DNA of 64,000 bases from an uncultured Actinomycetota bacterium (GCA_963738895.1 CAVTYN010000014.1:147-64146); one strand, 5' to 3'; positions 1-64,000 are shown, numbered from the stretch's first letter. The notes: generated from the sequence alone by a model not told the origin. Made by a program: numbers and translations.

Positions 1-74
1 CCTCGCCGCGGCCCGGTGGAGGGTGTCGCCCTCAGGCACGACTGTCGTGCAGAGTCATCGCATCCCCCGCGCAA

Positions 75-99
75 GGGGGAACCGTCTTCCGGTTCCCCC
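75..99 (-). terminator. GC-rich stem-loop downstream of lhr (possible intrinsic terminator, no U-tract)
   Basis: Read directly: GGGGGAACCG (75-84) and CGGTTCCCCC (90-99) form a perfect 10-bp stem with a 5-nt loop. The left arm can alternatively pair with TCCCCC at 63-68. Confidence 0.35.
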
Positions 100-114
100 G
101 AGCCCCCCTCCCGG

Positions 115-148
115 CGTGAGACGCCCGGTCGGCACAGGGCGTCTCACG
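115..148 (-). terminator. GC-rich stem-loop overlapping the lhr stop codon
   Basis: Read directly: CGTGAGACGCCC (115-126) and GGGCGTCTCACG (137-148) form a perfect 12-bp stem with a 10-nt loop. The right arm contains the lhr stop (TCA at 144-146 on +). Confidence 0.4.
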
Positions 149-3100
149 GGCGCAGAACGGCACGGCGCGGGCCGGCGAGGAAGCCGGCCTCGACGAGCAG
201 CGGCATGACGTCGCTCTCGGTCACCGGCTCGCCGTCGAAGCGCTCGACCGCGAGCCGCTTCGCCCCACCGCCGCGAACGTACGCGACGAGCGCGTCGAGC
301 GCGGGCCGGAGCCACGTCTCGTCCGGGTCGCGGAGCGGCACGAGCGAGCGCCCGCCGCGCTCGACATAGAGAACAGCCTCGCCGCCGGCGAGCACGACGT
401 GGGCGCCGGCGACTCGCGCCGCCCGCGCGCCGGACCGCTTCGGCCACGGCAGCGCCGCCCCGTAGGGCTGCGCCGGGTCGGCAGCCGGAAGCACGACCGG
501 CCGGGCGTCCTCCTCCGCCTCGCGCGGCTCGCGGAGCCGCTCGACCGCGCCGCCGAGCGCGAACTGCGCTCCGCCGAGGCCCTCGACGAAGTAGCCGCGG
601 CGGCAGAGCCCGAGCGTCTCGAGCGCGCGCAGCTCGGCGTACACCGCGCCGTAGCCGCCCGGGATGCCCTCGGCGCGGACGCCGTCGCGCGTGACGATCC
701 CGTGCCGCTCGAGCAGGAGCTCGGCGAGCGCGCGGCGCTCGGGCGTGCCCGCGAAGAGCCGCTCGGTGAGCGACCAGCGGCCCTGCGTGGCGGTCGGTCC
801 GGCTCCGCGCGAGCGCGAGAAGCGCCGCGGCCGCCGCTCGGGCCTCGGAACGCCGTTTCGCCGCCCGGCGCGGAGCGGCGTCCAGGCGTCGTTCGTCACC
901 TCGCCGGCCCAGACGAGGTCCCAGAGCGCCGGCAGCGCCTCGTCAGGGGCGAGGCCGGTCTCGTCGAGCAGGTCGTGCCAGAAGAGCGCGCCCGGTGAGC
1001 GCCCCGCGGATCGCGTCGTGAGCCTCGCCCTCGGGGGCGGCGGCGGCCGGCACCGAGCCGAGCGCCGCCGCGTCCTCGCGGAAGTAGACGGCGACGCGGT
1101 CGAGCCCGGCTCCGACCCAGACGACCTCGCCGCTCGCGCAGAGCGAGTCGAGCTGCTCGGGCCGGTAGCCCGGTACGCGGCGCGGCAGGAGCTCGCTCTC
1201 CCAGAGCCCGACCGGCAGCGCGAGCGCCTGAAGCGGAACGAGCGCTTCGCGCAGCGAAGCCCTGCGGTCGATCCCGTGCCAGGAGGGCAGGAAGCGCGCG
1301 AGCGCCTGCGGGCTCGACCGGCTCGACCTCGCGGCGAAGCGCGGCGAGCGAGGCGCGCCGCAGCCGGCGCAGCACGTCGGGGTCGCACCACTCGCGCTCG
1401 GTGCCGCCGGGGCGGAGCTCGCCGCGGACGAGCAGCTCCTCGCGCTCGAGCTCGGCGAGCAGCCCCGCGAGGTCGCGGCCGAACCGCTCCTCCGCCTCGG
1501 CGGTCGTGAAGGGACCGCGGCCCTTCGCGTAGCGCACCACGAGCTGCCGCAGCGAATCGGGCCCGCCCTCGAGGAACGCCTCGGGCAGCCCGCCCGGCGG
1601 CATCACGCCGAGCGCGTCGCGGTAGCGGCCGGCGTCCTCGGCTGCGATCAGCCGCTCCTCGCCGGCGATGCGCACGAGCAGTGCCCGGCGCTCGGCGAGC
1701 AGCGGCTCCGCCAGCACCGGGTCGTACTCGCCGGGGCGGCGGTCGCCGCGGACGCGGAGCTGGTCGTGGAGCTCGTCGGGCGTCCGCGGCGCGCCCCGGA
1801 GCTGCCGCTCGACCTCGTCGACCGCGTCGGCGTCGAGCAGGTCGCGAAGCTCCTCGCTCCCGAGCAGCTCGCGCAGCAGGTCGCGGTCGAGCGAGAGCGC
1901 CTGGGCGCGGCGCTCGGCGGGCGGCGTGTCGTCCTCGTACATGTACGTCGCGACGTAGTCGAAGAGGAGCGAGGAGCTCATCGGCGAGGCGCTGCCGGTC
2001 TCGACCTCGACGAGGTCGAGGCGGCGCGTCTGGAGGCCGCCGAGCAGCGTGCGCAGCGCCGGCAGGTCGAAGACGTCCTGGAGGCACTCGCGGTAGGTCT
2101 CGAGCACGATCGGGAAGGAGCCGTAGCGGCGGGCGACCTGGAGCAGCGACTGCGCCTTCAGCCGCTGCTGCCAGAGCGGCGTCCGCTGACCGGGGCGGCG
2201 ACGCGGGATCAGGAGCGAGCGGGCGGCGTTCTCGCGGAAGCGGGCGCCGAAGAGCGCGGTCTCGCCGAGCTCGGCGACGACGAGATCCTCGACCTCGGCC
2301 GGATCGAGCGCGAGGTCGTCCGCGCCGGGCGGGACGTCCGCGTCCGGGAAGTGGATCGCGATGCCGTCGTCCGACCAGATCGACTGTGCGTCGAGGCCGA
2401 GCGACTCGCGCAGCCGCGCGGTGATCGCCATCGCCCACGGCGCGTGCACGCGGCCGCCGAAGGGCGTGAGGATGCAGACGCGCCAGTCGCCGATCTCGTC
2501 GCGGAAGCGCTCGACGACGATCGTGCGGTCGGACGGGACGGCGCCGGTCGCGTCGGCCTGGTCGCGCAGGAACGCGAGCAGGTTGCGGGCGGCCCGCTCG
2601 TCGAGCAGGTACTCGTCGCGCAGCCGCGCGAGCGCCGACGCGTCGCCGAGCGCGGAGAGCTCGCGCGAGGCGGCGCCGATCTTCTCGCCGAGCTCGTAGG
2701 GGCGCCCCACTCCCTCGCCCTTCCAGAACGGGACGGCGCCCGGCAGCCCGGGCGCCGGCGAGACGAGCACGCGGTCGCGGGTGATCTCCTCGATCCGCCA
2801 GGTCGAGGCGCCGAGCAGGAACGTCTGGCCGGCGCGGGCCTCGTAGACCATCTCCTCGTCGAGCTCGCCGACCCGGCCGCCGCCGTCGACGAGGAAGACG
2901 CCGAAGAGCCCGCGGTCGGGGATCGTGCCGGCGTTCGTGACGGCGAGCCGGCGCGCACCGTCGCGGGCGCGGATCGTGCCGCCGGTGCGGTCCCAGACGA
3001 TGCGCGGCCGCAGCTCGGCGAACTCGTCGGACGGGTAGCGGCCGGCGAGCATGTCGAGCACGTTCTCGAGCTGGACGCGCGAGAGGTCGGCGAACGGGTA

Positions 3101-4426
3101 GGCGCGGCGGACGAGGTCGTGGAGCTCGTCGACCGCGATCTCCTCGTCGACGGCGATCGCGACGATCTGCTGCGCGAGCACGTCGAGCGGGTTGCGCGGG
3201 ATCTTCGTCTCCTCGATCTCGCCGCTCCGCATCGCGCGGGCGACGACGGCCGACTCGAGCAGGTCGGCGCGGAACTTCGGGAAGATGCGCCCCTTCGAGA
3301 CGGCGCCCAGCTCGTGGCCGGCGCGGCCGATGCGCTGGAGCCCGCGGGCGACCGACTTCGGCGACTCGACCTGGATCACGAGGTCGACCGCGCCCATGTC
3401 GATCCCGAGCTCGAGCGACGAGGTCGCGACGAGGCACGGGATCCGGCCGGCCTTCAGGTCCTCCTCGATCACGACGCGCTGCTCGCGGGCGAGGCTGCCG
3501 TGATGGGCACGCGCGATCTCGCGCTCGGCGAGCTCGTTCAGCCGCAGCGCGAGGCGCTCGGCGAGGCGGCGGTTGTTGACGAAGACGATCGTCGAGCGGT
3601 GCTGCCTCGACGAGCTGCAGCAGCTCGGGGTACATCGACGGCCAGATCGACGCGATCCCCTGCTCGCGCGCTGCCGTCGGTGACCTCGCCCTCGGCGAGG
3701 ACCGGGTGGCGAGAGCGCGCAGTCGATCCGAGCTCGCGGAGGTCCTCGACCGGGACGACGACCTGGAGGTCGAGCTCCTTGCGGGTGCCGGCGTCGACGA
3801 GCTCGATCGGGCGGCCGCCGGAGACGAAGCGGCCGATCTCCTCGAGCGGCCGCTGGGTCGCCGAGAGCCCGATGCCGCTGGATCCGGGCGGTCGACGAGC
3901 CGCTGCAGCCGCTCGACCGAGAGCGCGAGATGCGCGCCGCGCTTGGTGCCGGCGACGGCGTGCACCTCGTCGAGGATCAGCGTCTCGACGCCGCGCAGGC
4001 GTCTCGCGCGCGGCCGAGGTGAGCATCAGGTAGAGCGACTCGGGCGTCGTGATCAGGATGTCCGGCGGCTCCTTGACGAGCTCGCGGCGCTCCTTCGCCG
4101 ACGTGTCGCCGGTGCGGACGCCGACGCGCAGGCTCGACTCGAGGCCCGCGAGCGGGCCGCGGAGGTTGCGCTCGATGTCGTAGTTGAGCGCCTTGAGCGG
4201 CGAGACGTAGAGCACGCGCAGCCCCACGCCCGGGCGTCGCGTTCAGGCGGTCGATCGCGTAGAGGAACGCGGTGAGCGTCTTGCCCGAGCCGGTCGGCGC
4301 CTGGATCAGGACGTCGCCGCCGGCGCGATCGCCGGCCAGCCCGAGCACCTGCGCGGGCGTCGGCCCGGCGAACGCGCCCTCGAACCAGCTCCGCGTCGCC
4401 GGCGAGAAGGCGGCGAGCGGGTCCAC
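144..4426 (-). pseudogene. lhr: Lhr-family ATP-dependent DEAD/DEAH helicase, frameshifted (pseudogene or assembly indels)
   Basis: ORF-track fragments concatenate into one Lhr. GTG at 4426 gives VDPLAAFSPATRSWFEGAF, followed by Walker A LIQAPTGSGKT (frame of 3977..5002). Next come VLYVSPLKALNYDIERNL and ILITTPESLY (3538..4227), then HAVAGTKRGAHLALSVERL (144..3965 frame). Helicase-C LVATSSLELGIDMGAVDLVIQ and the long Lhr core lie in 896..3472. The C-terminal domain runs LFWHDLLDETGL...VEAGFLAGPRRAVLRP*. At least 7 frame changes, near 4227, 3990, 3885, 3650, 3600, 1300 and 1000. Confidence 0.9.
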
Positions 4427-4483
4427 CCGCCCAGGGTATCGCCCGCACGCTCGTCGAACAAGTGTTCGTCGAGTACGATTTCG

Positions 4484-5029
4484 GTGCCCGACGCGCTGTA
4501 CTTCACCGACGACCAGGCCGCGCAACGAGCTGCTCGCGCAGGATCCGTTCGCGCTCCTGATGGGCTTCGCGATCGACCAGCAGGTGCCGGTGCAGAAGGC
4601 CTTCGCCGGGCCGCTCGCGCTGAAGCAGCGCGTCGGGACGCTCGACCCGCGGAAGCTCGCGAAGCTCGACCTCGAGCCGGCGTTCCGGGAGAAGCCGGCG
4701 ATCCATCGCTTCCCCGGCTCGATGGCCGAGCGCGTGCCGCGAGCTCGCGGCGGTCGTCGCGGAGGACTACGGCGGCGACGCCTCTCGGATCTGGAACGAG
4801 GCGACCGACTCGGCCGACCTGAAGAAGCGACTCGGCTCGCTCCCCGGCTTCGGCCCGATGAAGGTGACGGCGCTCGCATCGGTGCTCGCCTACCGCTTCG
4901 GCGTCGAGAGCGCCGAAGCCGCTCTCCCCCGACCACGCCTGCCTCGGCAAGGTCGACTCCCCGCAGGCGCTCGCCGACTACCAGGCCGCCAAGCGGGCCC
5001 ACAAGCGCAGCTTCAAACAGGAGGCGTGA
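4484..5029 (+). pseudogene. HhH-GPD-type base-excision DNA repair protein, frameshifted
   Basis: The stitched protein reads MPDALYFTDDQAA | NELLAQDPFALLMGFAIDQQVPVQKAFAGPLALKQRVGTLDP..AIHRFPGSMAERV | ELAAVVAEDYGGDASRIWNEATDSADLKKRLGSLPGFGPMKVTALASVLAYRFGV | ..DSPQALADYQAAKRAHKRSFKQEA*. There are three frame changes of the same sign (~4520, ~4742, ~4928). The stop TGA at 5027-5029 is in the same frame as the ATG at 4484. Confidence 0.8.
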
Positions 5030-5113
5030 ATCCTGTTCCGGCGTTTCCCGAGCCGGGCTTCACCCACGTCGTCTTCCGCAAGCCCCAAGATCCTCCGGCG
5101 ATAGCCGCTTCGA

Positions 5114-5815
5114 TTGTTCAGCCAATCCGCAGACATCTACGACGCGGTCTACTCCTACAAGGACTACATCGCTGAGGCGGAGCGCGTCCACGCGCTGATC
5201 GAGGAGCGCACACCAGGGGCCTCCACCCTCCTCGACGTCGCCTGCGGCACCGGCAAGCACCTCGAGCAGCTCGCCCGCTGGTACACGGTGCAGGGCCTCG
5301 ACCTGAACGAGGACTTCGTCGCCATCGCCCGCGACCGGCTCGGCGACCGCGCGCACATCCACCTCGCCGACATGACCTCGTTCGACTTCGCGCGCACCTT
5401 CGGCGCGGTCACGTGCCTGTTCAGCTCGATCGCCTATGTCGGCAGCGAGGAACGCCTCGACGCGGCGCTCGCCGCGATGGCACGGCACCTCGAGCCGGGC
5501 GGGACGCTCGTGCTCGAACCGTGGATAACGCCCGAGAACTGGATCGTCGGCCGGCCCTACCTGATCACGGTCGACGAGCCGCACCGAAAGATCGCGCGAG
5601 CGAGCGTCGCGGGCCGCGAGGGGGACATCTCGACCCTGCAGTTCGACTACCTCGTGGCGACACCCGGGGGCACCCGCCACTTCACCGAGCTGCACGAGGC
5701 GGCGCTCTTCACCGACGAGCAGTACCGGCAGGCGTTCGAGCGAGCCGGCCTCTCGGTCGAGCTCGACGAGGAGGGCCTGATCGGCCGCGGCCTGTACGTC
5801 GGTCAGGCCGGCTGA
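5114..5815 (+). CDS. Class I SAM-dependent methyltransferase, TylM1/DesVI-like (sugar N,N-dimethyltransferase family)
   Basis: Intact 233-aa ORF with a TTG start. It has ADIYDAVYSYKDYIAEAE, the SAM motif LLDVACGTGKHL, then VTCLFSSIAYV and EPW. It aligns along its whole length with TylM1 as I remember it. Confidence 0.8.
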   Translation: MFSQSADIYDAVYSYKDYIAEAERVHALIEERTPGASTLLDVACGTGKHLEQLARWYTVQGLDLNEDFVAIARDRLGDRAHIHLADMTSFDFARTFGAVTCLFSSIAYVGSEERLDAALAAMARHLEPGGTLVLEPWITPENWIVGRPYLITVDEPHRKIARASVAGREGDISTLQFDYLVATPGGTRHFTELHEAALFTDEQYRQAFERAGLSVELDEEGLIGRGLYVGQAG

Positions 5816-6702
5816 CGCCGCAGCTCGCGCAAAGGCGGCCCGAGCGCCTGGCCGCCTCGCAGCACCGGTGCGAACAGGTCGCCGAACCGCTCCACGCGGT
5901 CGAGCGCGACGGCCATGGAGAAGTCACGCGGCCGGATGTCCTCGGTGAGCTCCTCCCAGGTGAGCGGGGTCGAGACGGGCGCGCCGGGCTTCGGCCTCAC
6001 CGAGTACACCGACGCAATCGTCTTCCCGTGCCCGTTCTGGCGATGGTCGACGAGCACGCCCGTCCGCTTCCGCTTCAGCCACTCGGTCGTGAGGAGCCCG
6101 GGATGCTCGGCTTCGAGACCGCGCGACAGGAGCTCCGCGAACTCGTAGGTCTCGTCGTACCCGGAGCGCCGCGTGATCGGAAGCAGGACGTGGATGCCGT
6201 CGGCGCCGCTCGTCTTCACGTACGAGGCGAGCCCGAGGTCCTCGAGCGCCCCTCGGATCAGGTGCGCGACCCGGACCGCCATCGGGAACCCGTCTGCCGA
6301 GTCGGGCGGGTCGAGGTCGAACACGACGAAGTCCGGGCGGTCCGGCTTGTCGACGCGCGAGTACCAGGCGTTCATGTCGATGCAGTGCATCTGAACCATC
6401 CAGAGCAGCGCGTCGACGGTACCGACGAGCGGGAAGTCGACAAGCCGCGGGCCTCCCCCGCGCGGGTGCGTCAGGAACTGCCTTGTCGGGATCCACGCCG
6501 GCATCCCCTTCGGGGCCTGCTTCTGGAAGAACGCCCCGCCCGCCAGGCCTTCCCGCCACCGTTTCATCGTGAACGGACGATCACGCAGGTGCGGCAGGAT
6601 CGCGGGCGCGACCGCCTCGTAGTAGTCGAAGAGGTCGCCCTTCGTGATCCCGTCGTCGGGGAAGAGGACACGGTCACGGCTCGAGAGCTGTACCCGTGTC
6701 AT
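5803..6702 (-). CDS. Stand-alone LigD polymerase/primase (PolDom, Prim-Pol) domain protein
   Basis: The internal ATG at 6702 of ORF 5803..7179 gives MTRVQLSSRDRVLFPDDGITKGDLFDYYEAVAP..FFQKQAP..VVFDLDP..YVKTSGADGIHVLLP..LVDHRQNGHGKTIASVYSVRP, which is typical of the LigD polymerase domain. The start overlaps the acyl-CoA dehydrogenase stop (ATGA at 6699-6702). Confidence 0.88.
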   Translation of the reverse strand: MTRVQLSSRDRVLFPDDGITKGDLFDYYEAVAPAILPHLRDRPFTMKRWREGLAGGAFFQKQAPKGMPAWIPTRQFLTHPRGGGPRLVDFPLVGTVDALLWMVQMHCIDMNAWYSRVDKPDRPDFVVFDLDPPDSADGFPMAVRVAHLIRGALEDLGLASYVKTSGADGIHVLLPITRRSGYDETYEFAELLSRGLEAEHPGLLTTEWLKRKRTGVLVDHRQNGHGKTIASVYSVRPKPGAPVSTPLTWEELTEDIRPRDFSMAVALDRVERFGDLFAPVLRGGQALGPPLRELRRQPA

Positions 6703-7871
6703 GCGAACGGCGAGCCTCGCACCTCGCGCAGCATCTCGCGGGCGATCACGAGGCGCTGGATCTGGTTCGTGCCCTCGTAGATCTGGGTGACCTTCGCGTC
6801 GCGCATCATCCTCTCGACCGGGTATTCGCTCATGTAGCCGTACCCGCCGAGCACCTGGACGGCATCCGTCGTCACCGCCATCGCGGTGTCCGAGCAGAAG
6901 AGCTTCGTGATCGCCGAGAGCTTCGTCAGCTCGGGACCGTCTGCTCCGGAGTCGATCAGCGCACCGCAGCGGTAGAGCAGCCCGCGTGCAGCCTCGCACC
7001 GAGTCTCCATGTCGGCGAGCATCCCGGCGACGAGCTGATGGTTCGCGATCGGCTCGTCCATCGTCTCTCGCGTTCGCGCGTACCCGAGCGCGTACTCCGT
7101 CGCCCCCTCGGCGATGCCGAGCGCCTGGGCTGCGATACCAGGCCGCGAGCGGTCGAGGATCCTCATCGCGAGCCGCCACCCCTCGCCTTCTTCCCCGAGC
7201 CGGTTCTCGGCCGGCACACGGCAGCCGTCGAAGACCACCTCACCGGTCGTGGAACCTCTGATCCCCATCTTGGGCTCGATCCGCCCGATCTCGAGCCCCG
7301 GCGAATCGGCCTCGACTGTGAACGCCGAGATCCCGCGGCGGCCGGCGGCAGGGTCGGTCCTGGCGAAGACGACATAGATGCCGGCCACGCCCGCATTCGT
7401 GATGAACCGCTTCGAGCCGTCGAGGACGTAGGTGTCTTTCTCCCGCCGTGCCTCCGTTCGGATCGCCGCCGCGTCCGAGCCGGCCCCCGGCTCGGTGAGC
7501 GCGTAGGCCGCGAGCGTCTCCCCGGAGGCGATCCGGGGCAGCAACCGGTGCTTCTGCTCCTCGCTCCCCGCCAGCCTGAGCCCGAGCGCACCGAGCTCCT
7601 GCACCGCGAGGATGAGGCCGCTCGTCGCGCAGACCTTCGACACCTCCTCGACGGAGACGAGGGTCTGGAGAGCGCTGGCGCCGACGCCTCCATACTCCTC
7701 GTCCGCGAGCGTCCCGAAGATGCCGTTCTCCCGGAAGAGATCGACGACGTCCCACGGGAACTCCGCAGAGGAGTCGATCTCGGCCGCCCGCCGCGCAATC
7801 CGGCCGCGGGCAATGGCGCGCACTAGGTCCCGGATCTCCTGCTGCTCAGGCGTGAGGCCATCGTGCAGCAC
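6699..7871 (-). CDS. Acyl-CoA dehydrogenase
   Basis: Intact 390-aa ORF with AYALTEPGAGSDAAAI, KRFITNAGVAGIYVVFA and QVLGGYGYMSEYPVERMMRDAKVTQIYEGTNQIQRLVIAR. Confidence 0.95.
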   Translation of the reverse strand: MLHDGLTPEQQEIRDLVRAIARGRIARRAAEIDSSAEFPWDVVDLFRENGIFGTLADEEYGGVGASALQTLVSVEEVSKVCATSGLILAVQELGALGLRLAGSEEQKHRLLPRIASGETLAAYALTEPGAGSDAAAIRTEARREKDTYVLDGSKRFITNAGVAGIYVVFARTDPAAGRRGISAFTVEADSPGLEIGRIEPKMGIRGSTTGEVVFDGCRVPAENRLGEEGEGWRLAMRILDRSRPGIAAQALGIAEGATEYALGYARTRETMDEPIANHQLVAGMLADMETRCEAARGLLYRCGALIDSGADGPELTKLSAITKLFCSDTAMAVTTDAVQVLGGYGYMSEYPVERMMRDAKVTQIYEGTNQIQRLVIAREMLREVRGSPFA

Positions 7872-8129
7872 AGCTCAAGCCTACCCCGGGGCCTGCCGAT
7901 ATCCGGGTCGTGGTCCAGTTGATGCTCGCTGCAAGCGCCCTCGTGGTCGTCGCCTTCGCCGTCGTCGCTGCGTTCGTCCTCGTCGGCGCCCGGTACTAGA
8001 CCGCTCACGAGAGACGCTCGAGACGCCGCTTCAGCGCTTCGTCGGCGGCTGCGAACCGCGCCGCGGGTGAGATAGTTTCGGTGTGGTGGACGAGATCGCC
8101 AGGCAGGCTCTGAAGCTCCCGTACGAGCC

Positions 8130-9650
8130 ATGATCCTCGAGAACTGCCTCGTCCGGACCATGGATCCCCGGGTTCCGACGCAGCGGGCGCTGGCAATAGC
8201 CGGCGACCGCGTCGCCGGCGGCGTCGGCGTCCACGAGACGGCGCTCGCCTCGCCCGACGTCGTCGACCTCGGGGGCAGAGTCGTCCTCCCGGGATTCACC
8301 GACGCGCACGTGCACTTCCCGACCTGGGCGCTCTCGCGTTCCGACGTCGCGCTCGACGGATGCGCGTCACTCGGGGAGGCCCTCGAGCGGATCCGGGCCG
8401 CTGGACGACCCACGGGCGGGGTCATCCGCGGCTACGGGTGGCGCAGCGGCGACTGGACGCCCGCCCTCGAGCCCACTGCGGCGCATCTCGACGCCGTCAC
8501 AGGCTCGACGCCGGCGGCGATGATCGCGAAGGACTACCACTCGCTGTGGCTCAACTCGGCGGCGCTCGCGCTCGCGAACGGCGACCTCGAGGTCGGGGGC
8601 GGCGTCGTCGAGCGGGACGCCGCGAGAGCCCCGACCGGCGTGCTGCGCGAGGAGGCGGCTTGGAGATTCAAGGAGCGGTACCTCTCCGTGCCCGACGACG
8701 CCTACGTCGAGGCGATGCGGGCCGGGCTGAAGGTCGCCGCTTCCCGCGGGGTGACGGCGGTGCACGACAAGGACGGCTGGCTCGGAGCGCTTCGCATGTG
8801 GCGGCAGCTGGAGCGCGAGGAGAGGCTCACGGTACGGGTGTGGCAGTCGGCACCCGCCGATCAGGTCGAGGGACTGCGTGCGGTCGGGGTGCCGTCGGGC
8901 CTCGGGAGCCCGTTCCTGCGGATCGGCTACCTGAAGGCGTTCATGGACGGCACGCTCGGCTCGCGGACCGCCCTCATGCTCGACGGCTCGGGCGTGCGGA
9001 TCACGAGCGGCGAGGAGCTCGCCGAGATCGTCCTCGCCGGAGCCGAGGCCGGCTTCCCGGTCGCCGTCCACGCGATCGGCGACGGCGCCAATCGCGAGGC
9101 GCTCGACGCGTTCGAGCGCACGCGGCCTGTGTGGGAGCCACTCGGGCTGCGCCACCGGATCGAGCACGCGCAGCTCTTGTCGCCGGCAGACGTGCCTCGG
9201 TTCGCCGGGCTCGGTATCGCCTGCTCGGTGCAGTTCTCGCATGCCCCGTCCGACCGAGATCTCGCCGAGCGGTTCTGGGCGGGCAAGCTCGACGGCGCGT
9301 ACGCCTACCGCTCGCTCGTCGACTCGGGCGCGGTGGTCGCGAACGGCTCCGACGCGCCGATCGAGGAGCTCGACCCGCTCGCCGGCATCCGCGCGGGCGT
9401 TCGCCGCACGATCGATGAGCGCGGCGCGTGGCACCCGGAGCAGTCGCTGACGGTGCAGCAGGCGTTCGAGGCGACCTGCGTCACGCCGGCGTGGCTCTCC
9501 GGCGACGAGCGCCGACGGGGCCGGCTCATCCCCGGGCAGGCGTCGGACCTCGTCGTGCTCGATCGCGACCCGTGGGCCGACCTCGACGCCGAGGTCGTCG
9601 CAACGATGGTCGCGGGCCGGTGGGTGCACAACCCGCCGCCCTGGGATTGA
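8130..9650 (+). CDS. Amidohydrolase family protein (Amidohydro_3 / YtcJ-like metal-dependent hydrolase)
   Basis: Intact 506-aa ORF with the metal motif LPGFTDAHVHF, then KAFMDGTLGSRTA, VAVHAIGDGAN and ANGSDAPIEELDP. Confidence 0.88.
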   Translation: MILENCLVRTMDPRVPTQRALAIAGDRVAGGVGVHETALASPDVVDLGGRVVLPGFTDAHVHFPTWALSRSDVALDGCASLGEALERIRAAGRPTGGVIRGYGWRSGDWTPALEPTAAHLDAVTGSTPAAMIAKDYHSLWLNSAALALANGDLEVGGGVVERDAARAPTGVLREEAAWRFKERYLSVPDDAYVEAMRAGLKVAASRGVTAVHDKDGWLGALRMWRQLEREERLTVRVWQSAPADQVEGLRAVGVPSGLGSPFLRIGYLKAFMDGTLGSRTALMLDGSGVRITSGEELAEIVLAGAEAGFPVAVHAIGDGANREALDAFERTRPVWEPLGLRHRIEHAQLLSPADVPRFAGLGIACSVQFSHAPSDRDLAERFWAGKLDGAYAYRSLVDSGAVVANGSDAPIEELDPLAGIRAGVRRTIDERGAWHPEQSLTVQQAFEATCVTPAWLSGDERRRGRLIPGQASDLVVLDRDPWADLDAEVVATMVAGRWVHNPPPWD

Positions 9651-9668
9651 CGGCGGGCGTAGCCTCGC

Positions 9669-10319
9669 CTAGCGAGTTGGCGCCGGTCGCTGCCGGACTG
9701 CGTAGGTCAGGTGGGTCACCCGCTGCGTCGGCTCGGCGCGGACCGGCTCCAGGGCCACGCGACCCGCGTCCACGCCCTCGAACAGGCGGATGCCGGAGCC
9801 GAACAGCACCGGTGAGAGCGCGATCGCGAACTCGTCGATCAGGCCGGCGTTCACGTACTCCAGGATCGTTGCGCCGCCGCCCGCGATGCGGACGTCCCGG
9901 TCGCCGGCGGCCTCGCGGGCCTGGTCGAGCGTGCGCTCGATGCCGTCGTTGACGAAGTGGAAGGTGGTCCCGCCCGGCCGCTCCCAGGCGTCACGCTTCT
10001 CGTGCGTCACGACGAAGACCGGCGTGTGGAACGGTGCCTCGTCCGGCCACGCCTGCTCGCCGAGGTCGAACATGCGCTTGCCCATCACGCTCGCCCCGGT
10101 GCGCTCGAACGTCTCCCGCACGATGTCGTTCTCGCGCCCTTCCTCGCCGCCGTCGCCGAGCTTCAGGTTCTCGCGGAAGAACCGCTGCGGGAAGACCCAC
10201 TGTTGCAGTTCCATCCACTGCGCCGTCCAGCGCTGCACATCCGGGTCGTCCATGCCCTCCTCGGGCGCGATGAACCCGTCCAGCGACATCGTCACGCTGA
10301 AGAACACCTTCGCGGCCAT
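9669..10319 (-). CDS. Dihydrofolate reductase family protein (RibD C-terminal domain type)
   Basis: Intact 216-aa ORF reading KVFFSVTMSLDGFIAPEEG...VFVVTH...IAGGGATILEYVNAGLIDEFAIALSPVLFGSGIRLF. Its start overlaps the upstream stop (TGATG). Confidence 0.85.
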   Translation of the reverse strand: MAAKVFFSVTMSLDGFIAPEEGMDDPDVQRWTAQWMELQQWVFPQRFFRENLKLGDGGEEGRENDIVRETFERTGASVMGKRMFDLGEQAWPDEAPFHTPVFVVTHEKRDAWERPGGTTFHFVNDGIERTLDQAREAAGDRDVRIAGGGATILEYVNAGLIDEFAIALSPVLFGSGIRLFEGVDAGRVALEPVRAEPTQRVTHLTYAVRQRPAPTR

Positions 10320-10825
10320 CAGCCCTCGGCTCCCGTACCAAGGGTCTCGGTGACGTAGGCGGCCAGGTTGCTCAGGGTCTGCCGGCCGCCCTCGATCGCG
10401 TGATACTTCTCGACCGCCTCGTCGCGCAGCTCCTTGGTGGGGAACACCGTCCTCATCTCGATCCGGGTCGCCGCGCCGTCGGGCGCGAAGGTCAAGACCG
10501 ACTCGAAGGCGTTCGGGTCGCCGCGGCGCTCACCGTGGAGCAGCGCGATCCGCTCCGGCGGGGCGAGCTCGGTCCAGGAGATCCACTCCTGGTAGTCCGT
10601 CCCGTCCGGTCCGTGCATCACGAAGTCCCACGCCCCGCCAACGCGGAACTCGAAGGCCCGCGTGGTGGTGGTGAACCCCTCCGGTCCCCACCACCGCGAC
10701 AGGTGCCGCACCTCGGTGAACGCCTCGAACACCACCTCCCGTGGGGCACTGATGACCCGGGAGATCACGATCTCGCGGTCGGCCGTCGCGGACTGCGCCG
10801 GCGCTCCTCGTTCCGTTGCGGTCAT
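10319..10825 (-). CDS. SRPBCC / AHSA1-family (Activator of Hsp90 ATPase homolog-like) protein
   Basis: Intact 168-aa ORF reading REIVISRVISAPREVVFEAFTEVRHLSRWWGPEGFT...HGPDGTDY. This is the classic partner of an ArsR regulator. Confidence 0.85.
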   Translation of the reverse strand: MTATERGAPAQSATADREIVISRVISAPREVVFEAFTEVRHLSRWWGPEGFTTTTRAFEFRVGGAWDFVMHGPDGTDYQEWISWTELAPPERIALLHGERRGDPNAFESVLTFAPDGAATRIEMRTVFPTKELRDEAVEKYHAIEGGRQTLSNLAAYVTETLGTGAEG

Positions 10826-10828
10826 CAG

Positions 10829-11173
10829 CTACTCCTCCCGCGTCGCCTGCTCGAGGTCCTGCACGTACTCGTCCAGCCGGTCGAAGCTCTCGTTCCAGAA
10901 CCGCTCGAACCCCCCGGTCCACTCGTGAACCGGTCGCAGCCCGCGGGCGTCGAGGCCGTACAGGCGTTGCTTGCCTGCCTTGCGGTCCCGCACCAGTCCG
11001 ACCTCCCGGAGCACCCGCAGGTGCTTGGAAGCCCCCGGCTGGGTCATCCCCAGCTCCTGGGCCAACTCGGTTACCGGCGCCTCACCCGCCCGCAGCAGCA
11101 CTACCAGGATCTCCCGGCGCTGCTGCTCGGCGATCGCGTTGAAGACGTCCGCCGTCGTCGCTGCTCGTGCCAT
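10829..11173 (-). CDS. ArsR/SmtB-family metalloregulator-type transcription factor
   Basis: VFNAIAEQQRREILVVLLRAGEAPVTELAQELGMTQPGASKHLRVLREVGLV is a winged-HTH motif. I prefer the ATG at 11173 (MARAATT...) over the ORF-track start at 11200. Confidence 0.85.
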   Translation of the reverse strand: MARAATTADVFNAIAEQQRREILVVLLRAGEAPVTELAQELGMTQPGASKHLRVLREVGLVRDRKAGKQRLYGLDARGLRPVHEWTGGFERFWNESFDRLDEYVQDLEQATREE

Positions 11174-11183
11174 GGCGCAATCA

Positions 11184-11201
11184 TATTCCGATATCGGCAT
11201 A
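11184..11201. promoter_or_regulatory. Imperfect palindrome, candidate ArsR autoregulatory operator
   Basis: TATTCCGATATCGGCATA has a perfect 10-bp core CCGATATCGG (11188-11197) and is 16/18 symmetric. It sits 11-28 nt upstream of the preferred arsR ATG. Confidence 0.4.
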
Positions 11202-11300
11202 CGTCAAGCCGTGGAGAGAAAATTCTGGGTTGAGGCCCTCGACCAGCCGTTTGAGGTGTGACGAAGTTGATGGACTACAGCATTTGCGTAGCATTACACC

Positions 11301-11573
11301 GTGGCGCTCAACATCAAGGACATCGAGACGGAACGGTTGGCTCGCGAGGTAGCCGCGCTGACAGGGGAATCGAAAACCGGAGCGATTCGGACATCTCTTC
11401 GGGAGCGCAAGGCTCGACTTGCCCTGCAGCGTCCGGCGGGTGATCGCGAGCAGGCGGTTCGTACGCTGCTCGAGCACAAGGTATGGCCGGCGCTACCACC
11501 GGGCGTGCGGGGTCATGCGCCGAGTTCGACCGAGCAGGACGAGATCCTTGGCTATGAGCCCAGCCAATCGTGA
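11301..11573 (+). CDS. vapB: Type II antitoxin VapB (Rv0623-like family)
   Basis: MALNIKDIETERLAREVAALTGESKTGAIRTSLRERKARL...ILGYEP resembles M. tuberculosis VapB30-type antitoxins. It overlaps vapC in a GTGA. Confidence 0.85.
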   Translation: MALNIKDIETERLAREVAALTGESKTGAIRTSLRERKARLALQRPAGDREQAVRTLLEHKVWPALPPGVRGHAPSSTEQDEILGYEPSQS

Positions 11574-11956
11574 TCGTTGACTCCTCGGCGTTGCTGGCAG
11601 TCTTTTTCGACGAGCCCGAGTGCGATGAGTTCATTGGGAAGATCGGCACGGCCGAGGTCGTCGGAGTTGGCGCGCCGACGCTCGCGGAGACCGGAATCGT
11701 GATTGCCGCTCGCCTTGGCGAGGCCGGGTCCCGACTGCTCGCGGAACTGGTCGACCTTGCACAGCTGGTGGTGATTCCCTTCGACCGACCCCATTGGCAC
11801 GCCGCCACCGACGCGTGGCTTCGCTTCGGCCGCGGCCGAAGCGAAGCCGGGCTGAACCTCGGCGACTGCCTCACCTACGCGACAGCTCGCGTCGCCGACC
11901 GACCACTTCTCTTCAAAGGTGACGATTTCACCAAGACGGACCTCGTTCGCGCCTGA
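11570..11956 (+). CDS. vapC: Type II toxin VapC (PIN-domain ribonuclease)
   Basis: MIVDSSALLAVFFDEPE...LNLGDCLTYATA...LLFKGDDFTKTD carries the PIN acidic residues in the usual places. Confidence 0.9.
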   Translation: MIVDSSALLAVFFDEPECDEFIGKIGTAEVVGVGAPTLAETGIVIAARLGEAGSRLLAELVDLAQLVVIPFDRPHWHAATDAWLRFGRGRSEAGLNLGDCLTYATARVADRPLLFKGDDFTKTDLVRA

Positions 11957-12059
11957 GCCTCAGAGGGTCGGCGCGTATCTGGCGGCGCTCGGACGGTCGG
12001 AAGAAGATGGGGCGAACGCCGCATGGCGGTTGTGGCTGGCGAGCCTAGGCTGGCAATCG

Positions 12060-12416
12060 TGAGCGGATCTCAGGTCACGAGCCCCTCGACGAACCAGGCC
12101 CTCGCCGGCCATCACCGCGACCGCCTCGAACCGCCTTTTGGGCGCACCGACTCCTTCAACAGCTCCGACGCCCTGCGATGCACCGCAACCTCGGTCTCGA
12201 GCTGCCGGATCCGCACCATCGCCACCTTCAACTCTTCCCGCTCGACCGAGCTCAGACCCGGCGATTCACCGTGATCGACTCGCTCCTGGCGCCTCCACGC
12301 GTAGATCGAGTGACGCTGACCTCCAGCAGCCGCGCTACCTCAGCGACAGGCCTCCCCGCCGCGACCAGATCCAGCGCCCGACGCCGAAACTCCGGCGGAT
12401 AACCCCTCCGTCCCAC
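12060..12416 (-). mobile_element. IS3-family transposase remnant (orfA with one frameshift, orfB truncated after ~20 codons)
   Basis: My translation of the minus strand starts at the GTG at 12416 and reads VGRRGYPPEFRRRALDLVAAGRPVAEVARLLEVS. After a shift near 12310 it reads HSIYAWRRQERVDHGESPGLSSVEREELKVAMVRIRQLETEVAVHRRASELLKESVRPKGG..* (TGA at 12112-12114). A CAAAAG slippery-like motif lies at 12135-12140. In the -1 frame, RFEAVAVMAGEGLVRR follows and similarity then stops. Confidence 0.75.
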
Positions 12417-12475
12417 CTACGACCTCCTTCAATCGAGGCGCCCGAGTCTAGAAAACGCGGCGGTAACCTGAGACC

Positions 12476-12703
12476 ATGGATTCGAAGCCGCGCCTCACGA
12501 TCACTTATCAGGAGCCTGACGAGGAAGGTTGGATCGTGGCCTCGGTAGTCGAGGTTCCCGGCGCGATGAGCCAGGGTCGGACTCGCGAGGAAGCTCGCGA
12601 GAACGTGATCGATGCCCTCCGACTGATGCTCACACCCGATGACGACGATTCGAGCGTGGCCGCCGGTCGAACAGAGTCGCTCGAGCTGCTGTTTACCGGT
12701 TGA
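12476..12703 (+). CDS. hicB: Type II antitoxin HicB (UPF0150-like)
   Basis: The 75-aa ORF reads LTITYQEPDEEGWIVASVVEVPGAMSQGRTREEARENVIDALRLML. It overlaps hicA in a TTGA. Confidence 0.8.
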   Translation: MDSKPRLTITYQEPDEEGWIVASVVEVPGAMSQGRTREEARENVIDALRLMLTPDDDDSSVAAGRTESLELLFTG

Positions 12704-12883
12704 AGCGTCGAGACCTCGAGCGTCATCTCAGAGCAAACGGCGCGCGCCAGGTTGCCGAGGGCGGGAAGCACACGAAGTGGCGAAGCGGCGACGGTGAGAG
12801 GGTGACCTCGCTTCCTCGCCATGCCGAGATCGGATCTCGGCCTCGTTCGCTATCTGCCACAACTCGACATTCCCGCCCCATAG
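12700..12883 (+). pseudogene. hicA: Type II toxin HicA (mRNA interferase), single-nucleotide frameshift near the 3' end
   Basis: MKRRDLERHLRANGARQVAEGGKHTKWRSGDGERVTSLPRHAEIG is in the frame of 12700. After one extra nt (T at 12835), the conserved C-terminus LGLVRYLPQLDIPAP* ends at TAG 12881-12883. The uncorrected frame runs on for 220 aa. Confidence 0.8.
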
Positions 12884-12939
12884 CCAGACCGCGCCGTCAT
12901 GACTGTCGCCTGGGCCAGCGTGCGCGAATGGCCTCCGAG

Positions 12940-13878
12940 CTAGGGCGGTGTCGTAGTCGGCTGCCAGGCCGGATCAAGAGTCGATGCTGCGCCGCGAACG
13001 AGCGGTCGGAGCCTCGATCCATCTGCGTCGATGATGTACAGGTTGCCGCCGTCGCCGCGGCGACTGCTCGTCCTGCTGCTGTACCGCGCGAAGACAAGCT
13101 CGCTTCCGTCTGGCGACCAAGCGGCCTCGATTCCGTGAGTGAGCCGACGAGCGGAGGCACGGGGGCCGCCGGTCGAGTAGATGCAGATTGGGTCTTGGAT
13201 CGGGTTCGGCGGCGGGCATCCTTCGAAGTCGATATGGGTGCCGTCGGGCGACCAGTCTCCACCCTCCCCGCCACCGCGAAGAGTGACGTGGCCGCTGCCA
13301 TCCGGGTGGATGAGGTAGGCGTTCGCGGTTGTTTCGTACAAGATCCACTGCCCGTTTGGTGACCACGCAGGGTTCACCACTGCTGACACTGACTCGTTGT
13401 CGATGTAGGAATCTTGGTCGTTGGTCAGTTGTCGCTTGCTGCTGCCATCGACGTTCGTGACGTCAATCTGGCCGGGCGGGTACTCCTCAAAGGCGAGCTG
13501 GGTGCCGTCAGGCGACCAGGCCGGGTTGTGTTCGTCGTGTGCTGGTATCGCTAGCTCGTGGGCGCCGCCGCCATCGGCATTCGCGATGAAGATGTCCCAG
13601 TCGCCCCGCGCCGACTTGCGCACGAAGGCGATCGAACGACCGTCGGCTGACCAGGCCGGCTCCGCTGCATCCTCGATCAACGTACGAAACCCTGAGCGAT
13701 CAGGCTTCACAACCGCGACGCTCGAACCGGCTGCTGTCGTACGCGTGAAGGCGATCAGTCCGTTGCCGCCTGGGAAAGTCGCCCGTGCCACGGGACTCAC
13801 ACCGCTTACGAAAGCGCCGAGCGCGACAGTCCCGACCGCCAGCCAGGCGAGGGTACGAACGGACGTGGTCAACGACAC
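12940..13878 (-). CDS. Secreted PD40/TolB-like beta-propeller repeat protein
   Basis: Intact 312-aa ORF with signal peptide MSLTTSVRTLAWLAVGTVALGAFVSG and repeated P(A)WSPDG motifs (AWSADGRSIAF, PAWSPDGTQLAF, PAWSPNGQWILY, DWSPDGTHI, AAWSPDGSELVF). Confidence 0.85.
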   Translation of the reverse strand: MSLTTSVRTLAWLAVGTVALGAFVSGVSPVARATFPGGNGLIAFTRTTAAGSSVAVVKPDRSGFRTLIEDAAEPAWSADGRSIAFVRKSARGDWDIFIANADGGGAHELAIPAHDEHNPAWSPDGTQLAFEEYPPGQIDVTNVDGSSKRQLTNDQDSYIDNESVSAVVNPAWSPNGQWILYETTANAYLIHPDGSGHVTLRGGGEGGDWSPDGTHIDFEGCPPPNPIQDPICIYSTGGPRASARRLTHGIEAAWSPDGSELVFARYSSRTSSRRGDGGNLYIIDADGSRLRPLVRGAASTLDPAWQPTTTPP

Positions 13879-13888
13879 GTGATTATCT

Positions 13889-13906
13889 CACTCGGCTGCC
13901 CGAGTG
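13889..13906. terminator. Short stem-loop between the hydrolase and PD40 genes
   Basis: CACTCGG (13889-13895) and CCGAGTG (13900-13906) form a 7-bp stem with a 4-nt loop, followed by TTT on the + strand. Confidence 0.25.
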
Positions 13907-13973
13907 TTTCGTGATGACGCACGAGCATGTGCCACGGTCGGTTCGCCATGGGCGAGCCTTGCTCAGGCGCTGG

Positions 13974-14714
13974 TCAGGCGGCTGCGGCGGTCGCCTCCAC
14001 AGCCTGCAGGATGAGTTCCGACGCGGCCTCCGGCTGGGAAACGAACGAGACGTGCGAAGCCGGAATCTCGACGATCGTGGCATTCGCGCGCTCAGCCATG
14101 AACCTCTGGAGGGCCGGCGGGATCGCCTTGTCCTCCGTACCGAGCAAGTACCAGCATGGCAGCGTATTCCAGGCTGGAGGGGCCGACGGCGTGGCTGCGA
14201 ACGCGGCGGCGGCATAGGGCCGCTGTGCCGCGGCCATCACCGCCGCTGTCCCGGGATCGACATCAGCGGCGAAGGCTTGCCGGAATGCCTCTGGCGCGAG
14301 GTAGAGGTCGGTGCCCTCGCTCCCGTCGGGGTTGGTGAACGGAACGGGCCTGATTGAAGGCCCCACAAGGCTGCCTTCAAACCTCTCGAGGAGCTGCTGC
14401 TGGCTCTCGCCGACGTCGCACATCCAGCCGTTGAAGTAGACGAGCGCCTTGACCTGTTCGTTGTCAATCGCGGCAGTGGAGATCACATTGCCGCCGTACG
14501 AGTGACCGACGAGCACGATCGGCCCGCTATGGGTCCGGAGGAACTCGGTCAGGTAGGCAGCGTCGCCAGCGAGATCCCGAAGCGGGTTGCCGAACCCGAT
14601 CGCGGAATACCCGCGGTCCTGCAAGGCGCGGATCTCGGCGTCGAAGCCGGTGGCGTCAGCCCATGCACCGTGAACGAGGACAATCGTCGGAGTTTCAGCA
14701 GCCATTTCCGTCAC
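13974..14714 (-). CDS. Alpha/beta hydrolase
   Basis: Intact 246-aa ORF with TIVLVHGAWAD and the nucleophile elbow LVGHSYGG. Confidence 0.88.
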   Translation of the reverse strand: MTEMAAETPTIVLVHGAWADATGFDAEIRALQDRGYSAIGFGNPLRDLAGDAAYLTEFLRTHSGPIVLVGHSYGGNVISTAAIDNEQVKALVYFNGWMCDVGESQQQLLERFEGSLVGPSIRPVPFTNPDGSEGTDLYLAPEAFRQAFAADVDPGTAAVMAAAQRPYAAAAFAATPSAPPAWNTLPCWYLLGTEDKAIPPALQRFMAERANATIVEIPASHVSFVSQPEAASELILQAVEATAAAA

Positions 14715-14739
14715 CGCCCTTCGTTGACCGTTTGCCGGT

Positions 14740-16100
14740 GGTCGGACTGTAACGCCGCCGGGCGCGCCCTGGGCAAGCCCAGCGCCACTGCACTCGGATG
14801 CGCCAGTGTTGCTCCTATGTCAAGGCCGGGCTCGCTTTCAGGGTGTTGAAGACGACGCGGATGAGGAGTCGTTTGAGGCAGCGGATGGCTTCGCGGCGGC
14901 TTTTGCCTTCGGCTCGTTTGCGTTCGAGGTAGTCGCGCGCGGCGGGGTGGTAGCGGGCTTGGGTGATCGCGATTCGGTAGAGCGCGGCGTTGAGTTGGCG
15001 GTTGCCGCCGCGGTCGAGTCGGTGGCGCTGGGTGCGGCCTGAGCTTGCTTCGAGCGGTGCGACGCCGCTGTGGCGGGCGAGCTGGGCGTCGCTCTTGAAG
15101 CGGTCGATCGGGCCGATCTCGGCGAGCAGCTTCGCGGCGGTGACCGCGGCGCAGCCGGGCAGCTCGAGCAGCGCCGGACGCCGTTTCCCGGACGCGTTGT
15201 TCGAGTTCCTGGTCGAGCTCGGTGATCGCGCGGTTGAGCGAGCGGCAGCTCGAGACGAGCTCGCGTGCGAGCCGCACTTGCAGCTCTTGCTCGCTGCCGG
15301 GCGAGCCAGCGGCTGACGCGCTCCAGGTGGGAGGCGCGGCCGAGCATCCGCAACGGCACCACGTAGGTCGGGTCGAGCTGAAAGAGATGCCAGCGCAGCC
15401 GCTGCTGGGTGCGCCGGCGCTGGTCGACGAGATCGTCGCGGTGATCGACCAGCAGCTTGATCTCGCGGTAGACGCTGCTCGTCCGGCCGCGGCCGGCTCA
15501 GGTCAGGCTCCCGCAACGCGGCTCGCGCGATCGCGAGCGCGTCGATCGGGTCCGACTTGCCGCGCGTCCGTCCGGCCCGCCGCTCCGGGACGGTCAGCTT
15601 CGGCGGCACCCGCACCAGGTCCTCGCCGACAGCCGAGCAGCTGTCGTTCGAGCCAGCGGGTGAGCTGCCGGCAGTCCTCGACCGCCCACAACCGCTCCTC
15701 GTCGAGCGCAGATGCCCACCCAAGCAGCTCGTCGCTGCCAACCTGGATCAGTCGTCTCGTCGAGCGGCCTGCCGGCCTCGTCGACCGCGACAGCGGTCAC
15801 CGACTGCTTGTGCACGTCCAGTCCGATCACGATCATTCAGCATCGCCTCCATGCCGTTGGGGGCGACCGACGAGCGGACAGACCTCAATCGAGGCAGCAG
15901 CCACGCTCCTATCAGGTCACGCTCGACGGTCTCGGGACGGCGGCGGCGACACAACGCTGGATAGTCAGCCCTCGGGCGACATTCGGAATCGAGTCAGCCG
16001 CCGCCGCCCGAGTCTGCAACCGCTACCGGACACCACCACCCCGCCAAGAGTGACATTGAGTTCAGGAATGCCCCATGAGGTTTGGCTCTCCTGCTGACGC
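14740..16100 (-). mobile_element. IS110-family insertion sequence (approximate ends; the family lacks classical inverted repeats)
   Basis: The transposase gene sits next to about 260 nt of non-coding sequence on its 5' side (15837-16100). The flanking genes resume at 14714 and 16182. I could not define the ends from sequence. Confidence 0.5.
14815..15836 (-). pseudogene. IS110-family transposase (DEDD N-terminal domain plus Transposase_20), multiply frameshifted
   Basis: The N-terminus is MIVIGLDVHKQSVTAVAVDEAGRPLDE (15594..15836). Middle pieces LWAVEDCRQLTRWLERQLL, DLVRVPPKLT..GKSDPIDALAIARAALREPDL, VVPLRMLGRASHLERVSRWLA and VRLARELVSSCRSLNRAITELDQELEQRV lie in three frames. The C-terminus is LLELPGCAAVTAAKLLAEIGPIDRFKSDAQLARHSGVAPLEASSGRTQRHRLDRGGNRQLNAALY. 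At least 4 frame changes. Confidence 0.88.
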
Positions 16101-16181
16101 GCGTCGCCTCGCGCGGTCTGCAGCTCCATCCCGTGGCCAACGCACGGACGGCTGGTTGCGTCCTGTGCAAGGCTGAAAGCC

Positions 16182-17048
16182 ATGCACATCGGCGTCGTCT
16201 ACCCGCAGACCGAGCTTCGAGGAGATCCCACCGCAGTTCGTCGGATCGGGAGAGCAGCCGAGGACTTGGGCTTCGACCACCTTGTCGCCTACGACCACGT
16301 GCTCGGTGCCGTTCACGCCGATCGAACGCGTCAGCTCACGGGACCCTATGACGAGCACGACCCGTTCCACGACCCGTTCGTGATGTTCGCCTATCTGGCC
16401 GCCATCACCGAGCGAATCCAGTTCGCCACCGGGGTCATGGTCCTCCCGCAACGGCCGACAGCGCTCGTGGCGCGGCAGGCAGCCGATGTTGACCTTCTGT
16501 CCGGCGGTCGGCTGCGCCTCGGCGTGGGGATCGGCTGGAATCACGTCGAGTACGAGGCCCTCGGACAGAACTTCCGTACCCGCGGCGCCCGGCAAGAGGA
16601 GCAGATCGAGCTTCTTCGTCGGTTGTTCACGGAACCCGTCGTCGACTTCTCGGGCCGCTTCCACAGGATTGACAGAGCTGCACTCGTCCCAAAACCGACG
16701 CGACCCATCCCGATTTGGCTTGGCGGATCCAGCGAAGCGGCGTACGACCGAGCGGCCCGTCTCGCGGACGGCTTCATCTTCTTTGGCGGCGGCATCGAGA
16801 ACGCCGTCGACACCTGGAACCGGCTGCGTGATCGCGTGCGTGTACTCGGCAGATCGGTCGACGACTTCGGTGCGGACTGGGTGGCGCTTCCTCACGGTGG
16901 CTTGGCGGACCTCACTGCGGATGTCGACGCCTGGCGCGGGGCAGGTGGCACGCATATCTCGCTGGTCACCATGGGTCTCGGCTTGGACTCCATCGAAGCC
17001 CATATCGAGTACCTCGCCTCGGTCGCAGTCGCCCTCAACTTGTCCTGA
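16182..17048 (+). CDS. LLM-class F420-dependent oxidoreductase (Rv2161c/TIGR03619-like)
   Basis: Intact 288-aa ORF reading MHIGVVYPQTEL..FDHLVAYDHVLGA..DPFVMFAYLAAITERIQFATGVMVLPQRPTALVARQAADVDLLSGGRLRLGVGIGWN. Confidence 0.88.
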   Translation: MHIGVVYPQTELRGDPTAVRRIGRAAEDLGFDHLVAYDHVLGAVHADRTRQLTGPYDEHDPFHDPFVMFAYLAAITERIQFATGVMVLPQRPTALVARQAADVDLLSGGRLRLGVGIGWNHVEYEALGQNFRTRGARQEEQIELLRRLFTEPVVDFSGRFHRIDRAALVPKPTRPIPIWLGGSSEAAYDRAARLADGFIFFGGGIENAVDTWNRLRDRVRVLGRSVDDFGADWVALPHGGLADLTADVDAWRGAGGTHISLVTMGLGLDSIEAHIEYLASVAVALNLS

Positions 17049-17061
17049 CGGCAGCTCTAAC

Positions 17062-17081
17062 AGGCCCCGATTTGGGGGCTT
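17062..17081. terminator. Weak stem-loop between convergent genes
   Basis: GCCCC (17064-17068) pairs with GGGGC (17075-17079), extended by a G-T and an A-T pair. It lies between the stops at 17048 (+) and 17153 (-). Confidence 0.25.
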
Positions 17082-17152
17082 CCCTGACCTGACCTCACTG
17101 GCGTGCGCGAGAGTGCGCGAATACACCCCGACGGTCGCCCGGCTCGCCCGAG

Positions 17153-18706
17153 TTATTGGGGGCCGATGGTGAATGAAGCCTGCTCGGGAGTGGCGCCTTG
17201 AGCGGAGAGGAGCACGGTGAGCGTCTGTTGGGGCGCTCCGTTGGCGAGGCGGACGCCGAACCTGATGGGCGTCCCCGTGTGGGGTGAAAGGCTGACGAGG
17301 GGGCATGTGATGGTCTTTGCGCCGGTGCAGCCGGGGCCGCGTTCGTGGTAGGGAGGCCCGACGAGCTTCAGGCCGGGCGGGAGCTCGATCTTGAGCACGA
17401 CGTTGCCGTAGCCGTGGACGGAGTCAGCGTTTGTTGACCAGATGGTGAAATCCACCTCCTGACCGGGAAGGGCCGTCGTCGCCGAACCCTGAATCGAGAC
17501 CCCGAGGTACCGGGTCGGTGGCGACTCGCCAGGCTGCCGGCCGTAAGGGAACCAGGAAACTCCATACAGCACCCACCACGGAGCCATCCAGGCGACCACG
17601 AGGACCGCGCCCACCCAGCGGAACGACGGCCGCAGCTGTGTGAGCGCCGGGATGGCGATGACGAAGCTCATGACCACGCCGGACGTGACCCTCGACGACG
17701 CGTAGATGTCCTCGTACGGGGGCGCGGGGAGCAGAATGACGTACAGGAGCGCGTTCGCGGCGAGCGCCCACAGCCCGATGTCCCAGCGTCGGCGTATGAG
17801 CGCCCAGGCCGAGAGCGCAAGGCAGAGCACACCGGGCAGGACGATCGAGTACACCTCCCGGAGCGCGTCGCTGTTCCATGGGTAGTAGTGGGCGATGCCA
17901 CCGAAGGGGACCGACGTCGGCAGCTGCTGGTTGGGTATCCCAGGTCGCCCGAACCAGTCCCGCAGCAGCACCTCGCGGTAGAAGACGTACGGCAAGACGG
18001 CTCCCGCCGCGAAGGGCAGGGCGCGACGCACATTGCGGTCGCGAGCGGCTAACAGTCCTGCGCAGACGAGCGCGAAGATCACGGTGGTCTCGCGCGTCAG
18101 GATCGCGACGGCGAAAAGCGCCGCGCTCGCTACCAGGTCGCCGGGTCGAGCGCGGTCGAACAGTGCAACCGCGCACGCGGCGAGCGCGTATGCGAGCGCC
18201 TCTGACAGATCCCGCAGCACCGCGACGTAGATCCCTGGATACAGGGCGAAGATGAGCGCGTACCACGGCGATCGGCCGTGTCGGCACAGAAGCGTCGCGA
18301 GCGCGAAGGTGCCGAGGGCGACGGCGAACACGTTGATCGCTACGAGCACAAACGGGATCGCGTCTTGCTGTCCTAACGCGAGAGCGCGAGCAAGGAGCGG
18401 GTAGACGATCCTCCCGTAGCGGTAAGCCGGATCGTCGATATAGCTCTTCGCCCGGATCGGGTCCTGGGCCACGTAGAGGAAGTACTGGCCGTCATAGCCC
18501 GCCGGCGAGGTGGCGTGCGACCGGTCGGCGTTGATCGCCGGGCTGACGCTGCTCTGATGCGAGAACGTCGTGCCGATGAACGCGAAGTCGGTCATGCGAT
18601 GGTGAAGGCCGAAATGCGCATAGCCGACCCAGGCGGCGTAGATGACGAACACGCACCCAGCCACAACAAGTGGCGACGAGCGCACGACGAGGCGAGCCCT
18701 GACCAT
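17153..18706 (-). CDS. Polytopic membrane protein (GT-C-like glycopolymer-formation candidate) with a C-terminal DUF11-like beta-sandwich domain
   Basis: Intact 517-aa ORF with about 10 hydrophobic segments and a YDGQYFLYVAQDP motif in the first loop. The C-terminal ~120 aa read ALPGQEVDFTIWSTNADS..VVLKIELPPGLKLVG..CTGAKTITCPLVSLSP, which is DUF11-repeat-like. Confidence 0.55.
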   Translation of the reverse strand: MVRARLVVRSSPLVVAGCVFVIYAAWVGYAHFGLHHRMTDFAFIGTTFSHQSSVSPAINADRSHATSPAGYDGQYFLYVAQDPIRAKSYIDDPAYRYGRIVYPLLARALALGQQDAIPFVLVAINVFAVALGTFALATLLCRHGRSPWYALIFALYPGIYVAVLRDLSEALAYALAACAVALFDRARPGDLVASAALFAVAILTRETTVIFALVCAGLLAARDRNVRRALPFAAGAVLPYVFYREVLLRDWFGRPGIPNQQLPTSVPFGGIAHYYPWNSDALREVYSIVLPGVLCLALSAWALIRRRWDIGLWALAANALLYVILLPAPPYEDIYASSRVTSGVVMSFVIAIPALTQLRPSFRWVGAVLVVAWMAPWWVLYGVSWFPYGRQPGESPPTRYLGVSIQGSATTALPGQEVDFTIWSTNADSVHGYGNVVLKIELPPGLKLVGPPYHERGPGCTGAKTITCPLVSLSPHTGTPIRFGVRLANGAPQQTLTVLLSAQGATPEQASFTIGPQ

Positions 18707-18827
18707 CGGGCCGATTCTCTCGACTAGAGCGACACAGCGCGGGATCGGCCCGCCTCACTCGAAAGAACGGTCCTGTGCCCGAGCGTCCTCTCGCCTGATC
18801 GCCTCTCGCGCAGGTCGAGGGCCTCCG

Positions 18828-20096
18828 TCAAAGAGCCGCGAAGGAGACCAGCAGCTCGCGCGCGGCCGCGATGCCGAGTGGCACGTGCTCGACGAGCAGC
18901 CGCTCGTTCGGCGAGTGGACGTTCGAGTCCGGCAGGCCGAATCCGGTGATGACGGTGGCAATGCCCTTGTCGGCCAAGGCGGGCACGATCGGGAGCGTGC
19001 CACCGGAGCGCACGAGCGCCGGGCGCGCCCCGACCGCGCGCTCGAAGGCCTCGAGGCCGAGCTGGATCGCGCGGGCATCGGGACGCACGAGACCGGCCGG
19101 CGACGACGAGAGCTGCTCGATCTCGAGCGTCGCACCCTCGGGCGCGGCCTCGCGGAGAAGACGCTCGACCTCGGGGGCGATCTCACCGACCTCCTGCCCA
19201 GGGCCGAGGCGAATCGAGAGGTTGGCCGCCGCGACCACGGGCAGCACCGTCTTCTGGAGATAGGGCGAGCCGGAGTCGATGCCGTTCACGTCGAGCGCCG
19301 GCTCGACCACCGTGCGAAGGTAGAACTCCTCGATCGCGCGGGGGTCGGCGGGCAGTGCTCCCTGCGAGCCGAGCTCGTGGACGCCGCCCGGCAGCTCCGT
19401 CCAGCCGGCGAGCTCCGCGTCGGTCGGCGGGACGATGCCCTTGCGGAGCGGTTCGGCGAGCCGGCCGTCGCGAGCGACGATCCCCGCGATCATGATCGCG
19501 AGCGCGTGCGCGGCGTTCAGCGCCGCACCGCCGAAGACGCCCGAGTGCAGATCGCGCTCACCGGTACGGAGGGTCACGTGGAGATAGAGGAGACCGCGCG
19601 TCGAGACCACGAACACCGGCAGGCCCTTCCGGATCATGTCGACGTCGAAGATCACTGCCGCGTCCGCCCCGCGCTCGTCGGCGGCGAGGAAGTCGACGAT
19701 CGAGTGGCCGCCAACCTCCTCCTCCCCGTCGCAGCAGACCCGGACGTTCACCGGGAGCTCACCGGCCCGCGCGAGCTCGCGGGCGCCCGAGAGCAGCATG
19801 TAGAGCTGGCCCTTGTCGTCCACCGCGCCGCGGGCGTACAGATAGCCGTCGCGGATCTCGGGCTCGAACGGATCGCTCTCCCAGAGCTCGAGCGGCGCCG
19901 GCGGCTGCACGTCGAAGTGCCCGTACAGCATCACCGTCGGCGCGTCGCCACCGTGCGAGGCCCGGATCTCGCCGACGGTGAGCGGTGCGCCCTCCCAGTC
20001 GACGACCTCCGCCTCGCCGCCTGCTCCCCTCACGAATTCCGCGACCCACTCCGCCGCGCGCCCGACGTCGCCGGCGTGCGCCGGGTCGGCGCTCAC
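18828..20096 (-). CDS. M20-family metallopeptidase (dipeptidase/ArgE-DapE-like)
   Basis: The 422-aa ORF has LYGHFDVQP, ARGAVDDKG, CDGEEEVG and NVHSPNERL. Family-like sequence (LTRDRWDAWFDELAGFLRIPS) continues in frame upstream to ~20165 without any ATG/GTG/TTG, so the true start is unresolved. Confidence 0.88.
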   Translation of the reverse strand: MSADPAHAGDVGRAAEWVAEFVRGAGGEAEVVDWEGAPLTVGEIRASHGGDAPTVMLYGHFDVQPPAPLELWESDPFEPEIRDGYLYARGAVDDKGQLYMLLSGARELARAGELPVNVRVCCDGEEEVGGHSIVDFLAADERGADAAVIFDVDMIRKGLPVFVVSTRGLLYLHVTLRTGERDLHSGVFGGAALNAAHALAIMIAGIVARDGRLAEPLRKGIVPPTDAELAGWTELPGGVHELGSQGALPADPRAIEEFYLRTVVEPALDVNGIDSGSPYLQKTVLPVVAAANLSIRLGPGQEVGEIAPEVERLLREAAPEGATLEIEQLSSSPAGLVRPDARAIQLGLEAFERAVGARPALVRSGGTLPIVPALADKGIATVITGFGLPDSNVHSPNERLLVEHVPLGIAAARELLVSFAAL

Positions 20097-20181
20097 CGAC
20101 GGGATCCGGAGGAATCCGGCCAGCTCGTCGAACCAGGCGTCCCAGCGGTCGCGAGTCAGGGCTCGGGCAGCGCGAGTCGAC

Positions 20182-21153
20182 CTAAGCGACGTCGCGGAGC
20201 TTGTCCGCGTCGGCGAGGATGCGAAGCTTCTTCAGCGTGTGGTTCTCGATCTGCCGGACGCGCTCGCGGGTGACGTTGAACGCGCGGCCGACCTCGTCGA
20301 GCGTGCACGGAGCCTGGCCGTTCAGGCCGAAGCGGAGCTCGAGCACACGGCGCTCGCGGTCGCCGAGCTGGGCGAGCGCCTGCGCGAGCGCCTCGTCACG
20401 GAGCTTGAGGCCGGCGACCTCGTCGGGGAGCGGCTCGGACTCGTCCTCGATGAAGTGGCCGAACTCGGACTCCTCCTCGTCGCCGACCGGCTTCTCGAGC
20501 GAGACCGGCACCTGCGAGGTGCGACGGATCTGCTCCACCTCCTCGATCGGCATGTCGACCTCGCTCGCGATCTCGGCCGACGTCGGCTCGCGCGCGAGCG
20601 ACGCGCGGAGCTTCCGCTCGGCGCGGAGGATGCGGTTCAGCTTCTCGACGACGTGGACGGGCATGCGAATCGTCCGGCCCTTGTCGGCGAGCGCGCGCGC
20701 CACCGCCTGGCGGATCCACCAGGTGGCGTAGGTCGAGAACTTGAAGCCGCGCCGGTGGTCGAACTTCTCGGCGGCGCGGACGAGCCCGATCGTCCCCTCC
20801 TGGATCAGGTCGAGGAACGGGAGCCCCTGGTTGCGGTAGCGCTTGGCGATCGAGACGACGAGGCGGAGGTTCGCCTCGACCATCTCCTGCTTCGCGCGGT
20901 GATCGCCGCGCTCGATGCGCTTCGCGAGCTCGACCTCCTGCGCCGCCGTCAGCAGGTCGACCCTGCCGAGGTCCTTGAGGAAGAGCTGGAGCGAGTCGGT
21001 CGTGAGCTCGGCCTCGTAGGGCTCGATCTCCTCGTCCTCGATCTCCTCCGGGGGCCGCCCCGGCAGATCCTCGTCGAGCTCCTTGTCCTCGTCCGGCTCC
21101 GCCTCCTCGAGCTCTTCCTCGAGATAGGCGGCGCCGACCTCCTCCTCACCCAC
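20182..21153 (-). CDS. RNA polymerase sigma-70 factor, group 1/2 (RpoD/SigA-like), compact with an acidic N-terminus
   Basis: Intact 323-aa ORF. Region 2 is [56 protein letters not shown]. Region 3 follows, and region 4.2 is [28 protein letters not shown]. Confidence 0.93.
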
Positions 21154-21222
21154 TCCGATTGTGTCCTCTCCGTCGTGCCTCGACCGCGACGGGCTGTTGT
21201 CTACCAGCCCCGCCGGACGGTG

Positions 21223-22059
21223 CTAGGACGCCGAGCCCTGCGAGGAGGCGATCCCGGCGAGGAACTTCGTCGCGGCCTTGCCGATCTCGGTCTTCGGGCC
21301 GAGCTTCACCGTCTTCTCGAACTGGTCGATCGCCTGCTGCCCCTGGGCCGTCCAGGCGAGGAGATAGCCGAGGTAGTAGTGGACGAGCTGGCTCTTCGGG
21401 AACCGCGCCGAGAGGGGGCCGAGGTTCGAGAACGAGGGGTTCAGGTTGTCCTCGTCGAAGAGGCCGACGGCTTTCGCGACGAGCGCCTCGACGTTGCCGG
21501 GCTGCCGCTTCGCCGCCTTCGCGAAGACGCGTTCCGCCGAGACCTGGCGCCCCTGCTGCTGGAGCCTCGAGCCCCGCTCGAGCAGCGTGTTTCGCTGGGA
21601 CGGGATGAAGACGGGATACGGGGGGCCGTCGGTCGGCTGGAAGAACTCCGGGTGGAGCAGATTGTCGGCGCGGCCCTGGATGATCGTGTTGCGGCCGAGC
21701 TTCTTGGCCTTCTCGAGGGCGCTCTGCGCGTCCGACGGGTACCCGGCCCAGAGGAGGGCGACCCCGCGGTAGTACTGGACGATCGCGCTCTTCTCGCGCG
21801 CGCCTGGGGTCGTCCCGCCCGAGTACTGGAGGCCGAGCCGCTGCATCGTCGAGATGCTCCCGTGCGGCCAATCGCGGAACGCGGTCTCGATCTGCTCGCC
21901 GAGCTTGCCCGAGAGGCCCTGCGGGACCGGCGGCTTGCCGGTCGCGGCCTGCGGCTGATGCGGCGTCGTCCGCGTGTCCAGCGTGAGACCGACGACGACG
22001 CCCGCCACGACCAGGGCGGCGGCTGCGACGGCGAGGTAGACGGAGGTGCGGGGCTGCAA
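21223..22059 (-). CDS. Membrane-anchored hypothetical protein with a TPR-like extracytoplasmic domain
   Basis: The ORF is open to 22131 but would then overlap the moeZ start. I prefer the TTG at 22059, which is preceded by GGGAAG. It has one TM segment (VYLAVAAAALVVAGVVVGL) followed by a helical-repeat-looking region. No function is recognised. Confidence 0.5.
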   Translation of the reverse strand: MQPRTSVYLAVAAAALVVAGVVVGLTLDTRTTPHQPQAATGKPPVPQGLSGKLGEQIETAFRDWPHGSISTMQRLGLQYSGGTTPGAREKSAIVQYYRGVALLWAGYPSDAQSALEKAKKLGRNTIIQGRADNLLHPEFFQPTDGPPYPVFIPSQRNTLLERGSRLQQQGRQVSAERVFAKAAKRQPGNVEALVAKAVGLFDEDNLNPSFSNLGPLSARFPKSQLVHYYLGYLLAWTAQGQQAIDQFEKTVKLGPKTEIGKAATKFLAGIASSQGSAS

Positions 22060-22123
22060 GGGGCTTCCCGAGAAAAGGTAGCCGCAGGGGAATGCGCGGG
22101 GCGCTACTATAGTTTTTGAAGGA

Positions 22124-23272
22124 ATGGCCACCTACAGGGAGCTTCTCAAGGAAGTAAAGGATCGCATCGTCGAGATCGACGCCCGCGAGGCGCAGGATCT
22201 CGAGGGTGCCGCGTGGATCGACGTTCGCGAGCAGGACGAGTGGGACGAGGGCCATCTCCCCGGCGCCGTCCACGTGCCGCGCGGGAACCTCGAGTCGCGG
22301 ATCGAAGGCGTGGTGCCCGACAAGACCACGCCGGTGGTGCTCTACTGCGCCTCCGCCGCACGCTCGGCCTTCGCGGCCGAGTCGCTGCTCGAGCTCGGCT
22401 ACGAGCGGCCGGTGTCGCTCGCCGGCGGCTATACGGAGTGGAAGCGCAACGGGCTCGAGATCGTGATCCCGAAGCAGCTCTCGCCCGAGCGGCGGGCGCG
22501 TTACTCGCGCCACCTCCTGATCCCGGAGATCGGCGAGGCCGGTCAGTTGAAGCTGCTCGACTCGAAGATCCTCCTGATCGGAGCCGGCGGGCTCGGCTCG
22601 CCCGCGTCGCTCTATCTCGCGGCCGCCGGCATCGGGCACCTCGGGATCATCGACGCCGACATCGTCGACGAGTCGAACCTGCAGCGTCAGATCGCGCACT
22701 CGCTGAACACCCTCGGCACGCCGAAGGTCGACTCCGCGAAGCGCGCGATCGAGGCTCTGAACCCGGACGTCGAGGTGACCACCTACCGCGAGCGGCTCAC
22801 GTCGGAGAACATCGACCGGATCCTCGACGACGGCTGGGACGTGATCGTGGACGGGGCCGACAACTTCCCCACCCGCTACCTCGTGAACGACGCGTCCGTG
22901 TGGCGGGGGATCCCTGTCGTCCACGGATCGATCTACCGGTTCGAGGGACAGGTGACCGTCTTCAAGCCGTTCGAGGGGCCGTGCTACCGCTGCCTCTATC
23001 CCTCGCCGCCGCCTCCCGAGCTCGCTCCGTCGTGCTCCGAGGGCGGGGTGCTGGGCGTGCTGCCCGGCATCGTCGGGACGCTCCAGACGAACGAGGCCCT
23101 GAAGCTCGCAGCGGAGATCGGCGAGCCACTGATCGGCCGGCTGCTCCTGTTCGACGCGCTCACCACCGACTTCACCGAGGTGAAGATCAGGCGCAACCCG
23201 GACTGCCCCGTCTGCGGCGAGCACCCGACCGTCACGGAGTACATCGATTACGTCGAGTTCTGCACGCGATGA
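22124..23272 (+). CDS. moeZ: MoeZ/MoeB-type E1-like adenylyltransferase/sulfurtransferase with an N-terminal rhodanese domain
   Basis: Intact 382-aa ORF. Residues ~1-115 are a rhodanese domain (WIDVREQDEWDEGHLPGAVHVP..LYCASAARS..GGYTEW). The ThiF domain follows (RYSRHLLIPEIGEAGQLKLLDSKILLIGAGGLGSPASLYLAAAGIGHLGIIDADIVDESNLQRQ). Two CxxC pairs are present (CYRC, CPVC). Confidence 0.9.
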   Translation: MATYRELLKEVKDRIVEIDAREAQDLEGAAWIDVREQDEWDEGHLPGAVHVPRGNLESRIEGVVPDKTTPVVLYCASAARSAFAAESLLELGYERPVSLAGGYTEWKRNGLEIVIPKQLSPERRARYSRHLLIPEIGEAGQLKLLDSKILLIGAGGLGSPASLYLAAAGIGHLGIIDADIVDESNLQRQIAHSLNTLGTPKVDSAKRAIEALNPDVEVTTYRERLTSENIDRILDDGWDVIVDGADNFPTRYLVNDASVWRGIPVVHGSIYRFEGQVTVFKPFEGPCYRCLYPSPPPPELAPSCSEGGVLGVLPGIVGTLQTNEALKLAAEIGEPLIGRLLLFDALTTDFTEVKIRRNPDCPVCGEHPTVTEYIDYVEFCTR

Positions 23273-23297
23273 GCGACGCCCCAGGCGGAGCCGGAAG

Positions 23298-23600
23298 TTG
23301 AGCGTCATCCGTGTTCCACCCGTCCTCCGTAACGAGGCGGGTGGCGCGCGCGAGGTCGAGGCCTCGGGAACGACGGTGAGGGAGGTGCTCGAGGATCTCT
23401 CCGCGCGCGTTCCCGAGCTCGGCGCGAAGGTCTACGACGGCTCGGAGATCCAGCCGTACGTGAACGTCTACGTCGACGGCGAGGACGTCCGGACGAACGG
23501 CGGTCTCGACGCACCCGTACGCGAAGGCGCCACGGTCGTCCTCCTGCCTGCAATGGCCGGCGGGGCCCGGAAATGGTCGCTGGTTCGCTGCTCGACCTGA
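23298..23600 (+). CDS. cysO: ThiS/MoaD-family sulfur carrier (CysO-like) with residues after the di-glycine
   Basis: TTG start. The beta-grasp-like sequence reads ..YVNVYVDGEDVRT..GATVVLLPAMAGG. The GG (23559-23564) is followed by 11 more codons (ARKWSLVRCST*) that overlap the cysM start by 28 nt. Confidence 0.8.
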   Translation: MSVIRVPPVLRNEAGGAREVEASGTTVREVLEDLSARVPELGAKVYDGSEIQPYVNVYVDGEDVRTNGGLDAPVREGATVVLLPAMAGGARKWSLVRCST

Positions 23601-24490
23601 TCGGGAACACACCGCTCGTCGAGCTGCCGCGGCTCTCGCCGCCCGGCGTCAAGATCTACGCGAAGCTCGAAGCGCAGAACCCGACCGGGTCGATCAAGGA
23701 CCGCGTCGCTCTGGCGATGGTGGACGCCGCAGGGCTCGAGCCGGGCGCCGAGCTCCTCGAGCCGACCTCGGGGAACACCGGGATCTCGCTCGCGCTGGTC
23801 GCGAAGCTACGCGGGCACAAGCTGACGTGTGTCATGCCCGCGAACGCGACCCCCGAGCGGCGGCTCGTGCTGAGGCTCTTCGGCGCCACGATCGTCGACT
23901 CGCCCGCCAACGAGGGGTCGAACGGGGCAGTACGCCTCGCCCAGCAGATGGCCGCCGCCGACCCGCGCTACACGATGCTCTTCCAGTACGCGAACGAGTC
24001 GAACCCGCGCGCGCACTACGAGGGCACGGGTGCCGAGATCGTTCGCGATCTGCCACGGGTCGATGCGCTCGTCGCCGGGCTCGGGACCGGCGGGACGCTC
24101 ATGGGCACGGGCGCGCGGCTGCGCGAGGCGTTCCCGGGCGTCGTCGTGGCGGCAGCCGAGCCGCTGCCCGGCGATCCCGTGATGGGGCTGCGGTCCCTCG
24201 AGGATGGCTATGTCCCGCCGATCCTCGACGTGTCGAAGCTCGACCGCAAGATCCTCGTCTCGAATGCCGAGTCGGTCGCGGCGGTGCATGCGCTGCTCGA
24301 GCGCGAAGGTATCTTCGCAGGGGTGTCGGCAGGAGCGGTCGTCCACGTGGCCCGGAAGCTCGCGGGCGAGCTGCCCGAGGGCTCGGTCGTCGTCGCGGTG
24401 CTCGCCGACGGGGGCTGGAAGTACCTCTCCGGCGACTTCTGGGATGCCGAGGACGTCGAGGGCTCGATGGAGGAGACGCTCTGGTGGTAG
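23573..24490 (+). CDS. cysM: PLP-dependent cysteine synthase, CysM type (CysO-thiocarboxylate/O-phosphoserine-dependent class)
   Basis: Intact 305-aa ORF with LIGNTPLVEL, KLEAQNPTGSIKDR (PLP lysine), EPTSGNTGISLA and GLGTGGTLMG. Confidence 0.92.
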   Translation: MVAGSLLDLIGNTPLVELPRLSPPGVKIYAKLEAQNPTGSIKDRVALAMVDAAGLEPGAELLEPTSGNTGISLALVAKLRGHKLTCVMPANATPERRLVLRLFGATIVDSPANEGSNGAVRLAQQMAAADPRYTMLFQYANESNPRAHYEGTGAEIVRDLPRVDALVAGLGTGGTLMGTGARLREAFPGVVVAAAEPLPGDPVMGLRSLEDGYVPPILDVSKLDRKILVSNAESVAAVHALLEREGIFAGVSAGAVVHVARKLAGELPEGSVVVAVLADGGWKYLSGDFWDAEDVEGSMEETLWW

Positions 24491-24856
24491 TCCCGGACGC
24501 GATCCGCGACGAACTGCACGCGCACGCCGCCGACGGACGCGCCGAACGAGTGCTGCGGCGTCATCGTCTTCCGCGACGGCGTCGCCGAGCGCTATGTCCG
24601 CGGTCGCAACCGGCTCGCCTCGCCGTACCGCTACGAGCTCGAGATCGACCCGGAGGTGTGGTTCCTGGAGGACGAGGGCTACGAGCTCGCCGTCTTCCAC
24701 TCCCATCCCGAGACCGAGCCGCGCCCCTCGCGCACCGATCGCGAGCTGTCGGGCCTGTGGGCCGGGAAGCCGTTCCTGATCTACGGCCTTGCGTTCGACG
24801 AGCTTCGCGCGTGGACGATCACGCGCGACGAGGCGGTCGAGCTCCCCCTCACCTGA
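24484..24856 (+). pseudogene. mec: JAMM/MPN+ metalloprotease Mec (CysO-cysteine hydrolase family), one frameshift
   Basis: The GTG at 24484 overlaps the cysM stop and gives VVPDAIRDELHAHAADGR. One extra nt follows (~24541). The rest reads PNECCGVIVF...VFHSHPETEPRPSRTD, a complete E...HxHx7Sx2D JAMM signature, ending at 24856. Confidence 0.85.
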
Positions 24857-24923
24857 GCAGCCTGCGTCCGCGCCGACAGCGCGTCACGCGACTTCCGGGC
24901 TCGGTTGTGAAAGGGTCCGGATC

Positions 24924-26615
24924 ATGGACTCGGGCACTCGCTCCGCTCGGCCGGGATCCGGTTCTCGGGCTGCGGCGCCTGCGGAGTTGAAGGCGTCGAC
25001 CCCGCGCCCGCCCACGTGGACGCTCAGGAACTACCTGATCGTCTGCCTCGTCGTCCTCGGGGCCGGATCGATCATGATCGCCGCCTGGTCTCTCGTTACC
25101 GGCGGCATCGGCTGGGACGCCCCCACCGACACCGCGGCAGGGCTCCAGGTTCGCGCGATCCCGCCCTCGGACTCGCTTACCCAGGCCTACAACGCCGTCT
25201 ACCTGAACTCGGAGTTCTACGGCGTCTTCATCCAGCAGTCGGCCGATCTGCTCCACAGGATCTTCACCGGCTCGACGCAGCACCTGCAGCAAGACGACTC
25301 GGCCACCTACCTGTACCAGGGCGGGATCACTCTGGCCCTGTCGGTCCTCTCCGTCACCGCGCTCGCGATCGCGGTCGGGCTCATGTTCCGGTCCGCTCTC
25401 GCGGCAGCGTTTGCGTGGTCGCTGACGCTTGCCACGCCCCTGTGGCTCGGGATGTCGCACCTGGACTTCAAGGACGTGCCGGTCGCAGCCGGTCTCAATC
25501 TGATCACCGCCGGGCTCATCTTCAGCATCGTGGTCGAGAGGCCTAGAAAGGCGACGCTCCTCGGCGTGCTGCTCGTCGGCGTCGGAGCAGCAGTCGCACT
25601 GGGGACCCGTCCCGGCAGCTTCCTGCTGCTCGTCGGTTTCCTGGGACTCACCTGTGGCTCTTTCGGCGCCTGGGCCTGGGCGCACGGCCGGCCTCGCGCG
25701 GTGCTCCCGGCGCTGATCGCGTCGGTGGCGGCAGTGGTCATCGCGACGGCGTTCGTGTGGGAGACGAACCCGATCGCGCAGATCGACCTGGTCCAGTGGC
25801 TCCGTGACGCGAGCAAGAATTCCATCGCGTATCCGTGGATTGGCCCGATCCGGACCGCGGGCGGCGACGTCCAGAGCGGCCACCTCCCGTGGTGGTACGT
25901 GCCGGCCTGGCTCGGCGCACAGCTGCCGCTCCTCACGATCGCCGCGCTGCTCGTCGGACTGACCTCGCTCGGCGTCATCATCGTTCGGCGGCGCGGCACC
26001 CCGGGCGGGGAGAGCTCGATCGCGATCGTGCCGCTGGCACTACAGGCCATTGTCGTGCCCGTCGGGATCCTCGTGAGCGGAGCAGTCATCTACGACGGCA
26101 TCCGCCATCTTCTCTTCGCGCTGCCCGCCCTGGTCGCGCTGGCCGCCGGGGGGCTCGCACTCGCCGAGCGCCGGTCTGCGCGCGGTTCAGGATGGCGGAT
26201 CGCTCTCCCTGTCCTCGCGGTGGTGACCGTTGCCGCCAGCCTCTTCGACTCCGCGCGCTGGGCGCCGTACGCGTATGCCTACATCAACCCGATCGCAGGC
26301 CACAACACCCACAGCCAGTCCTGGGAGCTCGACTACTGGGGCACGAGCGCTCGGGAGGGCATAGCCCGGCTTCACAAGTTGGGTCTCACGTCAGTCTCCG
26401 TCCAGCCTGCGCAGACGGTCGGGGTGCCCTTCGGAGCGGCCCCCTACACGGGCACCTTCGGCCCAGGCTCGGGGATCTACGTGTTCTCGAGATGGGGATT
26501 CACCGCGGCTTCGTTCGGCTGCACGAAGCTCTTCACGATCAAGCGGGACGGTCACGAGCTCGGGGAGGGCGGCGAATGCCCGCCCCACACGACCACAGCC
26601 GGCTACCCATCCTGA
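24924..26615 (+). CDS. GT-C-fold polytopic membrane glycosyltransferase candidate (ArnT/PMT-like)
   Basis: The ATG at 24924 is preceded by AAGGG. The ~563-aa protein has more than 10 TM segments, an early extracytoplasmic loop (GIGWDAPTD) and a C-terminal soluble domain. Intact. Confidence 0.6.
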   Translation: MDSGTRSARPGSGSRAAAPAELKASTPRPPTWTLRNYLIVCLVVLGAGSIMIAAWSLVTGGIGWDAPTDTAAGLQVRAIPPSDSLTQAYNAVYLNSEFYGVFIQQSADLLHRIFTGSTQHLQQDDSATYLYQGGITLALSVLSVTALAIAVGLMFRSALAAAFAWSLTLATPLWLGMSHLDFKDVPVAAGLNLITAGLIFSIVVERPRKATLLGVLLVGVGAAVALGTRPGSFLLLVGFLGLTCGSFGAWAWAHGRPRAVLPALIASVAAVVIATAFVWETNPIAQIDLVQWLRDASKNSIAYPWIGPIRTAGGDVQSGHLPWWYVPAWLGAQLPLLTIAALLVGLTSLGVIIVRRRGTPGGESSIAIVPLALQAIVVPVGILVSGAVIYDGIRHLLFALPALVALAAGGLALAERRSARGSGWRIALPVLAVVTVAASLFDSARWAPYAYAYINPIAGHNTHSQSWELDYWGTSAREGIARLHKLGLTSVSVQPAQTVGVPFGAAPYTGTFGPGSGIYVFSRWGFTAASFGCTKLFTIKRDGHELGEGGECPPHTTTAGYPS

Positions 26616-26616
26616 C

Positions 26617-27655
26617 CTAACCAAGCGTGATCGAGCCGAGCTCGCCGTGCACCTCGAGCTCGGAGGAGCCGAGCCAGCGGTGCGGCCCGGCCGCGAAGAA
26701 GAGCGTCGTCGGCGGCCCGCTCATGCCGCCGGTCCCGAACGCGATTCCCCAGATCCCGGGAACCCTGACACCGAGGCTGCCGGCCGGTACCCAGCGGCCG
26801 CCGCGCGGCGCGAACGCGTCGATGCGGCCGTCACCGAAGTTGGCGACGAGCAGATCGCCGCCGAACCTCGGAAACTCGGCGTGGGGCGAGCGCGAGCCCC
26901 CATGGTTCCGCGAACCCCGCCGAACGTCCGATCCGGGCGACCAGCCTTCCCTGGAGGTCGAACTCGTCGACATAGCCGCCGCTCGGCATGTCGTTGCCGT
27001 TCACCGGCGCCGGCCAGGAGTAGCTGACGAACAGACGGTTCCCGGCGGCGACGATGTTGAAGGGCGTGTACCACGACGGGATCGAGGAATCGACGAACGC
27101 GTGCTCGAGAGCGACCGGTCGCCAGTGACGGTCGAAGACGAGCACGTGGCCGTTGTGGAAGTCGGTCACGTACAGCCGGCCGTGCGTGAGCGCGAGTCCC
27201 TTGAACACCGCCGCGGTTCCGGAGCCGTCGACGGCGACGACTGTCTGCTTCGACCAGCCGTGCGGGACGTTCGGCGACCACGCCCGAATCCGGCCGTCCT
27301 CACATGCATAGAGAAACCGCGCCGGCGCCGCGTGCGCGCCGTGGCCGATCACGAAACCCGTCCCACCGTTGAAGACCACGCCGGTCGGGCCCCCGGGAAC
27401 GGCCACGGTGAGCTGCTGCTTGCGTCCCTCCGCCGAGTAGAGGGTGCTCGTCCCTCGGCCTTCGTTCGACACCCACCACGGGCCCGCCTTCATCGACGCG
27501 AGCCCCCATGCGTTCACGAGCTGGGTGTCGTGACTGGAGGCGCCGAGCGCCCGATCGGACACGATCGCGCGCGTGACGAAGTGCGTGCGCCCATCCGCAC
27601 CGACGAGACACGCCGCCACCGCGGAGGCGATGACGGCGATCGCCACCGTCCTCAT
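26617..27655 (-). pseudogene. TIGR03118-family secreted beta-propeller protein, one frameshift
   Basis: After a signal peptide the protein reads LVNAWGLA..PWWVSNEGRGTSTLY..PTGVVFNGG..FLYACEDGRIRAW..FKGLAL..LYVTDFHNGHVLVFD..NIVAAGNRLFVSY..GGYVDEFDLQGRLV..PWGLALAP. After a shift near 26885 it continues EFPRFGGDLLVANFGDGRIDAF..IWGIAFG. Confidence 0.8.
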
Positions 27656-27661
27656 CGCCGC

Positions 27662-29017
27662 TCAGCCGGTCGCGACCGGCCGCGGTGCATCGAGCCGGCT
27701 GCCGATCATCCCCCGGTACCAGTAGAAGCTGTCCTTCGGCACGCGCTCCTGCGTGAGGTAGTCGACGTAGACGATGCCGAACCGCTTCGAGTAGCCCTCA
27801 CCCCACTCGAAGTTGTCGAGGAAGCTCCAGACGAAGTAGCCCTTCACCGGCGCGCCTTCCTCGATCGCACGCGCCATCGCACCGATGTAGCCCTCCAGAT
27901 ACGCAACCCGCTCCGGGTCGTGGACGCTGCCGTCGTGCACGCGCACGTCGCCGAACGCTGCGCCGTTCTCGGTCACGTACATCGCAGGCGGTGCATAGTC
28001 CTCCGTGACGCGCATCAGCAGGTGGTAGAGGCCGTCGGGATACACCTCCCAGCCCATCTCGGTCTTCAGCGCCTCCGGATCGTTGACGATCTGCGGCCGG
28101 TCGGTGCCGGCGGCCACGACGAACCGGAAGTAGTTGTTGACGCCGAGGAAGTCGAGCGGAGCGGCAATCGCCTCGAGATCGCCGGGCTGCACGTGCGGCG
28201 CGACCAGCTCGTTGCGCTCGAGCAGGTCGGCCGGATAGGCGCCGCGGAAGACCGGGTCGAGGAACCAGCGGTTCCCCTCGCCGTCGACCTGCCACGCGGC
28301 CGCTTCGTCCTCGGGTGTTGCCGAGTGCGGATAGATGTGATGCAGGTTCAGGACGATCCCGACCTGCGCCTCCGGCGCGATCCGCCGGATCGCCTCGACG
28401 GCCCAGCCGTGGCCGAGCAGCAGGTGGTGCGCCGCCGCAACCGCGTCCGCCTCGCTCGTGAGGCCCGGTGCGTGGCGACCCCAGGAATGGCCGATCCAGG
28501 CGTAGACCCACGGCTCGTTGTGCGTCGCCCAGTGCTGCACGCGGTCACCGAGCCGGCCGACGACGGCTTCCGTGTACTCGACGAATGCCTCGGCGGTCGA
28601 GCGCACCCGAAAGCCGCCCTCGTCCTCCAGGGCCTGAGGCAGATCCCAGTGGAAGAGCGTCGCGAACGGCTCGATCCCCGCCTCCAGCAACGTGTCGACG
28701 AGGCGGTCGTAGAAGTCGAGGCCCTTCTCGTTCACCGTGCCTCGGCCCTGCGGCAGGATCCGAGGCCACGCGATCGAGAAGCGAAAGGCGTCGATCCCGA
28801 GCTCCGTCATCAGCTTCACGTCGTCCGGATAGCGGTGGTAGAAGTCGCACGCGATCTCGCCCGTGTCGCCACCGCGGACCTTGCCGGGCGTCGCCGAGAA
28901 GCGATCCCAGACGCTCTCGCCGCGTCCGTCTTCGTGCGCTGCGCCTTCGATCTGGTACGACGCGGTCGCCGCTCCCCAGCGGAAATCTGCCGGGATGGAG
29001 TTCGCGAGGTCTGTCAT
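27662..29017 (-). CDS. bglB: GH1 beta-glucosidase
   Basis: The internal ATG at 29017 gives 451 aa reading [41 protein letters not shown] (acid/base NEP)..YVTENGAAF (nucleophile ENG)..[15 protein letters not shown]. It overlaps the upstream ATPase stop in an ATGA. Confidence 0.95.
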
Positions 29018-30004
29018 GGCGTTGTCCTTTCGCTGGGAAGAGGGGAAGGCGCAGTCACGTGACAGCGCCCGAACTGGTGAGGCCGGGCCTCGACGAGACA
29101 CGGAGTGACCTCGGAGCAGATACCGATCGCCACGGGGCACCGCGCCAGGAACCGGCACCCCTCGGCGGGGTCGATCGCCGCCGACGCGGGCGCCCCGAAC
29201 TCGATCCATTTCGCCTCGGCGCCGGGATCCGGAGCGGCGTCCAGCAGGAGCTGCGTGTAGGGATGCAGGGGATCGGCGAGCACCTGCTCGATCGGCCCCT
29301 GCTCGACGATCTGGCCTGCGTACATGACGAGGATCTCGTCGGCGACGTACCGCGCGGCGGCCAGGTCGTGGGTGACGTAGAGAAACGCGAGGTCGCGCTC
29401 CTCCTTCAGCTTCAGCATCAGGTTGAGGATCCCGATCCGGATCGAGACGTCGAGCATGCTCGTCGGCTCGTCGGCGAGCACGACCTTGGGCTCGACGGCC
29501 AGCGCGCGGGCGATCGCGACGCGCTGTCGCTGCCCGCCGGAGAGTTGGTGCGGGTACTTCGCGGCAACCTCCTCGGGCGGTGTCAGGCCCACGGCCCGCA
29601 GCAGCTCGTGAATGCGTTCGTCGAGCTGACCGCGCGGCACGATCTCGTGGAGCTGCAAGGGCCGGGCCAGATGGTGGCGGATCGTCTTGACGGGATTGAG
29701 CGACGCGAACGGATCCTGGAAGATGATCTGCACCTGGGAGCGGTAGTGCAGCTCCTCCTTGCGGCTCTTCAGCTTCGCGGCATCGCCGCCTTCGAAGAAC
29801 ACGGAGCCGCCGGTCGGCGCCTGCAAGCCGGGCGAGCAGGCGCGCGACCGTGCTCTTGCCGCTCCCGCTCTCACCGACGAGCGCCGTGACCGTCCCCGGC
29901 TTGAGCTCGAACGAGACGTCGTCGACCGCATGAACCTGCGGCCGGTTGAGCTTGCCCCCGAGGAGGAAGCGCTTCTCGAGGTTCCTGACCTCGAGCGCGC
30001 TCAC
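29014..30004 (-). pseudogene. Opp/Dpp-type ABC transporter ATP-binding protein (OppF/DppF-like), one frameshift
   Basis: The GTG at 30004 gives [32 protein letters not shown]. After a shift near 29825 it reads [40 protein letters not shown]-terminal oligopeptide_C domain. Confidence 0.88.
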
Positions 30005-31021
30005 GACGTCGCTCCTTCCGCGAGGTGGCAGGCGACCTGGTGACCCGGCTCGAGCTCTCGCAACAGCGGGTACCTCCGTCGTCTGACGCTCGTACAGGCC
30101 CGAGACGGTCGGGACGGCATTCCGGACAACGCGGGTGGAACCGGCAGCCGGCCGGTGGATCGCGGAGATCCGGCGGCGCGCCGCCGATGCCGGTCAAGCG
30201 CTGACGGGGCCCGCGCAGCGGAGGGAAGGACGCCAGCAACCCGCGCGTGTACGGGTGGAGCGGATTCGCCCCGAGGCGGCTTGCCTCCGCGGTCTCGACG
30301 ATCGAGCCCGCGTACATGATCGCGATCCGGTGCGCGGTCTCGATCAGCAGCGAGAGATCGTGCGTGATGAAGAGCACCGCAAACTGCCGCTCGCGCTGAA
30401 GCTCCTGGACACGTTGCAGGATCTCGCGCTGCACGACGACGTCCAGTGCCGTGGTGGGCTCGTCGAGGATGATCAGCTCGGGCTCGAGCGCCAGCGCCAT
30501 CGCGATGATCACGCGCTGGCGCATGCCACCCGACAGCTCGTGCGGATACGCGCGCACCCGCTGCCTGTCCATGCACATCAGCTCGAGCAGGTCGCCGGCC
30601 TGCGCCAACGCCTGCTTCTTCGAGATCCGCTCGTGCGCCTGCATCATGTCGACGAACTGGTCGCCGACGCGCGTCACCGGATTGAGCGCGTTCATCGCCG
30701 ACTGGAAGACGATCGAGACGTTCTGCCAGCGGAACGTCCGCAGCTCCTCTCGCGATCGGCGACGAGGTCTTCGCCGCGGAAGAAGATGCTGCCGCCGGTC
30801 ACACGTGCTGTCGACGGCAGGATCTGCATCATCGCGTTCGCAACCGTGCTCTTCCCGCAGCCCGATTCGCCGGCGAGGCCGACGATCTCGCCCGCTCCGA
30901 TCGAGAGGTCGACGCCGTTGACGACGCGCACCGAGCCGTAGTCGACAGCGAGCCCTCGCAGCTCGAGGAGCGTCTCGGTCTTCGTCGCGGCTGGAACGGG
31001 ATGCTCGATCGCGCTCGTCAT
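30001..31021 (-). pseudogene. Opp/Dpp-type ABC transporter ATP-binding protein (OppD/DppD-like), at least 2 frameshifts
   Basis: The ATG at 31021 gives [32 protein letters not shown]. After a shift near 30770 it reads ELRTFRWQNVSIVFQSAMNALNP..LSGGMRQRVIIAMAL..ILDEPTTALD. After a shift near 30100 it ends [21 protein letters not shown]. Confidence 0.88.
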
Positions 31022-32020
31022 GGTTTCGCCCACGAGCGGCTCCCGACGAAGAGAGGCAGCAGGCGGTGACGCCGCCGGCGAGGCGGCTTCTCGGCACGGA
31101 GGCGCGGGTTGCTCACCTCGTCGACCCCGGTGAGGATCAGGACGAGCCCGAGAACGGTCAGCGCGAGCGCCACACCCGGGGAAGACGAACGGCCACCATT
31201 CGCCCTGGAGAACGGTCGAGTTCGTCTGCGCCCAGTAGAGCGTCATGCCCCAGCTCGTGTGGCTGACGTCGCCGAGACCGAGGAACTCGAGCCCGGCGTC
31301 GACGAGAAGCGCGATGTAGAACACGAGCACGAACGCCGCGGCGATCCTGCTGATCATGTTCGGCATCAGCTCGCCGAAGACGATGCGCGAGGTCGACTCG
31401 CCGGATGCCTTCGCTGCGAGCACGAAATCCCTGTTCCGCAGCGAGAGCGCCTGGCCCCGGAGGATCCGCGCTTCGAACGCCCAGAGGACGAGCGCCAGGA
31501 CGACCGCCATCGTCCACATGCCGCGGCCCTTCAGGTAGGCCGAGATCACGACGAGCAGCGGGATCGCCGGGATGGTCAGGAAGACGTTGATGACCAGGTT
31601 CACGATCTCGTCGTACATCCCGCCGATGTAGGCCGAGCTGACGCCGAGGATCGCGGCCACCGCGGTCGCGAGCGCGGCCGCGGCCGCGCCGAGGAGCAGC
31701 GAGCGCCGCGCACCGACGACGACCTGCGAGAAGACGTCGCTGCCCTGGTCCGTCGTCCCGAACAGGTGGTGCCATGACGGCGCCTGACGGGCGTCGAGCA
31801 GGCTGAAGTCGTTCGGATGTGCGACCGAGATCCACGGCGCGATCAACGCGACCACGACCACGAACGCGACGATCATCAGACCGAGGCACGACTTGCGGTT
31901 CCCGAGCATCAAGGCGAGCCAGCCGGGGATTCGCACACGCCGCCCGGCGACGACCGCCGGCACGGGCGCCGCGAACTCGACGGCTGTCTGATCCATGAGT
32001 GTCGGATCGATCTGTGACAT
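31018..32020 (-). pseudogene. Opp/Dpp-type ABC transporter permease (OppC/DppC-like), one frameshift
   Basis: The TM-rich ORF has the EAA-loop region AAKASGESTSRIVFGELMPN. After a shift near 31175 the tail reads [27 protein letters not shown]. The TGA at 31018-31020 overlaps the next ATG. Confidence 0.85.
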
Positions 32021-33015
32021 CAGCTTGTCCTGAGCCGCGGGTCGAGGACGAGGTTGAGGACGTCCATGATCAGGTTCGCGACGATCACGCAGAGGCAGAG
32101 CACGACCAGGATCGCCTGAGCCAGCGGGTAGTCGTTGCCGAGGACGGCGCTCTGCAGCGTGTAGCCGACTCCGGGGTAGCTGAAGATGTACTCGATGAAG
32201 ACCAGGCCTCCGACGGCGCCCGCAAACTGCGCGGCGAACCCGTTGAGCGGCGGCAGGATCGCATTCCGTCCTGCGTACTGCGTCATCACCCGCTGCTCGC
32301 GCAGGCCCTTCGCGTTGGCCATCGTCACGTAGTCCTCGGAGATCGTGTTGATCATCACGGTGCGCATGTTGAGCACCCAGTAGCCGGTGTAGGCCGCGAT
32401 GATCACGAGGATCGGCAGCTGCGAGTGACGAAACGCGCTGCTGAAGAACGGCCAGTTGAGACCGGGCGTGATGTCGCTGTCATAGGCGTGCTGAATCGGG
32501 AACCAGCCCAACTTCAGCCCGAAGATGTAGAGGCCGATCAGTGCGATGAAGAAGGCGGGGAAGGCGCCGAGCACCATGAATGCCGGGACGACGAGATTGT
32601 CGAAGAGACCGCCGCGCCGCCATGCTGCGAACATCCCGACGGCGGTGCCGATGGCGAAGGCGAAGAGGAACGCAACGCCGACGAGGAAGATCGAGTACGG
32701 CAGCGTGCGGCCGATGACCTCGGAGACCGGCGTCGGATAGTTCGACGTCGAGATGCCGAAATTGAAGTGCACGATGCGGTCCAGATAGACGACGTAGTCA
32801 TGCCAGATCGAGTGGTGGCCGCCTCCGAGCAACGCCTGGTAGGTCGCGACGAGGCCGGGGTTCGCCGAGAGCTGGGCACTGCTCAGATGCTGCAGCACCC
32901 CGTCGATCGGGCTGCCCGGCATCAACCGCGGGAGCAGGAAGTTGATCGTCAGCGCGACCCAGATCGCGAAGACGTAGAAGACGAGCCGACGGGCGAACCA
33001 GCGCATTGTCGTCAA
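32020..33015 (-). CDS. Opp/Dpp-type ABC transporter permease (OppB/DppB-like)
   Basis: Intact 331-aa ORF reading RRLVFYVFAIWVALTINFLLPRLMPGSP...YVTMANAKGLREQRVMTQYAGRNAILP. Confidence 0.9.
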   Translation of the reverse strand: MTTMRWFARRLVFYVFAIWVALTINFLLPRLMPGSPIDGVLQHLSSAQLSANPGLVATYQALLGGGHHSIWHDYVVYLDRIVHFNFGISTSNYPTPVSEVIGRTLPYSIFLVGVAFLFAFAIGTAVGMFAAWRRGGLFDNLVVPAFMVLGAFPAFFIALIGLYIFGLKLGWFPIQHAYDSDITPGLNWPFFSSAFRHSQLPILVIIAAYTGYWVLNMRTVMINTISEDYVTMANAKGLREQRVMTQYAGRNAILPPLNGFAAQFAGAVGGLVFIEYIFSYPGVGYTLQSAVLGNDYPLAQAILVVLCLCVIVANLIMDVLNLVLDPRLRTS

Positions 33016-33078
33016 GCGGAGGGTAGACAGCGGGCGGCCCTGAGGGGCCGCCCGCTAGGAGGAACGTCTACCCGGTCG

Positions 33079-34825
33079 TTACACCCCGGCCTGCCCTCCC
33101 GGGCAGATGCGGGTCAAGGAGAGGACGTTGTCGGGGAACGTGGTGAAGATCGGGTCACCGAAGAAGTTCTTCGGCGTGTCGTAGCAGTGGAAGTACTTCG
33201 TGCTGTAGGTCGACCAGCGGGGACCGATGAAGAGCGGGATGATCGGCTGGTCCTTGAGGAAGATGCCCTCGAGCCGCGTAGCGAGCTCCTGCTGCTTCGC
33301 CGGATTCAGCGTGACCTTCCAGGCGTCCAGGAGCTTCGTCGCGGTCGGATCGGCGAAGTGCTCCCAGTTGCCGGTCGGCGTGCCGTCCTTGCCGGCGGGA
33401 ATGAATGCGTTCTGGTCGAGGTTGGCGTAGAAGTAGCCGTACGGCGAGCCCTGCGAGCCGTTCTGCCAGAGCAGCGTCGGGTTCTTCGTCGCCATCGCGT
33501 TCGGCTGCCAGGAGCCCCAGTCGGGCTCCAGAGCCACCTTCGAGGCTGATGCCGATGTCCGAGAGGTTCTTGGTGATGATCTGGTTCGAGGCGACCCAGT
33601 CCGACCAGCCCGAGATCACGTGGATGTCGAGTGACACGGGGTTGCCCTTGGGATCGACGAGCTGGTTGCCGTTGTACGTGAAGCCGGCGGCCGTCAGCAT
33701 CGCCTTCGCGGCAGCGGGATCGTACTTGGCCGCCGCCTTCGCCTGCGCCTTGACGGCGCCGCTGACGATCCACTTCGGGAACAACCCGCTCAGGCCGATC
33801 GCGTCGGTGGGCGGCGCATAGCCGTATTCGCCGAGCTTCGACACCGAGTTACGGTCGATCGCGAGGCTGAGCGCCTTGCGGAACGCGACCAGGTTGAACG
33901 GATACGCGGTGTCGTCGAACGTGAGCGAGATCGGGTACGCGGTCGTCGCGTAGAAGGCGTGGTAGTGCTGCGGGTCCTTCGACTCGTAGGCCTTCTCCAC
34001 GTTCGGGACGAAGTTGTGCGTCCAGTCGACCTGGCCACTCTGGATCAACGCCAGCGCGGCGTCGTTCGAGGCGGCCTGCACGTACTCGAGGCACGGGACC
34101 TTCGGGAGGCCCGGCTGCCAGTAGTTCGGGTTCTTGCCGAGGACGTAGTCCTGGGTCGTGAAACGCGTGATCGTGTCGAACGGACCGGAACCGACGGGAT
34201 CCGAGTTGAGGAACGTCGCCGGCTTGGCAACCTTCGACCAGATGTGCTGGGGCACGACGAACTGGCGGTTCAGCGTCGCCGCGATGAACTGCGAGTCGGG
34301 AGTCTTCAGAGTGATCGCGACCGTGTACGGATCCGTCGCCTTCACCGACGCGACGTTGTTGCCGGCGCCGATGAAGCCGATGCGATCCATGATCGGATCC
34401 TGTTTCCCGGCGGTGAGGCTGTAGACGACGTCTGCCGACGTCAGCGGCGTGCCGTCCGACCACTTCACGTTCTTCGCGAGGTGGAGGGTCAGTGTCTTGT
34501 TGCCGTTCGACCAGGCCCAGGTGCGCGCCAGCCACGGAACGGGCTTCAGCCCACCCTCGCCCGTCACGATCAGGGGCTCGTAGAAGGCGCCCTGTATAAC
34601 GGCTCCGCTCGGCAGGTTGCCGCCGCCTGCGGTGTAGGGATTGAAGTTCTTGACGAAGGCCGGGTCACCGGCACCCGTCATCACGAGACAGGTATGGCTC
34701 GCCTTCACGCCGGCGGGGCCGGCGGAGGCCGATCCCGTCCCGACGAGCACGACCACTGCGGCGGCGAGAGCTGCGGCGGCGGGCAGTGCGGCGAGGCGTC
34801 TTTTGTTCCGGAAGCTGCGTCGCAT
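33079..34825 (-). pseudogene. ABC transporter substrate-binding protein, family 5 (OppA/DppA-like), one frameshift
   Basis: The signal peptide is MRRSFRNKRRLAALPAAAALAAAVVVLVG, followed by a long SBP_bac_5-like body. After a shift near 33540 the protein continues in ORF 33079..33537 (LEPDWGSWQPNAMATKNPTLLWQNGSQ...). Confidence 0.85.
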
Positions 34826-34878
34826 CGGCTGTCCTTTCTACGCCCGTCGTCGGGCGAGGCGGGGACTCGACATCGAGT

Positions 34879-34894
34879 CCGTAAACGTTTCCGG
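34879..34894. promoter_or_regulatory. LacI-family operator candidate 1
   Basis: CCGTAAACGTTTCCGG is 14/16 palindromic around a central CG (AAACGTTT core). It lies 54-69 nt upstream of the SBP start. Confidence 0.55.
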
Positions 34895-34966
34895 GACAGT
34901 ATGTAACACTCTGGGTATGGCAAAGTCAAGCGCTCGCATAGAATCGCTTCAATAGTGCCGTTTTCT

Positions 34967-34981
34967 CCGTAACGTTTCCGG
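34967..34981. promoter_or_regulatory. LacI-family operator candidate 2 (same motif, one A shorter)
   Basis: CCGTAACGTTTCCGG is identical to site 1 except for one missing A in the A-run. It lies 19-33 nt upstream of the lacI-family start. Confidence 0.5.
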
Positions 34982-34999
34982 AACTGGCATACTTGGCCG

Positions 35000-36040
35000 G
35001 TGCCGGAGACGACGATCCCCAACCGGGTGACGATCCGCGAGGTTGCGAGGGAGGCGGGTGTTTCGATCGCGACCGTCTCTCGCGTCCTCAACGACCGGGA
35101 GGATGTCTCGGCGCAGACCCGCGAGGTGGTCTCCCGCGTCATTCGCGAGCGCGGCTACACGGCGAACCGGAGCGCCCGTCATCTCTCCGGAGGCAGGACC
35201 GGGCTGATCGGCGTCCTCGTTCCGCTCGTCTACCCTGCCTACTTCTCCGGGATCGTCTCGGGCGCCGCCGAGGCTCTCCACGAGCAGGACCTCCGCCTCG
35301 TGCTCTCACCCACGGGCCACGAGCACGACCGAGAGGTCACGCTGCTCGACCGCCTGTTCCACGGCGTCACCGACGGCGCCCTGATCGTCCTCCCCGAGGA
35401 GTCGAGCGACGAGCTCGAGCAGCTGCTCGCCCGCGGTTACTCCTTTGTCGTCGTCGACCCCCTCGAGCCCCTCGCAGGGAACATCCCGTCGGTGTCGGCG
35501 GCGCATGCCTCCGGCGCCGACCAGGCGATGCAGCACCTTCTGGAGCTCGGCCACCGGCGTATCGCGGCGATCACCGGGCCGAACGGCTGGCTGGCGACGG
35601 AGGAGCGCCGGCGCGGATACCACGCCGCGCTCGCGGCAGCGGGCATCATGCCCGACCCCGCGCTCGAGCTCGAATCCGATTTCGAGGTGCTTGGAGGCCG
35701 CCGAGCGGCCAACACCCTGCTCGACCTCCCCGATCCACCAACGGCGATCTTCGCCTTCAACGACAACCTCGCGATCGGCGTCCTCCAGGCCGCTCGCGTC
35801 CGCGGAGTTCAGATCCCCGGCGATCTCTCCGTCGTCGGCTTCGACGACGTCGAGCACGCGAGCATCGTCACCCCCGCGGTGACCACGATCCGCCAGCCGC
35901 TCGCCGAGATGGGGCGCACGGCCGTCAACCTGCTGATGCGGCTCCTCGAGCGGCAGCGGTTCGAGACCCTGCACGTCGAGCTCGCGACGCGCCTCGTCGT
36001 GCGCCAGTCGACCGGGCCCGCTCCTGTACCGAGACGATAG
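35000..36040 (+). CDS. LacI-family transcriptional regulator
   Basis: Intact 346-aa ORF. The HTH is VTIREVAREAGVSIATVSRVLNDREDVSAQTREVV, followed by a periplasmic-binding-fold sugar domain. Confidence 0.93.
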   Translation: MPETTIPNRVTIREVAREAGVSIATVSRVLNDREDVSAQTREVVSRVIRERGYTANRSARHLSGGRTGLIGVLVPLVYPAYFSGIVSGAAEALHEQDLRLVLSPTGHEHDREVTLLDRLFHGVTDGALIVLPEESSDELEQLLARGYSFVVVDPLEPLAGNIPSVSAAHASGADQAMQHLLELGHRRIAAITGPNGWLATEERRRGYHAALAAAGIMPDPALELESDFEVLGGRRAANTLLDLPDPPTAIFAFNDNLAIGVLQAARVRGVQIPGDLSVVGFDDVEHASIVTPAVTTIRQPLAEMGRTAVNLLMRLLERQRFETLHVELATRLVVRQSTGPAPVPRR

Positions 36041-36056
36041 GCACCAACCTCGTTCC

Positions 36057-36744
36057 TTGCGGCTCTCGATCCCCTCTTCCGGCGTCGACCGCGGTGCCCG
36101 ACACCCACTCGTCGAGGCGCCCTCGCTGGGCGCAGGGTGGCTCACCGTCTCGCGGGAGATCCTCGAGCGCGGGGAGATCGCGAGCTACGACGGGCAGGTG
36201 ACCAAGGAGCTCGCGCTGCTGACGCTCGCAGTCGAGCGGCCCGACTCGGCCGACCCGCTGATCGCCGAGCTCGGCGACCCGGACTGGCTCGACTGGATGC
36301 ACCGCAACTTCTTCGACCACGACGACGTGGCCGAGCTCGGGAACGCGAAGAGCTACGCGAGGCGCCTCTACGACTACGGCGGCACCGGCCTCGACCAGGT
36401 CGCCTGGGTGGTCGAGCGCCTCCGTTCGGATCCCGAGGCTCGCTCCGCCACGATCACGACCTTCCAGCCGCTGACCGACACGAGCTACATCCCCTGCGTG
36501 AGCCTGCTCGACTTCTGGCTACGCGACGGTGCGCGTCGAGCTCGTCGTCTACGCCCACTCCCTCGACTTCGGCAAGAAGGCATACGGGAACCTGGTCGAG
36601 CTCACGCGCCTCGCCGAGCACGTCGCCGGCGAGCTCGGCCGCTCCGTCGGACCGCTCGTCGTGCACGCGAAGTCGGCGCACGTCTACGAGCCCGAATGGG
36701 TGCTCATGGCCGAGCTGTGCAGCGCCTCGAGCGCGACCGCCTGA
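36057..36744 (+). pseudogene. Divergent thymidylate-synthase-fold family protein, one frameshift
   Basis: RSATITTFQPLTDTSYIPCVSLLDFWLRDG contains a P-C nucleophile-type motif. After a shift near 36530 the protein reads VRVELVVYAHSLDFGKKAYGNLVELTRL, which is HSLD in place of the RSxD of ThyA. The TTG start at 36057 is uncertain. Confidence 0.55.
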
Positions 36745-37658
36745 CCCATCGCATCCTCACGGCCGAGCAGCAGCTCCGCCTCGCCGCGGATCGCGTCGGA
36801 CACGTTCTCCAGCTCGAGCCGGTAGGAGTCGACGGGCTCGAGCTCGAGCAGCTCGACCTCTCCCTCGCGCCGCACCTCGATCCGGGGCCCCCGGCAGTGC
36901 CACGGGTCGTCGACGAAGAGCGACCCCTCGCTGCCGATCACCTCGAGCTCGTCCGTCTCGGGCAGCGCCGTGCCGCAGTAGAACTGCGCGAGCACGTCGC
37001 CCGGGAAACGCATCATCCCCTCGAACACCCAGTCGGTCCCCGTCTCGCCCACCCAGGCGAGGCCGACGAGGGCGTCGGGCTCGCCGGCGAGGAGGCGCGA
37101 CCCGCTGACGCAGTAGCAGCCGACGTCCATCAGCGCCCCGCCTTCGACCTCGGGCCGCAGACGGATGTTGTCCGGGTCGTACAGCGAGTAGCCGAACGCC
37201 GAGCGGACAGCCGCAGCTCGCCGATCGCGCCCGACTCGACGAGCGAGACGATCCGCCCGGTCTGCGGGTTGTGGCGGTACATGAACGCCTCGGAGAGGAT
37301 CCGCCCCGCCTCGCTCGGCCGCGTCGAACGCCGGCGACGACCTCGTCGGGATGCCGGGAGAGCGGCTTCTCGCAGAGCACGTGCTTCCCCGCCTCGAGCG
37401 CCTTGATCGACCACTCGCAGTGCAGCGTGTTCGGCAGCGAGATGTAGACGGCCTCGATCGCCGGATCGGCGAGCAGCTCCTCGTAGGAGCCGTAGGCGAC
37501 CGGGATCTCCCACTTCGCGCGCGTACGTCGTCCGCACGCGCCCTGGTCGCGGCTCGCGACCGCATGCGAGCTCGACCTTCGGGGAGGCGTGCGCGCCCGG
37601 GAATCAGGAGCCGGTTGATGTGCGCCGTCGAGACGATCCCCCAGCGGACGGGTCTCAT
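36684..37658 (-). pseudogene. Gfo/Idh/MocA-family oxidoreductase, multiply frameshifted
   Basis: The fragments are [107 protein letters not shown] and [31 protein letters not shown]... They lie in three frames, with at least 4 changes. Confidence 0.85.
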
Positions 37659-37682
37659 GGCAGCTCCGTCGAGCCACGCTGC

Positions 37683-38386
37683 TCATCCCCAGCTCATCTC
37701 CGTCATCGGCCGCATCGCCGTCTCGAGGATCCGGAAGTGGCGCGGCCGCTCGAGCACGAACACGACCACCTCGGCCACGTCCCGCCGCCGTCATCATCCC
37801 GGGGAGCACGTCGGGCGTCCGGCCCCGCCCTTCCTCGAGCGCGAAGTCGGTCGCGACCCCGCCCGGGCAGATGTTCGTGCAGCGGATGCCCTGCTCGCGC
37901 AGCTCGTGGTCGAGCGCGCGCGTCAGGCCCGACCTGCCCGAACTTCGAGGCGCAGTACACGGCCTCGTCGGGAAGCCCGCGCCGCCCGGCCTCGGAGGCG
38001 AGCGTGATCACGTCGCCCTCCCGGCCGAGCATGTGCGGAAGCGCTGCGCGGATCGCGTAGATCGTCCCCTTCAGGTTCACGTCGATCATCTCGTCGAGGT
38101 GCTCCATCGACAGCTCCAGGAACGGCCCGTACGAGCCGACACCCGCATTCGCGACGACGATGTCGATTCCGCCGAACGTCTCCGCGGTCCGATCGCACAA
38201 CGCCGCGAGCTCCTCGAGCGAACGGACGTCGCAGCGCGCCGCCACCGCACCGTCGAGGCCCAGGTCGTCCCCGTTCCGCGACGCGAGCCCGACGTTCACG
38301 CCGCGCGCATGCAGCATCCTCGCCACCTCTGCGCCGATCCCGCGGCTCGCCCCGGTGATCACCGCCGTCTTCCCCTCCAGGCTCAT
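37683..38386 (-). pseudogene. SDR-family oxidoreductase, 2 frameshifts
   Basis: The ATG at 38386 follows GGGGAGGG and gives [37 protein letters not shown]. After a shift near 37925 the protein reads [35 protein letters not shown]. After a shift near 37775 it ends [22 protein letters not shown]. Confidence 0.85.
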
Positions 38387-38439
38387 GCACCCTCCCCTCG
38401 ATCGAATCGGCGACCGAGGATACGCAGTAAGCTCGCCAC

Positions 38440-40175
<1,736 letters not shown>

Positions 40176-40186
40176 GGTCGCGGAGG

Positions 40187-41573
40187 TTAGCTGCGGAGCC
40201 TCGGATAGAGGCCGCGGAAGCGCTCGTATCCCTCGTCGTAGGCGGCGAGCCCAGCCCGGCTCCGGGTCGATCCGGCCCCGGACGCGGACGCAGCGCGCGA
40301 CGGCCTCGCCCGCGTCGGCGAACACGCCCTCGCGCACGCCGGCGAGCAGCGCCGCGCCGAAGGCGGCGCCGGCATCGGACTCGGTCCGCTCGAGCGGCAG
40401 GCCGAGCACGGACGCGACGATCCGCAGCCAGAGGTCGCTCCGCGCGCCGCCGCCGGAGACACGCCCGACCGTCGGCTCGCACGCCGAGCCCGCGCAGCAG
40501 CTCGAGCGAGTCGCGCAGGCCGTAGGCGACGCCCTCGAGCACGGCCCGCGCGAGGGCGCCGCGGTCGTGGCGGAGCGAGAGCCCGGTGAACGCGCCGCGC
40601 ACGTCGGGATCCGCGTGCGGCGTCCGCTCGCCCTGCAGGTACGGGGCGAAGAGCAGGCCCTCGGCCCCCGGCTCCCAGCGCGCCGCCTCCTCGTCGAGCG
40701 TCCCGTAGGCGAGCGCCGAGCGACCTGCCGGAGCCACGCGAACGACCCGGCGGCCGACAGCATCACGCCCATCGCGTGCCACGTCCCCGGCACGGCGTGG
40801 CAGAAGACGTGGACGCGTGCCTCGGGGTCGGGCGCGTAGCCGGGCAGCACCGCGAAGACGACACCCGAGGTCCCGAGCACCACCGAGACGGGCCCCGGCT
40901 CGACGATGCCCACCCCGAGCGCGCCCGCCGCCTGGTCGCCGGCGCCGGCGATCTCGGTCGACTCGTAGGCCGGCGGCAGCCATTCGAGCCGGGATCTCGA
41001 GCGCCTCGCAGACCTCCTCCGACCAGCGCCGCCCGCCGACGTCGAAGAGGAGCGTTCCCGACGCGTCGGCGACGTCGATCGCGTGCTCGCCGGTCAGCCG
41101 CAGGCGGACGTAGTCCTTCGGGAGCAGGATCCGCCGGATCCGCCCGTAGGTCTCCGGCTCGTGGCGCGCGAGCCACAGCAGCTTCGGCGCCGTGAAGCCG
41201 GTGAGCGCCCGGTTCCCGGTCAGCTCGATCAGCCGGTCGAGCCCGATACGCCGCTCGATCTCGGCGCACTCCGCGCCGGTGCGCTGGTCGTTCCAGAGGA
41301 TCGCAGGCCGCAGGACCCGGTCGCCGTCGCCGAGCGCGACGAGCCCGTGCATCTGGCCGCTGAAGCCCGACCGGCCCCTCGGGCAAGCGGGCGAGCGCGG
41401 CCTGCGCGGCGCGCCACCAGTCCTCCGGGATCCTGCTCGGCCCAGCCGGGCCGCGGCGTCGAGAGCGGGTAGCCCTCCTCCGCCGTCGCCGACGAGCTCG
41501 CCGTCGGGGGAGATGCGCGATCGCCCTTGACGCCGCTCGTCCCGACGTCGAGGCCGATCAGGGCATCGGTCAT
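40187..41573 (-). pseudogene. xylB: Xylulokinase (FGGY family), multiply frameshifted
   Basis: The N-terminus is MTDALIGLDVGTSGVKG. Later fragments are [100 protein letters not shown] and ..[17 protein letters not shown]. At least 5 frame changes. Confidence 0.88.
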
Positions 41574-41931
41574 CCGTCGATCCGCACGAGCTCGACCAGG
41601 TTCCCGAACGGGTCGTGGCAGATGAAGCGCGGGCGGCCGAGGAGCGGCGTCGCGTCGCGGGTCGCGAGCGCCCGCCGCCTCGAGTCGGGCGCGCAGCTCG
41701 TCGAGGTCGTCCTCGACGGCCAGGCAGAAGTGCGGCTCGCTCGGGCGGCGGCTCGTCGACGAGCATCAGGTGCAGCTCGAGGTCGCCGCCGGCCCGGTAC
41801 CAGACGAACGCGTCGGGATCGAGGGCCGGGAGCACGTCCCGCTCCTCGAGGCCGAGCAGGTCGCCGTAGAACGCACGCGCTCGCTCCGCCACCTCCCGCG
41901 GGATCGCGATCGAGACGTGATGCAGCCTCAC
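41570..41931 (-). pseudogene. VOC/glyoxalase-family protein, frameshifted
   Basis: The GTG at 41931 gives MRLHHVSIAIPREVAERARAFYGDLLGLEE...LELHLMLVDEPP. After shift(s) the protein ends ..GRPRFICHDPFGNLVELVRIDG*. The stop overlaps the xylB ATG (ATGA at 41570-41573). Confidence 0.8.
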
Positions 41932-41934
41932 GCG

Positions 41935-42946
41935 CTACTCGTCTGTTGCGCCGAGCGCTGCGTACACGAGCTCGTAGGCGCGGACGGCGTCCTTGGCCGC
42001 CTGCGCCTCGCGGAGCGCGGCCTCGTCGATCTTCGCCGCCACCGAGTCGATGAACCGCCACTGCAGCACCGACCGGCGGACCGCGCCGACCTGGTCCTCG
42101 GTGTACGGGTAGAGGTCGAAGCCGAGCCGCTCGCCGTTCGTCGCCGTAACCGGCGCGGCGCAGCTCGAGCGCGAGCTCGAGCGTCTCCATGAACGCGGTC
42201 GCGCCGACCATGTTGTCGTCGTCGAAGGTGCCCCAGCCGGAGTTCGCGTGCTGGTGCCCGAGCAGCCCCTCGGCCGCGAGCAGCGCCGCGTACTCGCCGA
42301 GGTTCTCGCCGTTCATGATCAGGTGCTGCCAGTCCATGTTGACCTTGACGTTGTCGAGGCCCTGCCGGCGCAGCGTGTGGATCACGTGCAGCGTCATCCC
42401 GATGTTGCGCATGAAGATCTTCATCGCCGGCTCGGAGTTCTTGTGCTCGAGGAAGATCGTGACGCCGCGCTCCTTGCGCGCGCTGCGCCGCCTGCCCGAC
42501 GCCGTCGATGAACCGCGCCCACGAGTCCTCGTACGGCGGTCTGGAACGGGTAGTTGTAGCCCTCGATCCCGGGCCAGATGATGAAGTGCGCGCCGAGCTC
42601 CGCCGCGAAGTCGACCGCCGTCGAGCGTGCGCCTGATCGCCTCGTCGCGCACCTTGTCGTCGGGCGAGCTGAGCCCGCCCTTCCCGAACAGCGGGTCGAG
42701 GTGCATGCCGCTCGCGACGCAGTAGATGTCGTGGCCGTCGAGCGCGTCGCGCACCGCGTCGAGGTTGTCCGGCGAGAGCTCGTTCGGGTAGTGGAACTCG
42801 TACCCGTCCATCAGGTCGCCGAGGCCCTCGACGGCGCGACGGACCTTCGCCTCCATCGGCTCGCCGATCCACTGCGGCTGGTAGCCACCGGGCACGAACC
42901 GCGTCGTCATCGGCCCGAGGGCCCAGATACCCAAGCTGGTTTTCAT
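41935..42946 (-). pseudogene. Xylose-isomerase-like TIM-barrel sugar isomerase, multiply frameshifted
   Basis: The ATG at 42946 gives MKTSLGIWALGPMTTRFVPGGY..YEFHYPNEL. Later fragments are GVTIFLEHKNSEPAMKIFM..VNMDWQHLIMNGENLGEY..HQHANSGWGTFDDDNMVG. The C-terminus GERLGFDLYPYTEDQ..VRAYELVYAALGATDE* is my own translation (TAG at 41935-41937). At ~337 aa it is shorter than class I XylA. Confidence 0.65.
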
Positions 42947-43090
42947 TGACTCAGTCTCGTTTTCATCGCTCCTCACTCTCTCGGGTTCCGCGTCCGCGCC
43001 TCAACCGAGACTCGGATGCTGCGCAGGGTCTTCATCACGTCGTCGCCCCCCGCTCAGATGCGCCATGCTACGGGAGGCGTCCCCAATGGA

Positions 43091-43112
43091 GCCGTGGCCG
43101 CCGGGCCACGGC
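43091..43112 (-). terminator. Stem-loop just downstream of the ABC ATPase gene
   Basis: GCCGTGGCC (43091-43099) and GGCCACGGC (43104-43112) form a 9-bp perfect stem with a 4-nt loop, 11 nt past the stop at 43123. Confidence 0.45.
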
Positions 43113-43122
43113 GGCCGCGGCT

Positions 43123-43941
43123 TCAGGCTCCCTCGTTCGGGGTCTCCTGGAGCTGACTGCGGAAGCTGGAGACCATCAGCTCGGTCAGCTCCTCGAGCGA
43201 CGTCTCGTGCACCGCCTGGTCCCTCGTGATGCGACCGCTCTGCATGACGTTGATGCGGTCGCAGAGCTCGAATAGGTGGGCGTAGTTGTGGTCGATCACG
43301 ATGATCGACACCCGGCCGCTCGCGGCGAGATCCTTGACGAGGTTGATGATGAGACGCGACTCACGCGCGCCCATGGCGGCGAGCGGCTCGTCGAGCAGCA
43401 GAATCTTCGGCGCCGCCCGTACGGCTCTCGCGACTGCGACCGCCTGCCGCTGGCCGCCGGAGAGCTGCTCGGTCTCGGCCTCGATGCTCGGCACGCGCAC
43501 GCGGATGTCGTCGAGGTACTGCCGGGCGAGCTTTCGCATCTCTCGCTTGTCGAGGAAACGGACCGGGCCCAACCTCGTCACCTCGTGGCCGAGGAACAGG
43601 TTCAGATAGACCGGGAGTTGCGGGATCAGTGCCAGGTCCTGGTAGACGGTCTCGATCCCGTGGCCGCGGGCGTCCTCGACCGAGTGAAAGCGGACGCGCT
43701 CGCCGCCCACCAGCACGTCGCCCCCGTCCTGCTGGTGGAACCCGCTCAGGATCTTGACGAGTGTGCTCTTGCCTGCGCCGTTGTCGCCCACGAGACCGAG
43801 CACCTCGCCCTGGCGCAGGACGAGGTCGATGCCGCGGAGCACGACGACCGCGCCGAAGCGCTTCGTCACGCCGCGGACCTCCAACGCGATCTCACGTGAG
43901 TCGGCAGCAGGCGGCGTCGGCTCCGCCGATTGCGCGCTCAT
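43123..43941 (-). CDS. Sugar ABC transporter ATP-binding protein (single NBD)
   Basis: I prefer the internal ATG at 43941 (MSAQSAEP..). It has Walker [10 protein letters not shown], signature LSGGQRQAVAVARA and Walker B ILLLDEP. Intact. Confidence 0.9.
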   Translation of the reverse strand: MSAQSAEPTPPAADSREIALEVRGVTKRFGAVVVLRGIDLVLRQGEVLGLVGDNGAGKSTLVKILSGFHQQDGGDVLVGGERVRFHSVEDARGHGIETVYQDLALIPQLPVYLNLFLGHEVTRLGPVRFLDKREMRKLARQYLDDIRVRVPSIEAETEQLSGGQRQAVAVARAVRAAPKILLLDEPLAAMGARESRLIINLVKDLAASGRVSIIVIDHNYAHLFELCDRINVMQSGRITRDQAVHETSLEELTELMVSSFRSQLQETPNEGA

Positions 43942-44044
43942 GCCGAACCGTCCCGCTCCGGGGTCGGACAAGCCGGCGCCTCCGTCCGCGCGCATGCGAC
44001 CCGACGAGCCGCGGCATTGCTGGAGCCGCCGACAAGCCTACGGC

Positions 44045-45097
44045 TCATGCCGCCCTCGAGCGGGCGATGAGCCGGTCGAACTGCACGTTGAGCGCCATCG
44101 CGAAGATGATTACGACGCCGACCCACACGAAGAATTCGTTCGTGCTGACCCCGATCAGCGTCAGCCCGGCCTGGAGGATGCCGATCAGGATGGCGCCGAT
44201 GAAGGCGCCGATGACCGTCCCGCGCCCTCCTGTGAGCGCGGTGCCGCCGATCACGCAGGCACCGACGGCGTACAGGATGTAGTCGACGCCGAAGTTGCCC
44301 GGGTTGAGGGTCCCGTACTTGCCCGCGTCGACGATCCCGACGAGGCCGGCGAAGAAGGAGCAGAGCACGAAGCACCACACCTTCACGCGCCGGACCGGCA
44401 CGCCCGCCTCCGACGCCCCGACCAGGTTCCCTCCCGTGGCGACGATCCTGACACCGAAACGCGTGCGCGTGAGCATCAGGTGCGCGACCACCGTGATCGC
44501 CAGCACCCAGAGGATCTCCGACCAGATCCAGACTCCCATGAGCTGGCTCCAGAAGCCCGTCCCGTCCGACAGCGGGACCGGCGATGCCTGCGTCTCATCC
44601 GAGTAGATGAGCACGAGCCCGAAGAGGATGAAGTTCGTCGCGAGCGTCGTGACGAAGGACGGCACGTTCAGGCGCACGGTGATCAACCCGTTGACCGCCC
44701 CGACACCGCAGCACACAACGAGCGCGATCAGGATCGACAGCCCGACCGGCACTCCGAGATTGTGGAACCAGTACTCGACCCAGGCCCCGAACAGGAACAC
44801 CTGACCGGCCGACAGGTCGATCTCCCCGAGCGTGAGCAGCAGCACCTCGCCGACCGCGATCCCTGCGATCGGCCCCGCGTAGCCGGCGGCCGAGCTGAGG
44901 CTGAGCTCTGAGGTGAACGACGACCCCGCCCTGATCGTGAAGTACACGAACAGGCCCGCCGTGATCAGGAGCGGCGTCAGCTCGCGCTGGTAGAGGAAGA
45001 GCCGTACGACCCGGCGCGCCAGCGACGAGGATTGATGCCGTTGCCCCGGCGGCTCGGCCGCCGGGGCAACGGCAGGTGCTGGAGCACCCGAGTGCAC
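44045..45097 (-). CDS. Sugar ABC transporter permease (RbsC/XylH-type, BPD_transp_2)
   Basis: I chose the GTG at 45097, just after the SBP stop. About 10 TM segments, with TRTRFGVRIVATGGNLVGASEAGVPV. Intact. Confidence 0.88.
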   Translation of the reverse strand: MHSGAPAPAVAPAAEPPGQRHQSSSLARRVVRLFLYQRELTPLLITAGLFVYFTIRAGSSFTSELSLSSAAGYAGPIAGIAVGEVLLLTLGEIDLSAGQVFLFGAWVEYWFHNLGVPVGLSILIALVVCCGVGAVNGLITVRLNVPSFVTTLATNFILFGLVLIYSDETQASPVPLSDGTGFWSQLMGVWIWSEILWVLAITVVAHLMLTRTRFGVRIVATGGNLVGASEAGVPVRRVKVWCFVLCSFFAGLVGIVDAGKYGTLNPGNFGVDYILYAVGACVIGGTALTGGRGTVIGAFIGAILIGILQAGLTLIGVSTNEFFVWVGVVIIFAMALNVQFDRLIARSRAA

Positions 45098-45108
45098 GCC
45101 TGTGAAAC

Positions 45109-46233
45109 CTAGTGCGGGACCGAGGACGGCGGCTTGAGTGTCTGCTGCTTCGAACTCGTTCCCGAGAACCTGTTCTTCGCGAGGTACGGACCGACGTTCG
45201 ACTGCACGACGATGCCGAGCCCGGTGTCGGTGTTGGTCGGCTTCATCAGCCCGCCGGAGACGTTGTAGAGGAACAGCTGCATGAGCGTGTCGAACCCCTG
45301 CAGGTAGGCCTGCTGGTCGATCGTGAACGTCAGGTTGCCGTCCTTGATGCCCTGCACGACAGGAGTCCCGACGTCCCACCCCGCGCCACCGACCTTCCCC
45401 TTCAGGTTGTTCTTCTGGATGAACTGCGCGATCGCGTCGCTGTCACCGCTATCCACGCCGAACATGAACTTCACGTCCTTGTTGCCGGCGTACCAGGAAG
45501 CGATCTTGTTGTATTCCGGCGCTCCCTGGGTCGCGGACGTCCCGACCTCGACGAAGTTGATCCCGGCCTTGGTCAGGACCGGCTTCGCGCCGTCGATCCG
45601 CGGCTGGATGTTCCCGGTTCCCGGAGTCGCGATGACCCCGGCGACCTTGTCGCCCTTCTTGATCCCGAGCCTGAGGATCTGGTTGCCGACCGCCGCTCCC
45701 GCGGTCAGGTTGTTCTGGCCGACGTAGGCCATCCGGTTGTTGGGGACGCCGGCAGAGACGTCGGCGTTGTAGGCGATCACGGGGATGCCGGCGCCGAGCG
45801 CACTGTCGGTGGGCTTGTTGAACGCCGTGTTGTCGACCAGGCAAACTCCGATCCCGTTCGCCTTGCCGGCAATCGCGGAATTCATCGCCGAGACCATCTC
45901 GCTGACGATCGCGCTCGTCGAGCCGGTCCACTGGTACGAGCAACCGGTGATCGCACAAGCGTCCTGGAGCCCGTAGATGGTCGCCGTGAAGAACGAGTTC
46001 GTCGTCACGTGGTTGACCATCACGAACTTGTACTTCGGGTGGCTCGCGAAGAAGGCGGTGTCGCTGTTTTCGCGCGTCAGCCTGGCCGCGTTAGCGCCCT
46101 CCGCGCCCAGCAACCCGGCAAGCCCGGCATAAGCCGAACCGGCCGCGGCCGCCCCACCGGCGTACCTGAGGAAGCGCCGCCGCGAGAACTCCCACTGCTC
46201 CTTGCCGACGTCGTCGTGCCCGTCTGCTGCCAT
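45109..46233 (-). CDS. Sugar ABC transporter substrate-binding protein (Peripla_BP_4-like) with a Tat-type signal
   Basis: The ATG at 46233 follows GAAGGAGGAGAG. The twin-arginine signal is FSRRRFLRYAGGAAAAG. Intact. Confidence 0.88.
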   Translation of the reverse strand: MAADGHDDVGKEQWEFSRRRFLRYAGGAAAAGSAYAGLAGLLGAEGANAARLTRENSDTAFFASHPKYKFVMVNHVTTNSFFTATIYGLQDACAITGCSYQWTGSTSAIVSEMVSAMNSAIAGKANGIGVCLVDNTAFNKPTDSALGAGIPVIAYNADVSAGVPNNRMAYVGQNNLTAGAAVGNQILRLGIKKGDKVAGVIATPGTGNIQPRIDGAKPVLTKAGINFVEVGTSATQGAPEYNKIASWYAGNKDVKFMFGVDSGDSDAIAQFIQKNNLKGKVGGAGWDVGTPVVQGIKDGNLTFTIDQQAYLQGFDTLMQLFLYNVSGGLMKPTNTDTGLGIVVQSNVGPYLAKNRFSGTSSKQQTLKPPSSVPH

Positions 46234-46350
46234 CTCTCCTCCTTCTCTCACTTGATTCTCGGTCCCGATCGAACCAGCGTGCTGTCCCCGGAGAGACGGC
46301 GTCTCGGTCGGCACTTTCTAGATCACCAGTTCGACGTTCGTATATAACAG

Positions 46351-47463
46351 GTGTCGATAGATTTCACAAGCACCATCCGCGAAGCTCCGCTCATCCTGGT
46401 CCCCCGGCCGCGTTAACCTCATCGGGGAGCACACGGATTACTCCGGCGGGCTTGTCCTGCCGGTCGCCATCGAGCGCGGCGTGACGGTGCGTTGGCAGCC
46501 GGATGCGCACGCCATCAGGCTGCGGTCGGCCGCGTTTCCGGAGGCTCCGGTGGAGCTTGCGCTCGACGGGACATCGGCATCCGGCCAAGCCGGCTGGGGG
46601 CGCTTCGCGGCCGCCGTCAGTGCACTGCTCGCCGAACGGGGCCGGCCGGCGGTCGGGCTCGACGCGAGCGTGTCATCGACGTTGCCGATCGGCGCCGGGC
46701 TGTCGTCCTCGGCGGCGCTGACGGTCGGGTCGGGCTCGCCCTCTACCGGGCCTAGGAGTTCGAGCTCTCGCGATTCGAGCTTGCGCACGTGGCGCGCGAA
46801 GCGGAGTTCCGGGCGGTCGGCGTGCCCGTCGGCCTCATGGACCCGGCGGTGTGCCTGCTCGCTCGTCGCGGCAACGCGCTCTTGCTCGACTGTGCCACCG
46901 AGGAGTACCGGCTCGTCCCTCTGCCCGAGGACCTCGCCGTCGTCGTCCTCGACTCGGGTGTCCGCCACGAGCTCGAGCATTCCGGCTACGCGACGCGCCG
47001 CGCCGAGCTCGAGCGCGCGCTCCCGGTCCTCGCAGGGGCACGCCCGGCGCAGGTCACGGTGGAGGAGGCGGAGGCTGCCGCACGGGCGGCAGGCGTCGAC
47101 GAGATCGCGCTCTGCAGGCTGCGCCACGTCGTCTCCGAGAACGAGCGCGTGAGGGCGTGCGTGCGCCTGCTCGAGTCTCCGGATGGGCCGGACCGAAGCG
47201 CGCTCGGCTCGCTGGACGGGCACGCGAGCCTTCGCGACGACTACGAGGTCTCCACCCCCGAGCTCGACCTGCTCGACGAGCTTGCCTACGACCACGGCGC
47301 GGTCGCCGCGCGCATGACGGGCGGCGGCTTCGGCGGGTCCGTGATCGCGCTTGAGGACGGCGAGGCGAAGGCCTTCTCGGCGGGGGTGACGAACGCGTAC
47401 GTCGCGCGGAGCGGCCGCGACGGAAGAGGCTATGTCTGCGAGACGGCCGAGGCCGCCGGGTAG
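46351..47463 (+). pseudogene. galK: Galactokinase (GHMP kinase), frameshifted
   Basis: The GTG at 46351 gives VSIDFTSTIREAPLILVP. After a shift near 46405 the protein reads GRVNLIGEHTDYSGGLVLPVAIE..LPIGAGLSSSAAL. After shift(s) at ~46745-46790 it reads AEFRAVGVPVGLMD..LLLDC..RMTGGGFGGSVIAL. Confidence 0.88.
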
Positions 47464-47467
47464 GCGT

Positions 47468-48448
47468 TCACCAGCGTTGGTGCACCTGTGGAGCGATGTG
47501 CTGCCGATAGACCTCCGCGATCGCCTCATGCGTCGCCGACGGCAGCGGGGACAGCTCGGCCGCGCCGGCGTTCGCGCGTACCTGCTCGGCAGTCTTCGCA
47601 CCCGGGATCGTCGTCGAGACAGCGTCGAAGTCGAGGATCCAGCGGAGGGCGAGCTGCGCGAGCGTGGCCTCGTCGGGCACCAGTGGACGGAGCTCCTCCA
47701 CCGCCTCGAGCCCGGTATCGAAGTCCACGCCCGAGAACGTCTCGCCTACGTCGAAGCTCTCGCCGTGGCGGTTGTAGGCCCGGTGGTCGTCGTCGGCGAA
47801 GCGGGCGCCGCGCCCGAACTTCCCCGTGAGCAGGCCGGATGCGAGTGGGACGCGTGCGATCACGCCCACGTCACGCTCCGCCGCCTCCCGGAGGAACAGC
47901 TCGGCCGGTCGCTGCCGGAACATGTTGAAGATGATCTGGACCGTCGCGACGCCCGGGTACTCGATCGCCTTCAGGGCCTCCTCCACCTTTTCGACGCTGA
48001 CGCCGTACGCGCGGACGAAGCCCTCGTCCACGAGTCGGTCGCAGGCGTCGAACACCGACGGCGTGTAGTACGTCTCCCACGGAAGGCAGTGGAGCTGCAC
48101 GAGGTCCACGGTCTCGACGCCGAGGTTCTCGCGCGACCGCTCGATCCAGCTGCGGAAGTTCTCGTATGTGTAGAGGGAGAGGTCGAGCGGCACACGGCGC
48201 CCGAACTTCGTCGCGACCACGAGCGCATCGGACCGCTCGCGCAGGAGCCGCCCGACGAGGCGCTCGGAGCGGCCGTCGCCATACACGTCGGCAGTGTCGA
48301 CGAAGGTCATGCCCGCGTCGACGGCGGCGTTCAGCGCCGCCAGCGACGTGCGATCGTCGACCGCGCCCCAGTCGGCGCCGATGCCCCATGCTCCGAAGCC
48401 GACCTCGGAGACCTGGTATCCCGTCTTTCCCAGCCTTCTCGTCTTCAT
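47468..48448 (-). CDS. Aldo/keto reductase
   Basis: Intact 326-aa ORF reading RRLGKTGYQVSEVGFGAWGIG..FVDTADVYGDGRSE..DLVQLH. Confidence 0.92.
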   Translation of the reverse strand: MKTRRLGKTGYQVSEVGFGAWGIGADWGAVDDRTSLAALNAAVDAGMTFVDTADVYGDGRSERLVGRLLRERSDALVVATKFGRRVPLDLSLYTYENFRSWIERSRENLGVETVDLVQLHCLPWETYYTPSVFDACDRLVDEGFVRAYGVSVEKVEEALKAIEYPGVATVQIIFNMFRQRPAELFLREAAERDVGVIARVPLASGLLTGKFGRGARFADDDHRAYNRHGESFDVGETFSGVDFDTGLEAVEELRPLVPDEATLAQLALRWILDFDAVSTTIPGAKTAEQVRANAGAAELSPLPSATHEAIAEVYRQHIAPQVHQRW

Positions 48449-48523
48449 CGGGGTTCTCGTGCGCGCTTGTCAGACCTTTCCATTATTGTCGTAGGCGACG
48501 ATACTACGCTCGATTCCGAAGCC

Positions 48524-49657
48524 ATGAGGTCACTGCCAAGGCATGCGCTCGTCCATTCGGACGGGAGACGGCTGCTCGTGTACGGCGAGCTGCACGGGAC
48601 CCTCGACGAGGAGGGGCCTGCCGCGGCCGGGGATAGCGCCGAGATCCACAAGCGTCTCGACGCGTTCACGGAGACGTGGGTCGGGATTGCGCCGGCACGG
48701 AACACGCGGCCGCTCGACTCCCGGGCCAAGAGCCCGGGCGTGGCGCCCTGCCCCTTCTGCGCGGGCGGGCTCGAGGTTCCGTTCTCGTACGACGCGGCCG
48801 CGTTCGACAATCGCTTCCCCTCGTTCCGCCCGGACCCGCCGGCGGCACCGCTCCTCGACGGCCCGGACCGGGCCGGCGCGGGACGCTGCGAGGTCGTTCT
48901 CTACACCGACCGGCACGACGCCTCGTTCGGCGACCTTTCCCCGACGGAGCTCGCCCGCGTCGTCGCGATCTGGCTCGACCGCGGACGCGAGCTCTGGGCG
49001 GACCCGGAGCACGCATACGTCTGCGTCTTCGAGAACCGGGGTGCCGAGGTCGGTGCCACGATCGCGCACCCGCACGGGCAGATCTATGCGCTCGACCATG
49101 TGCCGCCGGTCACCGTGGCGAAGTCCGAGGCCCATCGCCGCCACCGCCGGCGCGAGGGAGGGTGCCTCTCGTGCGCGGCGACCCGGGCCGACGATTGCTC
49201 CGACCGCGTGGTCTCCGCGAACGAGAGCTTCGTCGTTGCGGTCCCGTTCGCGGCGAGGTGGCCCTTCGAGGTGGCGGTCCGGGCGCGCCGGCACGGGCTT
49301 GGGCGTCTGGCTGACCTCGCTCCCGCAGGACAGCGCGACCTTGCGGTTGCCCTGCGTGACGTCGCGCGCCGATACGACTCGCTGTGCGACCTCGCACTGC
49401 CCTACATGATGGTCGCGCAGGAGGCGCCGCGCGATCAGCCGGACTGGCACCTCGCGTTCGAGCTGTACCCACGGCATCGCGCGCCCGGAGTGACGAAGAT
49501 CCGTGCGAGCGTGGAGACCGGTCTCGGGCTCTTCCTCAACGATGTCGCGCCCGAGGATGCGGCGCGACAGCTCGCCGGGCTCGACGTTCCAGCAGAGCCG
49601 ATCCAGCTCGACTCGCTCTTCGCCGTCACCCAACCGGACGCGGCGTTGCTGTCATGA
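48524..49657 (+). CDS. galT: Galactose-1-phosphate uridylyltransferase (HIT superfamily)
   Basis: The internal ATG at 48524 gives CPFCAGG..., FENRGAEVGATIAHPHGQIYAL (the HPHGQ active site) and PYMMVAQEAP. Intact, 377 aa. Confidence 0.9.
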   Translation: MRSLPRHALVHSDGRRLLVYGELHGTLDEEGPAAAGDSAEIHKRLDAFTETWVGIAPARNTRPLDSRAKSPGVAPCPFCAGGLEVPFSYDAAAFDNRFPSFRPDPPAAPLLDGPDRAGAGRCEVVLYTDRHDASFGDLSPTELARVVAIWLDRGRELWADPEHAYVCVFENRGAEVGATIAHPHGQIYALDHVPPVTVAKSEAHRRHRRREGGCLSCAATRADDCSDRVVSANESFVVAVPFAARWPFEVAVRARRHGLGRLADLAPAGQRDLAVALRDVARRYDSLCDLALPYMMVAQEAPRDQPDWHLAFELYPRHRAPGVTKIRASVETGLGLFLNDVAPEDAARQLAGLDVPAEPIQLDSLFAVTQPDAALLS

Positions 49658-49751
49658 GCCGTAGGCTCGACGGAGGCTCCAACGTGGCTGGGGCTCGTGA
49701 GGTCGCGGCCGTTTGCACGGAGGCGCCGGCGCCGGAGCGGGACGGCCCGTC

Positions 49752-50554
49752 GTGACCACCGAGGCTGCACACCCGTCCGTCCCTGCTTCGCTCCGGCGCG
49801 AGCGCATGCTCGCGGAGATCAAGGAGCGGGAGTTCGTGCGCGTCGGCGAGCTGAGCAACCGCTTCGGCGTTTCCCAGGTGACGGTGCGCGGCGATCTGGA
49901 CTCGCTCGCTGCCAGGGGCAAGGTGCATCGCGTCCGCGGTGGTGCGATTCCCGGCTGATACCGCGGCAGGAGCAGCCGTTCGAGGACAGCATCTCGAGCT
50001 TCGCCGCGGAGAAGGTGGCGATCGCCCAGGCCGCGGCCGCGTTGCTGGAGGACGGCGAGACGGTGATCGTCGATGTCGGGACGACGGCGGCGGCCGCTGC
50101 GCGTGCGATCGCGGCCCGCGCAGAGCTCAGTGACGTGGTCGTCTTCACGAACGGCTTGAAGACCGCGCTCGAGCTGGAGCCGGCGATCCCGCGGATCACG
50201 GTCGTGGTGCTGGGCGGCACGCTGCGGCCGTTGCAGCATTCGCTCGTCGACCCCCTCGCCACGGTCATCCTCGACCAGATCTCGGTCAAGACGGTGCTGC
50301 TCGGCTGCAACGGCGTCGATCCGATCGGAGGCATCACGAACATCAACCTGCCCGAGGCCGCGCTGAAGCAGCGGATGCTGAACGTGGCGACGCGGAAGGT
50401 GGTGCTCGCGGACGGGGGCAAGCTCGGCCGGATCGAGGTTGCCAAGCTCTGCCCGATCGAGGGCGTCGACGTGGTGATCACGGGGCGCTCGGCGGATCCG
50501 GCCGTGGTCGAGGCGCTCCGCGATCGCGAATGCGAGGTCGTCGTCGCCGGTTGA
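49752..50554 (+). pseudogene. DeoR/GlpR-family transcriptional regulator, one frameshift
   Basis: The HTH is RRERMLAEIKEREFVRVGELSNRFGVSQVTVRGDLDSLAARGKVHRVRGGAIP. After a shift near 49955 the sugar-binding DeoR_C part reads FAAEKVAIAQAAAALLEDGETVIVDVGTT..VLLGCNGVD. The GTG start at 49752 is tentative. Confidence 0.85.
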
Positions 50555-50599
50555 GAGGTCGTCTCGGAATGAGTTTCGGGACGACCTCTGACCCTCCGG

Positions 50600-51314
50600 C
50601 TACGCGGGCAGGACGATTCGGACGCCGAAGCCGGCGGCCCCGGCGGACGAGCCCCCGACGTATCCCGCGCCGAACTGCTCGGCGATCTGCTCGACGATCG
50701 GCTCGCACTGCGACGCCCGAGCACGACGACGCTTCCGCCGCCGCCGCCGCCACCGCCCACCCGAGCACCGGCAAGCCCCCGGTCCCAGCCTGCTCGGCGG
50801 ACGGCCGAGACGATCGGTTCCGTACGGCGTGTGCCGATGCCGCAGCGGACGAGACGAGGACCCGGAGCCCGGCCGGGTACACGTCGGCGTCCCGGATGAG
50901 CAGCGCAACCGGCCCGAGAACGTATCCGGCCCAACGGTCGCCCTCTGAGAAGCGCCGCGCGAGGGTCTCGGGGGCGAGGCTCGCGAGCTCGTCGATCAGA
51001 AGGAAGGCCCGTCGATTGCCGCTCACCGCCGTGACACGCCCGTCTCCCGTGACCTGGGCCCCGACGAGGGCGGCGGCCTCGGTCGAGAGCCCGAGGACGA
51101 GCGAGCCGGAGTAGTCGGCGATCCCCCCGAGGGCGTCGTACCTGCCGGGGGCACGGGCGACGCAGATGGGGCCCGTTCGATCGAAGAGAGCATGTCGCGA
51201 GACGGGGTCGCAGAACTCCTCGGCGTCGTCTCGATGAAGGCCCGACCCGGGCGCGGGCGGCCGCGGCTCGATCCAGGCGATGCCCGGGGTGACGTCCTCG
51301 CGGACGGTTCTCAC
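50600..51314 (-). pseudogene. GHMP-kinase (arabinokinase/galactokinase-like) remnant with frameshifts and an apparent large internal deletion
   Basis: [24 protein letters not shown] (an APGR..GG.ADYSG motif) is followed by GLRVLVSS. About 30 codons later, in another frame, comes [18 protein letters not shown] (GHMP motif-III-like). The protein ends [25 protein letters not shown]. Total length is only ~240 codons. The start is tentative. Confidence 0.55.
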
Positions 51315-51329
51315 GTGGACGCCATAGCC

Positions 51330-52097
51330 CGAACCCTGTCCGGAATCGAGGTCCGTCCCGAAGATCCACACGGTGCGGGACGAGTACTTCTCGCCGGGCC
51401 GAAGCACTGTCGATGGGAACCCGGGGCGATTCGGCGAGTCCGGGAAGTGCTGCGTCTCGAGCGCGAGCCCGCCGTGACCGGTGTAGAGGTGGATCCCGGG
51501 CTCCGTGGTGGATCGAGACGCAGCGACAGCTCTGCGGGTCGCGCAGATCCGCCGCGCGGACGAGCGCCCCGATCTGCAGACCCGCGATCGAGGACGAACG
51601 TGGCGTCGCAACCTCCTACCAGAGCGCCGACGGGCCGTGGAGCTCGCAGATCGAACGGCGTGGCTGCAACGCTCGGCGTCGCCCCTGTGGGGATCAGCTC
51701 CCGATCGACCTCGACGTATCGCTCTGCATGCACCGTGACGAGTTGATCGTCGACCGTGCCGGGGCCCTCGCCCGCCAGGTTCCAGTAGGCGTGACCGGTG
51801 AGATTGAGGTCTGTCGGCCGATCGGTCACCGCCTGGAAGTCGAGGCTCAGCGCACCGTCCGCGAACAGGCGGTACGGCGTACCGTCCGACGATCGCCCCG
51901 AGGTAGAGGCTCCCGCCGTGGATGTACTCCTCGAGCGTCGAGAAGCCGAGCACGACGTCTCGCGGCTCGCCGTTCCCATCCGGAACGAGGAGCCGCTGGA
52001 CGATCCCGCCGTACGCGGCCACCCCCAGCTCGATCCGCGCGTTGCGAAGGACGAAGAGCTCGACCGGCGTCCCGTCCGGCATCACCCCGAACGGCAT
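51330..52097 (-). pseudogene. galM: Aldose 1-epimerase (galactose mutarotase) remnant with frameshifts and internal deletions
   Basis: [62 protein letters not shown] is joined directly to [10 protein letters not shown] | [28 protein letters not shown]. The protein then runs ..[35 protein letters not shown]. The conserved ANRI...LDG and LHGG segments are missing, and no in-frame stop is present. Confidence 0.75.
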
Positions 52098-52114
52098 CCG
52101 CTCGACGTACGCGC

Positions 52115-53208
52115 TCAGAGCGACCGGTAGGCGATCGGGATGCGGCTGCCCTCGTCGGAGGAGCGCAGCGATCGCGTCGCAGACCTCGGTGGCGCGGTAG
52201 CCGTCCTCGAACGTCGCGCAGTACGGAGCGACGTCCGTCTCGCCGGCGATCGCTCGAGATCACGCGCGCGTACTCGAGCGTGAAGGTGTCGCCCCAGCCG
52301 ATCAGGTGCCCGGGCGGCCACCAGTCGCCGGTGACCCGCTCCGTGCGGAAGGGGCCGCCGTCCGAGACCTGGAGCTCGTCGAAGCGCTCCATGTCGAAGG
52401 CGATCGAGCCCTCGGAGCCGTTGATCTCGCACGTCGGTCTGGTTGACGCGGCCGCGCGCGAGCCGCGTCGCCTCGAGCGTGCCGATCGCGCCGTTCGCGA
52501 GCTCGATCGAGGCCGTGAACGCGTCGTCGACCTCGTGCCCGGGCACGTAGGTGCGCAACGATCGCGGAGACCGTCTCGATCTCGCCGACGAGGAACCGGG
52601 CCAGGTCGATGATGTGCGTGCCGAGGTCGCCGATCGCTCCCGTCGCCGCCTGGGCGCGGTCGAAGCGCCAGATGCTCGTGTCCGCGTCCCAGCCCCACGA
52701 CTGCAGGTAGCGCGCGCGGAAGTGGACGATCTCGCCGACCGCGCCCGCCTCGAGCAGCTCGCGGGCGCGCCGGATCGCCGGGACGAAGCGGTAGTTGAAG
52801 CCGCAGGCGTGCACGCGTCCCGGCGCCGTCGCCGCCTGCCAGATCCGGTACGACTCGTCGGCGTCGAGGCCGAGCGGCTTCTCGCAGAGGACGTGCTTGC
52901 CCGCCTCGAGCGCGGCGATCGACGGCTCGGCGTGGATCGCGTTCGGGCCGCCGTTGTCGAAGAGCTCGATCCGGTCGTCGGCGACCTGCTCGCGCCAGTC
53001 GGTCGACGGCCTCGGCCCAGCCGAAGCGCGCCGCGACCGCCTCGAGCGCCTCGCGGTTGCGGCCGGAGATCGAGACGAGCTCGGGCAGGAGCGGCGGGTC
53101 GAGCTCCCGGAGCGCGCGGAGCGCCCGCGAGTGCGCCTTGCCCATGAAGGCGTAGCCGAGCATGCCGACGCCGATCTGCACGGGCTGCCCGTTCCCCACG
53201 TGGGGCAT
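52115..53208 (-). pseudogene. Gfo/Idh/MocA-family oxidoreductase (second copy), multiply frameshifted
   Basis: The ATG at 53208 gives MPHVGNGQPVQIGVGMLGYAFMGKAHS..ISGRN. Later fragments are [107 protein letters not shown] and EINGSEGSIAFDMERFDELQV. At least 5 frame changes. Confidence 0.85.
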
Positions 53209-53209
53209 G

Positions 53210-53609
53210 TTACGGGCCCGTCGAGAGCCCGGCAGACTCGATCGCCGACGGCTGCGAGCGCGGCGTCGTCCGCGCCGGGCAGCCCGCTCACGCCGACGGC
53301 GCCGACGCTGACGTCCGCCGTCGAACGCCGCGACGCCGCCGAGGAAGAACGTGAAGAACGGGTCGAAGCTCGCCCGCTCGACCGGGTCGTCTCGCACCTT
53401 CTCGGCGAGCTCCTCGGTCGTGCGCGCGTCGCTGCGGGCCGCGGTGTAGGCCTTGCGCTGCGCGTTCAGCCGCGTGTCCGGCGCGGCGCCGTCCATCGTC
53501 GCCGCGGCGACGACCTCGCCGTGGTCGTCGGCGACGAACACCGAGACCGGGCCCGGGCGCCGCGGAGATCACGTGCTCGACGATCTGGAGGGCGCTGTCG
53601 CAGCTGCAT
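53210..53609 (-). pseudogene. GlcG/HbpS-like (DUF336) heme-binding protein, frameshifted
   Basis: The ATG at 53609 is followed by ..DSALQIVEHVISAAPGP, VFVADDHGEVVAAATMDGAAPDTRLNAQRKAYTAARS.. and VGAVGVSGLPGADDAALAAV.., in three frames. The TAA at 53210-53212 lies 1 nt before the next ATG. Confidence 0.65.
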
Positions 53610-53646
53610 CTGCGCGCATTCTGGCGGTCAGCGACGTGGGCGTACG

Positions 53647-54640
53647 ATGCTCCGTGCGCAGCGCGCGTAGCGGCCACACACTCGCTCCGCATCGCCGGCC
53701 GCTCGTATCCGGTGATCTTGCCGTCGCCGAAGGACCCGCGCCTCCACGTCTCGGCGACGTTCCTCGTCCTGTACGTGCTCGGGATGACCCAGTTCCACTT
53801 CCGGCTCTCGTTCCCGCAGATCGTCGATCGTCGATCCTCACCTGCGCGCGTGATCGAGCTCGTCGTCACGTTCCGGCAGAAGCGGATGATCATCTGGCCG
53901 GCGAGCGCGATGCTGACCGGCAACGGGATCGCGTTCATCATGCGGATCCCCGGGACGCAGCACGGCGACTGGTGGTCGTTCGAACGGCGTCTGGATCTAC
54001 GCGGCGATCGGCCGCCGTCGCGATGGCGTCGAAGTACCTGATCCAGTTCCGGGGCCGGCACGTCTTCAACCCGTCGAACTTCGCGCTCGTGCTCACGTTC
54101 GTGATCCTCGGCTCGACCCGGGTGGAGCCGCTGCAGTTCTGGTGGGGCCCGCTGTCGCCGGCGCTCGTGATCGTGCTGCTCGTGATCGTCACCGGCGCGC
54201 TGCTCGTGCTGCAGCCGGGTCGGGCATGCTCGCGGTCGCCGTGATCTTCTGGTTCACGTTCGCGAGCGCGCTCGGCATCCTCGCCCTGAGCGGCCATGCG
54301 TTCTCCGCGAACTGGCATCTCGGGCCCGGTCGCGGACTACTACTTCTGGAAGGTGCTCATCCTCTCGCCGGAGGTGTTCATCTTCCTCTGCGTTCATGAT
54401 CACCGACCCGAGGACGACGCCGGAGACGGCGCGCGGGCGGCGGATCTACGCGGTCGCGATCGGCCTCCTCGGCGCGCTGCTGATCGCCCCGATGCAGACG
54501 CGAGTACTGGGCGAAGGTGGCGCTGCTCGCGTCGCTGACGATCGTCTGCGCCGCGCGGCCGCTCATCATCCTCGCCCGGGAGGCGCTCGAGCGGCGCGAG
54601 CGGCGCCGGGCCGAGCGGCCTCGCCGCCGGCGCTCGCAGG
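53647..54640 (+). pseudogene. RnfD/NqrB-like polytopic membrane protein of the type annotated 'UnbU', multiply frameshifted
   Basis: The fragments are ILPSPKDPRLHVSATFLVLYVLGMTQF, WPASAMLTGNGIAFIMR, MASKYLIQFRGRHVFNPSNFALVLTFVILG..LQFWWGPLSP, GPVADYYFWKVLILSPEVFIF, FMITDPRTTPETARGRRIYAVAIGLLGALLIAPMQT and VALLASLTIVCAARPLIIL. Both ends are approximate. I recall the UnbU naming from memory. Confidence 0.6.
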
Positions 54641-55190
54641 CTCGGCCTCCTCGCCGTGCCGGCGCGGCGGCGTTCGCCGCGCTCATCGTCGTCGCCGGCA
54701 GCCCGGCCCGCTCGGTCGCCGGGCCTCTCCGGCAGCAGCGCTCGCGAGCGACGTCTCGCGTCACGATCGAGCACACGCCGAACGTCGTCTCGATCACGCC
54801 GCAGACTCGGACGGCAGATCGCAGGCGACGCGTCGCCGACCTGGGCTCGTCGAACGCGCTCGGCAAGCGCGACGCGACCAGGCGGCGGCGCGCGAGCGGG
54901 CCTACCTCGCCGCGCTCAAGGCGCAGATCGCGAGGCCGTCGGCCGGCCGATCGTCGTCCCGAGCTACCACGTCACGCGGTCGACCTGCGGCTGCTGCAGG
55001 CCGTCGATCAGGCGCCGCCGACGGTCGTCGCGACGCTCACGGGCAGGTGACGCCGCTGACCTACCCGGCGGCTCGTCGACCGCAGAGCGGCGCGGCGACG
55101 TCGTTCAAGCATGTCTTCGACCTGGCGCTGACGAACGGCCGCTTCCTGATCATCGGCGAGGGCGCGACGCACCGCGCTGCCGGCGGCGCC
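54640..55190 (+). pseudogene. Unresolved coding stretch, either a membrane-anchored hypothetical protein or the N-terminus of the CRTAC1 gene; frames scrambled
   Basis: Protein-like fragments appear in all three forward frames: AAAFAALIVVAGSP, VTIEHTPNVVSITPQT, RERAYLAALKAQIA, GRPIVVPSYHVTR, VDLRLLQAVDQAPPTVVATLTG and QVTPLTYPA..SFKHVFDLALTNGRFLIIGEG. I recognise no family. Confidence 0.3.
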
Positions 55191-56790
55191 CGCGCCGCAG
55201 CACCACGTACGCGACCCAGCCGAAGGGCGTCGGCGCCTTCTCGAAGCTCCGGCTCGTGAACGTCGCGCCGAAGCTCGGGCTCGACTTCCAGCAGGGCGCG
55301 TTCCGCTACTCGATGGCCTACGACCAGCAGGCGATGATGGGCGGCGGCGTCTGCTGGCTCGACTACAACAACGACGGCTGGCTCGACCTCTTCGCCGTGA
55401 ACTCGTACGCCGACGTCGACATGCCCGAGTGGGCGAGCCACGGCGGCCTGCCGCAGAGCGCGCTCTTCCGGAACGTCCACGGGAAGTTCGTGAACGTCAG
55501 CAAGGACGTCGCACGCCGGCATCCGCGTGAAGGGCACCGGCTGCGCCGCGGCCGACCTGAACGGCGACGGCTACACCGACCTCGTCGTCACGACGGCGAC
55601 GGGCGTCGAGATCCTGTGGAACAACGGCAACGGCACCTTCACGCCGCAGGCGCTCGCGGCGCCGTACGGCTGGTACTCGGGCGCCGCCGTCGCGGACGTG
55701 AACGGCGACGGCGGCCCGACGTCTTCGTCGCCGGGCTACACGAACATGGCGGCCCGATCCCCGGCTCGATCGCCGGCTTCCCGACCAACCACGAGGGCGT
55801 CCGCGACCTGCTCTACCTCAACGAGGGCCGGCGACCGGTTCAAGGAGGTCGGCGTCGCAGGCGGGTCTCGAGTCGTCGCACTTCCGGCACGGGCTCGGCG
55901 CGACCTTCACCGACGTGAACGGCGACGGCCGCCCGGATCTCTACGTCGCGAACGACGAGGATCCGAACGACCTCTACATCAACGAGCCCGGCGGGCCGCT
56001 CGGCTTCCACTTCGTCGACGAGGCGAAGTCCTACGGCGTCGACGACCCGAACGCCGGGATGGGCGTCGCCGAGGCCGACTTCAACGGCGACGGCCGCCCC
56101 GACCTCTTCGTCACGAACTCGCGCGGCCAGCCGCACGCCGCCTACGAGAGCAAGATCCTGCCGAAGCGGCGAGACCGGCTACCGGAACGTGACGGCGATG
56201 TTCGCGAAGGCGCTCGACCGCAAGCTCGACGGTCGGCTGGGGCGACTGCGTTCGTCGACCTCGCGAACAACGGCAACCTCGACCTGATCCTCGCCAACGG
56301 CGCGATCCCGGTCACGAACCTGAAGCAGGACACCGAGCCGCGTCCAGGTGCTCCAGGGCCTCGGCGGCGGCAGGTTCACGAACGCGAGCGGGATCATCGA
56401 CCCGAACGGGATGCCGAGGATCATCGGCCGCGGCCTCGCCGCCGCCGACTTCGCCAACGACGGGCGCATGGCGATCGCGATCAACACGATCGGCGGCCCG
56501 CTCGTGCTGCTCCAGGACACGGGCCCGGTCGGCCACTGGCTCGAGGTGTCGCTGAAGGGCTTCCAGGCGGGCGCGGTGCTCACCGCCACGCTCCCGAACG
56601 GCCGCAAGCTCGTGCAGGAGCTCCACGCCGGCAGCAGCTACCTCTCGTCGGCCGACCCGCGCGCGCACTTCGGGCTCGGCGGCGCGACGAAGGTGGCGAG
56701 ACTCACGATCCGCTGGCCCGACGGCCGGTGTCGCACCTCGCGAACCTCGCCGCCGACCGGATCGTCACGGTCGCGCCGCCCCGGGACTGA
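55190..56790 (+). pseudogene. CRTAC1-family protein (FG-GAP/VCBS repeats plus ASPIC/UnbV C-terminal domain), heavily frameshifted
   Basis: The fragments are GGGVCWLDYNNDGWLDLFAVNSY, GCAAADLNGDGYTDLVV..ILWNNGNGTF, AVADVNGDG..PDVFVAG, GLGATFTDVNGDGRPDLYVANDEDPNDLYINE, GMGVAEADFNGDGRPDLFVTNS, VGWGD/AFVDLANNGNLDLILANG and GLAAADFANDGRMAIAI. The ASPIC/UnbV part reads GHWLEVSLKG..ELHAGSSYLSSADPRAHFGLGGATKVARLTIRWPDGR. At least 8 frame changes. The 5' end is approximate. Confidence 0.8.
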
Positions 56791-56817
56791 CACCCGGGGA
56801 TCGATCCCTTCGCTCCG

Positions 56818-57162
56818 CTACTCGGACCCGGAGTTGTCGACGATCTGGGCGATCTCGACGAACTCGATCGTCGGCTCGACGCCGTACAGACCGGCCACTC
56901 GCTCCCGAAGCTCGTCGGAGAAGAAGAGCACCGCTGCGTCCTTCGACTCCCAGACGTAGAAGTTCGTCGCACGTTGCTTCTCCTCGTCGAACGTGAAGAA
57001 CTTGAAGCGCAAGCCCGGCATCCCCTCGAACATCCCGCGGGCGTTGTCGGCAACATCGAGCACGCGTGAGCGATCGAACGTGCCGTCGTACTCGAACGTG
57101 ACGTTGACTCCGATCACGGTCCTCCTGAGTGGCGGGGTGCGCCCCTCAGCCGCGAGACCCAC
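56818..57162 (-). CDS. YdhR-like dimeric alpha-beta-barrel (putative monooxygenase) protein
   Basis: Intact ORF reading VNVTFEYDG..MPGLRFKFFTFDEEKQRATNFYVWESKDAAVLFFSDEL..YGVEPTIEFVEI. The start may be the internal GTG at 57117. Confidence 0.6.
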   Translation of the reverse strand: MGLAAEGRTPPLRRTVIGVNVTFEYDGTFDRSRVLDVADNARGMFEGMPGLRFKFFTFDEEKQRATNFYVWESKDAAVLFFSDELRERVAGLYGVEPTIEFVEIAQIVDNSGSE

Positions 57163-57360
57163 GACGATACGCCCCCTCGACTAGAGTCGGGCGTTCGTGT
57201 TCGACCGGCTCAAGACGGGCCCGGCGGCGACCGTCGTCGGTGCCCTCCTCCTCGTTCTCGGCGGTGTGGTCACGCTCGCCCACGGCGGGCTCGCGGGCAC
57301 GGTCATCGCCTTCGTCGGATGTCTGATCGTCGTTCGCGAGCGGGTCCGGCGCCGCGGCCT

Positions 57361-58619
57361 CTAGCGCCCCGAGCGGACCTGCAGGCGGCGCGCGATCGTG
57401 TCGAGCGTGACGGCGACGAGGAGGATGAGCCCCGTCACGATGTAGATCGTCCCGTTCGAGTAGCCGGCGGTGTTGAGGCCGTTCGCGACGGTCGCGATCA
57501 CGAGCGACCCGAGGAGCGCGCCGCGTACCTCGCCACGGCCGCCGAAGAGGCTGACGCCGCCGATGACCGCCGCGGCGATCGCGTTCAGGAGCAGCGTCCC
57601 CGGCGGGAACGTCAGCGCGACCGAGTTCACGAACGCGGCGAGCATGATGCCGCCGATCGCCGCGGTGGCGCTCGAGATCACGAAGACGAGCACCCGGATC
57701 CGCCCGACGTTGATCCCGGCGCGCCGCGCCGCCTCGGCGTTCCCGCCGACCGCGTAGACGTGCCGCCCGAAGGTCGTCCGCTTGGCGAGGAAGGTCAGGA
57801 TGACCAGGAAGACCACCATGATCACGCCGGCCAGCGGCAGGCCGAGGTGCCGGCCCTGGATGATGCCGTGGTTGCAGATCGCGACGGTGCCGAACGACGC
57901 GATCGCGACGCCGGCCAGCTTGAGCAGCGACCTTCAACCAGTTCTTCGAGGCGGCCTGCCTGCCATGCGCGTTGCGCAGCGGCAACAGCACGGTCAGCGC
58001 GTAGAGGCCCGTGACGATGGCCGCGATCAGCCAGCCGGCCTCCTGCGAGAAGTAGTAGTTCGCGGTGTAGTTGATCCAGCGGTCCTGGATGATGATCGAG
58101 CCCGGGACCTCGAGCCTCCCGAGGATCACGCCCTGCCAGATCAGGTAGCCCGCAAGCGTGACGACGAACGATGGGACGCCGACGTAGGCCACGATCGAGC
58201 CCTGCCCGGCGCCGATGACGCGCGCAGACCAGAACGGCGATCACGATCGCGATCAGGCCGTTCAGCTGGTGCCCGCTGCCCGGTAACTGGAGCTCCGCCA
58301 CGACGAGCGCGCCGATGCCCGCGACATAGCCGATCGAGAGGTCGATCTCCCCCAGGAGCAGCACGAAGACGACGCCGTAGGCCAGCATCGTCGTGCCGGC
58401 CATCTGGATGATGATGTTGCCGAAGTTGACGGCGGTGAAGAAGTTCGTCGCCTTGAAGCCGAAGAAGACGACGATGACGATCTCGCCGACGACGATCGGG
58501 AAGATCCCGAGGTTCCCCGACCGAATGTTGGTGGTGATGCGCTTGAGAAGGCCTGGAGCCTCCTCCGCGGCTTCCTGGCGGCGCCGGAGGCTCGGTCGAC
58601 CGCTTCGGCGGTGCGTCAC
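57361..58619 (-). pseudogene. xylH: Xylose-type sugar ABC transporter permease (XylH-like), frameshifted
   Basis: The GTG at 58619 is followed by ..[54 protein letters not shown]. After a shift the protein reads [23 protein letters not shown]. After further shifts it reads MVVFLVILTFLAKRTTFGRHVYAVGGNAEAARRAGINV..LFGGRG. At least 3 frame changes. Confidence 0.85.
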
Positions 58620-59406
58620 GCGGATGGCTCCTGCGGTCGACGGGATGCCGGCGACCTTCGTCGGGACGCCCGCGGTGATCGCGGCGACGACCTCCTGCTG
58701 GGTCGTCTTCTCGCGCTCGAAGACGCCGACGTTGCGCCCGAGCCGGAGGACCGTGATCCGGTTCGCCGTCTCGAAGACGTCGTGGAGGTTGTGGGAGATG
58801 ATCACCACGCCGAGCCCCTGCTCGCCGAGGCGCCGCACGAGCGCGAGCACCTGCTCGGTCTGCGCGACACCGAGCGCCGCGGTCGGCTCGTCGAGGATCA
58901 CGAGCTTCGAGTTCCACTGCACGGCCTTCGCGACCGCGACCGACTGCCGCTGGCCGCCCGAGAGCGTCGCGACCGGCTGGCGGATCGACCTGATCGTCGT
59001 GACGGCCAGCGACTTCAGCGTCGAGGCCGTGTGCTCTGCCATCGTCGGCCTCGTCGAGGACCTGCCAGCGGTTCGCCTCGCGGCCGAGGTACATGTTCTG
59101 GACGACGTCGAGGTTGTCGCAGAGTGCGAGATCCTGGTAGACGACCTCGATCCCGAGCCGCGCCGCGTCCTTCGGCCCGTGGATGTTGACCTCGCTCGCC
59201 CTCGAAGAGGATCTCGCCCGCTGTCGGCGGCATGCGTGCCCGCCACGCACTTGACGAGCGTGGACTTGCCGGCGCCGTTGTCGCCGACGAGCGCCATCAC
59301 CTCGCCGCGTCCGGACCTCGAAGTCGACGTCGGTGAGCGCCTGGACCGAGCCGAAGGACTTCGTGATGTTGCGAAGCTCGAGAAGCGGGGTGCTGGCGTC
59401 GGTCAT
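58616..59406 (-). pseudogene. xylG: Sugar ABC transporter ATP-binding protein (single-NBD XylG-like), frameshifted
   Basis: [31 protein letters not shown] is followed by [58 protein letters not shown] and [24 protein letters not shown]. At least 4 frame changes. The 3' end is unresolved: no in-frame stop precedes the permease GTG, and a TGA one frame off lies at 58616-58618. Confidence 0.85.
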
Positions 59407-59488
59407 CTAGGGGCGATAGTAAAGCGCAAGAAAGAGCCGGTGGAGGCGTCACGAGGACGCCTCCACCGGTGAGCTCGCCTATTCCTGT

Positions 59489-60548
59489 CTAGCAGTACTG
59501 CTTGTAGTCGCCGACGCAGACCTCGCTCTTCTTCAGGAAGCCCTGCGTGAAGAGCTGCGTGTAGTTCGCCTTCGTGATCCACGTGACGGGAAGCGTGATC
59601 GTCGCTTCCTTCTTCTTGCCGTTCAGCCGGAACGTGTTGGTGTGCGGCACCGTGCCCTTGAGGAGCGCGACCGCGGCAGCAGCCGTGGCGTTCGCCTCGG
59701 TCGGCACGTACTTGTAGACCGTGCCGGTCTGCCAGCCGGCGAGGATGTACTGGATGCCCTGAGCCGTCGCGTCCTGACCGCTCAGCGGGAGCGGCTTCAG
59801 GCCCTTCGCCTTCAGGTCGGCGATGACCGCGCCCGCGATGTTGTCATTCGCGGCGATCACGCCGTCGATCTTGTTGTTCGTCTTGACGAGCATCTGCTGG
59901 AAGATGGTCGCCGCGTTGTTCGCGTCCCAGTCGGGAACGAACTGCTGCGGGCCCTTCACGATCGGGCCGCTTCGCGAAGAGCGGGTTGAGGACGGCGTCG
60001 TTGCCGCTCTTGAACCAGAACGCGTTCTGGTCGGTCGGGCCGCCCCAGAGCTCGGCGACGGTGCCGCCGTGGTAGGTGCCGGTCTTCTTCATCGCGGCGA
60101 GAACGCCCGTTGCCTGCGCCTGTCCGACCGACTTGCCGTCGAAGGTGACGTAGACCGAGGCGGTGCCGCCGAGCACCTGGCGGTCGTAGTCGATCGCGTG
60201 ACCGCCGGCCGCCGTGAACAGCTTCTCGATCGCCGCTGCAGAGCCGTTGTCGAGCGCGGTCTCGATGACCACCTTGGCGCCGGCCGCCAGGCACGCCTGA
60301 GCCTGCGCCTTCTGCTTCGTCGGGTCGTTGAGCGCGTTGTTGATCGAGGCCGTCACCCCGGCCTTCTTGAAGGCCGCGGTGAACGCGGGTGCGTCGAACT
60401 GCACCCAGCGGACCGACGACTTGGTGTCCGGCAGCAGGACGCAGACCTGCACGTTCGCGGCGCGTGACGCTCCCGCGCCTCCGACGGCCACAACGGCCGC
60501 AGCGGAGACGAGGAACAGACCCGTCGCCCTAAGAATGTTTTTCCTCAC
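59489..60548 (-). pseudogene. xylF: Sugar ABC transporter substrate-binding protein (XylF-like), one frameshift
   Basis: The GTG at 60548 follows AAGGAG. The signal peptide is MRKNILRATGLFLVSAAAVVAVGG. The body reads VCVLLPDTKSSVRWVQFD.., and after a shift near 59960 it continues KGPQQFVPDWDANNAATIFQQML..GVIAANDNIAGAVIADLK. Confidence 0.85.
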
Positions 60549-60671
60549 GTGCTTCTCCTTCTATCTTCATGTCGCGGGTTGTCGGTGATCGCTGGCTCGT
60601 CACCGAGCGCGCTGCACGCGATTTGCGTAGCACTCTCGGGCGCCGGGGTATACAGAAACTTCTCGCAAATA

Positions 60672-60703
60672 TCACGTGGAGTCAAATCCAAGCGTCCACG
60701 TGA
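60672..60703. promoter_or_regulatory. 9-bp inverted repeat with a 14-nt spacer upstream of xylF (candidate operator)
   Basis: TCACGTGGA (60672-60680) and TCCACGTGA (60695-60703) are perfect arms. They lie in the relatively AT-rich region 125-155 nt upstream of the xylF start. Confidence 0.3.
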
Positions 60704-60756
60704 GCCGTTCGGTCACTTCTCCTCCTTGGCTTTCGGCCACTCGCAGTATTAGACGT

Positions 60757-60977
60757 TCATCGGACCACGGTGGTTGCCAGATCAGTGCTTGCCGTGTCGT
60801 CGTGCAGCGCGGCCAGGCCGGCCGAGTGAAGTCGATCGGTGTCACCGATCACGAGCGCGAGAGCGCCGAGTACCTCGCGATCTCACCGCGGCCGGCGGTC
60901 CGCCGTTGCCGCAGAGCATCGATCACACGCAGCCAGTTCGGCTCACCCAGAGCCTCCAGCGATCCCGCAGTCGCCAT
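60757..60977 (-). pseudogene. Truncated N-terminal HTH remnant of a ROK/XylR-like repressor
   Basis: My minus-strand translation starts at the ATG at 60977 and reads MATAGSLEALGEPNWLRVIDALRQRRTAGRGEIARYSALSRS* (stop at 60849-60851). One frame over it continues LVIGDTDRLHSAGLAALHDD..VVR*. This resembles the winged-helix N-terminus of ROK repressors. No sugar-kinase-like body follows. Confidence 0.35.
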
Positions 60978-61058
60978 TCCCTTCGAGTCTGTTCATTTCC
61001 GGCAGTTTTGTCAAGAGCGGAACGGCCCCGCAACGGATGCTCAATACACATCAAACCT

Positions 61059-62363
61059 CTAGCTGTCGTCGTGGTCGTCGACGATCGCAGGGTGCCTCCA
61101 CCCGAACGTGACGGTGAGGCGATCTATTCGCTGGCCCTCGACGCTGTCGACGCGGAACACGATCCCGTCGTGTGAGACCTCGTCGCCCGGCTCGGCAGCG
61201 CGACCGAGCCGCCCGAAGACGAACCCGGCGACCGTGTGGAAGTCCTCGATCGGCAGGTCGGCGTCGAACTCCTCGTTGAAGTCGTCGATCGAGAAGGTGC
61301 CGTCGATCCGGACGGTGTCCTCGTCGATCCGCTCGACGGTCTCGTCGGGCAGGTCGAACTCGTCCTCGATCTCGCCGACGATCTCCTCGAGTAGGTCTTC
61401 GAGCGTGACGATCCCCTCGATGTCGCCGTACTCGTCGATCACGACAGCCATGTGCTGGTTCGTCCGCCGGAACTCGGTGAGGAGCGCGGCGAGGTCCTTG
61501 GTCTCGGGGACCATCGTCGCCGGCCGCAGCAGCTCCTCGAGGTTGACCGGCATCCCGTCGGGGTCGTTCATCGCCTTGATCAGGTCGCGGACGTGGAGGA
61601 TCCCGACGACCTCGTCGAGCGAGTCGCGGTAGACGGGGTAGCGCGTGTAGGGCGAGTCGAGCACGATCTCGAGCGCCTCGGCCGGTGGGAGGTCGACCGA
61701 AAGGGCGACCACCTCGGGCCGCGGCACCATCACATCGGCGACCTCCTTGTCGGCGAAGTCGAAGACCTTGTAGAGCATCTCCTGCTCGCCGCGCGCGATC
61801 TCGCCCTGCTCGGCGGAGCTCGAGAGCAGCATCCTCAGCTCAGCCTCGGAATGCGCCTCGTGCTCGGCTCCCGGCGGCTGCTGGCCGAGCAGCCCGAGCA
61901 CGAGCTCGGTCGAGCGCTGGAGAAGCCAGATGAACGGGCCGAGGACCGTGAAGAAGAGCCGGGTCGGCCCGGAGAACACGAGCGCCGTTCGCTCCGGGTG
62001 GCCGAGCGCGAGCCCCTTCGGCACGAGCTCGCCGATGACGACATGGAGGAAGGTGAGGATGACGAGCCCCAGGATCACCGCGAGCACCGTCGAGAGCAAC
62101 GGCTCGAACAGGTGCGCGAAGATCGGCTCGCCGAGGGCACCGATGGCGAGGGACGTGACGGTGACACCGAGCTGCATCGCGGCAATGAAGCGCGGCGGGT
62201 CGCCGGTGATCTTGAGGACCGCCCTCGCGCGTCGGTCTCCTTCGGTCGCGAGCTCCTTGATCCGGGTGCGACGGGAGGTGACGAGGCCGTACTCGGCCGC
62301 GACGAAACAACCGTTGAGCAGGATCAGAACGGCAAGGCCCAGCAGCTCAAAGGGGATCGTCAC
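61059..62363 (-). CDS. Hemolysin-family / CNNM transporter protein (DUF21, CBS pair, CorC_HlyC)
   Basis: Intact 434-aa ORF with AEYGLVTSRRTRI, VMVPRPEVVAL, YPVYRDSLDEVVGILHVRDL, MAVVIDEYGDIEGIVTLEDLLEEIVGEIEDE and a C-terminal transporter-associated domain. Confidence 0.92.
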   Translation of the reverse strand: MTIPFELLGLAVLILLNGCFVAAEYGLVTSRRTRIKELATEGDRRARAVLKITGDPPRFIAAMQLGVTVTSLAIGALGEPIFAHLFEPLLSTVLAVILGLVILTFLHVVIGELVPKGLALGHPERTALVFSGPTRLFFTVLGPFIWLLQRSTELVLGLLGQQPPGAEHEAHSEAELRMLLSSSAEQGEIARGEQEMLYKVFDFADKEVADVMVPRPEVVALSVDLPPAEALEIVLDSPYTRYPVYRDSLDEVVGILHVRDLIKAMNDPDGMPVNLEELLRPATMVPETKDLAALLTEFRRTNQHMAVVIDEYGDIEGIVTLEDLLEEIVGEIEDEFDLPDETVERIDEDTVRIDGTFSIDDFNEEFDADLPIEDFHTVAGFVFGRLGRAAEPGDEVSHDGIVFRVDSVEGQRIDRLTVTFGWRHPAIVDDHDDS

Positions 62364-62448
62364 GCCGCTAGGGCCGACGTTCGTTGGGTCGATCGTCCAA
62401 GCCCGTGAATCGTATCCGAGTCGGCGGCGGCGCTCCTGACACGAACGT

Positions 62449-63363
62449 ATGTTCTATAGTGGGGTCGTGAGGGTCGAGTATCGAATCGAGCCCTGCCGCA
62501 CCGCTCTGAACCGCGTCTCGGGGATGCCGTTCGACTGGTCTCTCAACCCGTACATGGGCTGCGTGCACCGCTGCACCTTCTGTTACGTGCGGGCGTTCGA
62601 GCGCCGCGCCGACCGGCCGTACGGCGAGGGCTACGGCACCTCGATCAGGGTCAAGGCGAACGTCGCCGAGGTGCTGCGCGCAGAGGTCCGCCGACCGTCC
62701 TGGCAGGGCGGAGGCATCGCGATCGGTGCGGCCACCGATCCCTATCAGCCCGCCGAGGGCCGCTTCCGGCTCACCCGGGCCTGCATCGAGGTGCTCGCCG
62801 AGGCGGCGAACCCGTTCGGGATCATCACCCGCGGGCCGATGATCGTGCGCGACCTCGACGTGCTCGCAGAGGCGGCGCGGCGCGCAGAGGTGTCGGTGAC
62901 CTTTTCGGTGCCGACGCTCGACCTCGAGGTCTGGCGGCTCACCGAGCCCGGCACGGCCCCGCCCCGGCAGCGCTTGCGTGCGCTCGAGCAGCTCGTCGGT
63001 GCCGGGATCCGGGCCTCCGTCGGCATGGCGCCGATCCTGCCGGGGATCTCCGACCGGCCCGAGCAGCTCGCCGAGGTGGTGCGCGCAGCGCGTGAGGCGG
63101 GCGCCTGCGGGATCTGGGCGAACGTCCTGTACCTCCAGCCGGGGACGCGCGAGCACTTCCTCGAAAGCCTCGAGCGCCACTGGCCCGAGCTCCTTCCGGA
63201 GTACGAGCAGCTCTACGACGGGCGCGCCTACCTTCGTGCGCGCGACACCGCGCCTGTGCGCGATGCCGTGAGAGAGCTCGCGCGCAGCGACGGCATCCGC
63301 GACCGGCGCCCGCTCCGCCTGGCGCCCCCGCCGCCGGCCCTCCAGCTGAGTCTCGACCTCTGA
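62449..63363 (+). CDS. Radical SAM protein, Rv2578c/SplB-like family
   Basis: Intact 304-aa ORF reading FDWSLNPYMGCVHRCTFCYVRAF (CxxxCxxC-type cluster motif)...AIGAATDPYQPAE..ITRGPMIVRDLD. Confidence 0.85.
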   Translation: MFYSGVVRVEYRIEPCRTALNRVSGMPFDWSLNPYMGCVHRCTFCYVRAFERRADRPYGEGYGTSIRVKANVAEVLRAEVRRPSWQGGGIAIGAATDPYQPAEGRFRLTRACIEVLAEAANPFGIITRGPMIVRDLDVLAEAARRAEVSVTFSVPTLDLEVWRLTEPGTAPPRQRLRALEQLVGAGIRASVGMAPILPGISDRPEQLAEVVRAAREAGACGIWANVLYLQPGTREHFLESLERHWPELLPEYEQLYDGRAYLRARDTAPVRDAVRELARSDGIRDRRPLRLAPPPPALQLSLDL

Positions 63364-63396
63364 CGCGACCGACCCGGTCAATACCATTCGCCCGAG

Positions 63397-64000
63397 GTGC
63401 CGGATGAGATCACGACGCTGATCGTCGACGACCACGAAGTCGTGCGCCAAGGGCTCCGCCTTTCGCTATCGCGGGCGCCGCACATTCGCGTCATCGGCGA
63501 GGCCGCAGACGGAGCCTCGGCGGTCGAGCTCGCGCTCCGGCGCAAGCCCGACGTCGTGATCATGGATGTCCGCATGCCGGGGATGGACGGGCTCGAGGCG
63601 ACGCGCCAGATCTCCGAGCAGCTTCCGGAGACGAAGGTCCTGATCTTCACCGCCTACTCCGAGCGCTCGCTGCTCGGCCGCGGGTTCGAGTCGGGCGCCA
63701 AGGGCTACGTGCTGAAGGAGGCGCCGCACGGGACGCTCGTCCGCGCGATCGAGAAGGTCGCCTCCGGCGAGGGGTATGTCGACCCCGCCTTGATGCCGCA
63801 GTTCCTCGCCGGCCGCGACCAGAGCGACATGCTGACCCCGCGGGAGCGGGAGATCCTCCAGCTCCTCGCAGACGGCCTCTCGAACGGTGATGTCGCCGAG
63901 CGACTCTTCATCTCGCAGGAGACGGTCAAGAGCCATGTCCGTCACATCCTCACGAAGCTCGAGGCGGACACCCGCACGCAAGCGGTGGCGATCGCGCTGC
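63397..64000 (+). CDS. NarL/FixJ (LuxR-type) two-component response regulator, 3'-partial at the window edge
   Basis: My translation from the GTG at 63397 reads VPDEITTLIVDDHEVVRQGLRLSL..PDVVIMDVRMPGMDGLEATRQI..VLIFTAYSE..LTPREREILQLLADGLSNGDVAERLFISQETVKSHVRHILTKLEADTRTQAV. It is open to the end of the window. Confidence 0.9.
   Translation, partial: MPDEITTLIVDDHEVVRQGLRLSLSRAPHIRVIGEAADGASAVELALRRKPDVVIMDVRMPGMDGLEATRQISEQLPETKVLIFTAYSERSLLGRGFESGAKGYVLKEAPHGTLVRAIEKVASGEGYVDPALMPQFLAGRDQSDMLTPREREILQLLADGLSNGDVAERLFISQETVKSHVRHILTKLEADTRTQAVAIAL

Follow-up and report, generated by a model that had tools for sequence, protein, structure and literature searches.

Block-wise one-nucleotide frameshifts in a soil actinobacterial contig are very probably long-read consensus errors

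Disrupted and intact genes of the window

The window analysed here is a stretch of 64,000 nt that probably derives from a Thermoleophilia/Gaiellaceae-like soil actinobacterium with about 70% G+C. About 26 of its roughly 59 loci require frame changes to be read as the family protein (codon-usage Viterbi over six frames, Pfam and frameshift-aware alignment), close to the 30 of 60 estimated in an earlier sequence-only reading. The Viterbi path contains 97 same-strand frame switches, and at 75 of them (1.27 per kb of coding sequence) the upstream frame has no stop codon within 45 nt. Stitched translations carry single Pfam domains collinearly through 2-4 frame segments, including DEAD (in Lhr), DEDD_Tnp_IS110, AP_endonuc_2, FGGY_N, FGGY_C, Glyoxalase, GFO_IDH_MocA and the TIGR03252 HhH-GPD family. 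The 80-90 frame changes counted earlier by eye prove too few: we find at least about 115 indels whose length is not a multiple of three (non-3n), 94 of them between 33.6 and 59.4 kb alone.

The left part of the window opens with an Lhr-type large helicase (169..4519, minus strand), a single gene in 9 frame segments with 8 frame changes (Viterbi and Pfam). Its stitched product of 1444 aa has DEAD, Helicase_C, WH_Lhr, DEAD_assoc and WH2-4_Lhr in collinear order, and DEAD crosses 4 segments. A base excision repair gene of HhH-GPD type follows on the plus strand (4484..5029; 546 nt) with +1 shifts of the same sign. TIGR03252 matches it (E=5e-38, profile 11-179 of 189) in three frame segments ordered +2, +0, +1, and the start frame of the ORF suggests a third shift near 4519. 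The sequence-only reading had singled out this gene for three same-sign shifts in 546 nt; such shifts are present, but a second 546-nt gene, a cupin described below, has them as well. An IS110-family transposase (14837..15834, minus) is divided into 6 frame segments, with DEDD_Tnp_IS110 (profile 1-153 of 155) running across 4 of them before Transposase_20. The JAB/Mec+ gene (24484..24853, plus) has one frameshift near 24535 and aligns with a relative's protein (L083) over 123 aa at 87.8% identity with 1 shift; it adjoins the end of the clean block 16182-24483. Disruption is sparse in 26624..33541 (minus), where about 6 frame changes (calls at 26906, 29828, 30185, 30747, 31178 and 33541) fall in an NHL-like gene, OppF, OppD and a family-5 solute-binding protein. 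ABC_tran matches there lie in 2 segments each, and GH1 and OppB are undisrupted.

The first indel-rich block (36013..42926) has about 33 non-3n indels, or 1 per ~210 nt, in genes for a thymidylate-synthase-like protein, a GFO oxidoreductase, an SDR, a cupin, an M24 peptidase, xylulokinase, a glyoxalase and a TIM-barrel isomerase. Each window-specific indel is backed by 2-26 relatives, and Pfam domains cross 2-4 segments. Frameshift-aware protein-to-DNA alignment (DP) against intact orthologues places 10 frameshifts in xylulokinase, 7 in the GFO oxidoreductase and 3 in the cupin, at 93-95% identity and with 0 stops. The lyxose-isomerase-like cupin (38440..38985, plus; 546 nt) has its three +1-nt shifts at ~38464, ~38792 and ~38904; it matches PF07385 (E=1.8e-5) and aligns over 179 aa, at 93.3% identity, with the orthologue from a sister metagenome-assembled genome (MAG), L001. 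A sparse stretch with 8 non-3n indels (46243..50553) contains GalT, in which a +1 indel at 48858 is compensated by a -1 indel at 48877, and galactokinase and DeoR with one shift each.

The second indel-rich block (50600..56831) is denser, with about 55-60 indels, 1 per ~105 nt, peaking at 53.2-55.2 kb; the previously proposed rate of one change per 150-300 nt for both blocks thus fits only the first. A fusion gene of ~1050 aa (53652..56787, plus) joins an RnfD/NQR2-like membrane domain to FG-GAP/VCBS and UnbV_ASPIC and accumulates 31 frameshifts in 3.1 kb. Aligned with an intact protein of 1042 aa (P0124), it yields 1032 residues at 85.5% identity with 22 +1-nt shifts, 9 -1-nt shifts and 0 stops. 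What had been read as a CRTAC1 gene with at least 8 shifts in 1.6 kb is indeed heavily shifted, but it is only the C-terminal part of this fusion. A second sugar ABC transporter (57362..60558, minus; permease, ATPase and binding protein) has about 8 frame changes, with frameshift calls within 57928-59969 and, at 58799-59304, six window-specific indels backed by 22-34 relatives. Once stitched it matches ABC_tran, BPD_transp_2 and Peripla_BP_4.

Four blocks are clean. The first, 5114..11956, has no frameshift calls, and its methyltransferase, LigD PrimPol, ACAD and amidohydrolase align with L081 proteins with 0 frameshifts. The second, a housekeeping block at 16182..24483 (LLM oxidoreductase, membrane protein, M20, sigma-70, TPR, MoeZ, ThiS and CysM), aligns with L083 proteins at 86-95% identity, again with 0 frameshifts. 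The third, 43123..46233 (minus), encodes the ATPase, permease and binding protein of a sugar ABC transporter; it has 0 window-specific indels against 57 window-specific substitutions in a three-way alignment and 0 frameshifts by DP, and in an alignment of 43 sequences the window has no private indels there. The last, 61059..64000 (CorC/HlyC-type CBS protein, radical SAM protein and LuxR-type response regulator), has no frameshift calls and long single-frame Viterbi segments. Twelve control genes from clean blocks (AKR, SBP, ABC ATPase, methyltransferase, LigD, ACAD, amidohydrolase, M20, sigma-70, TPR, MoeZ and CysM) have 0 frameshifts against relatives' proteins, as the sequence-only reading had led us to expect.

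Nature and distribution of the indels

DP aligned 2,849 codons with intact orthologues at 85.5-95.9% identity. It found 61 frameshifts among them but not a single in-frame stop, confirming both the stitched frames and the lack of in-frame stops described earlier. The total includes 5 frameshifts in a second GFO oxidoreductase, 4 in aldose epimerase and 1 in DeoR. The frame changes are also clustered, as had been proposed, and not Poisson-like: the variance-to-mean ratio is 3.6 for frameshift calls in 2-kb bins (p=5e-11) and 4.6 for indels called against relatives, in 1-kb bins from 36 to 60 kb (p=1e-12).

Alignment with the 2-36 relatives covering each site identified 104 window-specific indel events (95 non-3n), each absent from at least 60% of those relatives. 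Almost all non-3n events are of 1 nt, with 69 insertions and 25 deletions. The same genes are uninterrupted in L001 (94-95% nucleotide identity), which is intact at the indel sites. Neither L001 nor another relative, L019, has the lesions, which are thus not common to the lineage among relatives of up to ~95% identity. Placement in homopolymers, a possibility raised from the sequence, is not borne out: 50 of 67 inserted bases (75%) differ from both neighbours, compared with 49-56% expected for random insertion, and only 2 of the 67 fall in runs of 3. The window holds only 6 homopolymers of at least 6 nt.

The excess of indels comes with no excess of substitutions. Over 52120-56390 the window has 34 private insertions, 16 private deletions and 82 private substitutions, compared with 4 indels and 246 substitutions specific to L001; the indel-to-substitution ratio is thus 50:82 in the noisiest block and 0:57 in the clean transporter block. 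Window-specific substitutions number 9.0 per 500 nt in indel-rich bins and 8.0 in indel-free bins. Third codon positions account for 60-62% of them in noisy blocks and 67% in the clean block, and the substitutions retain the codon-position bias of genes under selection.

Successive indels tend to share their sign (24 same-sign runs observed, 37.7 expected, p=1.3e-4), with nine consecutive deletions at 54.83-55.08 kb, a pattern that fits a local bias of few underlying reads. Indel density per 500 nt follows the substitutions specific to L001 (rho 0.82, p=1e-6) and to L019 (rho 0.67, p=4e-4) and is uncorrelated with those specific to the window (rho 0.09). The indel-rich blocks are where relatives diverge and the clean blocks are conserved stretches.

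Origin of the frame changes

Three ORFs of the window (18828-20096, 54396-55259 and 56348-56959) occur residue for residue on one 137,147-bp NCBI/ENA contig. One public protein (P0001) equals the intact M20 ORF exactly, and two others (P0243 and P0363) equal the ORFs 54396-55259 and 56348-56959, fragments of the fusion gene and frameshift products from the noisiest block. Because these broken ORFs are identical in the public record, the indels were not edited in. Their clusters have 1 member each and the broken fragments are in no second record.

The closest relatives are nanopore-only soil MAGs of the Microflora Danica project (PRJEB58634), assembled with Flye and one round of Medaka (PMC12313526). 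Reference-free frameshift calls are about five times as frequent in 46 Microflora Danica loci (0.293 per kb of coding sequence) as in 34 loci from short-read assemblies of this clade (0.063; Mann-Whitney p=1e-4). Three nanopore loci (L010, L054 and L062) reach 1.2-1.6 calls per kb, in blocks, similar to the 1.27 of the window, and two more (L022 and L066) likewise have the block pattern. As in the window, the frameshifts of nanopore-MAG loci of the clade are insertion-rich; L066 has six 1-2-nt insertions in 2.1 kb, and 10 of 13 1-nt insertions specific to L019 are outside homopolymers. Natural private indels in the 43-sequence alignment are multiples of 3, while non-3n indels accumulate in nanopore loci.

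Taken together, these results make it very probable that the frame shifts are consensus or polishing errors of a public long-read metagenome contig and not biology. Of three causes that the sequence-only reading had listed unranked, the error-rich stretches of an indel-prone assembly are retained (private 1-nt indels, no extra substitutions, codon bias kept, the same signature in nanopore MAGs and its rarity in short-read ones), while a mutational burst and an edited or generated sequence are rejected on grounds given below. The contig appears to have been built from nanopore reads, most probably by a nanopore-only Flye and Medaka assembly. We propose that 1-nt insertions, less often deletions, were introduced or left uncorrected during consensus building wherever effective read support was poor, which would be in the stretches where co-occurring related genomes differ. 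Few reads of the window's own population would be available there, or the reads of several strains would be piled up and mis-aligned. Stretches conserved among relatives would be well supported and have a clean consensus, so that the alternation of clean and noisy blocks would follow from this contrast in support. A dependence on coverage is known from R10.4 data, for which ~40x has been given for near-finished assemblies and below which indels fragment gene calls (PMC9262707). Read support is the likely proximate cause, and the affected genes are most likely functional in the organism, to judge from their sequences.

Two features sit uneasily with a consensus error. The homopolymer signature of classical nanopore data is absent, and an insertion excess of ~3:1 is unusual for nanopore consensus. 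Single raw reads serving as consensus would also predict extra substitutions, of which there are none, so one-read coverage is an incomplete explanation.

One explanation for the missing substitutions is joint polishing of reads from strains or species that occur together and diverge by 5-15%, whatever the depth. Majority alleles would then leave few private substitutions and mis-resolved alignment columns would yield spurious 1-nt insertions. Such a mixed-strain pile-up accounts for the errors equally well as low coverage or better, although on the sequence comparisons available we put it at somewhat under an even chance. It agrees with an indel density that tracks the divergence of relatives and not the window's own substitutions, and with a centroid-like window whose private substitutions in noisy blocks are three times fewer than those of L001. 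L001, L003 and L019 all come from a single sample (MFD04967), and the source paper of these MAGs stresses microdiversity (PMC12313526). Against it, the insertion sites inspected have no regular pattern of both alleles in tandem, and a few biased reads would explain the same-sign runs no less well.

Real and very recent pseudogenes, or an indel-biased burst caused by a frameshift mutagen or loss of repair, would also give clustered indels that are present in the deposited sequence. We consider this very improbable. The substitutions show no excess (50:82 against 0:57) and keep their third-position bias, there is not one nonsense codon in 2,849 despite 61 frameshifts, and one gene carries up to 31 shifts where one already inactivates. 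Natural and repair-deficient indels concentrate in homopolymers, which these avoid, and the placement at homopolymers and short repeats typical of mismatch-repair deficiency or slippage was not found. The sister MAG is intact, the broken fragments occur in one record only, and the pattern recurs in unrelated nanopore-MAG loci and is rare in short-read loci. Slightly less probable again is the specific form that real indels would have to take, a very recent, indel-only and mostly insertional process at non-repetitive sites in the variable genome parts of one soil actinobacterial population, with substitutions yet to follow.

A non-natural origin, with indels added to real sequence or the whole generated by a model, could explain why the changes are almost purely indels and the inserted bases random relative to their neighbours. 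It is highly implausible given that two frameshift-product ORFs and one intact ORF match the public contig at full length, that the window is syntenic with a real MAG at 94-95% identity over 23 kb, and that other public MAG loci have the same pattern. Programmed frameshifting or transcriptional slippage, for which only the existence of frame changes and an IS element among the affected genes can be cited, deserves practically no credence, as the shifts are many per gene (up to 31), of both signs, at non-repetitive sites and unconserved in the orthologues of close relatives, and frameshifting is not known from IS110-family transposases.

Consequences and comparison with known systems

As an artefact, the locus calls for re-polishing or a frameshift-aware annotation, and the disruptions carry little biological weight, the organism's own genes being most likely intact. 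Ordinary gene callers would report fragments and read-through ORFs for about half of the loci, and such fragments are already in public protein collections (P0243 and P0363). Pseudogene counts, pangenome and metabolic inference and protein clustering would be distorted, and compensating error pairs such as 48858/48877 can hide in clean-looking genes. Other nanopore-MAG loci of the clade, all species representatives in the collection searched, share block-wise errors. The errors fall where related genomes diverge, which is where comparative studies look.

Mycobacterium leprae has a pseudogene-rich genome under reductive evolution, and the window resembles such genomes in that about half of its loci are interrupted. 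It differs from them in that nonsense codons and larger deletions are absent and the substitution pattern is not relaxed, in the many shifts per gene and in its intact sisters. Like a chimeric consensus of mixed strains, it is noisy where co-occurring relatives diverge and has unusually few private substitutions, although the tandem-allele footprint of such artefacts is not evident.

The closest likeness is to nanopore consensus errors known from IDEEL-type tests for truncated proteins (PMC9262707), which are likewise 1-nt indels that split genes and leave a normal stitched protein, hinge on read support and are frequent in the nanopore-only MAGs of this project and clade. Reduced coding density has been described for lower-coverage MAGs (PMC12313526). 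Those accounts (PMC9262707, PMC12313526) mainly concern homopolymers and genome-wide coverage effects, whereas the indels of the window lie outside homopolymers, are insertions at ~3:1 and form kb-scale blocks that follow the divergence of relatives. The window may exemplify an under-described error mode of Flye/Medaka metagenome assemblies made from nanopore reads only, one that would favour insertions outside homopolymers, map to strain-divergent stretches and affect many species-representative MAGs.

Frame changes and the genes they interrupt

We trained codon log-odds on long high-GC3 open reading frames (ORFs) and segmented the window with a seven-state Viterbi model (six frames plus non-coding, stops forbidden). 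Long single-frame segments were found at 5.1–11.2, 16.2–24.5, 43.1–46.2 and 61–64 kb, and many short same-strand segments at 0.2–5.0, 14.8–15.8, 29–31, 36–42.9, 50.6–56.8 and 57.9–59.4 kb. At 75 same-strand junctions (1.27 per kb of coding sequence) the upstream frame has no stop codon within 45 nt. Each segment was translated in its own frame, joined and scanned against Pfam and NCBIfam, and the stitched sequences gave full-length, collinear family matches crossing several frame segments. The Pfam matches cross four segments for the DEAD domain of an Lhr helicase, DEDD_Tnp_IS110, AP_endonuc_2 and FGGY_N, three for FGGY_C and Glyoxalase, two to four for the GFO_IDH_MocA domains, and two for adh_short, ABC_tran and thymidylate synthase; the NCBIfam match TIGR03252 (HhH-GPD) crosses three. 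All domains are confined to one segment in the blocks that the sequence-only reading had described as undisrupted (5114–11956, 16182–24483, 43123–46233 and 61059–64000).

Comparison with orthologues relied on nucleotide three-way alignments and a purpose-written protein-to-DNA alignment allowing frameshifts. These replaced BLASTX against the ORFs of related loci, confounded by the long antisense ORFs typical of 70 % G+C DNA, and default gapped TBLASTN, which imposed one frame on a whole gene (44 % identity, 6 false stops). Seven genes aligned in this way carry 1 to 31 shifts at 85.5–95.9 % stitched identity and, as the reading had claimed, 0 in-frame stops: xylulokinase (10 frameshifts, 95.2 % identity), two GFO oxidoreductases (7, 95.1 %; 5, 92.3 %), an aldose epimerase (4, 90.3 %), a cupin at 38440–38985 (3, all +1 nt, 93.3 %), DeoR (1, 95.9 %) and a large gene at 53652–56787. 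The latter, aligned to a full-length orthologue (P0124, 1042 aa), shows 31 frameshifts (22 extra and 9 missing nt) at 85.5 % identity over 1032 residues. In the undisrupted blocks 14 out of 14 control genes have 0 window-attributable frameshifts; an apparent shift in ThiS probably lies in the reference locus (L083), and the one shift in a JAB gene falls just past 24483.

The gene at 53652–56787 (+) encodes a conserved protein of about 1050 aa in which an RnfD/NQR2-like membrane domain (PF03116) is fused to FG-GAP/VCBS repeats and UnbV_ASPIC. What had been read as a CRTAC1 gene is only the C-terminal part of this fusion. More than 100 full-length homologues are listed, and those with a named source are all Gaiellaceae or Gaiellales. 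The gene is split once in L001, the nearest related locus, itself. In GalT, a +1 at 48858 and a −1 at 48877, 19 nt apart, leave the ORF open with about 6 codons scrambled; this compensating pair indicates that 'intact' genes can carry errors too.

Number, size and clustering of the indels

The window has a G+C content of about 70 % and a gene content characteristic of Thermoleophilia/Gaiellaceae-group Actinomycetota from soil. Using the intact sugar-binding protein at 45112–46233 (−) as query, a search of species-representative genomes returned 80 loci. The best relative, L001 (contig CAVRQF010000006.1, MAG MFD04967.bin.2.33), is syntenic over window positions 33.6–56.8 kb at 94–95 % nucleotide identity. 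For 0–33 kb the closest available genome is at about 85 %, so that indels in this part were placed from the Viterbi segmentation and Pfam.

The window was compared pairwise with 70 related loci, gaps were clustered, and events that 60 % or more of the 2–36 covering relatives lack were defined as window-specific. This resulted in 104 events, 95 of which are not multiples of three. Three events (16313, 16406 and 16696) were discarded as distant-paralogue alignments, the ORF at 16182–17048 being intact. Nearly all events are 1 nt in size, and those not multiples of three consist of 69 insertions and 25 deletions. Three-way alignment with L001 and a second relative, L019, gave 50 window-specific against 4 L001-specific indels at 52120–56390 and 20 against 6 at 38860–41960; at 43130–46470 there are 0 window-specific indels (the L001 count is not applicable). 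Taken together, about 26 of about 59 loci are broken by at least about 115 indels. The earlier estimate that about half of the genes are broken therefore holds, and that of 80–90 frame changes was too low.

The proposed block pattern is borne out: the variance-to-mean ratio is 3.6 for frameshift calls in 2-kb bins (p=5e-11) and 4.6 for relative-based indels in 1-kb bins over 36–60 kb (p=1e-12), which is not Poisson-like. Indels of the same sign tend to be adjacent as well (24 runs vs 37.7 expected, p=1.3e-4), with insertions only at 53.25–54.8 kb followed by nine consecutive deletions. Indel count rises with local G+C (rho 0.51, p=0.011). A homopolymer origin was tested and rejected. Of 67 one-base insertions, 50 are unlike both neighbours, where random insertion would give 49–56 % such singletons, and just 2 are part of a three-base run. 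Homopolymers of at least 6 nt number six in the entire window. The pattern therefore reflects neither slippage nor classical homopolymer error.

Several features of the region were noted in passing. L001 lacks five stretches of about 600–760 bp, opposite window positions 37666–38371, 41975–42735, 46477–47198, 48882–49559 and part of 50555–51152, each loss lying within a gene (SDR, TIM-barrel isomerase, galactokinase, GalT). These stretches are present in the window and in other relatives (L019, L059, L015 and others), and their interpretation as window insertions or repeats was rejected on that ground. L001 contains no N, so the missing sequence is not masked; a second type of assembly defect seems to be present here, affecting L001 and not the window. 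Window 11160–16250 has a lower G+C (0.65–0.68) and holds a PIN-domain gene, a PD40-repeat fragment, an alpha/beta hydrolase and an IS110 transposase, with about 1.1 kb without coding signal at 11943–13024; relatives differ in their arrangement of this neighbourhood, and the stretch is a candidate island of mobile or foreign DNA. A tRNA-Pyl (anticodon CTA) predicted by ARAGORN at 57327–57414 (+) is probably a false positive in G+C-rich sequence; an Rfam scan of the whole window detected neither a tRNA nor any further family at the gathering threshold.

Assembly error and real mutation

The close matches are mostly 'MFD' MAGs of the Microflora Danica long-read project, the rest being short-read MAGs with MEGAHIT or SPAdes contig names; sample MFD04967 is the source of several related MAGs. 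The project's long-read assemblies are nanopore-only, made with Flye (--meta, --nano-hq) and one Medaka round (PMC12313526). In a reference-free census, 46 nanopore MAG loci have 0.293 and 34 short-read loci 0.063 frameshift calls per kb coding (Mann-Whitney p=1e-4). Three nanopore loci (L010, 1.59; L054, 1.23; L062, 1.16 calls per kb) are on par with the window (1.27) and likewise show blocks: L010 at 13.0–18.9 kb, L054 at 0.5–6.7 and 15–18.2 kb, L062 at 0.5–9.1 and 17.2–20.7 kb. Blocks are also seen in L022 (13.3–16.0 kb) and L066 (10.2–13.4 kb), and all five are species representatives in the searched genome collection. When 43 sequences of the conserved genes for the permease and the binding protein were aligned, the natural private indels measured 3, 6, 9 or 24 nt, and private indels not multiples of three gathered in nanopore loci (six 1–2-nt insertions in 2.1 kb of L066, two in L019). 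Many ENA contigs, ranging in length from tens to hundreds of kb, carry fragments (120–340 aa) of the gene for the fusion of about 1050 aa. According to the developers' benchmark, R10.4 assemblies are near-finished at about 40x coverage and otherwise indels fragment gene calls (PMC9262707). From the relatives, the presence in NCBI and ENA and the error signature, we infer that the window's contig derives from nanopore reads.

Of the explanations in the sequence-only reading, indel-prone assembly stretches thus proved right in kind: the indels are private, accompanied by no excess of substitutions and frequent in nanopore MAGs. The frame shifts are an assembly artefact of error-prone stretches and not a biological feature, and the locus calls for frameshift-aware annotation or re-polishing.

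A recent indel-biased mutational burst is rejected. Spontaneous mutation in bacteria gives about ten substitutions or more for each indel. The three-way alignment has 82 window-specific substitutions (246 in L001) in the noisiest block, 42 (95 in L001) in the other noisy block and 57 in the clean block. Bins of 500 nt with at least 3 indels have 9.0 window-specific substitutions, compared to 8.0 in indel-free bins, and indel density is barely related to them (rho 0.09). The third codon position receives 60–62 % of window-specific substitutions in noisy blocks and 67 % in the clean block, with similar values on the L001 branch; the 'broken' genes have thus evolved under purifying selection on the branch leading to the window. 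The 61 frameshifts in seven genes, with no nonsense codon and about 1.5–2 % private substitutions, fit neither pseudogene decay nor any known mutational spectrum.

An edited or generated sequence is rejected as well, since ORFs produced by the frameshifts already exist in a public contig. Three window ORFs are identical residue for residue on one 137,147-bp contig in NCBI and ENA, placing the lesions in the deposited record: the intact M20 peptidase (P0001), a C-terminal fragment of the large gene with a read-through tail (P0243, 203 aa, 56348–56959) and an ORF, out of frame for most of its length, in the stretch of highest indel density (P0363, 287 aa, 54396–55259). In the M20 peptidase (−), 16 conserved N-terminal residues can be read in frame within 20097–20186, but upstream of 20096 there is a CTG (at 20159) and no ATG, GTG or TTG start; hence the public ORF has 422 aa, compared to 438–439 aa in homologues.

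Cause of the blocks

In 500-nt bins, indel density in the window rises strongly with the number of L001-private (rho 0.82, p=1e-6) and L019-private (rho 0.67, p=4e-4) substitutions. The errors are therefore located where related genomes differ, and the clean stretches are those conserved among relatives. One explanation that fits is that reads of several strains were polished together in divergent stretches, the pile-up being mis-resolved into spurious insertions. The indels bring no extra substitutions, and the noisy blocks hold unusually few window-private ones; both facts favour this explanation, or a mixture with an effect of depth, although the insertion sites, inspected by eye only, show no regular tandem-allele footprint. 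Alternatively, reads of related populations may add depth in conserved stretches, leaving divergent ones to this population's few reads. This also fits, and a few biased reads would account for the same-sign runs of indels, but because extra substitutions are not seen, its simple single-raw-read version is less plausible. The choice between depth and strain mixture is a matter of interpretation.

The non-homopolymer, insertion-biased spectrum of the window differs from nanopore consensus errors as described (PMC9262707, PMC12313526). It is shared by other MAGs of the Microflora Danica project, as in L019, where 10 of 13 specific one-base insertions are non-homopolymer.
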